This document shows positions 1-64,000 of a stretch of 64,000 nucleotides of DNA, piece by piece. Source of the stretch: an uncultured Acidobacteriota bacterium (GTDB lineage: Bacteria; Actinomycetota; Acidimicrobiia; Spongiisociales; ZC4RG35); the NCBI GenBank assembly GCA_963828465.1, contig CAWHEU010000025.1:32001-96000 (forward strand), given 5' to 3'. Below the pieces are notes generated by a model. It saw nothing but the letters and a program-made list of their open reading frames with translations, was not told the origin of the DNA and searched no databases. The translations under genes and the position numbers were made by a program. How positions within the stretch are numbered: position 1 is the stretch's first letter; the number at the start of each line of letters is the position of its first letter.

Positions 1-392
1 TTCTGCTGGGCCCGGTCGGCGCCCAGTCGGATCGCGGTGGAGTTGCCCTCGTGCCAGTTGACGATGAGAACCCTCACCACGCCGGCATTGGCCAACCCCT
101 CGCAGACCTCCACCAGGAGCGTCGCCAAAGTATCAGGACTTATGCTCAAGGATCCCGGCCAGGGAAGGTGATAGGACGCCACGCCCACCGGGGAGATGGG
201 CACTACCGGAGCCTCGAGTCGCTCACCGACGCGGAGGGCGATGGTGAGGGCGGCAAAGGCATCCGTGCCCAGGGGGAGATGACCCCCGTGCTGCTCGATG
301 CTGCCCGTCACCAGCACGGCCGTCCCCCGACCCAAGGCGTCCTGTGCTTCGGGTTGGGTCATATTGGCGAGAAGCATGTGCTCGCGGCTCAC
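1..392 (-). CDS. Creatininase-family amidohydrolase (runs off left edge; 3' part missing)
   Basis: Not in the ORF track. Manual translation from GTG at 392 gives MSREHMLLANMTQPEAQDALGRGTAVLVTGSIEQHGGHLPLGTDAF...YHLPWPGSLSISP...LIVNWHEGN, with the ExHGxHLPxxTD creatininase motif. GGAG lies upstream. Confidence 0.85.
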   Translation of the reverse strand, partial: MSREHMLLANMTQPEAQDALGRGTAVLVTGSIEQHGGHLPLGTDAFAALTIALRVGERLEAPVVPISPVGVASYHLPWPGSLSISPDTLATLLVEVCEGLANAGVVRVLIVNWHEGNSTAIRLGADRAQQ

Positions 393-425
393 GTTTCCGT
401 CTCCGATCCTGACCGTCAGCGGCGT

Positions 426-443
426 TGCACAAACGGTTGTTCA
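426..443. promoter_or_regulatory. LacI-type operator (site 1)
   Basis: TGCACAAACGGTTGTTCA, a CG-centred imperfect palindrome just upstream of the creatininase gene. The same motif recurs in six other promoter regions. Confidence 0.7.
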
Positions 444-470
444 GAGAGTAGCCCTCAGACGGTTGGGCTG

Positions 471-1520
471 TCAGGTCGGGGCAGGCGCCGTCGAGCCCCG
501 AACCACCAGCTCCGGCGCCGCAAGGTGGGTCTCGGCGGGCCGGCCTGGATCCGCGATTGTCTCCAGCAAGAGATTCGCCGCCATCGAGCCCAGGTTGTTC
601 TGGGAGATGTGGACTGTCGTGAGCGGTGGTGAGAACCGGTCGCCGTACGGCATGTCGTTGAAGCCGACCACCGAGACGTCTTCTGGACACGATCGCCCGA
701 CTTCCCGGATGGCATCGATCGCACCCAACGCGAGCCGGTCGTTGGCGGCGAGCACAGCAGTGGTGTCGGGACGCTCCTCGAGCAGGTCACTCGTCACCCG
801 GTAACCCTCCTCCTCGGTGTGACGGTTGGCAAAGCCGTGACTCCCGCTCAGACCCGCTTCCTGGAGCGTCTCTTCGAACGTCCCGAGCCGATTGACGGTG
901 GACGAGACGTCTTCCGGTCCTCCGACGTGCACGATGTTGCGATGGCCAAGCGAGAACAGGTGCTCCACCGCCAGACGGGTCCCGGTGCGGTCATCGGGGA
1001 GCACGGCGCTGATCTCGCGGCCTTCGGCCCCACGATTGAAGAGCACCACCGGGATTCCTTCGTCGACGAGCCAAGCCAGAACGGCGTCGTCTTCCCTGGC
1101 CACCCCGTACAGAAGGCCATCTGCCTGAACTCCGAGCATGGCAGACACTTGAGACTCGGCGTGCTTCGGGTCGTCGTCGGTGCTGGCGAGTATCAGCGAG
1201 TACCCGTGGGCATAGAGGACGTCGCCGGCACCGCGGGTGATACCCGCCTGATAGAGATTGGCCACGTCGGGAACGACCATCCCGACCACGAGAGTTCGTC
1301 CGGTGCGTAGGGCGCGGGCGATGGTGTTGCGGCGATAACCGAGTTTTCGGGCCACCGCGCGGATTCGCTCGTCGGTGTCCTGGGTGATCCGCCCTGCGGC
1401 GGCCTGGTCGTTGAGGACGCGGGAAACGGTGGACACATGCACGCCGGCCTCGCGGGCGACGTCACGCAACGTCGGCGGCTTGCCCGCTCGCGTCTCGCCA
1501 TTTCCACCAGGAGTACTCAC
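471..1520 (-). CDS. LacI-family transcriptional regulator
   Basis: PTLRDVAREAGVHVSTVSRVLN HTH, YRRNTIARAL hinge, and a periplasmic-binding-like effector domain (VSVVGFND..PPLTTV). Probable start is GTG 1520. Confidence 0.95.
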   Translation of the reverse strand: MSTPGGNGETRAGKPPTLRDVAREAGVHVSTVSRVLNDQAAAGRITQDTDERIRAVARKLGYRRNTIARALRTGRTLVVGMVVPDVANLYQAGITRGAGDVLYAHGYSLILASTDDDPKHAESQVSAMLGVQADGLLYGVAREDDAVLAWLVDEGIPVVLFNRGAEGREISAVLPDDRTGTRLAVEHLFSLGHRNIVHVGGPEDVSSTVNRLGTFEETLQEAGLSGSHGFANRHTEEEGYRVTSDLLEERPDTTAVLAANDRLALGAIDAIREVGRSCPEDVSVVGFNDMPYGDRFSPPLTTVHISQNNLGSMAANLLLETIADPGRPAETHLAAPELVVRGSTAPAPT

Positions 1521-1569
1521 AGGGCGAGGGTACCCAAACCCCTCAGGCCGACTGATGGCACCGCATTTC

Positions 1570-2772
1570 TTACGCCTGAGCGCCACCCGTATCCGGAAGA
1601 AACCTCCAGGAGAACAAGGCCGCAGCTACCAGGACGCCCGCCACGAACAGAAAAGCCACGACTCTGCCGAATCCGGCGAACAGGCCCGTGACTACCAGCG
1701 GTCCGGTGATCAAGCCGAGATCCCCGACGAATCGAAAACGGCCCAAATGCGATCCGACTCGAGCCGGGTCGGTGATATCCCCCAGGATCGTGGCCGCAAC
1801 AGGGACCGCGAAGCTGGCCAGCGACATGACGACGATGGCAGCGATCCAAAGGGCAACAGTGGGCTGAAGCGTGAGAAGCGCGACACCGAAGGCTTGGATG
1901 AACAGACCCGGCACGAGCACGGACTTTCTCGAGAGTCGATCGGACAACCGGCCACCCACGAGCGTCCCCGCGAACCGCGCCAGCCCCCCTACGCCCAGGG
2001 CGAGCCCAATGGCTGCAGTGCCCAGGCCGAGGTCGTCGGCTCCGATGATCGGCACCATCGTCTGAGAGACAGAGCCCAGAGTGAGGAAGACGGCGAAAGA
2101 CACGCTCTGCAGGACCAGGAGCGGCAGGAAGGATCGGCCCCCTGGGTCAGCAAGACCGCGATCGCCCGCCCGGGCGGCCGACGCCGGAGGGGGCCGGTTC
2201 GACCGGGCCGTCAACAAGACGAGAACCACGATCCCGGCGGCTCCGGCGCCTACGAACATCGCAACCCGCCAGCCACCGATGGATGCGATCAAACCGGCCG
2301 TCGCCGGCCCGATGGCCTGCCCGCCCAGCAAGGCAGCCGAGAAGATCGCCATGGACGTGCCTCGATGACTGTCGCCGGACACAGTCGAGAAGAAGGTCAT
2401 CCCCGTGGCGTTGGTAGTGGCCGAGCAGATCCCGAGCAGGAAAGAGGCAACGTAGACCACGAGTGCCACCCAGGAGAGCCCGAGGAGCAGGCTGCCCAGA
2501 GCCACGCCTCCCGCTGACAGTGCCATGAGGTTGATAGCCCTCACCCTGTCAGCGAAATGGCCGCCCGGCAGGTCGGCCACGAGTCTGCCCAAGGCGAACA
2601 CGGTCGTCACGAGCCCCAACTGAAAGGTCGACATCGACAGCTCACGGCCGAACTCGGGCAAAAGGGCGACCCGGAAGAAGGCGACTGCAGTGAGGGTGAG
2701 AACGGCCGCTGAAACGAGGCTCGGCTCCCGCAGCCCGGTCGTGGCGCGCAGACGACGGATGTAATCTCGCAT
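1570..2772 (-). CDS. MFS transporter
   Basis: About 12 hydrophobic segments and motif A-like GHFADRV / GRLSDRLSRK. Start is ATG 2772; the ORF-track N-extension is an antisense shadow of the next gene. Confidence 0.9.
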   Translation of the reverse strand: MRDYIRRLRATTGLREPSLVSAAVLTLTAVAFFRVALLPEFGRELSMSTFQLGLVTTVFALGRLVADLPGGHFADRVRAINLMALSAGGVALGSLLLGLSWVALVVYVASFLLGICSATTNATGMTFFSTVSGDSHRGTSMAIFSAALLGGQAIGPATAGLIASIGGWRVAMFVGAGAAGIVVLVLLTARSNRPPPASAARAGDRGLADPGGRSFLPLLVLQSVSFAVFLTLGSVSQTMVPIIGADDLGLGTAAIGLALGVGGLARFAGTLVGGRLSDRLSRKSVLVPGLFIQAFGVALLTLQPTVALWIAAIVVMSLASFAVPVAATILGDITDPARVGSHLGRFRFVGDLGLITGPLVVTGLFAGFGRVVAFLFVAGVLVAAALFSWRFLPDTGGAQA

Positions 2773-2787
2773 GGATCGAAAGGGCAT

Positions 2788-2805
2788 GCTACAAACGTTT
2801 GTGCA
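2788..2805. promoter_or_regulatory. LacI-type operator (site 2, strongest)
   Basis: GCTACAAACGTTTGTGCA with a perfect 12-bp core ACAAACGTTTGT, between the divergent MFS and LVIVD genes. Confidence 0.8.
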
Positions 2806-2832
2806 GGCCCCAGGTGGGAAGCGCGAGGACCC

Positions 2833-3999
2833 ATGCACCCCGAAGACACGGCTGGATTTCGACTCGTCGGTCAGTCCGATCTGAACGGCTTCGGCGACGG
2901 CATGCAGGTCATGCCTCACGGCGACACCCTCTACGTCGGTCACTTCGGGCCGAGCGGCATGGGCACCTCGATCCTCGACATCTCGGACCGGGCGACGCCC
3001 CTGGTGGTACGGCAGTGGGAGGCACCTGAGGGGTCCCATACCCACAAGGTCCAGGTGGCCGACGGCCTGCTGATGACCAATCACGAGCTGTTTCGTAGTG
3101 AGGGGCCGGCCCCGGTGGGGATGGCCATCTACGACCTCGATGACCCGCACGACCCTCAACGGCTCGGCTTCTTCGACACCGGCGGCCGCGGTGTCCACCG
3201 AATCGTCTACGAAGGCGGCGGCTTTGCCTATGTCTCGGCGACCCCCGACGGTTACACCGGTCGAATCTGGCTGATCGTCGACGTTTCCGATCCGGCCAAC
3301 CCGTCCGAAGTCGGTCGCTGGTGGTGGCCCGGGATGTGGACTTCGGATGGCGAGACCTTGGACACGCCTGAGGGCGAGGATTGGCTCGTCCACCATGCGA
3401 TGGTCCACGAAAACCGTGCCTACCTTGGTTTCTGGGATGGTGGGATGGTGGTGATAGACATCTCCGACCCGTCCAGCCCAACGACGATCTCCCGACTCGG
3501 ATGGGAGGAAGGAGGACACACCCACACCTGCCTCCCGCTTCCCGACCGCGATCTCGTGGTCGTCACCGATGAGGTGTTGACGGAAGGATGCGACGGGGAC
3601 AGACACATGATCAGAGTCGTAGACGTCTCCGATGAGAGGGCCCCCTTCGTGCGTTCGATCTGCCCGGTGCCCGAGGGCGATTTCTGTCAGCGGGGGCTCC
3701 GCTTCGGGTCACACTGCCTCCACGAGAACCGCCCCAACAGCTATCGGAGCCAGGAGCTCGTGTTCGCCACGTACTTCAACGCCGGTCTCAGGGTCTACGA
3801 CCTCGCCGACCCCGACGACCCGGTGGAGATCGCGCACTGGATCCCTGAATGCCCCCCGAACCAGGCTGCGGCCCAGATCAACGATGTTTTCGTATCCGAG
3901 GACCACACCGTCTACGTGACCGACAGAGTCAACGGCGGCGTTTACATCCTCGAGCCAGACATCACCTTGTCCACCCGCATGACGCAAGCGGCGTCGTGA
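2833..3999 (+). CDS. LVIVD-repeat beta-propeller protein, His-rich, putative hydrolase
   Basis: Repeated blades (ILDISDR, IYDLDDP, LIVDVSDP, VIDISDP, VVDVSDE, VYDLADP) and conserved-looking His motifs (HTHKVQ, GVHRI, GGHTHT, FGSH). No signal peptide. Confidence 0.8.
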   Translation: MHPEDTAGFRLVGQSDLNGFGDGMQVMPHGDTLYVGHFGPSGMGTSILDISDRATPLVVRQWEAPEGSHTHKVQVADGLLMTNHELFRSEGPAPVGMAIYDLDDPHDPQRLGFFDTGGRGVHRIVYEGGGFAYVSATPDGYTGRIWLIVDVSDPANPSEVGRWWWPGMWTSDGETLDTPEGEDWLVHHAMVHENRAYLGFWDGGMVVIDISDPSSPTTISRLGWEEGGHTHTCLPLPDRDLVVVTDEVLTEGCDGDRHMIRVVDVSDERAPFVRSICPVPEGDFCQRGLRFGSHCLHENRPNSYRSQELVFATYFNAGLRVYDLADPDDPVEIAHWIPECPPNQAAAQINDVFVSEDHTVYVTDRVNGGVYILEPDITLSTRMTQAAS

Positions 4000-4024
4000 G
4001 CGATCGAGGAGACCCGATTCGACA

Positions 4025-5032
4025 GTGACCACCTACGACATCCACGCGCATTGCATCCCGGCAGCCTTGCTGGACCTCTTGCGCGAGGAGGGCCCCCGCC
4101 TGGGCATCGAGTTGGCAGATGACGGCAAGGGCGAATACGCGGTGATAGCAGGCAGGGTGCGCCTGGCCCCCTTCAACCCGGTGCTGACCGACCTCGATGC
4201 CCGCCTGCGCGCCATGGATGCCACCGGAGTCGACGTCCAGCTCATCTCGGGCTGGATCGACTTGACCGCGTATGCGCTGAGCCCTGCTGTCGCGGGCGAG
4301 TACTCACGCCAGTTCAACGAGATCATCGCCGCGGAGGCGGGCCGACATCCCGATCGCCTACTCCCTCTAGGGACAGTCCCGTTGCAGGACCCGGCTCGAG
4401 CGGCCGAGGAGCTGGCCTTCGCAGTCGGAGACCTGGGCATGGCCGGGGTGCAGATCGCCACGACCGTCGACGGCACCGACCTCGATCAGGCCGGGCTCGA
4501 CCCTTTCTGGGAGGCGGCCGAGGACCTCGGATGCCCCGTGGTATTGCACCCCTGCGACCCGCTCCCCGGAGTGGATCTGTCGCGCAACTTCCTCGACAAC
4601 ATGGTCGGGCGCCCCGCAGAGAGCACAATCGCGGTGGCGCACCTTCTGTTCAGTGGCGCCCTGGAGCGCTTCCCTGGTCTCATCCTCTGCGTGGTGCACG
4701 GCGGCGGCTTCATCCCCTATCAGCTCGGCCGCATGCAACGAGGATTCGATGCCGTGCCCAAACTGACCGCGAACAACATCTCGACGCCGCCATCCGAGCT
4801 GGCACGTCGCCTCTACTACGACACCGTCCTTCACGACCCTGCCCCGCTGGCGTTCCTGGTCGACCACGTCGGTGCCGATCACGTTCTCATGGGGACCGAC
4901 TACCCGTTCCCGATGGGTGACCCCACGCCGGTGGACACGGTCGCTTCGATTCCCGGTCTCACGGACGAGCAGAGAGACCTCATCCTCGGAGGGAACGTCG
5001 CTCGTCTGCTCCAGGCGACCAACCACCAATGA
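4025..5032 (+). CDS. Amidohydrolase_2 family protein (ACMSD/decarboxylase-hydratase-like)
   Basis: DIHAH, VLHP, HGGG and GTDYPF metal-site motifs. Confidence 0.88.
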   Translation: MTTYDIHAHCIPAALLDLLREEGPRLGIELADDGKGEYAVIAGRVRLAPFNPVLTDLDARLRAMDATGVDVQLISGWIDLTAYALSPAVAGEYSRQFNEIIAAEAGRHPDRLLPLGTVPLQDPARAAEELAFAVGDLGMAGVQIATTVDGTDLDQAGLDPFWEAAEDLGCPVVLHPCDPLPGVDLSRNFLDNMVGRPAESTIAVAHLLFSGALERFPGLILCVVHGGGFIPYQLGRMQRGFDAVPKLTANNISTPPSELARRLYYDTVLHDPAPLAFLVDHVGADHVLMGTDYPFPMGDPTPVDTVASIPGLTDEQRDLILGGNVARLLQATNHQ

Positions 5033-6175
5033 CAGCGAGCGGACCCGTGGCGTCCTTCAACCCCGAGTTCGAGTCCCTGACCTGCTTCGACTGCGGTGCC
5101 CATCACGAAATCGGACGACTCCACTCCGTGTGCGAGTCTTGCGGTCTGCCCCTGCAGGTCAACATGAGGTTGAAGCCCGACACCGACCCGGCTTCGGTGA
5201 TCGACCCTTCCATCCACTCCCTTTGGCGCTACTCGGCGGTTCTACCCGTCCTCCCCGAAGCGGCCATCTCGCTCACGGAGGGGTGGACACCACTGGTGAG
5301 GCCGACGCGCGAACCTGGGTGAAGGACGAGGCCCGGAACCCGACCGGGTCCTTCAAGGCGCGCGGCATGTCGATGGGGGTGTCCGCGGCCGTCGCCCTCG
5401 GCGTCCAACGCCTCGTCGCCCCATCGGCAGGGAACGCTGCGGGCGCGCTTCGGCGTATGGGGCCGCAGCCGGCGTGGAAGTGCTGGTGGCGATGCCCGAG
5501 GACACGCCTCGGCAGTTCGTCGAGGAATGCCGGCAGTACGGGGCACAGGTGGAAATGGTCCCCGGCACGATCGCCGACTCGGGCAGATGGTTGGCCGAGC
5601 ACCGATCGCCGCACGACTTCGACCTATCCACCCTCAAGGAGCCATTCCGCGTCGAGGGCAAGAAGACGATGGGGTACGAGCTGTGGGAGCAGTTCGACGG
5701 CGACCTGCCCGACGTGATCGTCTACCCGACCGGAGGTGGGACGGGCCTGGTCGGGATGTGGAAGGCCTTCGACGAGATGGAGGCCATGGGATGGATCGGG
5801 GCGAATCGGCCCCGACTCGTATCGGTGCAATCAGACGGGTGTGCCCCCGTGGTCGAGGGGTTCAGGACGAAAAGCCGTCGCACCGAGCCCTGGCCCGATC
5901 CCCGGACCACGGCCTACGGGCTTCGGGTGCCCAACCCCATCGCAGGGTTCATCTGCCTCCGCGCTCTCCGGGAGACCGGGGGCACGGCGATCGCAGTCCC
6001 GGAATCCGACATCGAGACGGCTTCGGCCGCGATGTCCGCCGCCACGGGTGTCGACGCCTGCCCCGAGGCGGGGGCGGCGTGGGCCGCCTTCGAGACTCTG
6101 CGCGATCGTGGCTGGATCGGGCCCGAGGAGAGGACGCTCGTGTTCAACACCGGGACCGGTCTCAAGTACCGCTGA
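5029..6175 (+). CDS. Threonine synthase-like fold-II PLP enzyme (two frameshifts, near 5310 and 5450)
   Basis: N-terminal Zn ribbon CFDC..CESC, LWRY and SLTEGWTPL in the first frame; KDEARNPTGSFKARG and SAGNA in a second frame; EGKKT, PTGGGTG and FNTGTGLKY in a third. Confidence 0.85.
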
Positions 6176-6181
6176 GGTCCG

Positions 6182-7114
6182 CTAACGGCCCTCGGTCCGC
6201 GGGTCGAGGACGTCTCGCAAGCCGTCACCCACGAGGTTGAACGAGAGCGCCCACAGGAACACCATGAGACCCGGGAACGTCGAGGTCCACCACCGCCCGG
6301 CGATGATGTCGGCCTGGCCCTCACTCACCAGAGTCCCCCACTCCGCCTGCCCGGCCACGGCTAGCCCGATGAAGGCGAGAGTCGCACCCAACAACACGGC
6401 GTGACCCATGTCCAGGGTCCCCTGAACGGCCACTGGCGTGAATGAGTTGGGGAGGATGTCCCTTCGGATGATTCCGAACCGGGAGTCCCCGACGGCCCGC
6501 GCCGCGTCGACATAGTCCTCTTCACGCACCTGGAGTATCTGACTTCGGACGATCCGGGCGTAGCGCGCCCACATGATCACTATCAGCGCGACGACGATGT
6601 TCTCGAACGAAGGCCCGAGAATTGCGGCAATCGCCAGTGGGAACACCAGCGTGGGGATAGCCAGGAAGACGTCCACGACCCGCATCAGGACGGCGTCGAC
6701 CTTGCCCCCAACGATCCCGGCGGTGCAGCCGACGATGAGACCTATGAGCATGGCGCCCGCGACGACGTAGATCGAGAGCTGCAACGAGAGGCGGGCGCCC
6801 CAGACGATTCCGTAGAGGACGTCGCCGCCGAGACGGGTGGTGCCCAGCAGGTGGCCCGGTGAACCCGGCGGCGCGGCGACCGCACTCAGGTCCCGCGGCA
6901 TCTGATAGGCGCCACGCGGGTTCGCGTCGACCAGGAGGGGAGCGAAGATGGCCATGCCCAAAAGGAGCACGATCATGATCGCCCCAAACCTCGTGCTCCC
7001 CTTGCTGAACACCTCTCGCGTGGTCGAGGCCAATCGCCCCACCTTGACTCTGAGCGGCGACTCCCGCACCGGCACCCCTGGTGCTCGCTCGGCGCGGACG
7101 GCTGAGAACCACAT
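6182..7114 (-). CDS. Peptide/nickel ABC transporter permease (DppC/OppC-like)
   Basis: HLLGT..GGDV..GAR.SL and the EAA loop YVDAARAVG. Confidence 0.92.
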   Translation of the reverse strand: MWFSAVRAERAPGVPVRESPLRVKVGRLASTTREVFSKGSTRFGAIMIVLLLGMAIFAPLLVDANPRGAYQMPRDLSAVAAPPGSPGHLLGTTRLGGDVLYGIVWGARLSLQLSIYVVAGAMLIGLIVGCTAGIVGGKVDAVLMRVVDVFLAIPTLVFPLAIAAILGPSFENIVVALIVIMWARYARIVRSQILQVREEDYVDAARAVGDSRFGIIRRDILPNSFTPVAVQGTLDMGHAVLLGATLAFIGLAVAGQAEWGTLVSEGQADIIAGRWWTSTFPGLMVFLWALSFNLVGDGLRDVLDPRTEGR

Positions 7115-7117
7115 GGG

Positions 7118-8128
7118 CTAGGTCTTCCTCAAGACGACACGACGGTCGAGGTATCCGTAGAGGACGTCCACCACGAGGTTGACGATCAGGAACAGGATGC
7201 TGGTGAAGATGACGAAGGCGAGCGTGGTCCCCTGATCACCGCTCAGAACGGATGCCGCCATCCAGCTGCCCAGGCCTGGCCAGCCGAAGATGGTCTCCAC
7301 CACCACGGTGCCTTCGAACATGATCCCGATCGCAAGGCCGACCACCGTGATGGTGGGAATGAAGGCGTTGCGACGAGCATGTCGGCGAACGACGAGGTTT
7401 TCCGGGAGCCCACGGGCTCGAGCGGCATCGACGTAATCCTTGCCCATCTCCTCCAGCAGCGAGGAGCGCATCATTCGGGTGACGATGCCCACCGCGGCGT
7501 AGCCCAGCGTGAGGGCCGGCAGCACCAGATGCCACAGGGCGTCCCGGAGTGCCTGGGCGTTCCCGGCGAGGATCGAGTCGATCACGTAGAAGTTGGTGGG
7601 ATGGGGGATGCTGGCCCAGAGGTCTGGGTCGGATCGCCCGTGGGGGAACCAGCCCAAATAGGACCAGAAGATGATCAGGAGGACGATGCCGAGCCAGAAG
7701 GTAGGCATGCTCGCCCCACCCACAGCGAAGACACTCGTCAGCTGATCCGGCGAACGGTTACGACGTCTGGCCGCGAAAGTGCCCAGCCCGATCCCCAGAG
7801 TGACCGCCCAGAGAGCGGCGGCCGCTCCCAGCTCGAATGATGCGGGGATTTTCTGTCGGAAGACGTCGACCACCGGCGCCCCCGCCACTGCCGACCAGCC
7901 GAGCTCTCCCCGGACTACCCCACCGAGCCAGGCGAGGTATTGCATTGGCACCGGCTCGTCGAGGTTGAAGCGCTCCTCGAGGGCGGCGATCTCCTCGTCG
8001 GTCATACCGGGGGTCAGATAGGGGCCAATCGTGGTCCCACCGAGACGGGTGAGGCCGAACACCAGGATGCTCACCGCCAGGATCACGAATGGCAGTGCCA
8101 GCAGCCTCCGTCCGATGAATCTATGCAA
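7118..8128 (-). CDS. Peptide/nickel ABC transporter permease (DppB/OppB-like)
   Basis: LDEPVPMQY, HLVLPALTL, YVDAARARGL, VETIFGWPGLG. Confidence 0.92.
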   Translation of the reverse strand: MHRFIGRRLLALPFVILAVSILVFGLTRLGGTTIGPYLTPGMTDEEIAALEERFNLDEPVPMQYLAWLGGVVRGELGWSAVAGAPVVDVFRQKIPASFELGAAAALWAVTLGIGLGTFAARRRNRSPDQLTSVFAVGGASMPTFWLGIVLLIIFWSYLGWFPHGRSDPDLWASIPHPTNFYVIDSILAGNAQALRDALWHLVLPALTLGYAAVGIVTRMMRSSLLEEMGKDYVDAARARGLPENLVVRRHARRNAFIPTITVVGLAIGIMFEGTVVVETIFGWPGLGSWMAASVLSGDQGTTLAFVIFTSILFLIVNLVVDVLYGYLDRRVVLRKT

Positions 8129-8178
8129 CCTTCAACTCCCAAGAGCGAGTCTACGGCACCTCCAGATCAGTATGGAGG

Positions 8179-8208
8179 GCGCCGGAAGAGCGGGGACTCT
8201 TCCGGCGC
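8179..8208 (-). terminator. Intra-operon stem-loop after the binding-protein gene
   Basis: GCGCCGGAAGAG-cgggga-CTCTTCCGGCGC, a 12-bp perfect stem between the SBP and permease genes. This position is typical of an mRNA-stabilising or partial terminator hairpin. Confidence 0.6.
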
Positions 8209-8221
8209 TTCGCTCGATGTA

Positions 8222-9919
8222 TTACTTGTCGTAGATCGCCCAGTACTGCGAGGGACGCGGCCACATCGGGTTCTCGATGTGCCCGGTCACCCAATCGCCA
8301 CGAGCCGAGGGTGCCGCCTCGTTGGCGGGCATGATCCACATCGCCTCGTCGTAAAGGACGGTCTGGAGCTCGGAGATGATCGACAGACGTTCGTCCTCAT
8401 CCAGTGCAGTGCTGGCCCCGTTGACAAGGTCGTCGACGGCCTGCGCATCGCTGTAGCCGTCTACGAAGCTGTTGACACTCCCGTACCTGCCATCGGACAG
8501 GGCGCTGTCGAAGAAGTAGGCGTCGGGGGTGCTGTACTGCGAGCTGGTGTAGGACCACATCGCCGCAGGCAGCGGGTCGGTAGCCAGTGCCTCGTCGAAC
8601 TGTGCCTCCGGCACCGCCAGCACGTTCACGTGGAAGTTGGGGTTCAGTGCCTCGATGCTGTCCTTGAGGGTCAGCGCCGCTCCCGTGAATCCCTCGTGGG
8701 TCTGGTCGCTGATGATCGAGATGGTGAAGCCCTCGTCCCAGTATCCAGCCTCGGTGAACAGCTGCTCGGCCATCGCCGCGTCTGTCTCGTATATGGGAGC
8801 GTCCGGGTCGTAGCCGAACATCCCGGTGGGGAGGACGAAGCTGTTCCGGCCACCCAGCCCGCCAAGGATCCCGGCAATGTAGCCCTCGTAGTCGAAGGCA
8901 TAGTTGAACGCCTGCCGGACTCGCACGTCCTGGAAGAAATCGAGCGGGATGGTGTCACCCTCGGGCAACGCACCTTCGGCGATGTTCATGTTCATGCCGA
9001 TCTGGAGCACCTGCAGGTCGAGATTCGCATCGTCGACCACGGCATGCTCGATGGGCTCGATGGAAGGCACGTCGGTAGGGCTGATGTCGACGATGTCGTA
9101 TTCCTTGGCCTGGAGACCGGTGGCGGGGGAGTCGACGATCAACTCCCAACGCACCGGCAAATGCGCCGGCTCGCCCCAGTAGTCCGGGTTGATGTCGAAT
9201 GTCATGCGGTCGCCACGCTCCCAGGAGGCGAGGGTGTAAGGGCCGGTGCCGACCATGTTCTGGGCCATGTACTCGTTGGGCGTGTCGGCCACGATGCCAC
9301 CGTTCGCGTCAACGGCATCGGGGCTCACGACACTGGCCGCCACACCGGCGGCGACGCGGCCGAGGAAGGCGGCGTCGACCTGGTTGAGGGTGACCTCGAA
9401 TGTGAAGTCGTCCACCACCCGGGTCTCGGCGACATTCTCGAACAGAGTTGCCTGACCCTCGGGGAGGTTCATCTCAACGACCCGGTCCCAGGAGTACTTG
9501 ACATCCTCGGCGGTGAGATCGGTCCCATCTGAGAACGTCACACCCTCTTGGAGGGTGAAGGTATAGGTGAGCCCGTCCTCGGAGAGCAGACCGTTCTCGA
9601 CCGTGGGGACCTCGGTGGCGAGGGAGGGAACGGGCGAGCCACTGTCCGGGGGGATAGCGACGAGTCGGTCGTATACGTTCAGGATGGCGTTCTGACCTAC
9701 GTCGTTCTCGTTCACCGCGGCGGGATCGAGGTTGAAGACGTCGTCGTTGACGGTCACCACAAGGACATCGGGGTTGGGGACCTCCCCACTGGCTGCGCTG
9801 GTACCCGACGTGTCACCGGTGGTGCTGTCGGTCGTCTCCCCGCTGCTACAAGCCGCGGTGACCAGCGCAAGAACGGCGACCAGGGCCAGCATCCTCCACG
9901 CAATCGTTTTACGTCCCAT
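8222..9919 (-). CDS. ABC family 5 (peptide/nickel-type) substrate-binding lipoprotein
   Basis: RBS GAGGAGG, lipobox TAA-C, LDPA, YDRLV, FSDGTDLTAEDVKYS, GTGPY, VRQA. Confidence 0.93.
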   Translation of the reverse strand: MGRKTIAWRMLALVAVLALVTAACSSGETTDSTTGDTSGTSAASGEVPNPDVLVVTVNDDVFNLDPAAVNENDVGQNAILNVYDRLVAIPPDSGSPVPSLATEVPTVENGLLSEDGLTYTFTLQEGVTFSDGTDLTAEDVKYSWDRVVEMNLPEGQATLFENVAETRVVDDFTFEVTLNQVDAAFLGRVAAGVAASVVSPDAVDANGGIVADTPNEYMAQNMVGTGPYTLASWERGDRMTFDINPDYWGEPAHLPVRWELIVDSPATGLQAKEYDIVDISPTDVPSIEPIEHAVVDDANLDLQVLQIGMNMNIAEGALPEGDTIPLDFFQDVRVRQAFNYAFDYEGYIAGILGGLGGRNSFVLPTGMFGYDPDAPIYETDAAMAEQLFTEAGYWDEGFTISIISDQTHEGFTGAALTLKDSIEALNPNFHVNVLAVPEAQFDEALATDPLPAAMWSYTSSQYSTPDAYFFDSALSDGRYGSVNSFVDGYSDAQAVDDLVNGASTALDEDERLSIISELQTVLYDEAMWIMPANEAAPSARGDWVTGHIENPMWPRPSQYWAIYDK

Positions 9920-9967
9920 GTGAGGTCCTCCTCGAATTTTGTCCCACACGAACTGGCTTAGATTGTT

Positions 9968-9985
9968 TGCCCAATCGTTTGCAAC
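9968..9985. promoter_or_regulatory. LacI-type operator (site 3)
   Basis: TGCCCAATCGTTTGCAAC between the divergent SBP and M24 genes. Confidence 0.65.
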
Positions 9986-10085
9986 GCTAACCAGGAGCGT
10001 GAGACGGTGCAACCAATTCGGGGTGCTTTCTGGGCGGGTTCCACGGCTATGGTCCGTCGGCCAAAACCGACAACGGAGTGACGTC

Positions 10086-11258
10086 GTGCAGTCCCCCAAC
10101 ACTCATCTCTACCCCCGATTCAGCGACGTCGAGGTCGAAAGGCGGCGAGCGCTCGTCGGGGAGTTCATGGAAGAGCGCGAGCTCGACGGTTTGGTCGTCT
10201 TCGGCTGGTCGGCACAGAACCGCACCGCCCAGGCCGACGTCTATTACCTCTCCGGCTACCTCGGGATGCGGGACAACTATGTCGTCCTCTCCGCCGGGGG
10301 CGAGACGACACTCTTCGCCCAGAGCTACAACCACGTCCCGAACGCAACCGAGGTCTCCTTTCTCGACGATGTGAGATGGGGTGGCGTCGACAACGGCGAG
10401 ACGGTTGGTGAGGAGCTTGTTCGACGGGGGCTTGGCAAAGTTGGAGTCGTCGGGTGGATGCCATATCAGCAACACGCCTCGATGAGGCGGACGACCGGCG
10501 AACAGTGCCAGTTCGAGGATGTAACGCCCGCGTTCCGCAAGATCCGGCTGAAGAAGAGCCCCGAGGAGCTCGAGTGGCTACAACGGGGAGCTGCCTTCAC
10601 CGATGCAGCCCTGGCCGGGTTGCGTGACGCGTTGAAGCCCGGGATCAGGGAGTACCAGCTGGCCGCGGCGATAGAGACGTCCTATCTAGCCGACGGTGGG
10701 ACGACCGGCTTCTACTACCTGGCCTCCACTCCGATGAGCCAACCCGAACGCTGCGTTCCGGCACAGGTGCTCTCCAATCGGGTGATCGAGACCGGCGACG
10801 TTGTGACGTGCGAGATCGCCATCGCCTATGCCGGTTACGCCGGTCAGTGCCTCCGCACATTCACCGTGTCAGCCGATCCAACGCCCCAGATCGCGGAGCT
10901 TCACGCGACCGCAGAAGACGTCTATCACGGCGTGGCGGATGCGATTCGCACCGGCGCGGGAATCGAGGATGTGTGGGAGGCATCGGACGCCATCTCGGAA
11001 CGGGGATTCACGATCAGGGACGGCCTGGTGCACGGTTACGGAATCGGTCTTCTCCCCCCATCGATCCGAACCAGGGAAACGACTCACGGCGTAGACGACG
11101 ATTGGGTCTTCGAGGCAGGCCAGACGATCGTCATCCAGCCCAACGTGATCTCACCGGACGAGACAGTCGGCGTCCAGGTCGGCGAGCTCTGCGTGGTCAC
11201 CGACGATGGGGCACGCTCGCTCCACTCCTACCCGTTCGAGCTGGTCAGGGCGGGCTGA
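10086..11258 (+). CDS. M24/creatinase-fold hydrolase (canonical metal ligands absent)
   Basis: Creatinase_N-like N-terminus and IRLKKSPEEL..LKPGIRE. The usual D/D/H/E/E ligand positions read roughly E/Q/H/Q/G (CEIAIAYAGYAGQ, VHGYG, IQPNV). Confidence 0.8.
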   Translation: MQSPNTHLYPRFSDVEVERRRALVGEFMEERELDGLVVFGWSAQNRTAQADVYYLSGYLGMRDNYVVLSAGGETTLFAQSYNHVPNATEVSFLDDVRWGGVDNGETVGEELVRRGLGKVGVVGWMPYQQHASMRRTTGEQCQFEDVTPAFRKIRLKKSPEELEWLQRGAAFTDAALAGLRDALKPGIREYQLAAAIETSYLADGGTTGFYYLASTPMSQPERCVPAQVLSNRVIETGDVVTCEIAIAYAGYAGQCLRTFTVSADPTPQIAELHATAEDVYHGVADAIRTGAGIEDVWEASDAISERGFTIRDGLVHGYGIGLLPPSIRTRETTHGVDDDWVFEAGQTIVIQPNVISPDETVGVQVGELCVVTDDGARSLHSYPFELVRAG

Positions 11259-11267
11259 ACCCCCCGC

Positions 11268-12254
11268 TCATCCACCCGGAGCGATCGGCTTGATCGAGTT
11301 CACATCGCCGACGACGGTGCCGACGCCGGCGGCAGCCGCCCGCTCGAGGAGCTCGGCCGCCACGATGAGATCCTGAGCGCCGGTACCCACCGACTTGAAG
11401 AGCGTCATCTCCTCCGGCTGGCCCCTGCCCGGTGTATCACCGGCCACAAGGCTGGCCAGGTCTTCGGCGTGCTCGGGCTGGAAGCCGTGGTTCGACACAG
11501 CCTGATATGCGTCGCCGGCCTCATCGAAGACCAGTGAGGCCGAGTCGCAAACGACCCGATCGAAGGAGTCGAAGATCCCGGGGTCGATCTCGACACGATC
11601 CCTGCTGGCCGGCCCCACCGAATTCACATGTATGCCGGGGTGGAGATGCTCGGCCCGAAGCACGGGGGCCGTCGCCTTGGTGGCGAGTGTGATCATCTCG
11701 GCACCCCGGAGGGCATCCTCGAGGGTCGGTGAGTCGACGAGACGACCGGAGACGAACCGCGACATCTCATCCACGAACGCTCGCCGGTTCTCCGGAGTCC
11801 TGGCGAACACGTGAACTTCGGCCGCAGGCCGCACAAGCTCGAGTGCGCGAAGCTGGCCCCGGGCCACCGGCCCGGTGCCCACGATGGCCGCTACTCCCAC
11901 ATCTCGGGGCGTGAGAAGGTCGGTGGCAAGGGCGGACACGGCACCGGTGCGAAGGTTGGTGATTTCCAGGGCATCGACGATGCCGATCAACTCTCCGGTG
12001 CTGAGCCGATGAACGTAGATCGTGTATCTCATCCCCACTCCGGTGGTCCGGTGAAGGACTTTGAACCCGAGCAGGTCCTCCCCGGCGACGAACGCGGGTA
12101 GAGAGCGAAGCCATCCCTTGGGATGGGTCAGATCGATTCGGCCAAGACCGATCTGTTCCGACCCCATCGGCAGTGAGAAAAGACGACGTATGGCGTCGAG
12201 GACCATCTCGTCATCAATCAGCTGGTCTACGTCGGCCGTATCCAGGATCCTCAT
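11268..12254 (-). CDS. Ornithine cyclodeaminase / mu-crystallin family protein
   Basis: TNLRTGAVSALAT, GTGPVA, HVNSVG, FKSVGTGAQD. Start is ATG 12254. Confidence 0.9.
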   Translation of the reverse strand: MRILDTADVDQLIDDEMVLDAIRRLFSLPMGSEQIGLGRIDLTHPKGWLRSLPAFVAGEDLLGFKVLHRTTGVGMRYTIYVHRLSTGELIGIVDALEITNLRTGAVSALATDLLTPRDVGVAAIVGTGPVARGQLRALELVRPAAEVHVFARTPENRRAFVDEMSRFVSGRLVDSPTLEDALRGAEMITLATKATAPVLRAEHLHPGIHVNSVGPASRDRVEIDPGIFDSFDRVVCDSASLVFDEAGDAYQAVSNHGFQPEHAEDLASLVAGDTPGRGQPEEMTLFKSVGTGAQDLIVAAELLERAAAAGVGTVVGDVNSIKPIAPGG

Positions 12255-12256
12255 GC

Positions 12257-13279
12257 TCAGACGGGGTTGCGGCCGATGAAGAAATCCGCGAACGGCTCGT
12301 CCCCCGGTGCGATCCCGGCTTTCCGGGCACCTTCCGCCGAGGTTCTCATCTGACTCTCGGACAACTTCATTGCCGGCTGGCGGATCGGCCCTCCGTTGTA
12401 CCCGTTGAGCCAGGCCTGGAACTTCCACAGGTAGCGGTGCACGAAGTTCGATCCACCCGAGCTCATGGTCACCGAGCGAGCGTCTCGAGCCGGCTGAATT
12501 CGCCAGTAATCGCCCATGGCCTCCTCCGTCTTCCCGGCGCGGAGCATGTCGAGGAGTCGCGGGACGTACGACCCGTAGTACTCGTAGTTGCTCGTCCCCA
12601 TCCACTGCATGTCGAAGATGTCCACCCACATCGGGGCGTTGAACTCCATCGGGTCGGACAAGAGCACGTCGGCATCCTGCAGGCGTCTGAATGTCTCGTA
12701 CGTGTTCATCGTCTGCTGCCGGCCCAGCTCGTACTTGACAGCCACGATGGTGTCGATCCCGGCCAACCGGTCGAGCACGTCGGCAGGGAACCCGTGAACA
12801 TCGAGACGCCGCAGGTTGGAGTGCTCGACGACGAAGAGGACGACCGCGAGATCCGTGGCCCGGCAGATGTCGACCGTGTAGCCCTCGACCTCCTGCGCCG
12901 ATGAGGGATAAAAGCTGTTCGGGTGCCCGAGCAGCAGTCCGTCGACACCAAGGGCGCGAGCGTCGTTGGCCATGTCGATGATGTCGCCGGGCGTGTCGAA
13001 CACCCCCTGCAGCAGGAAGCGATGCTCCCCCGACGCCTCGTCGAGGGCGATCTCCATGAATGTGCGCATCTCGTCGAGAGTCGTGCCCGCCTCGGAGACG
13101 AGAAGGGCGCCCCAGAACCCGAGCTCGATGTTGCGTCGCACATCGTGGCGAATCGCGGCCTCGTTCAGCGACCTGAGATCCGATGTATATGAGGGGATGA
13201 TCACATTGCATGCCCCATGGAACGTCTCCCTCGCCCAGGCCTTGGCCTCTCCTCTGGTGTATTCAGGCTGCTTCGGCAT
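12257..13279 (-). CDS. DapA/N-acetylneuraminate-lyase superfamily class I aldolase, divergent (not DapA)
   Basis: TIM-barrel pattern with the Schiff-base Lys in IVAVKYE and C-terminal GGPIRQP. GTTGE is replaced by VSEAG. Confidence 0.75.
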   Translation of the reverse strand: MPKQPEYTRGEAKAWARETFHGACNVIIPSYTSDLRSLNEAAIRHDVRRNIELGFWGALLVSEAGTTLDEMRTFMEIALDEASGEHRFLLQGVFDTPGDIIDMANDARALGVDGLLLGHPNSFYPSSAQEVEGYTVDICRATDLAVVLFVVEHSNLRRLDVHGFPADVLDRLAGIDTIVAVKYELGRQQTMNTYETFRRLQDADVLLSDPMEFNAPMWVDIFDMQWMGTSNYEYYGSYVPRLLDMLRAGKTEEAMGDYWRIQPARDARSVTMSSGGSNFVHRYLWKFQAWLNGYNGGPIRQPAMKLSESQMRTSAEGARKAGIAPGDEPFADFFIGRNPV

Positions 13280-13294
13280 GGCCCGGACTGTATT

Positions 13295-13348
13295 CGCACA
13301 AACGTATGCGCTGCTAGCGTCGGGTCATCTGGTGCAATCCATTGCGGA
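13295..13348. promoter_or_regulatory. Tandem LacI-type operators (sites 4a and 4b)
   Basis: CGCACAAACGTATGCGCT (13295-13312) and GGTGCAATCCATTGCGGA (13331-13348) between the two divergent aldolase genes. Confidence 0.65.
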
Positions 13349-13391
13349 AACTCACGGCCCTGATCCGTGAGGAGAGAGGAGGTCACCGAAC

Positions 13392-14375
13392 ATGACTGCG
13401 CTGAGCCCCGCCAAGGAGACGGCGTTCGAAAAGATCACCGGGCTTTGGATCGCGATTCCCACCCCGTTCACACCATCGGGGGAGATCGACGAGGGGACGC
13501 TTCGCAAGACCGTCGACTACTACATCGACGGCCTGGCAGTGGATGGCATCTTCTGCGGTGGGGTGATGGGCGAGTTCTGGTCGATGACGATCGAGGAGCG
13601 GGCCCGTGTCCACGAGCTGGTGGTCGGTGCTGCTGCCGGACGGGTGCCGATCATGGCGCACATCGGGCATCACGTGTACTCGGAGGCAGCCAGATTGAGC
13701 CGGCATGCCGAGGAGATCGGCGCTGACTTCGTGATCGCGATCAACCCTTACTTCCCAATCAAGCCGACTGACGACATCGTGCGTGATTGGTACCGGCGGC
13801 TCACCTCGGAGTCCGCGGTGCCCTTCTTTCTCTTCAACACCTCCTACTCGGGGTATGCGCTGAGCCCGCAACTCATCGCCGAGCTCAGTGACCTCGAGAC
13901 CGTGTGCGGGATCAAGAATCCGAAGCCGATGGAGCATTTGCTCGAGGTCAAGGACCTGGTGGGCGACCGGATCGTGGTCTGTGACGCCGATGAGGGGGAC
14001 TGGCTCGGACTGCACCTGGATCATGGCTTCCCGGCACTGATGTCGACACCTGCTCTCGCCATGTATCAGACACCTGACCGCCGCCCCATCCTGGACTACA
14101 CACGGCTCGCTGACGCAGGGGACATCGATGGGGCCTGGGCCCTACAGAAGACCCTGGACCGGGAGCGCGATGCATTCGAGCGATGGATGCGCGACCAGTG
14201 GCTGGCACAGGGTGGCGGCGCGATCCCGATCGCCGAGCTCAAGGGCTGGCTGGGACTGATGGGCCTGCCGCAGGGGCCGGTCCGCCCGCCGCTGATCCCA
14301 CTCAGCGACCAGCGCCTGGAAGCCCTGCGTGCCGACCTGGACGGGCTCGGCTTGCTCGACTCGCTTGCTTCCTAA
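13392..14375 (+). CDS. DapA-like class I aldolase family protein
   Basis: IPTPF..GEIDE, GGVMGEFWSMT.EER, FLFN (Phe at the usual Tyr position), VCGIK, GPVRPPL. Confidence 0.85.
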   Translation: MTALSPAKETAFEKITGLWIAIPTPFTPSGEIDEGTLRKTVDYYIDGLAVDGIFCGGVMGEFWSMTIEERARVHELVVGAAAGRVPIMAHIGHHVYSEAARLSRHAEEIGADFVIAINPYFPIKPTDDIVRDWYRRLTSESAVPFFLFNTSYSGYALSPQLIAELSDLETVCGIKNPKPMEHLLEVKDLVGDRIVVCDADEGDWLGLHLDHGFPALMSTPALAMYQTPDRRPILDYTRLADAGDIDGAWALQKTLDRERDAFERWMRDQWLAQGGGAIPIAELKGWLGLMGLPQGPVRPPLIPLSDQRLEALRADLDGLGLLDSLAS

Positions 14376-14387
14376 AGGAGGGACTCC

Positions 14388-15662
14388 GTGACACCTGGTG
14401 ATGTCGACTTCAAGGACGCCGTGGGAAAGATGCACACCGAGGTCTTCGGCCGAGTGACGAACACCCCCTGGTACTCCGACGCGGTCTATGAGCGATTCTC
14501 CGATGCCGAATACCAGCGTCGGTTCAATGCGACCCAGGAGAAGATGAAGCGGCTCGGCCTCGACGTGTTGATCGCCTCGGGCGGGCCCAATCATTGGAGC
14601 TGGGGAGGTGGGATGCGTTGGCTCAGCAACCACTGGGAGTGGCACGGCATGTCGGCGTACGCCGTGGTCCCTCCCGAGGGGGAGCCTGTTCTCATCTGCG
14701 GCCCGGGAGGGGCCCACCGTGAGGCGGTCCGACGCGCCACTCCCCTGAAGGACGTGAGGCACTCCCGCTGGGGCCACTCCGGAGATGTGATCGTCGAGTT
14801 GATCGAGGAGTGGGGCCTGGCCGACGCCACCATCGGGATCTCTTGTGTCGATCCCGTCTACGGGCATCATCTTCCCGTCGACGAGTGGGAGAGACTGCGT
14901 GACGGGCTCCCCGAGGCCACCCTGGAGCGTGTCGGGGATTTCTTCCACGAGCTGGTGCACAAGAAAAGTCCTGAGGAGATCGAATGTGTCCGCAAGGCAG
15001 GCCAGCTGATGGACCAGGCCTTCTACGCCATGTCCGCCATAGCCCGTCCCGGCGTCACCGAGTACCAGCTGGCGGCCGCCGCCACCCACGCCGTGATGGA
15101 CGGCGGTGGTCAGACCGACTTCAACATCATCGGGTCGACACCGATGAACGACCCCGGCATGGTGTTTGGCAACCCGTGGCCATCGAGCCGGCGGCTGGAG
15201 AAGGGCGACATCATCATCAATGAGCTGGCCTGCGGGTACAACGGGTACTCAGTCCAGCTGGGCACCCCGATCTGCATCGGCGAGCCGCCGGCCTGGATCC
15301 GCGACTTCTTCGACGAAGTCGTCGTCCCCGGATTCGAACTCATGGCGCAGCAGTTGGTCGGGGGCAACACCTGGGACGACGTTATGAAGGCGGGCGCCTT
15401 CTTCCGCGAAAAGGGTTACGACTCGAGGTCGCTGTATCTCCACTGCATCGACTTCGTCAGCCACCCACCACATGTGATGGTGGACCACGTCGTCGCCGGG
15501 GACGACGAGCTCGATCTAGAGGCCGGGACGGTGGCCATGCTGGAGCCGACCATCATCACACCCGACGGGCTGTTCGGGATCTTCTTCGGGCGCACCTTTG
15601 TGCTGACCGAGGGTGGTCACGAGAAGGTGACGAAGTTCCCCCATGAGCTGATCGTGGTCTGA
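14388..15662 (+). CDS. M24/creatinase-fold hydrolase (second paralog)
   Basis: RFSDAEYQRR, KSPEEIE, ARPGVTE, NELACGYNGYSVQ, LEP. The Asp ligands are absent. Confidence 0.8.
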   Translation: MTPGDVDFKDAVGKMHTEVFGRVTNTPWYSDAVYERFSDAEYQRRFNATQEKMKRLGLDVLIASGGPNHWSWGGGMRWLSNHWEWHGMSAYAVVPPEGEPVLICGPGGAHREAVRRATPLKDVRHSRWGHSGDVIVELIEEWGLADATIGISCVDPVYGHHLPVDEWERLRDGLPEATLERVGDFFHELVHKKSPEEIECVRKAGQLMDQAFYAMSAIARPGVTEYQLAAAATHAVMDGGGQTDFNIIGSTPMNDPGMVFGNPWPSSRRLEKGDIIINELACGYNGYSVQLGTPICIGEPPAWIRDFFDEVVVPGFELMAQQLVGGNTWDDVMKAGAFFREKGYDSRSLYLHCIDFVSHPPHVMVDHVVAGDDELDLEAGTVAMLEPTIITPDGLFGIFFGRTFVLTEGGHEKVTKFPHELIVV

Positions 15663-15677
15663 GCCGGGCCTGGGCCG

Positions 15678-16778
15678 TCAGATGATGGTGCCGCCAAGCT
15701 GGGATGCCATCCAATCGTCCACCCACGGCGCGAACTTGTAGCTCAGGTTGCTGACACCATGTGTGGCGTCGTCGACTGTGATCAGAGTTGCGTTGGGAGC
15801 TTCCTCTGCGATCCGCCGGGCATGATCGACTCCGATGAGCGGATCGAGCATCCCATGCACCACCACCAAGGGCTGCTCGATCTTGTCGGCGACACCGGTG
15901 AGGTCTAGAGCCTTCGCCTTTTCCCTGGCCTCCTCGTCTGAGGCGGACCACGAGTACTTGCGGAAGGCCCCCCTGGTGACGCCGGGCAGCTCGTCCCAGC
16001 AGTCGATCCAGTTGTACGGCCCGCAATTGGCAACGGCCGCCGTGACCCGGGGCTCGAAGGCGGCCGCCCGGCACGCGTAGTAGCCGCCGAGACTGGCCCC
16101 GATCAGACCGACCCTCGTCGCGTCGATTTCGTCTCGTCCCTCCAGGTAATCGATGGCCGCGGACACCGCTACCTCGTAGTCGTGGCGTATCGGCAGCTTG
16201 GTGCTGATCTCGCCCTGGCCGGGGCCATCGAGGCTGAGTACGGCCATGCCCCGGCGGAGCAGCGTCCCCCGACCCCCGTGACGCTGCTCTTTCGTCGAGT
16301 CGAGACCGGGAAGGAAAATAACGAGCGGGGCGGGACCGCCGCCCGTCGGGACAGAGAGGAGCCCGGCGAGGTCGGCCTCAGGGAACGGGATGCTGATCTT
16401 CTCGACCGGGGGCTGCATGAACGGGAGGACACGGTCATGACACTCGAGCATTTTGGCCAGACCGTGAGCGTGGGCCTCCTCGTCGTCGACCGAGAGGAAG
16501 TAGGACAGGTGATAACAGGCCGCCGCGCTCAGGAACGACGACACCGCGGAGATGCGTCGGCCCTCTTCCCACGCCTGCTCGCCCATCTCTTCGTGGACAC
16601 GGGCGGTGTTCATCCATTCCGGTCCCCAGTCGGGCCAGGTGCCGATTCTGTCGACAGTGGCCGTCAGGTCGCCGAGGGCGATCCCGTGGAGAAAGCGAGC
16701 GGCCCAGATATCGAGGACCTCCTGAACGAGCGGGTCCGGGTGGTGGATGGTCCGAGTGGTGGCGGGATCGACTCTCAC
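15678..16778 (-). CDS. Alpha/beta hydrolase, 2,6-dihydroxypseudooxynicotine hydrolase/FrsA-like
   Basis: GLDSTKE, RGMAVLSLDGPGQGE, GASLGGY nucleophile elbow, FEPR, HG..D, and a C-terminal His. Length and motif order match DHPONH as recalled. Confidence 0.82.
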   Translation of the reverse strand: MRVDPATTRTIHHPDPLVQEVLDIWAARFLHGIALGDLTATVDRIGTWPDWGPEWMNTARVHEEMGEQAWEEGRRISAVSSFLSAAACYHLSYFLSVDDEEAHAHGLAKMLECHDRVLPFMQPPVEKISIPFPEADLAGLLSVPTGGGPAPLVIFLPGLDSTKEQRHGGRGTLLRRGMAVLSLDGPGQGEISTKLPIRHDYEVAVSAAIDYLEGRDEIDATRVGLIGASLGGYYACRAAAFEPRVTAAVANCGPYNWIDCWDELPGVTRGAFRKYSWSASDEEAREKAKALDLTGVADKIEQPLVVVHGMLDPLIGVDHARRIAEEAPNATLITVDDATHGVSNLSYKFAPWVDDWMASQLGGTII

Positions 16779-17833
16779 CGGAGGGCCCCCGCTTGCTCCA
16801 CCATCGGCGCCACCGGCACAGCCTCGCCGTTTCGCTTCGACGACTCGAGAGCGGCATGGACCACGGCGAGGGCTCTGATCGCTTCGAGGGCACCCACCTC
16901 GATCTCCGCCTCCCCTCTGATGGCGAGAGCGAACTCGTCTAACTGCTCCCGGAACATGTCGGTGTGAGGCATGTCGACGGGAGGTCGGGTCGACTCCCGG
17001 TATGCCTGGCTGACGAGAGTGCTCTTCGAGTCCACGAAATGGGACTCATCCCAGTTGTTGAAGTCGAGGTCGTAGAAGAGGTTGGCCTCCGTGCCCTGCA
17101 GGCGCAGCTGATAGACCCCTGGCGAGGCCCAGCCGGTGCCCAGATACCCGAGAGGGCCGGACTCGAACTCCAGAATCGACATGATCGCGTCCGGCACCTC
17201 CGACTTGGTGTACAGCTTGCGCGCATGGCTCGACACTGAAGCGACCGGGCCGAGGAGATACTGGAGATTGTCGGCGTGGTGGACACCGAGCTGGATCATC
17301 GCCCCGCCTGGGCTCTTGTCGGCGTACCAGCGCCAGGTGTCGGTGGTCAGCTCCAGGCCGCGCTCGTTCGAGAAGTTGGCCTCTGCGAGCGACACCTGGC
17401 CGATCTTGCCGGTCTCTATCCACTGCTTCATGGCCCGGTGCCCCCCGAGTCGTCGGGCACTGTGACCGACTGCGAAAGCTTTGCCGGATGCGGCCGCCGC
17501 TCTGGCTATCTCACCGGCGTCCTCCATCGTGTGGGCTATCGGCTTGTCGGTGTAGACGGCCTTGCCCGCATCGAGACTCTCGAGGATGACGCTCTTGTGC
17601 GTGTCATTCGGGGTGGTGACCAGCACTCCCTCGATCTCGGGGTCGGAGAGCAACTCGTCGAGGGAGGATGCCGCCCGGAGAACGCCGAACTCCTCCTGAA
17701 ACGCTGTGCGACTCTCGGGTGAGCGTGAGAAGCAGCTCGCCAGCTCGATCACCGTGCCTCGTTGTGCCCCCCTGGCGAGCACCCTGGCCCAGCGGCCCAG
17801 CCCTATGGAGGCGAGTTTGACCCGCTCACTCAT
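16775..17833 (-). CDS. Gfo/Idh/MocA-family oxidoreductase
   Basis: IGLGRWA, TPNDTH, DKPIA, GGAMIQLGVHHAD. Confidence 0.9.
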   Translation of the reverse strand: MSERVKLASIGLGRWARVLARGAQRGTVIELASCFSRSPESRTAFQEEFGVLRAASSLDELLSDPEIEGVLVTTPNDTHKSVILESLDAGKAVYTDKPIAHTMEDAGEIARAAAASGKAFAVGHSARRLGGHRAMKQWIETGKIGQVSLAEANFSNERGLELTTDTWRWYADKSPGGAMIQLGVHHADNLQYLLGPVASVSSHARKLYTKSEVPDAIMSILEFESGPLGYLGTGWASPGVYQLRLQGTEANLFYDLDFNNWDESHFVDSKSTLVSQAYRESTRPPVDMPHTDMFREQLDEFALAIRGEAEIEVGALEAIRALAVVHAALESSKRNGEAVPVAPMVEQAGALR

Positions 17834-18215
17834 CGGTCCCCTCCTCGTCGGTCTCGAGGAGAAGGTCGAGCTCCTCGATGTTGTTGGCGAAATCGTCGTG
17901 GGGGAAGAAACACACGAGGGACATCCGCTCGTCTGGATCGGCCATGGTTGCGTGCGGCGTCCCTGCGGGAATGCGGTACCAGGTCCCCGGGCCCACGGGG
18001 TGCACCACACCGTCCAGCCAGACCCGGCCGCGACCCGCTACCACGTACACGATCTCCTCGCTCTGCGGGTGGAGATGCGGTGATCTGGTGGGAACGTGCT
18101 CGATGACGACCTGGCGCACGGTCGAAGCACCCTGGCCCGCGGTCTTGAACGGGTCGGCGGTGGACCTACCGGGAAAGTCGCGAAAATCGAGCTGGCCCGG
18201 GCCGACAACGGTCAC
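17826..18215 (-). CDS. Cupin-domain protein
   Basis: PHLHPQSEEIVYVVAGRG and IPAGTPH metal motifs. Confidence 0.88.
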   Translation of the reverse strand: MTVVGPGQLDFRDFPGRSTADPFKTAGQGASTVRQVVIEHVPTRSPHLHPQSEEIVYVVAGRGRVWLDGVVHPVGPGTWYRIPAGTPHATMADPDERMSLVCFFPHDDFANNIEELDLLLETDEEGTDE

Positions 18216-18979
18216 GACCCGCGTCTCCGCAGCTTCAGGATGGACTCCACCGCGGTAGCGATCTCGTCGGCCACGGTGGCGGCGAACTGCCCGGCGCGCT
18301 CTTGGTCCGCCCAGGCCGGGTTCCCATACCAGCCGTCGTCAGCGATCTCGGTCACGTCTGTGATGTAGCCGTATACCTCTCGGGAGCGACGCATTGCGTC
18401 CAATTCATCGGCGCCTTCCGGCCGGGTCGGCTCCGTCACCCGACCCGAATGGAACAGGTCCGGATCGTGGGCAAGCACCGCCAGGGTCTCGATTCCGCCA
18501 CCATGGGTGAGCTCTCCCCCTGCGGGGGCGTAGATGCGCTGCGCCGTGTAACAGGCGTGCGCGGTGACGAACAGGACATCCTCGCGGTCCTGGACGTCGG
18601 TGGCCACGGCATCGAGCGAGGCGATGTTTCCCTCGTGCCAGTTGACGAAGACGAAGGTCCTCGCCCCCATCGCCACCAACTCCTCGCACAGGTTGGCCAG
18701 GTACGCCTCGAAGACATCCCGGCGTATCGAGATCGTGCCGGGATGCCCGGCGTGGATCGGAGTGACGCCGTAGGGGCCGGCGGACACGATGATGCCATCG
18801 AGGCGCTCGGCGAGCTCCTCGGCAACGAGCTCGGCAGCCATGGTGTCGGTGCCACAGGGCAGGTGCGGCCCATGCTGCTCGACACTCCCGAATGGCATCA
18901 CCACCATGCCCTTGCGACCAATCAACTCGGCCACGTCCGGTGAAGCGAGGTCGTTGATCGATCTGCTCGACATGCTCAA
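18212..18979 (-). CDS. Creatininase-family amidohydrolase (second paralog)
   Basis: GSVEQHGPHLPCGTD, NWHEGN, HGGGIET. Confidence 0.9.
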   Translation of the reverse strand: MSMSSRSINDLASPDVAELIGRKGMVVMPFGSVEQHGPHLPCGTDTMAAELVAEELAERLDGIIVSAGPYGVTPIHAGHPGTISIRRDVFEAYLANLCEELVAMGARTFVFVNWHEGNIASLDAVATDVQDREDVLFVTAHACYTAQRIYAPAGGELTHGGGIETLAVLAHDPDLFHSGRVTEPTRPEGADELDAMRRSREVYGYITDVTEIADDGWYGNPAWADQERAGQFAATVADEIATAVESILKLRRRGS

Positions 18980-19968
18980 CCGATCTCCGCTGCTTCCGGA
19001 GTCACCACAGCGTGCAACGGCGGCTCCGAGTCGAGTATCCGGCGGGCTTCCGCCGCAGCCTGGCGTCGGAGAGCGAGCTCGCTCTCCTCGGTGTACCAGG
19101 ACATATGTGGCGTAAGTATCACCCGTTCCGCGACAGGCTCGAAGACGGAAACATCGGGTGGCTCGTGCTCGAATACGTCCAGTGCGGCAAAGCCAGGCCG
19201 GTTGTCTCTGAGCGCCGAGACCAGAGCTCCCGTGTCGATGAGCGATCCACGGGCAGTGTTCACGAGAACCGAGCCCTCCCTCATGGACCGCAGCTCGGCG
19301 GCGCCGAGCAGGTACCCCCGGGCCGGAGGGGGGGAATGAAGTGTGACCACATCGGAGCCGGCGAGCAGTTCGTCCACGCCTGCGAGACGACCCGGGGCAC
19401 CGCCGAGCGCCGTGGTCACGTCTGATGCCTCGACCGCCGGGTCAGAGACGAGGACGGCCTCGAAACCGAGGCCCGCGAGAAGCAGCGCGACCCGTCGCCC
19501 GATTCTTCCGAATCCGATGACACCCGCCGTCAGACTCGACGGAAGGCGGAGCGGCCGCAGATCGGCGACGCCCCAGGACCCCTCCCTCAGCTTCCGGTCG
19601 GCGGTGGTCAGACGGCGAAGCGAGGCTAGAACCAAAGTGGTGGCATGGAGGGCGACGGCGTCCATGCCGTAGTCGGGCACGTTGACCACCCACATCCCCA
19701 ACGACCGTGCCCGGTCGAGGTCGACGCCGTCTACCCCGACCCCGAGACGGACGATGGCCCGGCTTTCCAGCTTCTCGAGGGTCCCGGCATCGAATCGCGG
19801 TGCGGCTCCGGCCAGGATCACATCCGCGCCGGCGGCGACCGCGATGACGTCTTCGGCCGATTGCCCCGGGCCGGAGACCAGCTCGACGTCACCGAGAACT
19901 CCACGTTCGACGTCGAAATCGCCGAACCGCGTTCCGAGAATCGCCACCTTGGGCCGACGTGAATCCAC
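18976..19968 (-). CDS. D-isomer-specific 2-hydroxyacid dehydrogenase family protein
   Basis: GVGVD, GFGRIG, VNTARG, LDVFEHEP, TPH. Probable GTG start at 19968, shortly after a TATACT box. Confidence 0.9.
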   Translation of the reverse strand: MDSRRPKVAILGTRFGDFDVERGVLGDVELVSGPGQSAEDVIAVAAGADVILAGAAPRFDAGTLEKLESRAIVRLGVGVDGVDLDRARSLGMWVVNVPDYGMDAVALHATTLVLASLRRLTTADRKLREGSWGVADLRPLRLPSSLTAGVIGFGRIGRRVALLLAGLGFEAVLVSDPAVEASDVTTALGGAPGRLAGVDELLAGSDVVTLHSPPPARGYLLGAAELRSMREGSVLVNTARGSLIDTGALVSALRDNRPGFAALDVFEHEPPDVSVFEPVAERVILTPHMSWYTEESELALRRQAAAEARRILDSEPPLHAVVTPEAAEIG

Positions 19969-19991
19969 CGGCCGGGGAGTATAGGGTCCGT

Positions 19992-20009
19992 CGCGCAATC
20001 GATTGCCAG
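19992..20009. promoter_or_regulatory. LacI-type operator (site 5)
   Basis: CGCGCAATCGATTGCCAG with a perfect core GCAATCGATTGC, between divergent genes. Confidence 0.75.
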
Positions 20010-20035
20010 CCGTCTTACGGCTATAAAAGGGGGGC

Positions 20036-22309
20036 GTGGACGACATCCCCCATTTCGAGCCGCTCTCTCATCTTCGTCTGGAGGACCATCGGCTGGTCAC
20101 AGGCTCGGGACGCTTTGTCGCCGACCTGGCGCCCCCGGAGACGGTCCATCTCGCCTTCGTTCGCAGCACCGAGGCCCACGCCCGCATCACCGGCATCGAC
20201 ACGCATTCGGTCGATTCCCCCGATGTGGTGGGGATGTTCACCGCAGCCGACCTCGACCTGGCGGACATCCCGGGTGACAGCACGGCCGTCCCTGCGCCCG
20301 ACTTCCCCCGTCCCCACCTCGCGTCGGAGAAGGTGCGATATGTAGGCGAGCCATTGGCGGTGGTCGCTGCCAACACAGCGGCAGCGGCAGCCGACGCCGC
20401 CGACTTGATATGGGTCGACTACGAGATCCTCCCTGCGGTCGTCGATCCCGCGGCGAGCCTCGAGGACGAAATCATTCTGCACGAGGCTGCGGGGACCAAT
20501 GTGGTGAGTCGTTCGGACCTGGCTGCAGGTGAGCCGAAAGAGAGCTACGAGGTGGTAGCCGAGATCGACGTGACCAATCAGCGGCTGGCGCCGAACTCGA
20601 TCGAACCGCTCGTCATCCTCGCTGTGCCCGAAGACGAGGGCCGCCTCACGGTGTACGTGAGCCACCAACGACCACACGGTGTGAAGGCCCGTCTATGCCA
20701 GCTGCTCCCGTATGACCCGGACAAGCTGCGAGTCGTAGTCCCCGACGTCGGCGGAGCCTTCGGGATGAAGGGAATGACCTATCCCGAGCACACGGTGACA
20801 GTGGCTGTGGCCCTCCGGCTCGAGCGGCCTGTCATCTGGGTCGAGCGACGTCGCGAGCATCTGAGCGGCGGAACCCACGGGCGGGGCTCGGTGCACAAGG
20901 TCAGGCTCTCGGGGACATCGGCCGGCCGCGTCCAACGAGCGGAGATCGACGTCCTCGCCGACGTCGGCGCCTACCCACACAACGGGGCCACGATCCCCGT
21001 TTTCTCGCGGTTGGTCGCCTTCGGCCTGTATGACATCGAGAGTGCGGCGCTGACGACCACCTCCGTCGTCACCAATACGGCTCCCACGGGCTCGTATCGC
21101 GGTGCGGGGCGTCCCGAAGCCGCCTATGCCATCGAGAGGGCGATCGATGCCTTCGCCCATGCCGCCGGTCTCGACCCGGTCGAGGTCCGTCTGACCAACT
21201 TCATCCCGTCCGAATCTCTCCCCTACCGCACCGCCACCGGCGCCCTCTATGACTCGGGTGACTATGCGGCGGCGTTGCGCCGTGCTGTCGACCTCGTCGG
21301 GCTCGACGAGCTACGGGAAGAACAGAAGGCGCGCCTGGCAGACGGGCGCGACCCGATCGGCATCGGGTTCGGTGCCTTCGTCGAGCGGGCCGGTGGAGCG
21401 GTCGACGCCGGCGAATACGGACGGGTCGAGGTCGACCAGGACGGAAGGGTCACCGTGCGCACCGGATCGGCTTCCTCCGGTCAGGGCCACGAGACGGCGT
21501 GGGCACAAGTGGCGGCGGCGGCCTTGGGTCTCAACCCGGACGCCGTTACATACATCGCCGGTGACACCGACCAGGTGGCCCGGGGCGCCGGGACCTTCGC
21601 CAGCAGATCGGCTCAGATAGGAGCGGCGGCCATCTGGCGCACGGCTCAGGTTGTGCGACAACGGGCTATCGATCTGACGGCCGAGCTCCTCGAGGCGTCG
21701 CCGGCCGACGTGGTGCTCTCCGATGGCACGTTTTCCATCGCCGGCGTGCCCGGCACCGAGATGGGGTGGGCCGAGGTCGCGGCCGCGGCACATAGCCGCG
21801 GGATCGACCTGAGCGAAGAGGAGTGGTTCGTCCCCGGCGCTCAGACATTCCCGTACGGGGTCCATGTCGCCGTCGTGGAGGTCGCGCTCGAGACCGGCGA
21901 AGTCAGGCTCGATCGCCTCGTCACCGTCGACGACTGCGGAAACGTGCTCAATCCGATGATCGTGGAAGGCCAGCTCCACGGCTCCCTCATTCAGGGGGTC
22001 GGCCAGGCTTTGTACGAAGGGGTCCAGTATTCGGATCAGGGCCAGCTTCTCACCTCGACTCTCATGGACTACGCCTTACCCCGGGCCAGCGACGCGCCCC
22101 CGATCACAGCCGAGCGGTTGGTCCACCCGGCGCCATCGAATCCCCTAGGCGTCAAGGGCACCGGTGAGGCCGGCTGCATCGGGGCACCCCCTGCGATCGT
22201 CAACGCCGTCCTGGACGCTCTCGCTCCGTATGGCGTCACCGATCTTCAGATGCCGCTCCGACCGGCAACGGTGTGGGCCGCCCTCTCGGCATCTACTGTC
22301 CGGCCATAA
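20036..22309 (+). CDS. Xanthine oxidase-family molybdopterin-binding large subunit (not form I CODH)
   Basis: VGGAFGMK, SYRGAGRPE, GQGHET, GTFASRS, VEGQ.HG, KGTGE. Confidence 0.92.
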   Translation: MDDIPHFEPLSHLRLEDHRLVTGSGRFVADLAPPETVHLAFVRSTEAHARITGIDTHSVDSPDVVGMFTAADLDLADIPGDSTAVPAPDFPRPHLASEKVRYVGEPLAVVAANTAAAAADAADLIWVDYEILPAVVDPAASLEDEIILHEAAGTNVVSRSDLAAGEPKESYEVVAEIDVTNQRLAPNSIEPLVILAVPEDEGRLTVYVSHQRPHGVKARLCQLLPYDPDKLRVVVPDVGGAFGMKGMTYPEHTVTVAVALRLERPVIWVERRREHLSGGTHGRGSVHKVRLSGTSAGRVQRAEIDVLADVGAYPHNGATIPVFSRLVAFGLYDIESAALTTTSVVTNTAPTGSYRGAGRPEAAYAIERAIDAFAHAAGLDPVEVRLTNFIPSESLPYRTATGALYDSGDYAAALRRAVDLVGLDELREEQKARLADGRDPIGIGFGAFVERAGGAVDAGEYGRVEVDQDGRVTVRTGSASSGQGHETAWAQVAAAALGLNPDAVTYIAGDTDQVARGAGTFASRSAQIGAAAIWRTAQVVRQRAIDLTAELLEASPADVVLSDGTFSIAGVPGTEMGWAEVAAAAHSRGIDLSEEEWFVPGAQTFPYGVHVAVVEVALETGEVRLDRLVTVDDCGNVLNPMIVEGQLHGSLIQGVGQALYEGVQYSDQGQLLTSTLMDYALPRASDAPPITAERLVHPAPSNPLGVKGTGEAGCIGAPPAIVNAVLDALAPYGVTDLQMPLRPATVWAALSASTVRP

Positions 22310-22319
22310 CGATTGTGCA
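22302..22319. promoter_or_regulatory. LacI-type operator (site 6)
   Basis: GGCCATAACGATTGTGCA overlapping the Mo-subunit stop codon, just upstream of the next gene. Confidence 0.6.
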
Positions 22320-22335
22320 AACCGAAAGGGCGATC

Positions 22336-23248
22336 ATGGGAATCGATCCAGAGCATGTGACCATCGTCGAGGAGGTTCCCGGCTCAGACATTCCGGTCGA
22401 GCTCGAGATATGTCGAGACCTGGGACGGGCTCTACGCCCCGATCGGACTGCGACTCCCACCGGGACCGGGACCCCATCCCCTCGTGCTGCTCGCCTCCGG
22501 CAATGGAGGAGGGGGCATGGCCTGGATCAGGGACGCCGTCGCCAACCGGGGCTACATCATGGACCGATTGCTGGAGCAGGGCTACGCGTGCGCCTGGATC
22601 CGTTATCGCACCGAGGTGGAGCTCGGCTACGAGAACGGTGGACATCTCGTGCGGGACACACGGCAGGGCCGCGACATGTTCAACCGATCCCCCCTCGAGT
22701 ATGAAGACGAGATCGCCATCGTCGAGCAGCTCAAGCAAGACCCGCGCATCGACCCTGACCGCGTTGGGCTCATTGGGATGAGTCACGGTGGGGAGATGGT
22801 CCTCAAGATCGCCTCTGAGTATCAGGGCCTCGCGGCAGCGGTCGCCTCCGAGCCCGCCTCGCATGAGTTCCTCTCCTTGAGCCCGGACAACACTGCCTTT
22901 GTCGACCCGGAGACCGGTCTCCGCAACATCGAGGAGATGCAGATGGTCGAGACCGAGAAGGTGCGATCACGTATCGACATGGCGAAGGCGACGGAGCGGA
23001 TCGCCACGATCGACACACCGATCCTCGTCATGGGCCGGGAAGATGATCACCTCCAGGGGATATTCCGCACCAGCTACGACCTTCTGGCGGAGGCAGGCAA
23101 GCCTGTCGAGTGGGTCAGCTGGGACCACGATCTCCACGGATACGTCTATCCGCAGCGCGGGCCTGACGGCGAATATGAGGTCAATGAGGTCCAGGAGGAA
23201 GCGATCGCCGGTGTCCTCTCCTACCTCGGCCGGCACCTAAAGGGGTAA
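22336..23248 (+). CDS. Alpha/beta hydrolase (S9/dienelactone-hydrolase-like), frameshift near 22405
   Basis: ATG 22336 MGIDPEH...VEL joins RYVETWDGLYAPIGLRLPPGPGPHPLVLL in another frame. Then IDPDRVGLIGMSHGG and HGY. Confidence 0.78.
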
Positions 23249-23257
23249 GAACGCCGG

Positions 23258-24193
23258 TCAGGTCAAACCGTCAGAGACGTCCTTGTTCTCGGGCTCGAGG
23301 GTGACATTGGTGCCTTCGGCCTGTCGGGACAACATGGACGCGAAGTCCTGGCCGCCGAAGCCACGTCCCACTCCATCCATGACGATCTGATGGACCAGGG
23401 CGGCCGTCGGAAGAGGGACATCGAGGAGGCGACCCGCCTCGAGACCGAGCTCGAAGTCCTTGCGAAGCAACTCCCAGGTGAACGTCGGCGTGTAGTCGAG
23501 ATTCACGAAGGCCGGTGTCTTGTAGCGGGTGAAAGTCGACCCCATCACGCTGTCGTTGAGGAAGTCGAGGAAGTCGGCGCGGGAAACGCCTGCCGCCTCG
23601 GCCAGGACAGTGATCTCGGCCATCGACTGCGTCACGACACCAAGCATGAGGTTATGGCAGATCTTGACCAGCCGGGCCTCGTCGCCCTCTCCTACGTATG
23701 TGACCTTTCGCCCGAACAGCTCGAGGTACGGGAGCGCGGTCTCGAACGCCTTCATCGGGCCGGACACCACAGAGGTGAGCCGTCCGGCTTTGACGACTTT
23801 TGGATTGCCAGAAACTGGTGCCGCCAGCACCGCAGTGCCCAGCTCTCCGGCCCGTTCGGTGAGCGTCTCGGAAGTGGGGCCGTCGATCGTGGTCGAATCG
23901 ACGATTATCTGCGGGCGACTGTTCGGCTGTGAGAGAACTCCTTCATCACCGATCGTCACCTCGAGCACATCCTCCGGCCCCGCCACCATCGTGAATACGA
24001 TGTCGCGCTCGGCTAGCTCGGCGGGCGAGTCGACGATCTTTGCCCCCTTGTCGGCCAATGGCTCAGCCTTGGCCCGGGTTCGGTTGTAGACCCACAGGTC
24101 CACGTTGGAGGCGAGAAGCCGTGCGACCAGGGCGGCACCCATCCGACCGGTGCCTATCCAGCCCACCCGGTGCGGATATTTGTCGTCAGCCAT
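23258..24193 (-). CDS. NAD(P)-dependent beta-hydroxyacid dehydrogenase (3-hydroxyisobutyrate DH family)
   Basis: GWIGTGRMG, YNRT, APVSG, VKICHN, KDFELG. Confidence 0.9.
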   Translation of the reverse strand: MADDKYPHRVGWIGTGRMGAALVARLLASNVDLWVYNRTRAKAEPLADKGAKIVDSPAELAERDIVFTMVAGPEDVLEVTIGDEGVLSQPNSRPQIIVDSTTIDGPTSETLTERAGELGTAVLAAPVSGNPKVVKAGRLTSVVSGPMKAFETALPYLELFGRKVTYVGEGDEARLVKICHNLMLGVVTQSMAEITVLAEAAGVSRADFLDFLNDSVMGSTFTRYKTPAFVNLDYTPTFTWELLRKDFELGLEAGRLLDVPLPTAALVHQIVMDGVGRGFGGQDFASMLSRQAEGTNVTLEPENKDVSDGLT

Positions 24194-24250
24194 CGTCGGT
24201 GCACTCCTCTCGCCTCTGCGCGCTGCCAGAACGAAGGTCCGACCTTGCCT

Positions 24251-24268
24251 CACGCAATCGTTTGTATT
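24251..24268. promoter_or_regulatory. LacI-type operator (site 7)
   Basis: CACGCAATCGTTTGTATT upstream of the dehydrogenase at the right edge of the cluster. Confidence 0.65.
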
Positions 24269-24334
24269 ATTGGCACTTTGGGGCTGCCGCGCAAACAAAG
24301 ATGGCCCGGGGTCAGGGTAGAGCTAATATCAGGG

Positions 24335-24364
24335 TTGACTTATATAAGTCAGCGCTGTAATAAT
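24335..24364 (+). promoter_or_regulatory. Sigma-A-like promoter overlapped by a 16-bp perfect palindrome (probable ArsR operator)
   Basis: TTGACT...TAATAAT with TGACTTATATAAGTCA at 24336-24351. ATG 24371 is about 7 nt after the -10, so the mRNA is probably leaderless. Confidence 0.7.
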
Positions 24365-24370
24365 GACTCG

Positions 24371-24763
24371 ATGCACGCCTTCGACATTCTCGGCGACCCG
24401 GTGCGGCGCCGAATCTTGGAGATGCTGGCCGAAGGTGAGCACACATCGGGCGGGATCACCTCGGTCATCCAGAACGAGTTCGGCATCTCTCAGCCGGCAG
24501 TGTCACAACATCTACGTGTGCTCCGGGATGGGGGCTTCGCATTCGTCCGGGCCGATGGCACCCGGCGTCTCTACACGGTCAGCTCCGCAGCGTTGCAGGA
24601 GGTCGACATGTGGCTGAGGCGCTTCCGGCATCTGTGGGACCAGCCCCTCGATGCCCTGGAGACCGAGCTGGCACGAGGCATTCGAGAGCGCCGTGCCAGG
24701 GCAGGCAACACCCGAGGTTCGACGGTCAACGAAGGGCCACCGGAGAGAGAGGAAGAAACATGA
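24371..24763 (+). CDS. ArsR/SmtB-family regulator
   Basis: MHAFDILGDPVRRRILEML and ISQPAVSQHLRVLRDGG. Confidence 0.9.
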   Translation: MHAFDILGDPVRRRILEMLAEGEHTSGGITSVIQNEFGISQPAVSQHLRVLRDGGFAFVRADGTRRLYTVSSAALQEVDMWLRRFRHLWDQPLDALETELARGIRERRARAGNTRGSTVNEGPPEREEET

Positions 24764-25392
24764 TCGACATAGCGAGCGAAATCGACGCCATCGGGCGCGA
24801 GGTGAGCAGGAGACAAGGTCCCGACGGCGAGGAGGTCGCGGTCCTGATCCGACGGAGCTATGACGCCCCCAACCTGGAGGTGTGGGACGCGCTGACCGAT
24901 CCGGAACGGATAAAGCGCTGGTTCTACCCCGTCAGCGGCGATCTCCAGCTTGGCGGGACCTTCCAGCTCGAGGGAAACGCCGGCGGTGAGATCAAGCGCT
25001 GCGAGCCACCGCGCTTGCTCAAGGTCACCTTTGGTGGTCCGACCAGCTTGGTCGAGCTCCGCCTCTCTCCTGAAGGGGAAGACCGCACGGTGCTCGAGCT
25101 CGAACACACGGTTCCCATCGACATGGCGATGAGTGGAGCGGGGTCGCTGTATGTCGGGCCGGGCTGGGATGGTGCCTTCGTGGCACTCGGCCTCTACCTC
25201 GACGGTGTCGTAGCCGACGACCCCGTCGCCGCCGCCAGCTCGCCCGAGGCGCTGGAGCTATCGAGAGAGTCCGTGCACGCGTGGATCGCGGCAGTGGAAG
25301 CCTCGGGCACCGCCACTGCTGACGAGCTGGAGACAGCTGCCGAGATGTCGTTTGCCACCTTCGCACCCCAGACCGACGAAAAACCTGACTGA
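24760..25392 (+). CDS. SRPBCC/AHSA1-like protein
   Basis: VWDALTDPERIKRWF, GGTFQLEGNAGG, GPGWD. ATGA-coupled to the ArsR gene. Confidence 0.85.
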   Translation: MIDIASEIDAIGREVSRRQGPDGEEVAVLIRRSYDAPNLEVWDALTDPERIKRWFYPVSGDLQLGGTFQLEGNAGGEIKRCEPPRLLKVTFGGPTSLVELRLSPEGEDRTVLELEHTVPIDMAMSGAGSLYVGPGWDGAFVALGLYLDGVVADDPVAAASSPEALELSRESVHAWIAAVEASGTATADELETAAEMSFATFAPQTDEKPD

Positions 25393-25524
25393 GGAGCAAC
25401 GGGGCCAGGAGCTTGGGGCGCACAAGGACCATAGGACTCCGCCCAGATTCGGGGCTTGTCAGGTTCGACCTGATGCGATACCTTGTACTTCTATGCATTC
25501 CGGATCGAGGTATCGGAGACGCTG

Positions 25525-25884
25525 ATGCAAATCGACAAGGACCTAGTCGCCGCGTCGGCTACGCCGTTGGTCTTGGCGATACTGGCCGAGGGCGAGAATT
25601 ACGGGTACGCCATCCTGAGGCGAGTTCGAGAGCTATCGGACGGTGAGCTCGACTGGACTGACGGGATGCTCTACCCGTTGCTCCACCGTCTTGCCCGGCT
25701 CGGGTACGTGACGACGGAATGGCGAACGCCGCCTGAGGGGCGGCGCCGCAGGTATTACGTGGTCACCGATGGGGGGCATGCCGCCCTCGCAGAGCACAAG
25801 CGACAGTGGGAGACCGTGACGCGGGCATTGAGCGGCATCTGGAGAGGCGGCGACCTGCTGCCCTTTGCGTTTGGGTGGGCCTGA
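25525..25884 (+). CDS. PadR-family regulator
   Basis: YGYAI..ELS.G..W.DGMLYPLLHRL and GRRRRYY. Confidence 0.9.
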   Translation: MQIDKDLVAASATPLVLAILAEGENYGYAILRRVRELSDGELDWTDGMLYPLLHRLARLGYVTTEWRTPPEGRRRRYYVVTDGGHAALAEHKRQWETVTRALSGIWRGGDLLPFAFGWA

Positions 25885-25885
25885 C

Positions 25886-27223
25886 GTGGAGCAGTTGGAG
25901 TTGGAGATCGCGGAGTGGCGGGCCTTCATCGGACAGGACCCGGCGCTCAATGGCCGTGACGTGGAGGAACTGGAGACCCATCTGCGTGATCAGATCGCCG
26001 AGTTGATCACGGTAGGTCTCGCTCCTGATGAGGCCTTCCTGGTCGCCGTGAAGCGGATGGGAAAACTCGAGGACCTATCCCGGGAGTTCGCGAGCGAGCA
26101 GAGCGGCAGACTCTGGAGGCAGCTCGTCATCGCCGACGGTGACGAGCAGCCGCCGGACAGTCGGTGGCTGGAGGCACTCGTGTTCGCCGTCGCGGCGGCC
26201 GCCACGATCCAGGTCGCACGCCTGGCGGCGGGGCTCCCGACCGAGCAGGCATCGTGGTTCACACTCAATGCGAGCCTGTTCGTGTTGCCGTTCCTGGCCG
26301 GCTACTTCGCCCGCCGTCGACGACTTCCCATGCGCCAGTCCCTACTCACGGCCATCCCGTTCTTGATCGCTGCCATCGTGATCAACGTCTACCCGTTCAT
26401 AGCGGGCGGGCCGACCGAATTGTTGGTCGCTACGCACCTGCCGGTTGCCCTTTGGTTCGTGGTCGCCTACCCGTACATGAGTGGTGTCGTGCGATCGCAT
26501 GAGCGACGGATGAACTTCGTCCGCTTCACGGGCGAGTGGTTCATCTATTACGTGCTGATCTCGTTAGGAGGCGGCGTGCTCCTGGCGCTGACCGCGTTCA
26601 TCCTCGAGCCCACGGGTGTCGACGCCGAACGAGTCATCGATTGGGTGTTGCCACCGGCCGCGGCGGGTGCCGTAATCGTGGCCGCATGGTTAGTCGAGTC
26701 GAAGCAACGGGTCGTGGAGAACATGGCTCCGGTGCTCACCATGCTGTTCACGCCGCTGTTCGCGGTGATGCTGGTCGCCGCCATAGTCGTCTACCTCGTG
26801 ACCGGGCTTGGCGCCGGATTCGATCGAGACCTACTCGGCGTTTTCGACGCTCTGCTGGTCGTGGTCCTCGGGCTCGTCTTGTACGGGATCTCTGCCCGAA
26901 ATCCGTCCGCCTCGCCGGGCTGGATGGACCGGATCCAACTGGTCGCGGTCGTCAGCGCTCTGGTGCTCGACGTGATGGTGCTCGGCGCGATGATCTCGCG
27001 GATCGGCGAACTCGGATTCACCCCGAACCGAACGGCAGCACTGGGCCTCAACGTCCTGCTCCTCGTGAGCCTGGCTGGGACCGCTTGGCTATCCACCAGG
27101 TTCCTCATCGGGCGCGGCACCTTCAACCGGCTCGAGCGCTGGCAGACCAGCTACCTTCCCGTGTTTGCGGTCTGGGCGGCAGCGGTAGTGGTCGTCCTCC
27201 CACCATTGTTCGAATTCATCTGA
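25886..27223 (+). CDS. Permease-prefix-domain membrane protein (PadR partner)
   Basis: N-terminal ELETHLRDQI..GLAPDEAFLVAVKRMG followed by about 10 TM helices. Confidence 0.8.
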   Translation: MEQLELEIAEWRAFIGQDPALNGRDVEELETHLRDQIAELITVGLAPDEAFLVAVKRMGKLEDLSREFASEQSGRLWRQLVIADGDEQPPDSRWLEALVFAVAAAATIQVARLAAGLPTEQASWFTLNASLFVLPFLAGYFARRRRLPMRQSLLTAIPFLIAAIVINVYPFIAGGPTELLVATHLPVALWFVVAYPYMSGVVRSHERRMNFVRFTGEWFIYYVLISLGGGVLLALTAFILEPTGVDAERVIDWVLPPAAAGAVIVAAWLVESKQRVVENMAPVLTMLFTPLFAVMLVAAIVVYLVTGLGAGFDRDLLGVFDALLVVVLGLVLYGISARNPSASPGWMDRIQLVAVVSALVLDVMVLGAMISRIGELGFTPNRTAALGLNVLLLVSLAGTAWLSTRFLIGRGTFNRLERWQTSYLPVFAVWAAAVVVVLPPLFEFI

Positions 27224-27306
27224 CCGCCTCGGTCAATCCGATCGGAGAAGTCACTGGCGCCGCCCCGATTGAGATCGAGCAATTCATCCGCGTACGGTCC
27301 CGCCGC

Positions 27307-28329
27307 ATGAACCCGATGCAACTGCCGTCAGAGCCTGAGATTCTCACGACAACAGTGGGCTCGTACCCACCCATCAGTTGGCTACTCGCCTCACCGTCTG
27401 AGCAAGCACTGATAGATGCCACTTCCGCCGTGATCCACACACAGAAGCGCGCCGGAATCGACCTGCCGACAGATGGGGAGCTGTACCGGTTCGACCCCAA
27501 TCACGCCGAGACGAACGGCATGATCGACTACTTCGTTTCCCGGATGGGAGGCGTTCGAACCGAGATCGGGAGAAGTGACAGCGCAGCCTTTCAGGCGAAG
27601 TCGGAGACAGGCTTCAGACGCAAGCCCGCCGGCGTGGTCGAGGATGAGATCTCCGAAGGCACTCTCGACCTGCCAAATGCCTGCCTGAGGTCGGCGTCGG
27701 TTGCGGATGGGCCACTCAAGTTCACCCTCACCAGCCCGTTCATGCTGGCGCGCATGCTCCTCGACAATCACTACAACGACGTCGAGGCGCTGACCATGGC
27801 GATTGCAGATTGCCTGGCACGTCAGGTCACTGACCTCCCTTCTGTCTGCGTGCAGGTGGATGAGGCGAACGTGCCTGGAAGTCCGGAGTACGCGCCCATT
27901 GCCCAGGCCGGCATCAACCGGATCCTCGACGCGATCGAGGTCGAAAGTGCCGTGCACCTCTGCTTCGGCAATTACGGCGGTCAGACGGTCCAGTCAGGTG
28001 AATGGAAGTCTCTCATCGAATTCCTCAACGGGCTCCGCGCCGATCACCTGGTTCTCGAGCTCGCCCACCGCCCGGACTCGGACCTCGACGCTCTCCAGGA
28101 CGTCGGCGACCACGTCGCCATCGGCGTAGGTGTGATCGACATCAAGGTGAACCACGTCGAGACGGTCGACGAGGTTGCCGCCCGAATCGAGAAGGCCGTC
28201 AAGGCGTTCGGGCCAGACCGCGTCCGGTGGGTGCACCCCGACTGTGGGTTCTGGATGCTCCATCGCTCGGTGGCCGATCGGAAGATCAGCGCCCTCGTGG
28301 CCGGACGGGACCGATTCCTGGGGGGTTGA
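27307..28329 (+). CDS. Cobalamin-independent methionine synthase II-family protein (MetE C-terminal domain only)
   Basis: TTVGSYP, TDGE, QVDE, and Zn ligands HLC, E and PDCG. About 340 aa with no N-terminal MetE half. Confidence 0.85.
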   Translation: MNPMQLPSEPEILTTTVGSYPPISWLLASPSEQALIDATSAVIHTQKRAGIDLPTDGELYRFDPNHAETNGMIDYFVSRMGGVRTEIGRSDSAAFQAKSETGFRRKPAGVVEDEISEGTLDLPNACLRSASVADGPLKFTLTSPFMLARMLLDNHYNDVEALTMAIADCLARQVTDLPSVCVQVDEANVPGSPEYAPIAQAGINRILDAIEVESAVHLCFGNYGGQTVQSGEWKSLIEFLNGLRADHLVLELAHRPDSDLDALQDVGDHVAIGVGVIDIKVNHVETVDEVAARIEKAVKAFGPDRVRWVHPDCGFWMLHRSVADRKISALVAGRDRFLGG

Positions 28330-28374
28330 CCGCCATAATCGCAGCGCAAGACGTCCGGAGAGGAGAGCGGAGCA

Positions 28375-29871
28375 TTGGCGAACGGCAAAGGGTTTGACGT
28401 TGCGATCGTTGGCGGCGGGCCCGCGGGGTCCGTCCTGGCAAATCGGCTGACCGACGACGCCGACCGAACAGTGCTCCTGGTCGAGGCCGGGCCCGACTAT
28501 GGCCCAGATGTCGCGGACTGGCCGGCGGATCTCCTCTTCCCTCAGCAGCAGCCACTGACATCGCACTCATGGGGACTCCACGATGCTGAAAATGGGAACT
28601 TCCTTCCCCGAGCTCGCGTGCTTGGCGGCTCGTCGGCGGTCAACGCCTGCTATTGGATTCGCGCCTCAGCGGCTGACTACGACGAATGGGAGGCCCTCGG
28701 CAATCCTGGGTGGGGGTTCGACGATCTGTTGCCGTACTTCCGGCAAGCCGAGTCCGACCCACTCGGGGGCCCACTCCATGGAACCGAGGGCCCGGTTCGG
28801 GTATGGCGGGCTACCGACTGGTCGCAAGGGGACCTCGCCTTCACCGAAGCCGCCGACTCCCTGGGATTGAGCAAGGTCGTGGACATCAACGGCGACCGGG
28901 ACCAATTTCCTTCTGTCGGTCCGGTACCCAAGAACATCGTCACCGACAATCGGTTCAACGCCGCCCTGAGCTATCTGGCATCGGTCCGCCACCGGCCGAA
29001 TCTGACGATCCAGACGGACACTCTGGTCGACCGGGTGCGTTTCGCCGATGAGCGCGCAATCGGGATCGTCACGAGCACCGGGGACGAGATCGACGCCGAT
29101 TTGGTGGTTCTGGCGGCGGGCGCCTACTTCACGCCCGGAATCTTGAACCGCTCGGGGTACGGGAACGAAGAACACCTCCACTCCCTCGACATCCCGGTCC
29201 GTCAGCATCTTCCCGGGATCGGCCAAAACCTGCTCGATCATCCGTTCGCGATCGACGTCGCGGAGGCAGTGATTGTCCCGGAGGCTGAGTTCGGCGAGAA
29301 GATCCAGGGACAGGCAATGGCACGGAGTCGATCCCCCAGGTCACCGGGAGAGATCGACTGTCACATTTACAACGGTCAGAGCTTCGACGACGACCTGGGG
29401 CGTTGGGTCATCGGCCTTGCTGTTTCGATGGTGAACGCTCGCTCAGTAGGCGTCGTCTCGCTCACATCCGCAGATCCGACTGCCCTTCCCCATGTCGAAC
29501 ATCGGCACTATTCGGAACCAGAAGATCTCGAGCGGATGTGCGACGGCATCGAGATGACCATGGAGATCTACTCGTCCTCGCAGTTAGCTGCCGTCATCGA
29601 ACCAGCCGGGAAACGGCGTTGGGAGTGGAGCGATCGGAAGTCCTTGGAAGAGCTGGTCCGGCAGCGGTCGCAGACGACCAACCACTGCTCGGGCACGGCC
29701 AAGATCGGCCCCGCCAGCGACTCGCTCGCCGTCACCGACTCGTCCGGCCACGTCTATGGGGCGGAGAACCTCGTCGTAGCCGACAGCTCGCTGTTCCCGA
29801 CCTGCCCGCGTGGGAACATCCACTTCCCCGTAGTTGCAGTTGCGGAGAAGATCGCCGCCGGGCTCACGTGA
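28375..29871 (+). CDS. GMC-family flavin oxidoreductase
   Basis: GGGPAG, LGGSSAVN, GQNLLDHP, HCSGT, VADSSLFP. Confidence 0.92.
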   Translation: MANGKGFDVAIVGGGPAGSVLANRLTDDADRTVLLVEAGPDYGPDVADWPADLLFPQQQPLTSHSWGLHDAENGNFLPRARVLGGSSAVNACYWIRASAADYDEWEALGNPGWGFDDLLPYFRQAESDPLGGPLHGTEGPVRVWRATDWSQGDLAFTEAADSLGLSKVVDINGDRDQFPSVGPVPKNIVTDNRFNAALSYLASVRHRPNLTIQTDTLVDRVRFADERAIGIVTSTGDEIDADLVVLAAGAYFTPGILNRSGYGNEEHLHSLDIPVRQHLPGIGQNLLDHPFAIDVAEAVIVPEAEFGEKIQGQAMARSRSPRSPGEIDCHIYNGQSFDDDLGRWVIGLAVSMVNARSVGVVSLTSADPTALPHVEHRHYSEPEDLERMCDGIEMTMEIYSSSQLAAVIEPAGKRRWEWSDRKSLEELVRQRSQTTNHCSGTAKIGPASDSLAVTDSSGHVYGAENLVVADSSLFPTCPRGNIHFPVVAVAEKIAAGLT

Positions 29872-29890
29872 GCGGCATCCGGCCCGCGGT

Positions 29891-30358
29891 TCAGTCGATC
29901 GTCCACCTTCGGGTCGAGGGCAGGGGCACATCGCCGTACCCGTGGCAGCGGGCTTCGCTCAGTCGGAACTCGAACAGGACGTAGCGGTCGGGCGGGTCGT
30001 ACCCGGCGGCGTCGGCCACAAGGGCCCACAATTCTGGATCGTCCTCGGCGAGCCCGATGCCACTGGCCGAGAACTCGCCACCTGTGCCCGCATTGTCCGG
30101 GACGCCGCTGTGCAAGGCGAAGAATCCCCGCTCGAGGAGGTCTCGCCGTTTGGGTGAAGTCGGCTCCATGAAGAGGAACAGGCCGTCGCCGGCGAAGATC
30201 GGCGTCACCGGGTGGACTCGAGGGGCCCCCGACTTGCGAACAGTCGCCAGGTATGCCGGCGCTGCCGTCAGTCTGCCTGCTCCGAACCGCGCAAGGTCCG
30301 GCTCAAGTTTGGAGAACTCACCCCAGGTGATCCCCCGAGACGACTCTGGGTCCGACAT
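29891..30358 (-). CDS. Pyridoxamine 5'-phosphate oxidase-like split-barrel protein
   Basis: YLATVRKSGAPRVHPV and SPKRRDL..FALHS. Confidence 0.8.
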   Translation of the reverse strand: MSDPESSRGITWGEFSKLEPDLARFGAGRLTAAPAYLATVRKSGAPRVHPVTPIFAGDGLFLFMEPTSPKRRDLLERGFFALHSGVPDNAGTGGEFSASGIGLAEDDPELWALVADAAGYDPPDRYVLFEFRLSEARCHGYGDVPLPSTRRWTID

Positions 30359-30383
30359 GCCCGATATCTGGCTCGCTCGGCCT

Positions 30384-30788
30384 CTAGCCCTGTTCGATGC
30401 GGATCATGTTGCCCGCCGGGTCCCGCAAGGCGGCGTCGCGGACACCCCAGAACTGGTCGGCCGGCTCTGACAGGACCTCGACGCCTGGCGCGGCGGCCGT
30501 CTTGTCAAAGGTGGTATCGAGATCATCGGTCCGGAAGAACGGACCCGGCAGCTCACCCTTGGCGAGCAGGGCGGCGAGGGTGTCTCCGTCCTCCTGAGAC
30601 CGGCCGGCATGTGGCTGCGACAACACGATCTTGATCTCGGGCTGACTCTCGGTGGCAAGCGTGATCCAGCGGAAGCCCTCGTTCTCGACCTCGTCCTGCA
30701 CCGTGAGTCCCAGGGTGTCTCGGTAGAAGCCGAGGGCGGCGTCAGGGTCGTCGACGTAGATGTGCACTGTGCTCAGTGAAACGCTCAT
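30384..30788 (-). CDS. VOC/glyoxalase-bleomycin-resistance family protein
   Basis: VDDPDAALGFYRDTLG and WGVRDAALRDPAGN. Start is ATG 30788. Confidence 0.9.
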   Translation of the reverse strand: MSVSLSTVHIYVDDPDAALGFYRDTLGLTVQDEVENEGFRWITLATESQPEIKIVLSQPHAGRSQEDGDTLAALLAKGELPGPFFRTDDLDTTFDKTAAAPGVEVLSEPADQFWGVRDAALRDPAGNMIRIEQG

Positions 30789-30798
30789 GGCAGGAACC

Positions 30799-31254
30799 CT
30801 ACGAGGGCGTGGCGACGGTTGCTTCTCCAAAACTGCTCGCTTCCGACCCGGTGCGCCGGTCCTTCCGTGGCCGGGTGGCAACCATCGTCTGGCAGGAAGG
30901 AACGCCCACCATCTCGCCATGATCGCGGGCGCGGTACGCACTCGGCGCCTCGCCGACTAGCTCGGTGAACTTGGAAGAGAAAGAGCCGAGGCTCGTACAG
31001 CCGACCGCCATGCAGACCTCGGTGACCGATAGGTCACCGATACGAAGCAGCCACTTCGCCCGTTCGATCCGTCGGGTCATCAGGTATGAGTACGGCGTCT
31101 CCGAGTAAGCCTCGCGGAAACGCCGGCTGAAATGCGCCGGCGACATCGCTGCCGTGCGGGCGAGCGCCGGGACGTCGAGCGGCTCCGCGTACTCGCGGTC
31201 CATCTGGTCTCGGGCCTGACGCAAGAGACGAAGCTCGTTCAGGTCGAGGCTCAC
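30799..31254 (-). CDS. Small AraC-type HTH regulator
   Basis: MSPAHFSRRF and SVTEVCMAVGCTSLGSFS. Confidence 0.9.
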   Translation of the reverse strand: MSLDLNELRLLRQARDQMDREYAEPLDVPALARTAAMSPAHFSRRFREAYSETPYSYLMTRRIERAKWLLRIGDLSVTEVCMAVGCTSLGSFSSKFTELVGEAPSAYRARDHGEMVGVPSCQTMVATRPRKDRRTGSEASSFGEATVATPS

Positions 31255-31306
31255 ACGCCCAGCCTAGATCTCACATTGGCATGTCGGCCGAGTCCGGCGA
31301 CTGGCT

Positions 31307-33670
31307 CTATGCCGATCCCACATACTCGGCGAGATGCTGACCGGTGAGGGTTGACCTGTCTGCGACGAGATCTGCCGGTGTGCCCTCGAACACGATCCGC
31401 CCACCATCGTGCCCGGCTCCGGGGCCGAGGTCGATAATCCAGTCGGCGTGGGCCATCACCGCCTGGTTGTGCTCGATCACGATTACGGACTTGCCCGAAT
31501 CGACGAGCTGGTCGAGAAGACCGAGCAGATGCTCGACATCGGCGAGATGCAGCCCACTGGTTGGCTCATCGAGGACGTAGATCCCGCCCTTCTCCGCCAT
31601 GTGGATGGCCAGCTTCAACCGCTGGCGCTCGCCACCCGAGAGCGTCGTCAGCGGTTGACCGATGCTCAGGTAACCAAGCCCGACTGCGGACATCCGTTCC
31701 AGGATGGCGTGAGCGGCCGGCACCCTGGCCTCGCCCTCGGCGAAGAAGAGCTCGGCGTTCGCGACCGACATCTCGAAGACCTCACTGATGTTCTTGTCAC
31801 CGAGCTCGTACTCGAGCACTGCAGCTTCGAACCGCTTGCCCTCGCACACCTCGCAGGTGGTGGCGACGGTGTCCATAAAACCCAACTCGGTGTAGATCAC
31901 ACCGGCGCCGTTGCAGTTGGGACAGGCACCGTCCGAGTTGGGGCTGAACAGCCCCGGCTTCACATCGTTGGCCTTGGCGAACGCCTTCCGGATCGAGTCG
32001 AGCATCCCGGTGTAGGTCGCCGGATTGCTGCGCCGCGACCCGCGAATCTCGGTCTGGTCGACCAGGACAACACCCGTTTCATCCTGAATGGAGCCTTGGA
32101 CGAGCGAGCTCTTTCCCGACCCGGCGACACCGGTGACGACAACCAGCACATTGAGTGGTATGTCGACATCGACGTCTTGGAGATTGTTCTGATTTGCCTT
32201 TCGGATCTCGAGGCTATCGGTCGAGGTCCGGAACTCTGACTTGACGGTTGACCGGTCGTCGAGATGCTTGCCGGTCAACGTGTCGCTGCCCCGCAACTCC
32301 TCGACGGAGCCCTCGAACACCACCTCGCCGCCAGCCGTCCCCGCACCCGGGCCCAGGTCGACGACATGGTCGGCGATCTCGATGGTCTCCGGCTCATGCT
32401 CCACAACGAGCACCGTGTTGCCCTTGTCGCGCAGCTGCACCAGCAAGTCGTTCATGCGTTGCACATCATGTGGGTGGAGGCCGATCGTGGGCTCGTCGAA
32501 GACGTAGGTGACGTCGGTGAGCGGAGATCCGAGGTGGCGGATCATCTTGGTGCGCTGTGCCTCACCGCCCGACAGCGTGCCCGAAGGCCGGTCCAGGGAC
32601 AGGTAGCCGAGGCCGATCTCGACGAAGGAATCGAGCGTCTCCTGCACTGCGTCGAGCAGCGGCTTCGCCGATGGCTCGTCGAGCTCCCGGACCCACTCGG
32701 TGAGATCGCTGATCTGCATCGCGCAGAGGTCGGCAATGCTCTTGCCGGCGATCTTCGAAGAACGGGCTGCCTCGTTGAGCCGGGTGCCTTCGCAGTCGGG
32801 ACATGCCGTGAACGCCACCGCCCGCTCCACGAACTCCCGGATATGCGGCTGCATCGCGTCGACATCCTTGGACAGCAACGACTTCTGTATCTGTGGGACC
32901 AGTCCCTCGTAGGTCAGGTTGATTTCGTTGATCCGGACCTTGGTCGGCTCCTTGTAGAGAAAGTCGTCGAGCTCCTTCTCGGTGTACTCGCGGATCGGCT
33001 TGTCAGGATCGAGGAATCCGGACTCGGTGAAATACCGCACGGACCATCCGCCCGCCTTGTAGCCGGGCACGCTGATCGCGCCCTCGGCGAGTGACTTGTC
33101 CTCGTCGTACAACTGGGTGAGGTCGATGTCGCTGACCGAGCCCATTCCCTCACACCGCGGGCACATTCCGCCGTGATAGACGACGTTGCGCACGGTGATC
33201 CGCTCCCCCTTGCCCTTGTCGACGGTCATCGCGCCGCTCGCCTGACGGGTCGGGATGTTGAACGAAAACGCGGGCGGCGGACCGATGTACGGATCACCGA
33301 GCCGGCTGTAGAGGAGACGCAGCATGGCGTTGGCGTCGGTGACGGTGCCAACTGTGGAGCGGACATTGGCGCCCATCCGATGCTGGTCGACGATGATCGC
33401 TGTCGTCAGCCCGTCGAGCACGTCGACATCGGGCCGCGCCAGCGTCGGCATGAGTCCCTGCACGAAGGCGCTGTAGGTCTCATTGATCAGCCGCTTCGAT
33501 TCGGCGGCGATCGTGTCGAAGACCAGTGAGCTCTTCCCCGAGCCGGAGACCCCGGTGAAAACCGTCAGCCGGCGTTTTGGGATCTCGATGCTGACGTCTT
33601 TGAGGTTGTTCTCCCTGGCTCCGGTCACCCGGATCAAGTCGTGGCTGTCGGCTTCATGCATGCGACTCAC
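31307..33670 (-). CDS. Class II UvrA-like ABC ATPase (UvrA2/DrrC-like)
   Basis: Two Walker A motifs (GVSGSGKSS, GVAGSGKSS), two LSGGE motifs and Zn fingers. At 787 aa it lacks the UvrB-binding domain and first Zn insert of canonical UvrA. Confidence 0.88.
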   Translation of the reverse strand: MSRMHEADSHDLIRVTGARENNLKDVSIEIPKRRLTVFTGVSGSGKSSLVFDTIAAESKRLINETYSAFVQGLMPTLARPDVDVLDGLTTAIIVDQHRMGANVRSTVGTVTDANAMLRLLYSRLGDPYIGPPPAFSFNIPTRQASGAMTVDKGKGERITVRNVVYHGGMCPRCEGMGSVSDIDLTQLYDEDKSLAEGAISVPGYKAGGWSVRYFTESGFLDPDKPIREYTEKELDDFLYKEPTKVRINEINLTYEGLVPQIQKSLLSKDVDAMQPHIREFVERAVAFTACPDCEGTRLNEAARSSKIAGKSIADLCAMQISDLTEWVRELDEPSAKPLLDAVQETLDSFVEIGLGYLSLDRPSGTLSGGEAQRTKMIRHLGSPLTDVTYVFDEPTIGLHPHDVQRMNDLLVQLRDKGNTVLVVEHEPETIEIADHVVDLGPGAGTAGGEVVFEGSVEELRGSDTLTGKHLDDRSTVKSEFRTSTDSLEIRKANQNNLQDVDVDIPLNVLVVVTGVAGSGKSSLVQGSIQDETGVVLVDQTEIRGSRRSNPATYTGMLDSIRKAFAKANDVKPGLFSPNSDGACPNCNGAGVIYTELGFMDTVATTCEVCEGKRFEAAVLEYELGDKNISEVFEMSVANAELFFAEGEARVPAAHAILERMSAVGLGYLSIGQPLTTLSGGERQRLKLAIHMAEKGGIYVLDEPTSGLHLADVEHLLGLLDQLVDSGKSVIVIEHNQAVMAHADWIIDLGPGAGHDGGRIVFEGTPADLVADRSTLTGQHLAEYVGSA

Positions 33671-33733
33671 CCTAAATAAGTGTAAGGACCATGGCTTCTT
33701 CGATCCTGCTCGCTTGGGTTTGGACCCTCGCTT

Positions 33734-35200
33734 TCAAGCCGGAATGGCCGCTCCGAACCAGGTCTCGAGCGCCCGAGGTAGATCCGGGTCCGTGAGGTCT
33801 CCCGCCCAGGCAACATGCCCGTCCGGACGAATCAACACGGCCGGGGGCGGATCAATCTCGCCCAGGACCGGGAGCTCCCATATACCGTCGTGCTTGGCCT
33901 CGATCAGCCGGACCCGATCCGCCCATGGAGCGATGTCGAAGCTCCTCGGCTCACCGAGGTCGAGGAGCACGGGCCGGGCGTCGTGCAACAATCCGAAGAC
34001 ACGAGTGGGACCGTCGGCGGTGTGCAGGTCGAGATCGGGCATACGCCGCCCGAGCAGCGGGTGCCCCTCACCGAGGTCATAGTGGATGTCCAGCGCGGAG
34101 ATCATCGCCGCGATGCGCGTGCGCGGCTCCGCCATGCCGAGCATGTCGAGAACGGTGTCGCGGAGCGCCTGGCTCCGCTCATCTGTGCGGACGAGTGCCA
34201 CCTGCGCCATGGTGTTTTGCAAAACCCGGGCACCGACCGGGTGCCGTTCGGCGTGGTAGGTGTCCAGAAGGCTCTCGGGTGACGTCTTTTTGACCACCTG
34301 GGCCAGCTTCCATCCCAGGTTCACAGCATCCTGCACACCGGTGTTCAGGCCCTGACCGCCCTGCGGGCCATGGACGTGTGCGGCGTCGCCTGCGAGCAGC
34401 ACGCGTCCCTCGCGGTAGGACGCTGCCTGCCGGGTCATGTCGGTGAATCGGGAGATCCACGTGGGGCTGTGCACCCCGAAGTCCGTCCCGTAGGCGCCGA
34501 TGAGCGCCTCGCTGAGGTCCTCCGGGGTGGGCTCGGTGGTGTGTTCGACCTCCTTCTCGAGCAGCACCACGCCGTACGGCCCTCCGCCCTCCTCCCGGTT
34601 GACCGGACCGATGCCACCACCCTCGGGCCGCATGCCGATCTCCGGCTCCTCATCCATCTCCACCTCGGCGATCATGTAGCTGGCCGACGCGTCCCACCCA
34701 GCGAACTCGATGTCGGTCGCCTTGCGGACCAGGCTGCGTCCTCCGTCGCACCCGACGAGGTACTCGGCTCGGATGGTGGTGTCGTCGGACAACTCGACCT
34801 CGACGCCTGTGTCATCCTGGGCGAACCCCACCACCTCTAGTCCACGAAGGATTGGGGCCCCGAGCTCATCGACCCAGTCGGCCAGGATGGGCTCGATCCG
34901 GTTCTGCCACAGCGCAAGGATGTAGTTGTGGCGGGTGGGGAAGTCGCTGATGTCCAGGAAGGTCCCGGCGTAGCCCACGAAGGGATGCGTTTGGCCCTCC
35001 GAGAGGAAGCGCTCCGCGACGCCACGCTGATCGAGCACCTCGATGGTGCGCGAGTGAAGACCCCCGGCTCGCTTGCCGTCGAGATCCTGACTGGTGCGTC
35101 GTTCGATGACGACGACATCGATCCCCGCCAATTTCAGCTCGGCCGCCAACATCAGCCCGGTTGGGCCGCCTCCTGCGATCACCACAGCATGTTCGGTCAT
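33734..35200 (-). CDS. FAD-dependent monooxygenase (rifampin monooxygenase/PheA-TfdB-like)
   Basis: GGGPTG, GCDGGRS, GDAAH..GGQGLNTG, LIRPDGHVAW. RBS GGAGGTG precedes ATG 35200. Confidence 0.88.
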   Translation of the reverse strand: MTEHAVVIAGGGPTGLMLAAELKLAGIDVVVIERRTSQDLDGKRAGGLHSRTIEVLDQRGVAERFLSEGQTHPFVGYAGTFLDISDFPTRHNYILALWQNRIEPILADWVDELGAPILRGLEVVGFAQDDTGVEVELSDDTTIRAEYLVGCDGGRSLVRKATDIEFAGWDASASYMIAEVEMDEEPEIGMRPEGGGIGPVNREEGGGPYGVVLLEKEVEHTTEPTPEDLSEALIGAYGTDFGVHSPTWISRFTDMTRQAASYREGRVLLAGDAAHVHGPQGGQGLNTGVQDAVNLGWKLAQVVKKTSPESLLDTYHAERHPVGARVLQNTMAQVALVRTDERSQALRDTVLDMLGMAEPRTRIAAMISALDIHYDLGEGHPLLGRRMPDLDLHTADGPTRVFGLLHDARPVLLDLGEPRSFDIAPWADRVRLIEAKHDGIWELPVLGEIDPPPAVLIRPDGHVAWAGDLTDPDLPRALETWFGAAIPA

Positions 35201-35281
35201 TGCTACACCTCCATCGCCACCGCGCCCCTGGCCCATTGCGGCTGTCTGTCGAGCCCTCTCCCGCGTCACATACCCTGTCAG

Positions 35282-35407
35282 TCACGGTGTCGAATCCGCA
35301 AGACGCCGGGCCACGGGGATTCCGTGGAGCTCGTCGTCTCCGCGCAAGGCAGCCTCGACGTCGCCCTGTTCGATCGCCGAGCGGAACCTGGCATTGGCTT
35401 CGCCCAT
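35282..35407 (-). pseudogene. Fragment resembling a GntR FCD domain
   Basis: MGEANARFRSAIEQGDVEAALRGDDELHGI resembles the FCD helix pattern. There is no HTH. Confidence 0.45.
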
Positions 35408-35489
35408 CGCGATCGTGTCGCTGAGCTGCGATTCTTCTCGGCCGTCGTGCCTGTTGGTCCCGACCTGGCCGGGTCCGTGTCGGGCGGCA

Positions 35490-35510
35490 CTGTAGAAGTG
35501 GCTGTAGAAG
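35490..35510. repeat. Direct repeat CTGTAGAAG x2 (possible integrase arm-type sites)
   Basis: 12-bp period. It shares the GTAGA core with the repeats at 37123 and 39983-40041. Confidence 0.4.
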
Positions 35511-35571
35511 CGGGAGCAGCCTCAGCGGCTCACACGTCGCGGAGCGTCCCAGTTCGTGGACCTGGCCGTCG

Positions 35572-36618
35572 TCATCGACCTGCTCGATCGTCCTCCTCGA
35601 TCTCAGCCGAAGGGGGACCACCACAAGGGAGTGACGTGCTGTGACGCGCTTCGTTGAAGATTCGACGCAGGCTCACGTCGACCGAGTTCGCGTCGGCGTC
35701 CAGTCGCCGGAACCTCGGAACGACTGCGGTCACGATCCAGCTCCAACGGTCGTCGAAACGGGTGACCCGCGGCCATGCACGCGAACGCAGCACCGCTGGA
35801 AGCCCTCGTCCGAAGGAGTACAGGTAGAAGGACGAGAAGTACGCAAGTTCCTCTCGTAGCCCCCGCGCCTCGAAGCTCAAGCTCGATCCGGCGGAGAACA
35901 GTGTTCCGAAGGTACGGGACAGGCGGTCGAAGTTGGGCTGCACCACGGTGCGTTGCTCGTGCTCGAGGAGTTGGATGTTCCCGTCCCAGATCAGGTCAGT
36001 TGCGGCCTGGCGCGCCGTCGCCGATGCCGCCGGGTCTTCCAGGGCGCGGCGCCCCGCGTCGATCCTCTCGAAGCCCGCGAGGACCGGACCGTAACGCTGG
36101 TCGTTCCCCAGAAGCGCACGTAGACGTTCGATCCCGTCGTCTGTGGACGCGTACACGAGGTGCACCCAGAAGATGTCGTCGAAGATCGCGTTGTTCGTCG
36201 CACGGACGGTTTCTACGTCTCCGAGCAGCAGGATGCTGCGGTGACGGAGGCTCCGCGGGATGTCCGAGTAGCCGCTCCTGTCGGTGTGGAGCCGGAAGGG
36301 GTAGAGCGCGAGCCGGGCGTGATGCGACGCGAAGGCAGCCATGCCAGCCCACTTGAGGCACGTGGGCAAGGAAATGTAGATCCAGGCGTACCCCGAGGAG
36401 ATCTCCAAGTTGCGGTGGAACACGCACGACTGCTGCGTCAGGAAGCTGTCGGCCAGCGCCTGCCACCCCTCGACCGTGTCCGGCGACCCGATTCGCCGAA
36501 CCAGTTCCTTCGGGTTCGGGGCGAGCTCCTCGGCGGCGATCAGCGCGCGTGCCTGGAGGGTTTCCGGTACGTGTGGCGCGATCGGTTCGCGAGGCTCGTC
36601 AGCCGGCAAGGACTTCAC
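35572..36618 (-). CDS. DUF2515-like hypothetical protein (start uncertain)
   Basis: RNLEISSGYAWIY..LKWAGMAAFAS, NNAIFDDIFW, LLEHEQRTVVQP, RWSWI. Confidence 0.6.
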   Translation of the reverse strand: MKSLPADEPREPIAPHVPETLQARALIAAEELAPNPKELVRRIGSPDTVEGWQALADSFLTQQSCVFHRNLEISSGYAWIYISLPTCLKWAGMAAFASHHARLALYPFRLHTDRSGYSDIPRSLRHRSILLLGDVETVRATNNAIFDDIFWVHLVYASTDDGIERLRALLGNDQRYGPVLAGFERIDAGRRALEDPAASATARQAATDLIWDGNIQLLEHEQRTVVQPNFDRLSRTFGTLFSAGSSLSFEARGLREELAYFSSFYLYSFGRGLPAVLRSRAWPRVTRFDDRWSWIVTAVVPRFRRLDADANSVDVSLRRIFNEARHSTSLPCGGPPSAEIEEDDRAGR

Positions 36619-37045
36619 GATCGCCCGCGAGGGTGTGCTTGCGGCTGATGTCTGCGGCGAAGGCAGTGTCTGCTCGTTGACGTGTCGCTCGAGGAAGACG
36701 CTGCAGGTGAGGGCAGAGATGCGCGCGGACATTGGGGTGAGGGTGGGCAACCACCCCACGGACGCTCGCACTGGTACGAGATGCAGGTGGTACACCCATC
36801 TCACCGCGGAGTATATCTCCACCCGCGCAGGCACCGTGCCCACCGCTCGATACTGCTGAATGGTCAGGTTGCGCGGGTTTGCCTCGACGATGACGTTGCC
36901 TCGACCTTGAAGCGCCCCGGGTTTGGTGACGTCTCTGAGCTGCGTCGACAAGATGCCACCTGCCACCAGCGGCTGTCCCCCGACGAACTGTGCTGGGCGG
37001 AGAGAGGCGTCCACGAGGCGACATGCTCTGATCGGCCGACCCAGC

Positions 37046-37129
37046 ATGACCTACCAGCACGTGCTCCCGGGGATGGGCGCCCAGGCCGCCAACTGCTTCG
37101 TCAGCCTCATCGCCGACGGCGGCCGGTAG
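37046..37129 (+). pseudogene. Tyrosine integrase C-terminal remnant (scar 1)
   Basis: MTYQHVLPGMGAQAANCFVSLI matches the actinobacterial integrase tail around the catalytic Tyr (TxxxYxHVxPxMxxxAA). Confidence 0.7.
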
Positions 37130-37142
37130 ATCGATCTACCGG
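37123..37142. repeat. 20-bp perfect palindrome at the end of the integrase remnant
   Basis: CCGGTAGATCGATCTACCGG, i.e. two inverted CGGTAGA units. Confidence 0.75.
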
Positions 37143-37345
37143 GGGCGAAACTCCTCGATGTTGTCCGATGTGGAGTGTTCCTGGCCGACTTGGGTGACCT
37201 GACCGGTTTCAACATCGTCTACCGGCGGGCCTTCGGAGATAGGCTTCCTGCACGCACCAAGGTGGGTGCATTCCTACCCGGATATCGGGTCGAGATCGAC
37301 TGCATCGCAGCCATCCCCTTGGAGTCAGAAATGGCCGATCAATGA
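37142..37345 (+). pseudogene. RidA/YjgF family C-terminal fragment
   Basis: GAKLLDVVRCGVFLADLGDLTGFNIVYRRAFGDRLPARTKVG..VEIDCIA. The N-terminus is missing (in-frame stop at 37127). Confidence 0.7.
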
Positions 37346-37381
37346 GAATACCGCCCGGAATGCATACGGGTCAGAGCCGAC

Positions 37382-38836
37382 ATGCCCGTTGACACAAACC
37401 ATTCCGACGGTGGTGGCCGTTCGCATCGTGTGGTGATCGTCGGCGCCGGATTCGCCGGCCTCTTCGCCGCAAAGGCGCTTCGGCGCGCCGATGTCGCGGT
37501 GACGGTCATCGACCGCACCAACCATCACCTGTTTCAGCCGCTGCTCTACCAGATGGCGACCGGCGTCCTCGCCGAGGGCGACATAGCTCCGCCGATCCGT
37601 GACATCCTGAGGGACCAGCCCAACACCGCGGTCATCCTGGGCGAGGTGGTGGGGATCGACATCGAGGCTCGAAGCTTGGTGGTCGACACGCTGGGCCGGC
37701 CAGCGAGGTGCCCTACGACAGTCTGATCGTTGCCACTGGCGCACAACAGTCATACTTCGGACACCCGGAGTTCGCCCAGTTCGCGCCCGGCATGAAGACA
37801 ATCGACGACGCCTTGGAGTTGCGGGGACGTATCTTCGGCGCCTTCGAACTTGCCGAGTGCGAACCCGATCCCGAGATCCGCCGGGCCTGGCTGACCTTCG
37901 TCGTCGTCGGCGCAGGACCGACCGGCGTCGAGCTTGCCGGACAGATCGCCGAGCTCGCACACCGGTCGCTGCGCGACAACTTCCGCCGAATCGACCCCGC
38001 CGAGGCTCGGGTCGTACTGCTGGACGCCGCCCCCACCGTGCTGCCGCCGTTCCCCGAATCGCTGCAGCGCCGCGCCGCCCGCGACCTGGAGCGTTCTGGC
38101 GTCGAGATCCACCTCGGCGCCACGGTCACCGGGGTAGACGAGCTCGGCCTCGACACCAACTCCGAAGACCCGCACGTGAGGCGAATCGACGCGATCACCA
38201 AGATCTGGGCCGCCGGCGTTCAGGGATCACCGCTCGGGCGCATCGTCGCCGAGGCGGCAGGCGGCGGCGTCGATCGCGCCGGCCGCGTACAAGTCCAGCC
38301 CGACCTAACCCTGCCCGGGCACCCCGAAGTCTTCGTAGTCGGCGATGTCATGAGCCTCAACGGCCTACCGGGGGTGGCGCAGGTGGCGATTCAATCCGGC
38401 CGTCACGCCGCCCACACGATCGTCTCGCAGGCTCCGGGGTGACACGACCGAGCGCCCGTTCGTGTACAGCGACAAAGGCACGCTGGCCACGATCTCGCGC
38501 TTCAACGCCGTCGCCAGCGTCGGGCGTGTCCGCCTATCGGGCTTCCTCGCCTGGCTCCTGTGGCTGGCGGTCCATCTCATCGCCCTGACCGGCTTCAAGA
38601 ACCGGGTCGCGGTGCTGTTCAACTGGACGGTCGCGTTCCTCGGCCGCGGCCGCCAGCAGCGCACGATCACTACACAGCAAGTCTTCGCCCGCCAGTCACT
38701 CGAATCCCAAGCCGGCCAAATCCGCATCCCAAGTTCCAGTCGAGCCCGTAAACCCGCCAACCACGGACCAATCCGAACCTCCAAGGAGAGCCACGCCATG
38801 ACGACCCGCAACGACACCGAAGGATGCCCAAGATGA
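37382..38836 (+). CDS. ndh: Type II NADH dehydrogenase (two frameshifts, near 37710 and 38440)
   Basis: GAGFAG, HLFQPLLYQ, YDSLIVATG, GAGPTGVELAG, WAAGV, YSDKGTLATI and WLAVHL, spread over three frames. Confidence 0.85.
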
Positions 38837-39727
38837 CATTCACCAGAGATCACCACCGCGGGCGCAGGCACCATGGGCTCTCAAGTTGCCTGGCAGATGG
38901 CGTTTCACGGCAAGCATGTGACCGTGTACGACGCCATCCCCGCGGGCTTGGAGAACGGCAAGGCACTCCATCTGAAGTACGGGGAGCACTTCATCGAGCA
39001 GCGCGGCGCAACCCAGAAGCAGATCGACGACACCTTCTCTCGCCTCACCTACACGACCGACCTGTCAGAGGCGGTACGCGATGCCGATCTGATCAGCGAG
39101 TCCGTGCCCGAGTCCACGTCGATCAAGGAATCCTTCTGGCGCGAAGCGTCCAGAAATGCCCCAGAGCGGACCGTGTTCACGACCAATAGTTCGACCCTGC
39201 CGCCGAGTTCGCTGGTGGGCTTCGTCGACCGGCCTGAGAAGTTCCTGGCCTTGCACTTTGCCATCGGCGTGTGGGACTCGAACATCGGCGAAGTCATGGG
39301 CCACCCCGGCACCGACACGGCAGTTTTCGACCGAGTGCTGAAGTTCGCCGAGGAAATTGGCCTGGTACCGATCCCCATTCGCAAAGAACAGAGCGGCTAC
39401 GTAATAAACAGCTTGCTGGTGCCCTGGTGCACTGCCGCGCTTGATCTGCAGGTGCGCGGCGTGAGCGACTTCGAGAGCATCGATCGAACGTGGATGATCA
39501 CGTTGCAGGCTGGGATGGGCCCCTTCGGCATGATGGACCGCATGGGCCTCGGTGTCGTGTACCACGTGGCGAAGCTGATCGGCGAAACGACCCCAAACAC
39601 GCAGGCGCTCGAGTCCGCCCGATACCTCGACGAGCATTTCATCCAGAAAAGCCTCCTTGGTGTAGTGAGCGGCCAGGGCTTCTATCGCTATCCGAATCCG
39701 GCCTACGACCAGCCGGGATTCATCTGA
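38833..39727 (+). CDS. 3-hydroxyacyl-CoA dehydrogenase family protein (frameshift near 38845)
   Basis: MTF then EITTAGAGTMGSQVA in a shifted frame; ESVPE, TNSSTL, LHF, GPFGMMD, GQGFYRY. Confidence 0.85.
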
Positions 39728-39843
39728 ATCAGCTCCCACATTGTTCGGTGCAAGTCCGGGGCCTAATTGGCCGGATTGGCAAGCGGCTTCGAACACGGAC
39801 CTTGCACTTGGAGTTCGCTACGGCCGATCAAGATTGGACCGAA

Positions 39844-39945
39844 CAACTCGATCATCTAACCCGCGGTTGACATCATGGCCAGCTATCAGCGTGTTCTCCA
39901 AGGCACCGCAGGCCCGAAGCCGCCACACCTTTGAGCAGCTTTTCT
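39844..39945 (+). pseudogene. Decayed tyrosine integrase C-terminal remnant (scar 2)
   Basis: Allowing indels it reads QLDH-NP...MASYQRVLQG-QA-EAA-TFEQL, a degraded LGH...T..YQHVLPGMQAEAA. The Tyr codon is at 39884. Confidence 0.6.
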
Positions 39946-39982
39946 CAAGAAACCCGAAGGTCATAGGTGCGACGAATGCCCT

Positions 39983-40070
39983 GGTAGAGACGGTGGATGA
40001 ATCGGTAGACACCCGGGAGGAGATAGCCCCGGGACGGTAGAAACCCCCAGGTCATTGACCAGGGGTTTTC
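39983..40070. mobile_element. att-proximal region at tRNA-fMet 3' end: GGTAGA repeats plus hairpin
   Basis: GGTAGA at 39983, CGGTGGA at 39991, CGGTAGA at 40003 and 40035. Hairpin GAAACCCCCAGGTCATTGACCAGGGGTTTTC at 40040-40070 abuts the tRNA. Confidence 0.55.
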
Positions 40071-40072
40071 AG

Positions 40073-40146
<74 letters not shown>

Positions 40147-40195
40147 TCGAGGTGTTTCACCAAGTGTACGACTGCATCGGGTTTGTGCCAATAGG

Positions 40196-40549
40196 TCAGC
40201 GGCCGGCCAGATCGACCCAGACATAGTCGACAACGGCTTCGATCTCTTCGGGGCTGAGACGGGTCTCGAATCCGGGCATGCTCCCCGGGACACCGGTGGA
40301 GACGAAGGTCACGACTTCCTCCATCGAGTCGAATCGTGACAGCCCGCCGGCCAATGCGGGGCCGACGCCGCCCTCGCCTCCGGAGCCATGACATCCGGCG
40401 CAGTTGGAAGCGAACAGGTCGGCGCCGGATGCGACCGCTGATTCAGCTGGCTCGGCAACCGTGGGCGGGACTGTGAACAGCAGAACCACGGTGACCACGG
40501 TGGCGATAGCCACCACGATCTGAAAGCCGTTGACGAAGCGCTCGAACAT
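40196..40549 (-). CDS. Membrane-anchored monoheme cytochrome c
   Basis: N-terminal TM helix, CAGCH heme motif, GPAL, and a probable axial Met in SMPGF. TGATG-coupled to the upstream gene. Confidence 0.88.
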   Translation of the reverse strand: MFERFVNGFQIVVAIATVVTVVLLFTVPPTVAEPAESAVASGADLFASNCAGCHGSGGEGGVGPALAGGLSRFDSMEEVVTFVSTGVPGSMPGFETRLSPEEIEAVVDYVWVDLAGR

Positions 40550-41106
40550 CAGATACCCGGGAAGGCCACTGTGGTGAAGAACCAGAGCGATGTAGTCAGC
40601 CAGATCGCGACGAGGGTGGTGAAAACGATGCCCCCGAACACGGGAAGCGACCAGGAGGGAGTGTCGTGCGAGCGCACCAAGGTCACCTTGGCGGCAAAGG
40701 CGCCGTAGAAGACACAACCCAAAACCGAGTGGGCGAAGCGACGCAACTCGGTGAAGTCGGGCTCGAATCCCAGTGCCCAGAGACAATGAAACGCCACCGG
40801 CAGGCTGAGCGCAAAAGCGATGGTCCCGGAAAGGCGGTGGAGATCACCCCACCAAGACGGCATCGTCCTTGGGATCTTCACCTTGCCCCACATCCGCAGA
40901 GCGGAGTACACCTGCCCAAAGGCGAAGAACAGGATCACCGTTGTCGTCCACGCCTTGAAGCTGAGAGTGTTGGAGAAGAAGAGAGAGATCGTCTGCTGGC
41001 CGGCCGGGTCGTGAACTGATCCATAGACCCCTACGGCGATCGCTACCGCACCTCCGAGGAGAAGCGCGGTCCAGAGAGCCCGGTCCGAAGCCGACCTTGC
41101 GGTCAT
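40549..41106 (-). CDS. DUF6529-like membrane protein (His-containing, cytochrome b-like)
   Basis: 4-5 TM helices with LHRLSG, FHCLWALGF, AHSVLGC.FYGAF and WLTTSLWFF. Confidence 0.7.
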   Translation of the reverse strand: MTARSASDRALWTALLLGGAVAIAVGVYGSVHDPAGQQTISLFFSNTLSFKAWTTTVILFFAFGQVYSALRMWGKVKIPRTMPSWWGDLHRLSGTIAFALSLPVAFHCLWALGFEPDFTELRRFAHSVLGCVFYGAFAAKVTLVRSHDTPSWSLPVFGGIVFTTLVAIWLTTSLWFFTTVAFPGI

Positions 41107-41257
41107 TCTTCGAAGCTACCGGTTCAGCCTGTTGCTCGCCTCACGCCGAGGGGTAAGTCGCTCGGGAGCGAGCGCCATAAGGACCATCGGCCCTGTGCAA
41201 CGGCCTGCTCACTCGGGATGATCGGATTCGGAAGCTACGACTCGATTGGAGAACGAC

Positions 41258-42016
41258 ATGGCGAAGCATGACTACACGGACAAGGTGGCGTTGGTGACCG
41301 GGGGCGGCTCCGGGATCGGGGAGGCGTGTGCCGTGACCTTTGCTCGCTCCGGGGCGAAGGTGATCGTTGCCGACTACGACAAGGACGGCGGGGACCGGGT
41401 GACGGAGGCGATCCGAGCCGAGAGCCTGGACGCAACTTTCGTCGAGGTCGATGTCTCCAAGCCCGAGCAGATCGAGGCGATGGTGGCTGCGACCGTCAAG
41501 TCCTACGGCGGGCTACACGTCGCAGTCAACAACGCCGGGATTGGTGGCGCTCAGGCTCTCATCGGCGAATATCCAATAGACAGCTGGCAGCAAGTGATCG
41601 AGGTCAATCTGAACGGCGTCTTCTACTGCATGAGACATGAGATCCCGGCCATGCTGGATTCCGGCGGCGGGTCGATCATCAACATGGCATCGATCCTGGG
41701 CAGTGTCGGGTTCGCCAACTCGCCGGCCTACGTGGCGGCGAAACACGGCGTTGTCGGCCTGACGAAGACGGCTGCGATCGAGTATTCGGCCCAGGGAATC
41801 AGGGTCAATTCGGTCGGCCCCGGTTTCATCAATACGCCTTTGCTAGCGGACAACCTCGACGACGAGACCTTGAAAGTGATCGCCGGCATGCACCCGATCG
41901 GACGGTTGGGTGAGGCTCAGGAGGTAGCCGACCTGGTCGCCTTCCTTGGTTCCGATCAGGCTTCTTTCTGCACGGGCGCCTACTACTTGGTCGACGGGGG
42001 CTACACCGCCAACTGA
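41258..42016 (+). CDS. Short-chain dehydrogenase/reductase
   Basis: TGGGSGIG, NNAGI, YVAAK, PG, VDGG. Confidence 0.95.
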   Translation: MAKHDYTDKVALVTGGGSGIGEACAVTFARSGAKVIVADYDKDGGDRVTEAIRAESLDATFVEVDVSKPEQIEAMVAATVKSYGGLHVAVNNAGIGGAQALIGEYPIDSWQQVIEVNLNGVFYCMRHEIPAMLDSGGGSIINMASILGSVGFANSPAYVAAKHGVVGLTKTAAIEYSAQGIRVNSVGPGFINTPLLADNLDDETLKVIAGMHPIGRLGEAQEVADLVAFLGSDQASFCTGAYYLVDGGYTAN

Positions 42017-42037
42017 GTTGGTAAAAACACGAAAGCC

Positions 42038-42064
42038 GGTTTGAGACTTGGCCCGCTGGGGTAC
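42038..42064 (+). promoter_or_regulatory. SigF/SigB-type stress promoter
   Basis: GGTTT-N16-GGGTAC matches the actinobacterial SigF-type consensus GGWWT-N16/17-GGGTAY. Confidence 0.6.
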
Positions 42065-42129
42065 GAAGCCATCTTGTCGCGTGGGCGTCCGGTGGGCCGG
42101 GCGACACGTGTCCCTGGAATGGAGGACAT

Positions 42130-42282
42130 ATGGACCGGAGACTGCGCAAGACGAAGACGATCGCAGCCGCAATAACCCTGGCGTTGGCGGTCGCTGCGTG
42201 CGATAGCGGAGACCCCGCTGACCCGACCGACCCGGCCACCGAGACCACGGTGCCGGCCGAGACCACAACTGCTGCCGGCTGA
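42130..42282 (+). CDS. 50-aa small lipoprotein
   Basis: Below the ORF-track cut-off. GGAGG RBS, then MDRRLRKTKTIAAAITLALAVAA-CDSGDPADPTDPATETTVPAETTTAAG with a basic N-region, an h-region and lipobox VAA-C. Confidence 0.72.
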   Translation: MDRRLRKTKTIAAAITLALAVAACDSGDPADPTDPATETTVPAETTTAAG

Positions 42283-42300
42283 CGCCGCCGGTAGCTTGTT

Positions 42301-42328
42301 GGGGGGCGCCATCCCGGTGGCGCCCTCC
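42301..42328. terminator. GC-rich stem-loop between convergent genes
   Basis: GGGCGCCA-tcccgg-TGGCGCCC, 19 nt after the lipoprotein stop codon. Confidence 0.55.
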
Positions 42329-42371
42329 GGCGCGCTGTGGTGTTTCCCCAACCCCACCACCCACCCGGGGG

Positions 42372-42737
42372 CTACTCCGCCCCTTCGACCCACCCGGTGA
42401 TACTTGCCACGTGGCCATCCGGGTCCCGGAAATGGGAGGCGAACAACGTCCGCTCCCCGTCGGATGTCACGGCTCTTGGTTCGACATCGAATGGGACGCC
42501 CCGTTCCCGCATCTCCGAGATGACGGAATGCACGTCCTCGACTTCGAACACGATCTCCGTTTCGGAGGCCTGATCCTCGAAGACCAGTGGCTGATTCAGG
42601 GTGAGCTGGTTCTCACCGACGGCGAAGAAGGCGAACTCATCGCCTGACCAGCTCAAGTCGAGCCCGACCAGGTCGCGCCAGAAGGCAACCGAGTCCGCGA
42701 GATCCGAGACCCGCAGGATGACGTTGCTGAGACGCAT
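42372..42737 (-). CDS. VOC/glyoxalase family protein
   Basis: VILRVSDLADSVAFWRDLVGL and HFRDPDGH. Confidence 0.88.
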   Translation of the reverse strand: MRLSNVILRVSDLADSVAFWRDLVGLDLSWSGDEFAFFAVGENQLTLNQPLVFEDQASETEIVFEVEDVHSVISEMRERGVPFDVEPRAVTSDGERTLFASHFRDPDGHVASITGWVEGAE

Positions 42738-42772
42738 GGCCGGGAACCTACTCCCGACTGCCAGGCCTCAGC

Positions 42773-42871
42773 TCAGAGTTCGTCCCACCAGATGGCGGCG
42801 ATGGCGTAGCCCCCGACCAGGATCATCAGCACCGCAGCGGCCCCCGCCACCAGATTCGTAGCCAGCTCCAT
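42773..42871 (-). CDS. Putative 32-aa single-pass membrane peptide
   Basis: MELATNLVAGAAAVLMILVGGYAIAAIWWDEL fills the gap between infA and the VOC gene on the same strand. Confidence 0.45.
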   Translation of the reverse strand: MELATNLVAGAAAVLMILVGGYAIAAIWWDEL

Positions 42872-42941
42872 GACGGCATCTTGCCGGACGACCCTGACAG
42901 ATTCCATAAGGCGAGCGGCCTGTTGAGGCCAGAAGGCAGGT

Positions 42942-43169
42942 CTAGCGGTAGCGCCAGACGATGCGACCCCGGGTGGGGTCGTAGGTCGACACTTCGACGT
43001 CGACGGTGTCACCAGGGAGGACCCGGATGCCACGCCCCCGACGCATCCGCCCGGAGGGCTTGGCGAGGAGCTCGAGACCGCCCTCCAACTGCACCTCGAA
43101 GGTCGAGTCGGGCAGCATCTTGAGCACCGTGCCCCTCATCCGTATGTATTCGTCTTCGTCTTTCGCCAT
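42942..43169 (-). CDS. infA: Translation initiation factor IF-1, divergent paralog
   Basis: GTVLKMLPDSTFEVQL, SGRMR..IRVLPGD.V.VE.S.YD..RGRI.WR. It is not inside a ribosomal protein operon. Confidence 0.9.
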   Translation of the reverse strand: MAKDEDEYIRMRGTVLKMLPDSTFEVQLEGGLELLAKPSGRMRRGRGIRVLPGDTVDVEVSTYDPTRGRIVWRYR

Positions 43170-43226
43170 GTGCTTCCTGAAGGAGGAGGCCAGTGTAGGA
43201 GAGCGCCCGGTCCTGTCGGGAATGCG

Positions 43227-43628
43227 TCAGGCCGCGGCGAGCCGAAGACTGGACACAGCAGCGATCCGTTCGAAGTGTTTGTCGGCGGTCAGAAGGGGAA
43301 CCTTCTTTCCGATGGCGACGGCAGCAATGACCAGGTCGTTGGTGTTGGCCGGGTGGAAGCCATCGCTACGGCAGCGTGTGTAGAGCTCGGCGGCGATCTC
43401 GTAGTCGAATAGGGGCCGTGTCGGGAGCATCGAGCAGCGATTCATGAGACCCCAGATCCGGCTTCTGTGGTCCGATATACCTGCGCCGCAGAGGAGCTCC
43501 ATGATCACGACGTCAGTAGTGGCCAGCCTCTCATCCGCGTCGATCATCGATCGCACTCGTACATTGACGTCAGACCCGGTGCTCCTCAGGAACTCGACCC
43601 AAGCGGAAGTGTCGACCAGGGTGGTCAA
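43227..43628 (-). CDS. vapC: VapC PIN-domain toxin
   Basis: LVDTSAW, MELL, NDLVIAA and TADKHF give the acidic PIN tetrad. The TTG start overlaps the vapB stop. Confidence 0.9.
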   Translation of the reverse strand: MTTLVDTSAWVEFLRSTGSDVNVRVRSMIDADERLATTDVVIMELLCGAGISDHRSRIWGLMNRCSMLPTRPLFDYEIAAELYTRCRSDGFHPANTNDLVIAAVAIGKKVPLLTADKHFERIAAVSSLRLAAA

Positions 43629-43840
43629 TCCCACTCCTCGATGATCACCTTGCCGCGGATTTCATCCAGGTCTCCGTCCCAGCCCGATCCCTCCATCGCC
43701 AACGCTTGCTCTCTGGTCATGACCCCACCGACCAGTCGTTCCAGGGCCAGCTGCACCACCTCACGTTTTGTCTTCAGCCCATAGCGACGCATCGCCATCT
43801 CGACCAGTGTGTCGTCGAGCTCGATGTTGGTCCTGCTCAT
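43625..43840 (-). CDS. vapB: VapB antitoxin (ribbon-helix-helix, mycobacterial type)
   Basis: MSRTNIELDDTLV..AMRRYGLKTKREVV..AL and GWDGDLDEIR. Confidence 0.9.
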   Translation of the reverse strand: MSRTNIELDDTLVEMAMRRYGLKTKREVVQLALERLVGGVMTREQALAMEGSGWDGDLDEIRGKVIIEEWD

Positions 43841-43850
43841 CTACACCAGC

Positions 43851-43868
43851 ATACACCAAGAGGTGTAT
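43851..43868. promoter_or_regulatory. vapBC autoregulatory operator and leaderless promoter
   Basis: ATACACC-aaga-GGTGTAT inverted repeat overlapping a minus-strand TATGCT -10 box, 7 nt before the vapB ATG. Confidence 0.7.
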
Positions 43869-43871
43869 CCG

Positions 43872-46784
43872 CTATCCGGTCGGGACCCGTCTCCCTGCCT
43901 CGACGGCATCGGCGATGATCGCCTGGGCCTCGCTGAGCAGGCGCTCGGCCTCGTCGACCCAGCGCTGATATTCGGCGAGATCACCGGCCGTCAAGGCTTG
44001 GTCGGCCGCCGCAAACGCAGCCGCCGCCTGGTCTAACAACTCCTCGACCGTGCCCCCGTCCGGGGTGGGCTCCGTCGGTTCGGATGGCTCGGTCGGGTCA
44101 TCGCCTTCCCCGAACACGAGATCCAACGCGCCGTCGAGGGTCTCCGACCATTCGACCTGGTCGCGATACACCACGATCACCCGTCGGAACTCGGGGATGC
44201 CTCCGCCTTCAGCCTCGAGAAAGATCGGCTGGATATACAGAATCGAGTCCTCGATCGGAACCACGAGCAGATCGCCCTTGATGACCACCGAGCCCTGGTT
44301 GTCCCACAGGGTGAACTGCGATGAGATGTCGGCATCCTGGTCGATGCGCTGACCGACCTGCTCGGTCCCGTCGACTAGTTCACCCTGGGGCATCCGGTAG
44401 TCGATCAGCCGCCCGTACCGGCCCGGGGTGGAGTCGGCGACCAGGAACGCCGACATGTTTCGTCGGTCGCCAGGGGTGAACGGCTGGAGGAGCAGGTAAG
44501 AGAGGTCGTCCTCACCGGGCAGCTTGGTCAGCAGGTAGTAAGGCAGGATCTCCGCCCTGTAGGCATATTGGCCAGTGGTCTGGTCGAGAGAGTCGCCGAA
44601 CAGGAGCCCGGCCCCGAGGGAAGCCGGGTCACGATCGATGGTGGCCGGGTCCTTCGGCAGTGACCAAGCGTCGTTTCCGCTGAAGAGCTCGTTGGGATCG
44701 GTGACGTGATATTCGAGGTAGAGCTGGCCTTGGACCCGGAACAGATCCTGCGGGTAGCGGAGATGCTCGACCAGGCTCTCCGGCATCTCGCTGAACGGCG
44801 TGAACAGCTCGGGATAGGCATGTGACCAGGCGCGGGCTATGGGGTCGTCGGGATCGACCAGATAGAGAGTGACATGGCCGTCGTAGGCGTCGACCACCGC
44901 CTTCACGGAGTTGCGCATGTAGTTGATGCCGGGGCGGAGGTCGGAGGATCGGGCCAGCCGCCCGATGGCATCGGGCTCCAGCGGCTGGGAGTACGGATAC
45001 TTGGAAGAAGTCGTGTAGAGGTCGACCACCCACAGGATCTCGCCGTTCTCGATCACGGGATAGGGGTCATCGTCGAGATGGAGGAAGGGGGCAACGCTCT
45101 CGACGATGTGGCTCACATTTCGCTCGACGAGCACTCGGCTGTCGGGGCGGACCTCGCCCGAGATGAGGAGGTTGAGGTCGCGGTAGCGGAACGCAAACGC
45201 AATCCGCTTCCAGATGCTGTCGAGGGTGACTCCGGCCTCGCCCGCGTATTCGTTGTAGGCGGTTCCTTGCTCGTCCGCCAAAGGGAAGTCCACTTCCTGT
45301 GGCTCGTCGCCCGTTCGGACGATCACCGGCCGGCCCTCGTTATACGTCTCCCCGAAATAGACCCTGGGCTCGTCGAGCTCGAGGCCCTCGACTGCGGCTT
45401 GCGGCGGAACATCTTTCAGCAGGAAGTTGGGCTGCCCGTCCTCGGCCACCTGGTTGGCGACGTTGACCACTGCCCCGAAGCCGTGGGTGTAGAGGAGGCG
45501 CTGGTTCAGCCAGTCTTCACGGGGCAGATTCACTTCCTCGAGCTCGCGCACCGCCAGCATGACCTGGGTCGGTATCCCTTCATTGAGGTATCGATCCGTG
45601 TCGACCACCGACAGCGTGTAGTAGTTCCGAAGCTCCTGAAAGCTCTGATAGGTGCGAGGCAGCACGGACGGATCCCAGATGCGCAGGTTGTCGATCGTGA
45701 GTTGGTTGGCCTCGATGTCCGCGAATTCGAGATCGTCAGCCGCCGTGAAGCTCCGTACCTCGACTTCGTCCAGTCCCCACGCCTGGCGGGTGAACTGGAT
45801 GCTGTGCTCGATATATGGGCCTTCCCTGGCCTGAGGCTGGGGATTCACCTGGATGCGCTGGATGATGGCCGGATAGATGACGGCGGCTGCGATCGCAACT
45901 ACCAGCCAGGATCCCACAGCCACCAGGGCGAGACTCCATCCCGGTCGGAAGATGTTGACGATGAAGAGGACTGCCGCCAACAGGGCCACCAGGATGAGCA
46001 GGCGATATGCAGGCAAGCGGGCCGTTATGTCGGTGAACCCCGGCCCGAAGAACTGGTCCGACACCCGGTCAGAGAGCAAGAGCTCGTACATGTCGATGCG
46101 GTAGACGACGGCCCGGACCAGGGCGATGAGCGCCAGCATCACCGAGATGTGGGTCTTTGCCCGCCGAGTCGCTGTCAAGCGCCGCCCGCTCAGACGCAGA
46201 CCACCGTTGAAATAGTGCCCGATGACCGTCACCACGGTCGCCAGCACGAGGAGGTTGAACACCCAGTCGGTGAGTGTCTCGATCAATGGCAGACGGAATA
46301 TGTAGAAACCGACGTCGAGGGAGAAGATCGGATCGAGAGTCCCGAAATCCTGGGCGTTGATGAAGAGAAAGACGTCGTCGCGCCAGGACGCCACAGTCAA
46401 GCCGAAGAGGACGGCGAGACCACCGGTCAGCCAGAATCGGATCTGGCGGATCCGCGGCTCGACCCACTCCCGGAATCGCTCGATCATCTCCTCTTCTTCG
46501 GTCAGATCGAAGGGAGCCCAGCGAGGAGACATGCGATCGACCAGCCGGAGGCTCACCCATAGGACCAGGAAGGCCAGTGCGATGCCGAGGGCGCCAAGAA
46601 GGATCGAAAGGCCCCATCGACGCTGCCACACCCCATCGAAGCCAATCGAGTCGAGCCACAGATAGTCGGTCCAGAGTGTTCCCAGTGCGGTCAGGGCGAG
46701 ATAGAGCGCCGCGACGGCAATCAGGATCAGAGTGATAGGCCGCCGTCTGTCCGACCGGTAGTCGGATGGAACCCTCGTGAACAT
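43872..46784 (-). CDS. UPF0182 family membrane protein
   Basis: WTDYLW, DPIFSLDVGFYIFRLP, NLRIWD, YTHGFG, YMRNSVKAVVDAYDG, HLRYPQDLF. Confidence 0.93.
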   Translation of the reverse strand: MFTRVPSDYRSDRRRPITLILIAVAALYLALTALGTLWTDYLWLDSIGFDGVWQRRWGLSILLGALGIALAFLVLWVSLRLVDRMSPRWAPFDLTEEEEMIERFREWVEPRIRQIRFWLTGGLAVLFGLTVASWRDDVFLFINAQDFGTLDPIFSLDVGFYIFRLPLIETLTDWVFNLLVLATVVTVIGHYFNGGLRLSGRRLTATRRAKTHISVMLALIALVRAVVYRIDMYELLLSDRVSDQFFGPGFTDITARLPAYRLLILVALLAAVLFIVNIFRPGWSLALVAVGSWLVVAIAAAVIYPAIIQRIQVNPQPQAREGPYIEHSIQFTRQAWGLDEVEVRSFTAADDLEFADIEANQLTIDNLRIWDPSVLPRTYQSFQELRNYYTLSVVDTDRYLNEGIPTQVMLAVRELEEVNLPREDWLNQRLLYTHGFGAVVNVANQVAEDGQPNFLLKDVPPQAAVEGLELDEPRVYFGETYNEGRPVIVRTGDEPQEVDFPLADEQGTAYNEYAGEAGVTLDSIWKRIAFAFRYRDLNLLISGEVRPDSRVLVERNVSHIVESVAPFLHLDDDPYPVIENGEILWVVDLYTTSSKYPYSQPLEPDAIGRLARSSDLRPGINYMRNSVKAVVDAYDGHVTLYLVDPDDPIARAWSHAYPELFTPFSEMPESLVEHLRYPQDLFRVQGQLYLEYHVTDPNELFSGNDAWSLPKDPATIDRDPASLGAGLLFGDSLDQTTGQYAYRAEILPYYLLTKLPGEDDLSYLLLQPFTPGDRRNMSAFLVADSTPGRYGRLIDYRMPQGELVDGTEQVGQRIDQDADISSQFTLWDNQGSVVIKGDLLVVPIEDSILYIQPIFLEAEGGGIPEFRRVIVVYRDQVEWSETLDGALDLVFGEGDDPTEPSEPTEPTPDGGTVEELLDQAAAAFAAADQALTAGDLAEYQRWVDEAERLLSEAQAIIADAVEAGRRVPTG

Positions 46785-46834
46785 TGGCCGTGAGGGTAAC
46801 GGTTCGGCTGTGCTTGTTTCTTCGGCGCTTCCGG

Positions 46835-48623
46835 CTATGCGCCGGCGAGCACCAGCGTGCATTCGCACCCGGCATGCACCGGCGGCAGGTGCGATTCGGG
46901 CTCAGCTGCGGCCCCGCGACATGCGCTGCACGGTGTGCCGCTTGCCACCCACTCCAGACCGTTGTCATCCTCCACGGAATCGACCAGTCCGCGGTGATAC
47001 CCGACAAGGGCGAGTTGGCGCACTCTGCGCTCCGCCTCATCGGTGCGCCAGCCCCTGAATACCCTCGATGTCGCCGATTGCTTCTCGCGCTGGCCGTCTC
47101 CGGCGTCGATCAGCGCAGAGGAGACCGCCCCGGCTAGATCGTCACCAAAGGTCTCCGCGGCACTGGAGGGGGGAGTCTCTTTCCGTTTCAACTTGGAGCC
47201 GGTCATCTCTTCGGCCGCCGCGTGACCGGCCGAATAGCTCTCCGCCCAGAGACCCTTGAGGTCGGCCTGCATCATCTCGGCCAGCACCAGGCTCTCAGGG
47301 TGCCAGGTGTCGTCGAGACGCAAGCTGTCGAGGGCGACGTTCTGGGCATCCGTGACCGCCTTCTTCACGCCACGTAGTGCCCGGTTGGTGATCGGTAGAA
47401 GCCGGGCGTCCCGTTCCTCGATGACCTCGTTGTGTGGAGCTGTCACCGCTGGCTCGGGCGCTTCTGCCTCGACTTGGTCGACCTCGGGCCTGGCGGCGGT
47501 ATGAACCGTGATCGTCGCGCCCGGGGAGCCCCGTAGTGAGGCAAAGAGTGCACCCACATCGTCGGGGCCGGGCTGCGGTTCGGGCTCGCGTTTTGGTTCC
47601 TTCCTCGCAACGACCGGCTCCGGCTCGTCGACCTCCTCCGGGGTTGGCTCCGGCTCTGGTGGTGGTGCCTCCTCGAATTCCGGCTCCTCGAAGAGATCTT
47701 CTCGAGGCTCCTCGGTCACCTCTCTAGGCGGGGGTAGGGGCCGCTCCGGGGCAGGACTCGTTGGTTTGCTCCCCGGTCTCTCGGATGGAGGGATGATTCG
47801 CACCGTCTCCCCCAGCTGCCATATCTCCTCGTCGGGCTCGGTTCGGGCAGGAACGACCCTGACACTCGACGACTCCGCCGAGAGATCCAGGTCCTCGCGC
47901 CGCTCCTCGAGACTCCCTTCGAGACGGCTCAGGGTCGAGCGCACCGTCTCTAGCTCGAGCATCAATTCTTCGCGCCGCTCCTCGAGGGCTCTGGTCCGCT
48001 CTTGGGCGCTCTCGGACTGACGGTAGGCCTGCTCGATCAGGTCGTCGTGACGTTTCTTCGCCTCCGAGCCCAGCTTCTCCGAATCCATCATCGCGGACCG
48101 GACAACGTCCTCGGCCTCGCGTCGAGCAGTCGAGGTCAGACGATGAGCCTCTCGCTCCGCTTCCCCCATTACGGACAACACGTCCTGTTCGGCTTCGCCG
48201 CGAATGCGACGCGCCCTCTGCCGCGCTCTGATTGAGCAACTCGGTGCCCGTGGTCCATGCGTCACCTCGAAGCGCCTCGGCATCGCTCCTGGCTTCCTTC
48301 CGCATTGCCTCGACCTCGGTCATCGCCTCAGACCGCCATCGTGCGGCGTCCATAGTGGCCCGCTCCCTCATCGAGTCAGCGGCCTCCTTGGACGCCTGCA
48401 GCACCGCGGCCACCTCGCGACCAAGGCTCTCGAATTCGGATTCCAGGTCCCGGTCGGCGTACTCGCCCAGCTTGGTCGCGAGGCGCTCCCGTTCTTTCTC
48501 CAGCTCGTCCAGATCGGCGGCGACGCGCTCGAGAAACCCGGAAATCTCATCCGGGTCCAAGCCACGCCTGACGGTACGGAACTCCGCCCGCCGGATGTCG
48601 TCGGGGGTGATGTCAGAAGCCAT
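46835..48623 (-). CDS. DivIVA-domain coiled-coil protein with a C-terminal Cys/His motif (frameshift in a G-run near 48215)
   Basis: N-terminal ITPDDIRRAEFRTVRRGLDPDEISGFL is a DivIVA domain. It is followed by a long coiled coil, a P/E-rich linker and a C-terminal W..CSAC..PPVHAGCEC. Confidence 0.8.
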
Positions 48624-48674
48624 CGGCTCTAGAAGATACCGATCGGGCAGGATTTCGCCCGGGTTTGGGCTCGG

Positions 48675-49691
48675 TCAGGCCTGGTCCAGGTCCTCGAAGA
48701 AGTCGATGGCATCCTGCAATGTGGCTATGGACACGATCTCGATGGACTCCCGGGGTGCGGTCAGAGCCGATTCGTAGTTGTCCGCCGGGACCAGGATGTA
48801 CTCCGCGCCGGCTGCCTCCGCACCCACGACCTTCTGACGAATTCCGCCGATGGGCCCCACGGCGCCGTCGTACGCGATCGTTCCCGTCCCGGCCACGATG
48901 TGTCCGTTCGTCATCTCGCCGGGCGTCAGCGTGTCGATGATGGCCAGGGCGTGCATCATCCCGGCCGACGGTCCGCCCACGTCTCCAGCTTCGATCGTCA
49001 GCGGAAACGGTGGCTCGCTCAGCTCGCCAACCGTTATCCCGATCATGGCCCCGCCTTCGGGATCGTCCCGCTCGGCGAGCTCCACCTGAACAGTCTGGGG
49101 GTCCCCGTCGCGGGTGACACCGACGTCGATCACGTCGCCCGGCTCGAGCCCTTCGAGAAGTTCGGTGAGATCGGTGCTTCGCACGATCTCGGTGCCGTTG
49201 AACGAATCGACGGAGTCGCCGATCTCGAGCACGTCGGCAGCCGGGATGTCGGGGACGAGGTCGGTGATCAGGACATCGGTGGGGACCATCTCATACCCGA
49301 GATGTTCCAGCGCCACCGTGATGGCCCGCGTCTGGGAGTCGTCCATCTGCTGGAGCACCCGCTTGCGGTAGTCCTCATCGGTCTCGTCGGGCTGGCGGAA
49401 GGCTTCCTTGGGCACGAGGTCGATCGTCGGGTCGAACCCGGCGATCATGGCCTCGAACAGGTTGACCTCCTGGCTGACCACCGTGAGCATCAGGAGCTCT
49501 CCCTCGGGAGGAAAAGTGTCGACCTCGTCGGCGACGATGGCGTCGGCGGCATCGGACACCGGGCCGGACGAAAAGGCCAGGTAGGGCAGCTCCAGGTTCC
49601 AAATGCCCAAGACGAGAGCGCCCACGAGGAAGAGGGCCCCCACCAGGTAGAGGGGCCAGATAGATCCACGTTGGGTCTGGTCTTGCATCAT
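48675..49691 (-). CDS. YlbL/SdrC-like PDZ-containing Lon-type (S16) protease
   Basis: N-terminal TM, a PDZ domain, GGPSAG catalytic Ser, AGTGTI, and GGIRQK catalytic Lys. Confidence 0.9.
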   Translation of the reverse strand: MMQDQTQRGSIWPLYLVGALFLVGALVLGIWNLELPYLAFSSGPVSDAADAIVADEVDTFPPEGELLMLTVVSQEVNLFEAMIAGFDPTIDLVPKEAFRQPDETDEDYRKRVLQQMDDSQTRAITVALEHLGYEMVPTDVLITDLVPDIPAADVLEIGDSVDSFNGTEIVRSTDLTELLEGLEPGDVIDVGVTRDGDPQTVQVELAERDDPEGGAMIGITVGELSEPPFPLTIEAGDVGGPSAGMMHALAIIDTLTPGEMTNGHIVAGTGTIAYDGAVGPIGGIRQKVVGAEAAGAEYILVPADNYESALTAPRESIEIVSIATLQDAIDFFEDLDQA

Positions 49692-49767
49692 GAAAGGGTA
49701 ACGGTGGGCCGCGAGGGGCAGTCCTAGCTCTTTAAGGTGGCAGACGTCGGGTTTGCAGGAGATAAAG

Positions 49768-50349
49768 ATGACATCGGCAGTCCTTGTCCAACGGGTTGTC
49801 CCCCGGTCGCGTGTCAACTCGGTGCTGCTCGTCATCGGCGCCGCAGCATTGACCGCACTGGCCGCCCGGTGGGAGATCCACTTGCCGTTCACCCCCGTCC
49901 CGGTGACGGGTCAGACCTTCGCCGTCCTCCTCACTGGCGCTGCGCTCGGCATGACTCTCGGGGCTGCGGGGCAGGCCGTCTATGTCGTCGCAGGGGCCTT
50001 AGGCCTACCGGTATACGCGGGAGGAGCGAGTGGCTGGGACACGGCCAGCGCACAGGGCAGCGCCGGATATCTGATCGGCTTCATCTTCGCCGCGGGTTTG
50101 GTCGGCTTCATGGCGGAACGTCGTCAAGACCGGACCTTTCCCACGATGTTCACGGCATTCATCGCCGGGTCGTTCATCATCTACGCCTTCGGCGTGGCCG
50201 GGCTGATGATCCTCCTCGACATGACGTTCACGGAGGCCGTCGTCGCCGGCGTCGTCCCCTTTGTCCTCGGTGACATCATCAAGGCCGCTGCCGCCGGCCT
50301 CCTCCTCCCCGGCGCCTGGAAGTTGTTAGGCGAGTACCCGAGGCCGTAG
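49768..50349 (+). CDS. bioY: Biotin transporter BioY (ECF S component)
   Basis: PFTPVPVTGQTFAV, GLPVYAGG, GYLIGF, PF..GDIIK. Confidence 0.92.
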   Translation: MTSAVLVQRVVPRSRVNSVLLVIGAAALTALAARWEIHLPFTPVPVTGQTFAVLLTGAALGMTLGAAGQAVYVVAGALGLPVYAGGASGWDTASAQGSAGYLIGFIFAAGLVGFMAERRQDRTFPTMFTAFIAGSFIIYAFGVAGLMILLDMTFTEAVVAGVVPFVLGDIIKAAAAGLLLPGAWKLLGEYPRP

Positions 50350-50354
50350 CCGCC

Positions 50355-51182
50355 TTATGCGGTCTCCACCTCTTCGCCCAGGTAGGCCTTGACCACGTTG
50401 GGGTTCTTTTGCACCGACGAGGGAGTGCCTTCGGCGATGGGCTTGCCGAAGTCGACGACGAGGATGCGGTCGGCGATGTCCATCACCAGGCCCATGTCGT
50501 GCTCGACGAGGATGATGGCGATGCCGAGCTCGTCCTGAACATCGAGGATGAACCGCGCCATGTCCTCGGTCTCCTCCAGATTCATCCCGGCCACCGGCTC
50601 GTCGAGCATCAGCAGCTCGGGGTCCATGGCCAGGGCCCGACCCAGCTCGACCCGCTTCTGGATCCCGTAGGGCAACAGGCCGACCGGGTACTTCCGCCAT
50701 TGCTCGATCTCGAGGAAATCGATGATGTCCTCGACGATTTCGCGGTTCTCGATCTCCTCCCGCTTGGCCTTCCCCAGCCAGACGCTCCCGGCCAGCCATG
50801 AGCTCCGCATGCGGACATGGCGTCCGGTCAACAGGTTCTCGATGACTGTCATATGGGGAAAGAGAGCGATGTTCTGAAATGTCCGGGCGATGCCACGTTC
50901 GGCCGTCTCGTTGGGCTTGAGCCCCATGAGACTCTCCCCCTTCCACCGCACGTCTCCCTGCTGAGGCTCGTAAACCTGGTTCACAACGTTGAACAGCGAG
51001 GTCTTACCTGCGCCGTTGGGCCCGATGATGGCGAACAGCTCGCCGTCATCGACGTGGAACGACACCCCGGCGATGGCCTTGACCCCCTTGAAGGCCAGGT
51101 GGATATCCGTCACATCGAGCAGATGGTCATAGTCCTTAGGCCCGGAACGCTCCGCCCGACGCTCCAAGAGTTTGCCGCTCAT
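50355..51182 (-). CDS. Branched-chain amino acid-type ABC ATPase (LivG-like; start may be 51278)
   Basis: GPNGAGKT, RTFQN, LPYG.QKRVE, LDEP.AG, VEHDM. Confidence 0.92.
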   Translation of the reverse strand: MSGKLLERRAERSGPKDYDHLLDVTDIHLAFKGVKAIAGVSFHVDDGELFAIIGPNGAGKTSLFNVVNQVYEPQQGDVRWKGESLMGLKPNETAERGIARTFQNIALFPHMTVIENLLTGRHVRMRSSWLAGSVWLGKAKREEIENREIVEDIIDFLEIEQWRKYPVGLLPYGIQKRVELGRALAMDPELLMLDEPVAGMNLEETEDMARFILDVQDELGIAIILVEHDMGLVMDIADRILVVDFGKPIAEGTPSSVQKNPNVVKAYLGEEVETA

Positions 51183-51336
51183 GGCAAGAGCCTTGCTGCG
51201 GACGGCGTCCGCCGACGGCGTCTGTACTGGCCGGAGATGAGGCTCGTTTGGTCCGACTTCGATGTGTGTCCGATCCAAATACGCAGGTACCAGGTGTCAC
51301 GGAGTACCGGACGGGCAAGTCAGCCCGCAATCAGAG

Positions 51337-52128
51337 TCACGACAGCCATCTCTTCCTGCGCTTGTAATGCTTCACGTCGCGGAACGACTTCTGCTCCCCT
51401 GTGGTGTGCAGCCCCAGGTAGAACTCCTTGACATCCTCGTCCTTGAGGAGTTTGCCGGGGTCGCCATCCATAACCATCTTCCCGGTCTCCATGATGTAGC
51501 CGTAGTCGGCAATGGAGAGCGCCATGTTGGCGTTTTGCTCGATCAGTAGGACCGCCGTCCCTTGAGAGTTGATCTCGACGATGATGTCCCGGACTTCCTG
51601 GACGAGGAGCGGGGCCAGGCCCAGAGAAGGCTCGTCGAGGATCAGAAGCTTCGGGTCCTGCATCAGCGCCCGGCCGATCGCCAGCATCTGTTGCTCGCCC
51701 CCCGACAGATAGCCGGCGGTGGCGTTGCGCCGGTCGGCCAGCTTCGGGAAAAGGGTCATGACCCGCTCACGCGCTTCCTTCACGAGGTTGGCGTCGCGAT
51801 TCGAGTACACGCCGGCGCGGAGATTGTCATCCACAGTCATCTCGGCGAAAACCCGTCTCCCCTCCATCACCTGGCTGATCCCCCGCCGCACCCGGGCGGC
51901 CGGGTCCTCCTCGGTGATGTCCGCTCCGTCGAAGGTGATCTCACCCTTGGTCACATCGCCCTCATGCATATCGAGCAGACCGGTGATCGCGCGAAGCGTC
52001 GTCGTCTTGCCGGCGCCGTTGGTGCCGAGCAGGGCGACGATCTTGCCGTCGGGAACCTCGAGGGAGATCCCGCGCAGAACCAGGACGACGTCGTTGTAGA
52101 CGACCTCGAGATTCTCTACCGCAAGCAA
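51337..52128 (-). CDS. Branched-chain amino acid-type ABC ATPase (LivF-like)
   Basis: GTNGAGKTT, LSGGEQQM, DEPSLGLAP, EQN, and a C-terminal KHYKRRKRW. Confidence 0.92.
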   Translation of the reverse strand: MLAVENLEVVYNDVVLVLRGISLEVPDGKIVALLGTNGAGKTTTLRAITGLLDMHEGDVTKGEITFDGADITEEDPAARVRRGISQVMEGRRVFAEMTVDDNLRAGVYSNRDANLVKEARERVMTLFPKLADRRNATAGYLSGGEQQMLAIGRALMQDPKLLILDEPSLGLAPLLVQEVRDIIVEINSQGTAVLLIEQNANMALSIADYGYIMETGKMVMDGDPGKLLKDEDVKEFYLGLHTTGEQKSFRDVKHYKRRKRWLS

Positions 52129-52151
52129 TACGTTGACACCGGTCTCGAAGG

Positions 52152-52185
52152 GGTGATGGTGGCCCCAAGCGGGGCCACCATCACC
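52152..52185 (-). terminator. Intra-operon stem-loop after the binding-protein gene
   Basis: GGTGATGGTGGCCCC-aagc-GGGGCCACCATCACC, a 15-bp perfect stem. Confidence 0.65.
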
Positions 52186-52191
52186 ACCTGC

Positions 52192-53578
52192 TCAGCCGAG
52201 ACTGAAACAGGCCTCGTTGAACTCGAACGCCTCGGCAATGGGCGAGGTGTAGTTCGACTCCACCAGCGTGGACCCGGTAGACGTGCCGTCCGCCAGACCC
52301 GCCGGATCGGGACGTGAGATGAACTGCGCCCGCTGGACCCGCTCGTTGGGCTCACCGACGTAGGTCTCGTCGGGGGCGAGCCCGCCGAACGTGACCGACT
52401 CGAGGCTCTTGGCCGCGGCCAGCACCCCGGCCTGGGTCAGGTCTCCGGCGTCATAGGCGGTCTGCAACGCCTGGTGCAGGATCGTGGCCTCGATCACGCC
52501 CTCGGCGTAGTAGTCGAGTGGATCCGCCCCAGCGGCGGTCACAAGGTCGCGCACTGCCGCGTTGCCTTCGGACTCGGCGGCCCACGGTGCGTAGTACGCC
52601 GAGATGTAGAAGTCGTTCGACAGAGGCTCGGAGATCGCAGAATCCGGTGCCACCAGGGCCGGGTTCCACGTCGGGCCGGCGCCGGACCACAGAGCTCCGG
52701 AGAATCCGGCAGCAAGGGCCTGACCGTAGATCGACCCGAAGGGAGTCGGCGATGTGGTAACCCACACCAGCTCTGCTCCCGACGAGGCGATCCCACCCGC
52801 CACCTCGGTCAGCGTGGCCTCGTCCTGCCGCGTTGACCAAGCCGGTGCCGTCGTAGACCACCTCGAGCCCGAGAGCCTCCGCGGCCATGACAGCGCCTGC
52901 GTTCGAGTCTTCGCCGTAGTCGCCGGGACTCGATGCGATGGCGATCGTGGTCGCGTCCGGAGCCTGGAGCGTCAGGTACTCGATCATGTTCATGGCCTCG
53001 ATGCAATAGGGCACACCGTGGGGCACGAGATTGGAGTTGATCGCAGGGTCGGACCAACCCGAGTACCAGGTGAGGGGGATCGCCAGGATCCCGTCGGCCT
53101 GGAGCTGGGGGTTGATGGCCATGGTCTGTGGCGAACCAGTCGAATGGCCGAAGGCCACCACCTGCGTCTTGAGCTCCTCGTAGAGCTGGACATGCTGGGC
53201 GGGGTCATACGCGGTGTCGCGGGTCTGGATTTGCACCTCCATACCGCCTATCCCACCGTTTGCGTTGACGTCGGCCCAATACATCTCCTGACCGGCGACG
53301 ATGACCTGGACCAGCGGGGCGAATGGGCCGCTCAGATCGGACAGGAGCCCGATGGTGATCGTCCCCGCCTCGGGGTCGACTCCGACGTCGGTGGCCACTT
53401 CGCCCGCGCCCTCTTCGGCCGCGCTCGTGGTGGTCTCCTCTGCCGGGGCCGCGGTGGTCGTGGGCTCCTCCTCTGCGGCCGCGGTCGTGGTGGTGTCGCC
53501 ACCCCCGCCGTCACCACAGGCGGCGAGAATCAGACCGAGAACCAAGAGCAGAGCCAGCCACTGGGGCTTTCTTCTCAT
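52192..53578 (-). CDS. LivJ/LivK-type substrate-binding lipoprotein (frameshift near 52828)
   Basis: Lipobox LAA-C, a Thr/Ala/Glu linker, and ITIGLLSDLSGPFA..VNANGGI..DTAYD. The C-terminal half is in a second frame. Confidence 0.85.
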
Positions 53579-53630
53579 TCGTTCCTTCCTCCTCTGTTAC
53601 TTGTGAGGGCAGGAGCCCTCTCGTGACCGC

Positions 53631-54869
53631 TCAATAGGTGAACGGCCAACCCTTCCAATAGTTGCGGATGCGGAGCCAGATCCCGAACAAGCCGAGCGGC
53701 TCGAAGATGAGAAACCCGATGATCAGTAGACCGTATAGGACGAGGTTCAGCTGGGCGACGGAGAGCCCGGGTCCGACACCGGCCATGGTGTTGATCAACC
53801 CGAAGTCCGTCTGCGATGTCGCGATGAACACATTGGCAATAGCGCCGAGAAGCCCTTCGCCTTCTAGGGCGAGCGATTGCAGCCACAGGGTGAAGTTCTG
53901 CACGATCCGGGGCAGGAGGACGACGAACGCCGATCCGAGCAGGGCGCCGGTGACTGTGCCCGCACCGCCGATGAGGATGATCGCGATGAACTGAACCGAG
54001 AGAAAGAGGTTCCATTGCTCGGGGATGACGCGGGTCAAGAACGAGGCGAGCAAGGCGCCTGCGATCCCCGCATAGAACGACGAGATCCCAAAGGCGAGGA
54101 GCTTGTAGGCAAACTCGTTCACCCCCATGATCTCCGCGGCGATGTCGCGATCCCGGATGGACATGAACGCCCGGCCCACCCTTGTTCGCTGCAGGTTCTT
54201 GGCCAACAGGGTGTAGACCCCGGCAAGGAAGGCGAGGAGGAAGAAGGTCTTGGCGATGCCGGACACTTCGACCCCGAACCAGACGCTCGGTGTCGTGAAG
54301 TCGATCACCGGCGACTCCTCCTTCCACCACCGGAACTCGAGCGGCGGGAAATCCCGGCCAACTTGTGCCCCGCCGGTGAGTGATGCCCAGTTCCGGAACA
54401 GGTAATCCCCGATGAAGACGAGCCCCAGGGTCACGATGGCCAGATAGAGGCCGCGCACCCGCACCGCGGTTGGTCCAACGGCCACCCCGATCAGCGCGGC
54501 CACGATGCCGGCCGCGGGGAGCCAGATCCAGATCGGGAGCCCGAGCCCGAGGAGCGGTCCGTCCACCGGGCCACCGAGCCATACCGCTGTGTAGGCGCCA
54601 ACGCCCATGAAGAAGGCGTGCCCGAGTGAGACCTGGCCGGCGAGACCGGTCAGGATGTTCAGCCCAAGCGCCCCAATTGCGAAAATCGCGGTGGTGGAAA
54701 GCAGACGAAGCCAGTCAGCCTGGCCCAGGAACGTCAGCCCCGGGATGACCTGGAAAGGAATCGTCACCAGAACGAGCACGAAGAGACCGAGCATCACCTT
54801 CTTGGAGGTGGTGTTGAGCAGACCTTGGTCCGCCTCGTAGCTCGTGTAGAGGAGGGGCCTGCCCTTCAT
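53631..54869 (-). CDS. Branched-chain ABC permease (LivM-like)
   Basis: GLNILTGLAGQVSLGH, GLYLAIVT, GRAFMSIRD, PLGL. Start is ATG 54869. Confidence 0.92.
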   Translation of the reverse strand: MKGRPLLYTSYEADQGLLNTTSKKVMLGLFVLVLVTIPFQVIPGLTFLGQADWLRLLSTTAIFAIGALGLNILTGLAGQVSLGHAFFMGVGAYTAVWLGGPVDGPLLGLGLPIWIWLPAAGIVAALIGVAVGPTAVRVRGLYLAIVTLGLVFIGDYLFRNWASLTGGAQVGRDFPPLEFRWWKEESPVIDFTTPSVWFGVEVSGIAKTFFLLAFLAGVYTLLAKNLQRTRVGRAFMSIRDRDIAAEIMGVNEFAYKLLAFGISSFYAGIAGALLASFLTRVIPEQWNLFLSVQFIAIILIGGAGTVTGALLGSAFVVLLPRIVQNFTLWLQSLALEGEGLLGAIANVFIATSQTDFGLINTMAGVGPGLSVAQLNLVLYGLLIIGFLIFEPLGLFGIWLRIRNYWKGWPFTY

Positions 54870-55840
54870 ACTCGTCTTATCTCCGGGGTCCCGAACAGGC
54901 CGTAGGGGCGGATGAGCAGCACCACCATCATCAGCAGGTAGCCGACGATCCCGGGGAAGCCGTTGCCGAGGAACTCGAATCCCAGATAGGTGTTGGCCGC
55001 CGACTCGGCGATCCCAACTGCGAAGCCACCCACCACCGCCCCCGGTATCGAGTCGAGCCCGCCGATGATCACAGCCGGAAAGGCGCGAAAGGCGATGAAT
55101 GCCGTTGCCTGGTCCACCCCTGTGGCCCGGCGCGGGTACACGGAGTAGAACAGTCCGGCCACGGCGGCGAGAAACGCGCCGATCGCCCAGGCCACCGAAA
55201 ACACCCGTCCCACGTTCACTCCTTGGGCCCGAGCCGTCTCCTGGTCGAAGGACGTCGCCCGCATCGCAACCCCGGTCCGGGTTCGCAGGAACATTGCGAT
55301 GGCAACCAACAAGAGGATGGTCACCACGATCTGGATGACCTCGGACCAGGCGATTATCACCCACCCCAGATCGATGACGTTGAGCCCCCAGGGGGCGTTG
55401 ACCGGACGGGGCTGGGTCCCGATGAAGTCGTTGGTGATGGTCCTCACCACGATGTCGATACCGAGGGTCACGATGGCGACGGCGAAGAGGGCCTCCCCCA
55501 CCATGGGCCGGAGAAAAACCCGCTCGATGAGGACACCGAACAATGCGGCGACCGCGAAGGCGGTGAGGACATTGGCAGTCCATTGCGCCCATTCGGGGAG
55601 GCCCGTGAGATATCGCCCCGGGAAGTCGAGGACGCTTGCGAAGGCGACAACGAGGAAGGCTCCAAGCCCGGTGAGGGCGCCGTGAGCGAAATTGATCACC
55701 GATGTCGCCTTGAAGATGATGACGAAGCCCATGGCCAAAAGGGCGTAGATGGCCCCGAAACTGATCCCGCCGACGAGCATCTGTGCAAAGGCATTGCCAT
55801 CCGCCGTTGCCTGCGCCAGAACGACGAGACCGGTGATCAC
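54866..55840 (-). CDS. Branched-chain ABC permease (LivH-like)
   Basis: YALLAMGF...NFAHG, GVAMRA, IIGGL, RPYGLFG. Confidence 0.92.
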   Translation of the reverse strand: MITGLVVLAQATADGNAFAQMLVGGISFGAIYALLAMGFVIIFKATSVINFAHGALTGLGAFLVVAFASVLDFPGRYLTGLPEWAQWTANVLTAFAVAALFGVLIERVFLRPMVGEALFAVAIVTLGIDIVVRTITNDFIGTQPRPVNAPWGLNVIDLGWVIIAWSEVIQIVVTILLLVAIAMFLRTRTGVAMRATSFDQETARAQGVNVGRVFSVAWAIGAFLAAVAGLFYSVYPRRATGVDQATAFIAFRAFPAVIIGGLDSIPGAVVGGFAVGIAESAANTYLGFEFLGNGFPGIVGYLLMMVVLLIRPYGLFGTPEIRRV

Positions 55841-57714
55841 GACCGATACATGTCCTCGATCAAGCCACCGAACATCGAGGTCATCGAGGTCCGCTTCAGC
55901 TTCTGAGTAGCGGTCAGCTCCCCGTCCTCGTGGTCGAGCTCTTTGGGGATCAAGCGGAACTTCTGGATGTTCTCGACATGTGAGGTCTTCTCGTTCGCCT
56001 CATTGACGACACCCTGGATCAGCTCGATGACCTGTGGCTTCGTGGTCAGATCGCGGTAGGTCGTGTATGGGATTTGCCGTCTGGTTGCCCAGTCACCGAC
56101 CACGTCGGACTCGATTGCGATCAGGGCGGACAGATACTTGCGACCGTCGCCGATCACCATCGCCTCCTTGACGAAGGGTGAGACCTTGAGGGAGTTCTCG
56201 ATCTCGGACGGTGAGACGTTCTTCCCGCCGGAGGTGATGATGATGTCCTTGATCCGGTCGACGATCTTGACGTGGGTTCCATCCACCCACTCGCCGACGT
56301 CGCCCGTCCTCAGCCAGCCGTCCTCGGTAAACGTCTCGGCCGTCTTCTCCGGCTTGTTCCAATACCCCTTGAACACACCAGGATGCCGGGTCTGGATCTC
56401 GCCGGTTGCCTCATCGATGCGCAGTTCCGTGCCCGGATAGGGCACCCCGACCGTCCCGACCTTGTTGGCACCGGGGAAGTTGCACGTCGCCACGGCGGAG
56501 TTCTCGGTCATCCCGTAGAGCTCGAAGAGGGGAACCCCCATCCCGAGGAAGTCGCGCAAGACCTCGGGTGCGATCGGCGCAGCCCCGCTGGCGGCGTAGC
56601 GAACCCGGCGCAGGCCGATCCTTTCCTTGATCGCCCGGAACACGATCGGGTACCCGATCGCGTAGAGGAACCGGCTGAGTGCGGTGTGGTCGCCTTCGTT
56701 GGCCACCCTGAGATCGCCGATCCGTCTGGCGAGCTTCATCCCGATCCCGAACCACAACCGCTTGAACCGGGTGCCGTCCCTGCCCTTGATGGCGATCGAG
56801 GCGTGGATCCGCTCCCAGATCCGCGGCACCGCGAAGAAAATCGTGGGTTGTATCTCGCGCAGGTTCTGTTGCACCGTCTCGATCGACTCGGCGAAATTGA
56901 GGGAAGGGCCACGGGACACCGACGACCAAGTGGAGAAGATGCGCTCGGCCACGTGACACAGTGGCAGATAGGTGAGGATGAGGTCATCGGGACCGATGGG
57001 TTTGCCGTCCGGGGTCCGATTCTCCACCCCGATCAACACGTCGGCGTTGAAAGCGAAGTTGGAGTTGGTGAGCATCGCGCCCTTGGGCGGCCCGGTGGTC
57101 CCCGAGGTGTAGACCAGAGTGATCACGTCGTCCCCGGTCGCCTGCGCCATGATCTGTTCGACCATGCCCGGGTTGGCCTCGCGATGGCTGCGGCCGAGCT
57201 CGAGGAAGTCCTCCCAGGAAATGAAGCGCTCGTCGTCACGCCACTTGCGAAAGCCACGAGGCTCGATGTGGATGATCTTGCGAAGGTCAGGCAGCGAGTC
57301 GATGACTGCCATCACCTTGTCCGCCTGCTCCTGGTCCTCGGCCAGATGCACCGCAGCTCCCGAATCGGAGAGGAGGTACTCGACCTCGGCGGCGGGATTG
57401 GTCGGGTAGAGGCCCACCGTGATGGCACGGACCGCCACGGTGGCCATGTCGAGGATCACCCACTCGGGACGGTCCTCGGAATGGATCGAGACCCGGTCGC
57501 CCTCGTAAACCCCCAGGGCGAGGAGTCCGTGAGCGGCTTCGAGAACGGATTCCCAGTACTGGGACCACGTGATCTCCTGCCAGATCCCGAAGTCCTTCTC
57601 CCGCATTGCCACCCGGTCCGGATGGTCCCGAGCCCACTCTCTGACATAGGCGGGCGGTGTCTTGAAACCGACGTCTGCCGACGGCGCGCCGGCTCGCTCC
57701 AGGACGGTCGTCAT
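55837..57714 (-). CDS. Long-chain acyl-CoA synthetase (AMP-binding)
   Basis: YTSGTTGPPKG, YLPLCH, YGMTE, GWLRTGDVG, ELTATQKLKR. Confidence 0.93.
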   Translation of the reverse strand: MTTVLERAGAPSADVGFKTPPAYVREWARDHPDRVAMREKDFGIWQEITWSQYWESVLEAAHGLLALGVYEGDRVSIHSEDRPEWVILDMATVAVRAITVGLYPTNPAAEVEYLLSDSGAAVHLAEDQEQADKVMAVIDSLPDLRKIIHIEPRGFRKWRDDERFISWEDFLELGRSHREANPGMVEQIMAQATGDDVITLVYTSGTTGPPKGAMLTNSNFAFNADVLIGVENRTPDGKPIGPDDLILTYLPLCHVAERIFSTWSSVSRGPSLNFAESIETVQQNLREIQPTIFFAVPRIWERIHASIAIKGRDGTRFKRLWFGIGMKLARRIGDLRVANEGDHTALSRFLYAIGYPIVFRAIKERIGLRRVRYAASGAAPIAPEVLRDFLGMGVPLFELYGMTENSAVATCNFPGANKVGTVGVPYPGTELRIDEATGEIQTRHPGVFKGYWNKPEKTAETFTEDGWLRTGDVGEWVDGTHVKIVDRIKDIIITSGGKNVSPSEIENSLKVSPFVKEAMVIGDGRKYLSALIAIESDVVGDWATRRQIPYTTYRDLTTKPQVIELIQGVVNEANEKTSHVENIQKFRLIPKELDHEDGELTATQKLKRTSMTSMFGGLIEDMYRS

Positions 57715-57789
57715 CCGGTGTCCTCCTCAAAGACGACCGGACAATATCGGCTGGAACCGAACTTTGCCGGTTCGATCAAAATTTGATTC

Positions 57790-58224
57790 CTATGAGCCTG
57801 CGCTCCATTCCGACCCGCCGGGCCAGTGCTCCTTCTTCCAGATCGGCGCCCCGGTCTTGAGCTCGTCGATGATGAAACGGGCCGCGGCGAAGGCGTCATC
57901 TCGGTGGGCGCTGGAAACGGCCACCGCCACGGAGACCTCCCCCAGACTCACAGTGCCGGAGCGGTGCTCGACGACGGCTCCCAGGATCGGCCATCGGGCA
58001 GCAGCATCCTCCACGATCTCGCGGATCTTTGGCTCCACCAACTCGGCGTAGACCTCGTAATCGAGGTGGGTGACGCCCGACCTCGCCGATGAGTGGTCGC
58101 GCACCGTGCCCAGGAAGAGCACGGTGGCACCGGAATCGGGCCGCCCGACCTCATTGACCAGCGAGGATGTGTCGATCGGATCGGCTCCGACCGAGACCCT
58201 GATCGGTTGACGGGCGGCGTCCAT
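57790..58224 (-). CDS. moaE: Molybdopterin synthase catalytic subunit
   Basis: GATVLFLGTVRDH, HR.G...GE.SV, SAHR..AF, LK...PIWKKE. Confidence 0.93.
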   Translation of the reverse strand: MDAARQPIRVSVGADPIDTSSLVNEVGRPDSGATVLFLGTVRDHSSARSGVTHLDYEVYAELVEPKIREIVEDAAARWPILGAVVEHRSGTVSLGEVSVAVAVSSAHRDDAFAAARFIIDELKTGAPIWKKEHWPGGSEWSAGS

Positions 58225-58238
58225 AGAATCCCAAGACT

Positions 58239-59443
58239 ATGACCGACATCGGCCCACCCGGGCCGCAGGTGTGGGAGGAGCCCGAAGAGAGCCCCGACAG
58301 CTACGAGGACTACCCGCCGCCGCTCCGCCGCCGCCGCCGCCGCCTCCTGCAGCACCGACCCGGAGCCGGCCGGACATGTGGACCGTCGTGCTCGGTGTTT
58401 TCGGCGGCGCCCTCCTCGGGACCGGGGTGACCCTGGCGATTCTCGGTTTCACCGGCGTATTCGAAGAGCCGGCGGTGCCCACGAACCCACCTCCGCCAAT
58501 TCTGACCGTGCCCCCGCCCACCACGGCTCCAGCGGTCATCGCCGACATAGGGAACGCCACCGAGGTGGCACTGCGGGCGATTCCCAGCATCATCGCGGTC
58601 GAGACAAGCAGCGCACTGGGTGAGGGCGGCGGTAGCGGTGTCGTGTATTCAGACGACGGCTACATCATCACCAACCACCATGTGGTCAGCGAGGCGGACG
58701 AGCTCGCCATCGTGTTCTCGGACGGAGGACGCTGGGTCCCGGAGATCATCGGCATGGACGACCTCACCGACATCGCCGTCCTCCGGGTGACCCGCCCTGA
58801 CCTGACACCCATCGAAGTGGGCTCCTCGGGCTTGCTCGTCATCGGGGAGCGAGCGGTCGCCGTGGGCAACCCCCTGGCCCTCGAAGGCGGGCCATCGGTC
58901 ACCTACGGCATCGTGAGCGCCCTCAACCGGTCGTTGGAGGTGGAGTCAGGAGAGACACTGTTCGGGCTCATCCAAACCGACGCGCCTATCACCCGAGGTT
59001 CTTCCGGCGGTGCCCTGCTCGACAGCGCGGCCCGACTGGTGGGCATCACGACGGCGATCGCCGTCTCCGATGTCGGGGCCGAAGGGCTCGGGTTCGCCAT
59101 CCCGATCGACACTGCCCTGGACGTCGCCAATGATCTAATCGAAGACGGCGTCGTCAGCCATGCCCAACTCGGAATCCAGGGCGAGACCGCATTCGCCGAG
59201 TCCGACGGCGCCGAGTACCCGGTCGGCGTCCTGGTGACGAGCGTGACCCCGGACTCCGCCTACGACCTCGGAGGCGGTCTTACCAACGATGTGATCACGG
59301 CGCTCGACGAGGTCCCGATCACGTCGATGGACACACTTCTCACCGAGCTCCGCACCAGGCGCGCCGGCGAGCTGGTCACCATGGCCGTGACCCGAGCTGA
59401 CGCCGATATCGAGCTCGCCGTGACCCTGGATGGCCGCCCGTGA
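58239..59443 (+). CDS. HtrA/DegP-family serine protease with PDZ domain (frameshift near 58323)
   Basis: Acidic/Pro-rich N-terminus, a TM helix, TNHHV, DIAVL, QTDAPITRGSSGG and a C-terminal PDZ domain. Confidence 0.88.
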
Positions 59444-60510
59444 GCGACGACCTCTTCTCAAAGCTGTTCGATCTCTTCGATCAGCCCGGCCCGATCAACT
59501 GGAAGCTGGCCGCCGAGGTCGCCCGCCATCTGTCCGGCGAGACCGAGCCGGTCGAGCCTTGGGCCGCCGAGGAGTTCCGGGAGCTTGCACGGCTCGCCGA
59601 GTACCGAATCGAGCAGATCGCCCCCTTCCGTGTCGTTCCCGCCCCCGATGTGCTCCCCCTGGATGCCCGGGGGTGGGCGGAGCGCAACCTCGAGTCCTAT
59701 GGCTCCCTGGTCGAGCCTTTCGCCTCCTCGGTTGGCTCCGATGGACCGGCTGCTCCTCTTATGGCCCAACTGGCGCCGGCGATCATCGGGCTCCAGGTCG
59801 GATCGCTCGTCGGTTCGCTGTCGACCTGGGTGGTCGCGTCCTTCGACGCCGGCCTGCCCCAGGATCATCCGGGGAACCTCAGCATCGTGGTGCCCAACAT
59901 CGAGGCCATGACACGCTCTGGCGCGATCGACGACAAGGAGATCCGGTTGTGGATCGTGGCGAACGAGGTGTCATTCAGAGCCGTCTCACAACTTCCGTGG
60001 ATCCACGACCACGTCCATCAGCTCTCCACCGCGTTTGCCGATGCGGTCAAGATCGATCCGACCATGCTCAGTGGCCTGATGGCAGGCGGATCGGATCCCG
60101 AGGCGATCGAGCAGGCGATCCAGGACGCCGGCGGGCTGGAGGGCCTCATGGGTGGCGAGGAAGCCGAGGCGCCACGTCTCGAGTTGGAGGCCTTCCTAGG
60201 CGCAATAACAGGGTGCGGCCGTCTCCTCGCCCGACGCGCCATCGCCGAGCTTTCACCGAACTTCGACGAGATCTCCAACCTGCGTGACCAGGCGCGGGAG
60301 GCTACCGAGGCGGCACCGACGATCGGTGTCGGTCCGGTCCCGCCCGAGGCGACGCGCCTCGGCGACGTGTTCAACCAGGAGGTCGAGCGGCGGTACGGGG
60401 AGGACGCCCTGGAGACCCTCTGGTCCGATCCCACCCGGATGCCGAGCGCCGCCGAACTCCGTGACCCGACGGCCTGGGCAGCCCGCGTCCTTCTGGATGG
60501 GTGGACCTGA
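59440..60510 (+). CDS. DUF2342/zincin-like protein with degenerate Zn motif
   Basis: GPINW..A, L..R.W...N, VPNIE..RLW and LWS.P..MPSAAEL.DP..W are present, but HExxH reads NEVSF. Confidence 0.7.
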   Translation: MSDDLFSKLFDLFDQPGPINWKLAAEVARHLSGETEPVEPWAAEEFRELARLAEYRIEQIAPFRVVPAPDVLPLDARGWAERNLESYGSLVEPFASSVGSDGPAAPLMAQLAPAIIGLQVGSLVGSLSTWVVASFDAGLPQDHPGNLSIVVPNIEAMTRSGAIDDKEIRLWIVANEVSFRAVSQLPWIHDHVHQLSTAFADAVKIDPTMLSGLMAGGSDPEAIEQAIQDAGGLEGLMGGEEAEAPRLELEAFLGAITGCGRLLARRAIAELSPNFDEISNLRDQAREATEAAPTIGVGPVPPEATRLGDVFNQEVERRYGEDALETLWSDPTRMPSAAELRDPTAWAARVLLDGWT

Positions 60511-60512
60511 CG

Positions 60513-60974
60513 ATGCCGCTGACCGTAGGCACACCCGCTCCCGACTTCTCCCTGGTCAGCCAGAACCGCGACAAGATCTCATTGGAAGACCTGAAGGGCA
60601 AGAAGTCGATGATCGTCTTCATGCCCTACCCCCACACCCGGACGTGTGAGGCGGAGGCGTGCGAGATCAGGAACAACTGGGCGGCGTTCGTGGGAATCGA
60701 CGCCAACGTGATCATGATCACGACCCACGCCGGAGCCACCAATCGGGACTGGGCAGAGGACAACGACTACCCCTTCCCAATCCTCTCCGACTACTGGCCC
60801 CATGGCGAGGTGTCCCGGGCTTACGACACCTTCGATGAGACCTTTGGCTACGCCAAGCGGACGACCTACATCCTCGATTCGGACGGCGTGATCAGGGATG
60901 TGATCGCTTCAGACGCACTGAAAGAGGCGCGCCCGTTCTCCGCGTATCTGCCCGCCCTGGAATCGATCTCCTAG
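60513..60974 (+). CDS. Peroxiredoxin, AhpE-like
   Basis: VGTPAPDFSL, PxxxTxxC (PYPHTRTC), SDYWPHGEVS and the conserved Arg. Confidence 0.88.
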   Translation: MPLTVGTPAPDFSLVSQNRDKISLEDLKGKKSMIVFMPYPHTRTCEAEACEIRNNWAAFVGIDANVIMITTHAGATNRDWAEDNDYPFPILSDYWPHGEVSRAYDTFDETFGYAKRTTYILDSDGVIRDVIASDALKEARPFSAYLPALESIS

Positions 60975-61106
60975 CTCCGATCACCCACAACGAGTGAGGC
61001 CACCTCCTTGGGAGTGGACTAGAACGGGATCGTGGCCCGCCGTGGGAGCAGTCGCCGGTAGAACTCACCATGACATGACCGACACCTCGCCGTCGCTTCC
61101 GAGCTG

Positions 61107-62804
61107 ATGACAGCCCGCCTCGTCGCGCCCTTCAGGTCTTGGTGGCGGTCCGTTCGACCCGGACCCGGTGAACTGAAACGGGAGGCCGTGGCCGGCCTTC
61201 CCGGCGCCATCGGCAGCGTGCCCGACGGCATGGCTTCGGCTGTACTGGCCGGGGTGAGCCCGGTGTTCGGGCTCTATGCCAGCTTTGCCGGCCCGATAGC
61301 GGGTGGCCTGTCCGCCAGCACCCGGTTGATGGTGATAACCACGACAACGGCGGCGGCATTGGCCGCGGGCTCGGCGCTGAGCGGAGTGGATCCCGCCGAT
61401 CGGCCCGGATCGCTGTTCCTACTGGTAATCATGGCCGGCGCCCTGATGGTGCTCGCCGGTGTCCTGAGACTGGGCCGGTTCACCCGTTTCGTCTCCCATT
61501 CGGTAATGATCGGCTTTCTCACCGGAGTTGCGGCCAACATCGTCTTCGGACAGCTTCCCGACTTGACTGGGGTCGACGCAGAGGGATCGACGTCGCTGAC
61601 CAAAGGCATCGACGTGATTCTGCACCCGGGAAGCGTCGACGTCCCGTCCCTCCTCGCCGGGTTGGGCACCGTGGTGCTCCTCATCGTTCTCGGGAGGACC
61701 AAGGTCGGCCCTTACGCCTCGATCATCGCACTGGCCATACCCACAGTCCTGGTTCTGGGCATCGACAGCGTGGCCAAGGTCGAGGACGTAGGTGACATTC
61801 CCAGCGGAATTCCCCTTCCGGCTCTGCCTGATCTGAGCGTGATCAATGGCGACCTGATCCTCGTGGCCTTCGCAATCGCAGCCATCGTCCTCGTCCAAGG
61901 GTCCGGCGTGGCCGAGTCGGCGCCAAACCGTGATGGCACGATGTCGGATCCGAACCGGGATTTCATCGCCCAGGGAGCAGGCAACATCGCCTCGGGGTTC
62001 TTCAAAGGGATGCCGGTCGGAGGCTCGGTCGGTCAGACCGCCCTGAATACCAGTGCGGGAGCGCAGGGCCGTTGGGCAAGCATCTTCTCAGGCGTCTGGA
62101 TGTTGATGATCCTGGTGCTGTTCTCGGGCATCGTCGGAATGGTCGCGATGCCGACACTTGCGGCGATCCTCATAGTTGCCGCCATCGGCTCGTTGCGGGT
62201 GGGTCAGATCCAGTCGATCCTGCGCACCGGGCCCACCTCGAGGATCGCCTTGATCGGCACCTTCATCGCCACCCTCATACTGTCGATCCCCCAGGCAGTT
62301 GGGGTGGGCGTGATCATCTCACTTCTATTGCAGCTGAACCAAGAGGCGCTCGACCTGCGGGTCGTCGAGCTCGTACCCCGACCCGACGGATCGTTCGAAG
62401 AGCGCCCTGCCCCCGATCGGCTCACGAGCCATTCCGTCACGCTCCTCGATGTATACGGCAGCCTGTTCTATGCCGGTGCGAGGACGCTTCAGGCTCGCCT
62501 CCCCGAGATCGGCGCCGCCATCAGACCCGTCGTCGTGCTCCGCCTCCGTGGTCGCAACATGCTGGGGGCGACCGCGTTCAAGGTGTTCAGCGACTACTCC
62601 GAATCACTCCGGGCAGCACATGGCAAGCTCTACCTCAGCGGCGTGGACCCGGCGCTCATGCAGCAGTTCTCTCACGCCGGGCACGTCCATGCCACCGGCC
62701 CGGTGGAGATGGTGGAGGCCACACCGAACCTGGGCGAGTCGAGTCTGTCCGCCTACCACCAAGCCGAGACCTGGGTGATCGAGCACAGGCCGCCGGCTGA
62801 CTGA
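61107..62804 (+). CDS. SulP-family anion transporter with STAS domain
   Basis: VPDGMA..LAGV.P.FGLYA, GF.TG, NRDFIAQG.GN, GSLFYA. Confidence 0.92.
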   Translation: MTARLVAPFRSWWRSVRPGPGELKREAVAGLPGAIGSVPDGMASAVLAGVSPVFGLYASFAGPIAGGLSASTRLMVITTTTAAALAAGSALSGVDPADRPGSLFLLVIMAGALMVLAGVLRLGRFTRFVSHSVMIGFLTGVAANIVFGQLPDLTGVDAEGSTSLTKGIDVILHPGSVDVPSLLAGLGTVVLLIVLGRTKVGPYASIIALAIPTVLVLGIDSVAKVEDVGDIPSGIPLPALPDLSVINGDLILVAFAIAAIVLVQGSGVAESAPNRDGTMSDPNRDFIAQGAGNIASGFFKGMPVGGSVGQTALNTSAGAQGRWASIFSGVWMLMILVLFSGIVGMVAMPTLAAILIVAAIGSLRVGQIQSILRTGPTSRIALIGTFIATLILSIPQAVGVGVIISLLLQLNQEALDLRVVELVPRPDGSFEERPAPDRLTSHSVTLLDVYGSLFYAGARTLQARLPEIGAAIRPVVVLRLRGRNMLGATAFKVFSDYSESLRAAHGKLYLSGVDPALMQQFSHAGHVHATGPVEMVEATPNLGESSLSAYHQAETWVIEHRPPAD

Positions 62805-62813
62805 TCTGAGCCG

Positions 62814-63758
62814 CTAGAGCGGCCGGGCCGAGCCAACCTGGCCGAACAGGTTCCGCCACAGCCGACGGAACAGACCGGGATCCTCAGGTGCGGGAAGACC
62901 GGACAGCACCTCCTCGTGCATGTCGGGTGGCAGGTCCCCGACCAGCGCCATACCTCCGGAGCTCGTCTCCCAGGCGTAGGTGACGTCGCCGGCGCCAGAG
63001 GAGCGAATGTAGGGCTGCTCGCCGACCGTGACCAATGAGCCGCTCTCGGCGGCGACGATGGCAGGCGTCTGGAATACGGCGAAGGAGAAGAACCCGTCCG
63101 AGTAGTAGGCGAAGGTGAACCCTTCCTCGTCCTCGTAGACGTCGAGTCGCTCGAAGTTCCCCAGCGTCTCCGGAAGATTCGACTCGACGCCTCCCTCGGC
63201 AGACTCGACGCTGGGGGCGGCCTCCGTATCCGTAGCCGGTGGGATGCCTGGATCGAATGTCACGAAGCGGCGCTCGCAGAAGACGCTTCCATCGGCGTTG
63301 AAAGTCACAACCCGGAGCAGCGCCCCGGCTTCGACGTCGAATACCAGCTCGGCCCGTACCACTCCGTTGCCGGTCATCCGATACAAGGTCGCATCGCGGC
63401 CCAGGTACTCGGTCTCGGTGCCCTCATCCACCGTGTAGCGGGGCTCGGGCTCCTCGCCCGCACCCTGGACATTGGCGCTGCTGACCACTGCTCCCTCACG
63501 GAGCAGGGTCCAACCACCCAAGCCAGAAGCCACTTCGACTTCGGGCGCCACCGGGGCACCGATGTGTAGCTCACCGCTGGCCTGGCTCAATTCGATGACC
63601 GCGTTGCGAGCACCATCAGGCGTCGAGCAGGTGATCACCTGCTCGGCTGTATATGCAGCCTCCCTGCTCTCATCGAGCAACTCGTCGAGATCCGCTGCGA
63701 ACGCTGCCGAGGCCGGGAGGAGCACCAGCACGGCGGCAAGGGCGATCGCTCGTCTCAC
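62814..63758 (-). CDS. MucB/RseB-like exported protein
   Basis: Signal peptide ASA-AFA, a LolA-like segment YLGRDATLY..DVEAGALLR....DG, YSDGFFSFAVFQ and LVGDLP. It lies directly downstream of an anti-sigma-like gene. Confidence 0.7.
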   Translation of the reverse strand: MRRAIALAAVLVLLPASAAFAADLDELLDESREAAYTAEQVITCSTPDGARNAVIELSQASGELHIGAPVAPEVEVASGLGGWTLLREGAVVSSANVQGAGEEPEPRYTVDEGTETEYLGRDATLYRMTGNGVVRAELVFDVEAGALLRVVTFNADGSVFCERRFVTFDPGIPPATDTEAAPSVESAEGGVESNLPETLGNFERLDVYEDEEGFTFAYYSDGFFSFAVFQTPAIVAAESGSLVTVGEQPYIRSSGAGDVTYAWETSSGGMALVGDLPPDMHEEVLSGLPAPEDPGLFRRLWRNLFGQVGSARPL

Positions 63759-64000
63759 TCGAGGATGTCCCCCAGATCCGGGACTACCACCTTGGCCGGC
63801 CCGAATGCAGGATCGAGCGAAGCACGCGCGCCGTAGCGGCTGTTCAACTCCTCGAGGGTGACCAATGGGGTCGACGGAGTGACAATGGCGGCAATTGCGA
63901 TGATGAGAGCGACGGCCGCTGCAGCGGCGCCGACCAAGAATCCCTTGTTCCGTCGCAGCGGCACGACTTCCGCATCGGCTTCGGGGATCAATCCTGGTGG
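63755..64000 (-). CDS. Anti-sigma factor-like membrane protein (5' part outside window)
   Basis: VVPLRR followed by an AAAAAVA TM helix, typical of actinobacterial anti-sigma proteins. It is coupled to the RseB-like gene. Confidence 0.55.
   Translation of the reverse strand, partial: PPGLIPEADAEVVPLRRNKGFLVGAAAAAVALIIAIAAIVTPSTPLVTLEELNSRYGARASLDPAFGPAKVVVPDLGDILE

Follow-up and report, generated by a model that had tools for sequence, protein, structure and literature searches.

The first 24,300 nucleotides of the window, by which we mean the whole analysed stretch of 64 kb, hold the larger part of a catabolic island of about 28 genes, which occupies contig C25:26.7-56.3 kb, is organized in about 11 transcription units and has the putative operator O7 as its right border. 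The host is an uncultured soil member of the Actinomycetota, represented by a MAG of 3.07 Mb (92% complete, 4.8% contamination) that contains a duplicated contig end, C20:1-10 kb, near-identical to part of the island. All enzyme families listed in a previous reading of the letters alone (the sequence-only reading) were recovered with Pfam, including two creatininase-fold, two M24 and two DapA-like proteins, three NAD dehydrogenases and the cupin, and the island was found to run past the left window edge, as that reading had claimed, by six further genes. The list was however incomplete, since it overlooked an LVIVD β-propeller gene, for which GC-phase analysis identifies the plus frame as the coding frame, and a DLH-like hydrolase. 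Uptake genes in the window encode an MFS transporter, two BPD_transp_1 permeases and an SBP_bac_5 protein, and the best PDB match of the latter, 5u4o (123.7 bits), carries no ligand information.

Table 1. Genes and putative operators of the island (window positions unless a contig is given; scores in bits)
Feature	Position	Strand	Remark
Two ABC ATPases, TauE, SnoaL-like, Zn-ADH, remainder of creatininase A	left of window, C25:26,668-32,000		
Creatininase-fold amidohydrolase A	1-392; full C25:31613-32392	-	Pfam Creatininase, 121.5 (window part, 3-392), 173.5 full length
O1 ACAAACGGTTGT	429-440	.	upstream of creatininase A
LacI-family regulator	471-1586	-	LacI HTH 55.7, Peripla_BP_3 133.5 (Pfam); longest ORF, true start uncertain
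MFS transporter	1570-2772	-	MFS_1 152.2 (Pfam)
O2 ACAAACGTTTGT, perfect	2791-2802	.	between divergent MFS and LVIVD genes
LVIVD-repeat β-propeller protein	2833-3999	+	LVIVD 58.9
ACMSD-like Amidohydro_2, metal-dependent decarboxylase or hydratase	4025-5032	+	similar to human ACMSD chains
Threonine-synthase-like (ThrC-like) PLP enzyme	5029-6175	+	PALP; start overlaps preceding stop (ATGA)
Dpp/Opp-type ABC permease 2	6182-7114	-	BPD_transp_1 105.1
Dpp/Opp-type ABC permease 1	7118-8128	-	BPD_transp_1 134.7
Family-5 solute-binding protein (SBP)	8222-9919	-	SBP_bac_5 218.2
O3 CCAATCGTTTGC	9971-9982	.	between SBP and M24_1 genes
M24_1, creatinase/DoeA-like pita-bread protein	10086-11258	+	Peptidase_M24 96.0, Creatinase_N 37.4
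Ornithine cyclodeaminase/mu-crystallin (OCD) family protein	11268-12260	-	OCD_Mu_crystall
Divergent DHDPS-like protein	12257-13279	-	DHDPS 26.4 (cut-off 22.1)
O4 ACAAACGTATGC, O5 GCAATCCATTGC	13298-13345	.	between two DHDPS-family genes
DHDPS/NanA-family class I aldolase-like enzyme	13392-14375	+	DHDPS 126.8
M24_2, creatinase/DoeA-like pita-bread protein	14388-15662	+	Peptidase_M24 and Creatinase_N, 77.1; no canonical dinuclear metal site
DHPONH-like α/β C-C hydrolase	15678-16778	-	similar to PDB 2jbw
GFO/IDH/MocA dehydrogenase	16775-17833	-	GFO_IDH_MocA
Cupin_2 protein, 129 aa	17826-18215	-	Cupin_2 56.6
Creatininase-fold amidohydrolase B	18212-18979	-	Pfam Creatininase 174.7
D-2-hydroxyacid dehydrogenase family protein	18976-19968	-	2-Hacid_dh
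O6 GCAATCGATTGC, perfect	19995-20006	.	between 2-Hacid_dh and Mo-hydroxylase genes
Mo-hydroxylase large subunit (CoxL/glyceraldehyde-DH-like)	20036-22309	+	Pfam
DLH/S9-like α/β hydrolase	22484-23248	+	Pfam
HIBADH/tartronate-semialdehyde-reductase-family dehydrogenase	23258-24193	-	NAD_binding_2
O7 GCAATCGTTTGT, perfect	24254-24265	.	~60 nt upstream of HIBADH-like gene

The two best matches to characterized enzymes were both called correctly by the sequence-only reading. The DHPONH-like hydrolase aligns with 2jbw over residues 19-358 (161.1 bits, E 3.9e-46), and its GxSxG motif, Asp and His match, so that the catalytic triad is kept, while the ACMSD-like protein matches human ACMSD chains over its full length (196.3 bits, E 7.8e-57), with the four Zn ligands, the catalytic H224 and R235 aligning but not R47 and W191 (ACMSD residue numbers). 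Both creatininase-fold proteins carry a WHEGN motif, accompanied by EQHGGHLPLGTD in creatininase A, of which the N-terminal 130 residues lie in the window, and by EQHGPHLPCGTD in creatininase B; the motifs of creatininase A presumably serve as ligands. Prolidases head the PDB matches of M24_2, but in the alignment with 1pv9, where E313 is kept, D209 is replaced by E, D220 by Q, H284 by F and E327 by G, and three of the five prolidase metal ligands are lacking. In M24_1, four of the ligand columns mapped on M24_2 are occupied by E, Q, I and Q, the fifth (a GE pair) being ambiguous. The lysine is retained in both DHDPS-family proteins, in an AVKYE motif in the divergent one and in a GIKN motif in the other (best PDB match 79.2 bits). 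Against all four relatives compared, the ThrC-like gene shows 1-nt gaps at two points, after 5300 and after 5449, and it is out of frame in this genome; NF006050 gives 444.5 bits for the intact orthologue, and no island gene other than the ThrC-like one reaches an NCBIfam equivalog cut-off.

That these genes belong together, as previously proposed, is borne out by a 12-bp LacI-type palindrome, RCAAWCGWTTGY, which occurs seven times in the window against 0.85 expected, the maximum in shuffled windows being three and none of 100 shuffles reaching seven. All seven are located in promoter gaps of the island (1-24.3 kb), none was found in the rest of the window (24.3-64 kb), and every divergent promoter gap of the island holds a palindrome of this type. 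The island contains a single LacI gene. Throughout the 3.07-Mb genome there are 43 matches with at most one mismatch, eight of them inside the 29.7-kb island, and the eight perfect copies are distributed over the island (four), the contig end C20:1-10 kb (two) and a second locus, C2:127-139 kb (two). This second locus carries part of the regulon. In addition to a CocE/NonD-type hydrolase and a paralogous ABC importer of the Dpp type, it supplies the second DHPONH-like hydrolase, the third M24 protein and a CrtI-like FAD oxidoreductase, besides which the regulon has no PF01593 relative. It should also be mentioned that the palindrome is a generic LacI-family half-site pattern, and since one-mismatch copies also adjoin other LacI genes (C27:28268, C25:12122 and C28:42192), cross-talk or several regulators are possible. 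Palindromes are conserved at orthologous places in seven related genomes (G003, G012, G015, G019, G030, G007 and G020), with O1 kept in G003, G019, G030 and G020, and perfect copies are found in promoter gaps of distant loci (five in G302, four in G107a, six in G047, four in G132 and two in G035).

All eight related genomes fetched carry the gene set, at 55-100% amino-acid identity and with the modules shuffled, and this synteny together with the enriched operator motif places the grouping beyond chance. The OCD and the divergent DHDPS-like genes are variable, each being present in four of the eight related loci and not found in the other four, and the distant loci examined yielded no homologue of the DHDPS family. 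M24_2 has orthologues in 15 of 24 genomes from the same genus and in 3 of 300 others from the phylum, and the LVIVD protein has them in 13 of 300 (49-65% identity in other families), with at least two other island families adjacent in five of the six LVIVD neighbourhoods fetched. Island homologues are furthermore co-localized in other Actinomycetota families, often sharing the palindrome, and a unit of 2-Hacid_dh, creatininase B, cupin and GFO genes recurs in G047, G132 and G035. A Haloarcula plasmid has them at two sites without a LacI gene, the first with an ABC system, CrtI-like (44% identity), LVIVD (34%), M24_2 (51%) and creatininase (42%) homologues, the second with an ABC system, M24_1 (34%), ACMSD-like (33%), Zn-ADH (41%) and DHPONH-like (33%) homologues. 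On a Rhizobium plasmid, a locus with a LacI gene (39% identical) and a DHPONH-like gene (36%) has seven palindrome matches against 1.05 expected. The sequence-only reading had named a lack of co-occurrence in other genomes as telling against it; homologues do co-occur elsewhere, so the reading is not refuted on this count.

Taken together, we consider it probable (roughly 0.6) that the region makes up most of a single catabolic regulon that is repressed by LacI and acts on a nitrogen-containing compound. In the route that superfamily membership suggests for each step, one nitrogen compound or a few related ones, anionic and resembling amino acids, would be imported by the family-5 ABC system and the MFS transporter, and C-N bonds such as those of amides, amidines or lactams would be cut by the metal-free M24 proteins, with an architecture like that of creatinase or ectoine hydrolase, and by the two creatininase-fold metallo-amidohydrolases. 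The NAD- or FAD-dependent Zn-ADH, GFO, 2-hydroxyacid, HIBADH-like and CrtI-like enzymes, helped by the Mo-hydroxylase where present, may then form (hydroxy)aryl-ketone or β-dicarbonyl groups, whose C-C bonds the DHPONH-like hydrolases would split. The ACMSD-like enzyme would decarboxylate, the cupin and the DLH-like hydrolase would handle a ring-cleavage product, and the DHDPS-family enzymes and dehydrogenases would yield pyruvate or 2-oxoacids. The strongest similarities, those to ACMSD and DHPONH, favor an aromatic or N-heteroaromatic substrate, and the most likely class is that of carboxylates of this kind in which a side chain is attached through an amide or amidine. The N-heterocyclic substrate of the sequence-only reading is made plausible by the resemblance of island proteins to ACMSD, DHPONH and Mo-hydroxylases, as something we infer rather than observe.

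Two of the closest known systems employ M24 enzymes. In creatinine degradation, creatininase is followed by creatinase, an M24 enzyme without metal, and by sarcosine oxidation, and the island likewise pairs creatininase-fold enzymes with creatinase-type M24 proteins lacking the peptidase metal site, the two genes being adjacent on the Haloarcula plasmid; however, the creatininase equivalog model gives 81-89 bits where its cut-off is 235, the PDB matches at E <= 1e-5 include no creatinase chain, and the island showed no sarcosine oxidase. Ectoine and hydroxyectoine catabolism employs the M24 hydrolase DoeA/EutD, DoeB, the PLP dehydratase EutB and the OCD-like EutC, and here the island M24 proteins align full length with DoeA structures (residues 37-423) and an OCD-family gene accompanies a PLP fold-type II enzyme, but the scores are low (EutD 43-50 bits against 613, EutC 117 against 472), the PLP enzyme is ThrC-like rather than EutB-like, and the island has no DoeB-type deacetylase.

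The sequence-only reading had gone further in proposing one complete linear pathway for an N-heteroaromatic compound, running from ring hydroxylation by the Mo-hydroxylase through hydrolytic ring opening and deamination to aldol cleavage. The DHPONH match leads directly to the nicotine pyridine pathway of Paenarthrobacter nicotinovorans pAO1, with its NDH/KDH Mo-hydroxylases, 6-hydroxynicotine oxidases and DHPON hydrolase, and the regulon has a full-length DHPON hydrolase homologue with the Ser-Asp-His triad (~33% identity to plasmid-borne genes), a Mo-hydroxylase large subunit, which lies under the palindrome here and in G302, G132 and G107a, and an amine-oxidase-superfamily FAD oxidoreductase. 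Aromatic-ring chemistry would furthermore suit the DLH-like, cupin and SnoaL-like genes, and the genes under control of the LacI orthologue in Rhizobium include those for an intradiol dioxygenase and an FAD monooxygenase. The large subunit is however alone, with no small or medium subunit adjacent and no [2Fe-2S] or FAD partner in the island, unlike the three-subunit nicotine enzyme, and neither the two Haloarcula loci nor the stretches examined of G035, G149 and G047 yielded it; it is therefore outside the common core, and ring hydroxylation as a general entry reaction finds no support. The FAD enzyme is CrtI-like and not a nicotine-type amine oxidase, the nicotine pathway lacks the M24, creatininase-fold, ACMSD-like, LVIVD and DHDPS-family genes and the Dpp-type importer, and the two clusters are not orthologous. 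ACMSD itself acts in the kynurenine and 2-nitrobenzoate pathways and has related Amidohydro_2 decarboxylases in LigW, IDCase and γ-resorcylate decarboxylase, but no 3-hydroxyanthranilate dioxygenase or aminomuconate semialdehyde dehydrogenase is found beside the island gene. In addition, the complete genome G107 has the genes at two places separated by 1.5 Mb, with a separate LacI at each, and part of the present regulon is on C2; this speaks against one complete pathway, and a single linear route seems unlikely. Two modules that are separate in other genomes are fused in the island, which therefore probably serves two related branches.

Less likely again is a carbocyclic polyol or an amino- or amino-acid-substituted cyclitol (inositol-like, aminocyclitol or mycosporine-like) as substrate, where dehydrogenases would form a cyclic di-ketone, the IolN-like creatininase-fold and DHPONH-like enzymes would open the ring and M24 proteins would remove N-linked groups. 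The Thermotoga maritima inositol route consists of a GFO dehydrogenase (IolG), a Zn-ADH (IolM) and a creatininase-fold C-C hydrolase (IolN), and the island pairs its Zn-ADH with creatininase A and its GFO enzyme, in one operon with the cupin, with creatininase B in the recurrent unit described above. The top models are IolM for the Zn-ADH (212.3 bits) and IolG for the GFO enzyme (110.7 bits), and these scores, together with a regulator of a sugar-binding family, LacI, would also fit a cyclitol or sugar-like substrate. All scores against the comparison models (NF041097, NF041098 and TIGR04380) are however less than half the cut-offs (IolM 450, IolG 355; IolN 43-57 against 245), threonine dehydrogenase is nearly equal for the Zn-ADH (209.5 bits), both creatininase-fold proteins are matched better by creatininase and MftE than by IolN, and no role would remain for the genes of the ACMSD-like enzyme, the Mo-hydroxylase and the DLH-like hydrolase.

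It is more doubtful still that descent has merely left several unrelated catabolic operons next to each other, with a palindrome of the generic LacI-family pattern that different regulators read, for although one-mismatch copies beside other LacI genes, the shuffled module order among relatives and the split in G107 would agree with this, the eight perfect palindromes in the genome are all part of this gene set, the island has its single LacI gene, and the same families are reassembled in other orders in at least five other families of the phylum and on the archaeal plasmid, for which descent alone is an insufficient explanation. Peptide scavenging by the Dpp/Opp-type importer with Xaa-Pro (M24), S9/S15-type serine and MftE-like peptidases, (hydroxy)proline then being handled by OCD- and DHDPS-family enzymes, is very improbable, since the prolidase matches of M24_2, the contacts of the α/β hydrolases with Peptidase_S9 and S15 models and the MftE score of creatininase B (its best, 99.4 bits) are outweighed by the missing metal ligands of both M24 proteins, an α/β hydrolase much nearer DHPONH than any peptidase, the dispensable OCD and DHDPS-like genes and the unexpected LacI regulator, Mo-hydroxylase and ACMSD-like enzyme.

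As for the regulon favored here, the scores stay below the NCBIfam cut-offs for creatininase, DoeA/EutD, EutC, IolG/M/N, XdhA and CoxL, and in agreement with the sequence-only reading the island has no gene-for-gene counterpart among characterized pathways. We can conclude that the island is a conserved, uncharacterized pathway, and as such it merits experimental follow-up.

The genes of the island (positions 1-24,300 of the window) appear, as judged from sequence comparison, to form a conserved catabolic regulon that is built of known superfamilies and is itself uncharacterised. The source assembly comprises 3.07 Mb in 29 contigs with 64% G+C, 92% completeness and 4.8% contamination, and gene calling by GC phase combined with Pfam gave 23 genes in this stretch. 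On the same contig (C25) the island continues to the left of the window with the remaining part of creatininase A and with genes for a Zn-ADH, a SnoaL-like protein, a TauE-family permease and two ABC ATPases, and since these genes extend to C25:26,668 it measures approximately 29.6 kb with about 28 genes. To its right follow ArsR, AHSA1 and PadR genes and then housekeeping genes without relation to it. Every enzyme family named in the sequence-only reading was recovered; that list had neither the LVIVD protein nor the DLH-like hydrolase. The label 'Acidobacteriota' looks wrong for this lineage; the titles of 41 closely related records, given as metagenome-assembled genomes, read Acidimicrobiia/Acidimicrobiaceae (27), Acidobacteriota (8), Actinomycetes/Actinomycetota (5) and 'uncultured bacterium' (1). 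Further upstream on the contig, genes for an alanine racemase, a DUF993 protein (580.7 bits) and an aldehyde dehydrogenase are consecutive (C25:18,118-22,352; L003:2118-6349) and are preceded by a luciferase-like monooxygenase. Elsewhere in the window, two ORFs of 452 and 494 aa (25865-27223 and 46838-48319) have good coding GC phase and no Pfam match at E <= 1e-5.

Genes of the island in order from the left window edge, each following the one in the row above, with operator matches and the paralogous locus
Feature	Location	Strand
Creatininase A	truncated at left window edge	-
LacI regulator		-
MFS transporter		-
LVIVD beta-propeller		+
ACMSD-like Amidohydro_2		+
ThrC-like PLP enzyme		+
Two Dpp-type permeases, then family-5 SBP	SBP 8222-9919	-
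M24_1 (creatinase/DoeA-like)		+
OCD-like		-
Weak DHDPS-like gene		-
DHDPS		+
M24_2 (creatinase/DoeA-like)		+
DHPONH-like alpha/beta hydrolase		-
GFO/IDH/MocA		-
Cupin		-
Creatininase B		-
2-hydroxyacid dehydrogenase		-
Mo-hydroxylase large subunit		+
DLH-like hydrolase		+
HIBADH-like dehydrogenase (last)		-
Operator matches, pattern RCAAWCGWTTGY, <=1 mismatch	429, 2791, 9971, 13298, 13334, 19995, 24254	
Eighth operator site	C25:26566	
Paralogous locus on contig C2	C2:127,000-139,200; perfect operators at 127002 and 139119	

The regulator combines a LacI HTH (55.7 bits in Pfam) with a Peripla_BP_3 effector domain (133.5 bits), and a 12-bp palindrome was first spotted as recurrent in the promoter gaps of the island. 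The corresponding pattern, allowing at most one mismatch, matches seven times in the 64-kb window, whereas 100 shuffles averaged 0.85 matches, peaked at 3 and never reached seven. All seven sites lie in non-coding gaps ahead of island transcription units, the same scan found none between 24.3 and 64 kb of the window, and the eighth site precedes the ATPase genes. With start codons placed for the island genes, the operators, which are palindromic with a central CG, are enriched over background in the promoters of these genes. A weaker operator-like sequence with two mismatches, ATAACGATTGTG, is found at 22305-22320 between the Mo-hydroxylase and DLH-like genes. Genome-wide there are 43 matches with at most one mismatch, and the eight that are perfect all belong to this gene set, namely four in the island, two at the end of contig C20 and two at C2:127-139 kb. 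One-mismatch matches also adjoin other LacI genes of the genome, and the loose pattern is therefore not specific to the island LacI. On the contig end in question (C20:1-9,966), ACMSD-like, LVIVD, MFS, LacI, creatininase A, Zn-ADH, SnoaL, TauE and ATPase genes match the left half of the island with 90-97% amino-acid identity. This end accordingly derives, probably, from another strain in the same bin and not from a true duplication. The locus on C2 holds, by homology, a CocE/NonD-type hydrolase, a CrtI-like FAD oxidoreductase, a second DHPONH-like hydrolase (abH2) and a third M24 protein together with a paralogous Dpp-type ABC system.

M24_2 has orthologues of at least 83% identity in 15 of the 24 genomes of the same genus and in one of 16 further genomes of the order. 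The gene set was found, at 55-100% identity, in all eight related loci compared, of which one (G018) is flagged unpublished. Operators are preserved at orthologous places, and the set is rearranged in blocks, which are ATPases / TauE-SnoaL-ZnADH-creatininase A-LacI, MFS / LVIVD-ACMSD-ThrC, permeases-SBP / M24_1, DHDPS-M24_2, and finally abH-GFO-cupin-creatininase B-2HacidDH / MoL-DLH / HIBADH (abH being the DHPONH-like hydrolase and MoL the Mo-hydroxylase large subunit). The OCD and weak DHDPS-like genes occur in only four of the eight, and the CocE/NonD-CrtI-abH2 block, here on C2, is inside the main island in three relatives (G015, G019 and G007). Among 300 other genomes sampled from the phylum, three have M24_2 relatives at 49-59% identity, and LVIVD relatives (E <= 1e-30) occur in 13 of 300; island homologues regroup around these distant matches. 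In the distant genome G302 the locus comprises MoL with a [2Fe-2S] gene, HIBADH, ACMSD-like, LVIVD, LacI, five ABC genes, M24_2, DLH, abH, CrtI-like, TauE and another M24, while G047 and G132 share LVIVD-ACMSD, 2HacidDH-creatininase B-cupin-GFO, M24, TauE, HIBADH and LacI, and G035 and G149 share ABC, LVIVD, abH2, CrtI-like, DLH and creatininase B-cupin-GFO. Perfect operators are found in the promoter gaps of all of these (five in G302, six in G047, four in G132, two in G035 and one in G149). Operator enrichment and co-occurrence across lineages thus strengthen the earlier claim of a regulon. The further claims, of a single complete pathway and of an N-heterocyclic substrate, are still hypothetical. 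In the complete genome G107 the gene set is divided between two loci 1.5 Mb apart, the first with M24_2, two HIBADH, LacI, abH, MoL, M24, TauE, ACMSD-like, cupin and ThrC-like genes and the second with LacI, SnoaL, a TPP enzyme, creatininase A, Zn-ADH, two M24-abH pairs, 2HacidDH and creatininase B. The LacI proteins of G107-like cultured strains are 58% and 42% identical to that of the island.

Outside the phylum, a plasmid search with creatininase A had a sole match, the plasmid of the archaeon Haloarcula ordinaria ZS-22-S1, which carries two island-like loci, both without LacI. Plasmid p4 of Rhizobium bangladeshense (45.3-70.4 kb, locus L079) encodes a LacI orthologue of 39% and a DHPONH-like protein of 36% identity, and it has seven operator matches where 1.05 are expected; the palindrome occurs there in six copies without mismatch. 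Its genes include an MFS carrier, an intradiol dioxygenase, an FAD monooxygenase, an SDR, an aldehyde dehydrogenase, an amidohydrolase, a beta-keto-acid cleavage enzyme, a Zn-ADH, a cupin, the DHPONH-like hydrolase and a PEP carboxykinase, and this looks like an uncharacterised aromatic-compound regulon under a LacI orthologue.

As for the enzymes, the M24 proteins were aligned to P. furiosus prolidase, the metal ligands of which we take to be D209, D220, H284, E313 and E327. M24_2 has E, Q, F, E and G at the five positions and M24_1 has E, Q, I and Q at four of them, the fifth being ambiguous (alignment A1). M24_2 accordingly lacks the dinuclear metal site of M24 metallopeptidases such as prolidase and aminopeptidase P, M24_1 is similar, and since the ligand positions are substituted, neither is a canonical metallopeptidase. 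Their two-domain architecture gives a full-length match to DoeA, and with 42.8 and 50.1 bits they fall below the cut-off of 613 for the DoeA/EutD model TIGR02993; in the ESM Atlas the matching clusters had no name more specific than 'M24 family' and came mostly from Pseudomonadota. Creatininases A and B score 173.5 and 174.7 bits for Pfam PF02633, above cut-off, and both contain EQHGxHLPxGTD and WHEGN motifs, of which E-x-H...D and H-E presumably form the metal site of the fold, as is expected of creatininase-fold metallo-amidohydrolases. Both miss the creatininase equivalog TIGR04448 (88.9 bits for A and 81.0 for B, cut-off 235). The DHPONH-like hydrolase matches 2jbw with 161.1 bits over residues 19-358, a full-length homology in which the Ser-Asp-His triad aligns (GASLGG, the Asp of HGMLD and the His of DATHG), and on this alignment it is a true DHPONH homologue and a member of the FrsA-like C-C hydrolase family. 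Further solved relatives are AntI and Ayg1, which we take to be C-C hydrolases as well. For human ACMSD we assume Zn ligands H6, H8, H174 and D291, catalytic H224 and substrate-binding R47 and R235; in the ACMSD-like protein the H, H, H, D ligands, H224 and R235 align, while the R47 column has Ala (with Arg two residues earlier) and the W191 column Asn. The two DHDPS-family proteins (126.8 and 26.4 bits in Pfam) both have a Schiff-base lysine, in GIKN and AVKYE with the position judged by eye, and with Pfam match and lysine they belong to the DHDPS/NanA class I aldolase family. The best PDB scores of M24_2 (52.7 bits), creatininase B (53.3), DHDPS (79.2), SBP (123.7) and LVIVD (33.2) are all distant and without ligand clue.

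The genome has six Mo-hydroxylase large subunits, on C1, C18, C20, C22, C25 and C26, four of which adjoin a [2Fe-2S] gene, the exceptions being the island copy and the copy at C26:51.8 kb. Fer2_2 has five matches in four genes, all on contigs other than that of the island and beside four of the five other large subunits. The island thus encodes a large subunit alone, with no [2Fe-2S] or FAD subunit nearby, as opposed to a holoenzyme, and the partner subunit may be encoded in trans. In the regulon the FAD enzyme is CrtI-like; that it might be a nicotine-type amine oxidase was rejected, since its sole PDB match is a phytoene desaturase. The ThrC-like gene has two 1-nt gaps (window 5300 and 5449). 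Decay into a pseudogene of the lineage is ruled out, since the frame is open (384-394 aa) in four of four relatives (G020, G012, G003 and G007); it is open in G019 too. The upstream aldehyde dehydrogenase (C25:20,807-22,352) is also split, as is DHDPS in G012, which suggests that the frame breaks are indel errors in these assemblies, and given the split dehydrogenase nearby we consider assembly error just as likely as decay for the ThrC-like gaps. Among 21 island proteins and 11 others, the ThrC-like protein alone reached NCBIfam equivalog level: its C-terminal fragment (314.6 bits) and the intact G019 orthologue (444.5 bits) exceed the cut-off of 303 for NF006050, a PRK08197-type threonine synthase, a name that denotes a sequence class and not a tested function, and it misses the thrC model TIGR00260 (60.2 vs 167.1 bits).

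The island has single enzyme families in common with the pathways for nicotine, creatinine, ectoine and kynurenine and with the inositol route of Thermotoga, and it does not appear to pass the defining tests of any of them. The DHPONH-like hydrolase is about 33% identical to nicotine-plasmid genes and has no nicotine-pathway neighbours. Scores for Thermotoga IolG, IolM and IolN are 110.7, 212.3 and 43.2-56.9 bits against cut-offs of 355, 450 and 245. The gene combination was not found described in the openly accessible full-text literature searched, and passages of a guanidine review (PMC12623156) had no bearing on the cluster.

We propose that LacI would repress about 11 units until an effector arrives, and that uptake would proceed via the family-5 ABC system and the MFS carrier. 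Since a metal-free M24 gene is divergent from or next to the SBP gene in every lineage, the first step is taken to be hydrolysis of a C-N bond, as by creatinase or ectoine hydrolase, and creatininase-fold amidohydrolases would aid it. The dehydrogenases and DHPONH-like hydrolases point to repeated oxidation followed by a C-C cut beside a carbonyl, and an FAH-family protein in Haloarcula and the beta-keto-acid cleavage enzyme in Rhizobium are consistent with this oxidise-then-cut pattern. The DHDPS-family enzymes would end the route in pyruvate or 2-oxoacids, as 2-oxoacid dehydrogenase components and PEP carboxykinase would in relatives. As substrate class we favour an aromatic or N-heteroaromatic carboxylate, because of the ACMSD-like, cupin, DLH-like, SnoaL-like and Mo-hydroxylase genes and the aromatic-ring genes under the Rhizobium orthologue, and the main alternative is a sugar-like or cyclitol substrate. 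A more specific proposal, which we consider distinctly improbable, is an undescribed route for a widespread natural product, an amino-acid-conjugated cyclic enaminone or beta-dicarbonyl such as a mycosporine-like amino acid or a related N-substituted cyclitol or heterocycle; metal-free M24 would cut a vinylogous amidine C-N bond, ring opening would be a retro-Claisen cleavage by the creatininase-fold and DHPONH-like proteins, and LVIVD would be catalytic. Compounds of this kind occur in soils and hypersaline mats, and such a route would, if true, mean new reaction types for at least four enzyme families.

Soil Acidimicrobiia are abundant and uncultured, and little is known of the carbon and nitrogen sources they use. 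Here about 30-37 genes, approximately 1% of a 3-Mb genome, are tied to one regulator and one 12-bp operator. The question can be tested directly by means of the operator, the SBP and the effector domain of LacI, and in a cultured carrier, Haloarcula ordinaria. The same gene families regroup in five or more further families of actinobacteria and on a plasmid of a haloarchaeon, and this recurrence points to a common environmental substrate as well as to unassigned activities of metal-free M24 and creatininase-fold proteins, DHPONH-like C-C hydrolases, ACMSD-like decarboxylases and LVIVD propellers.
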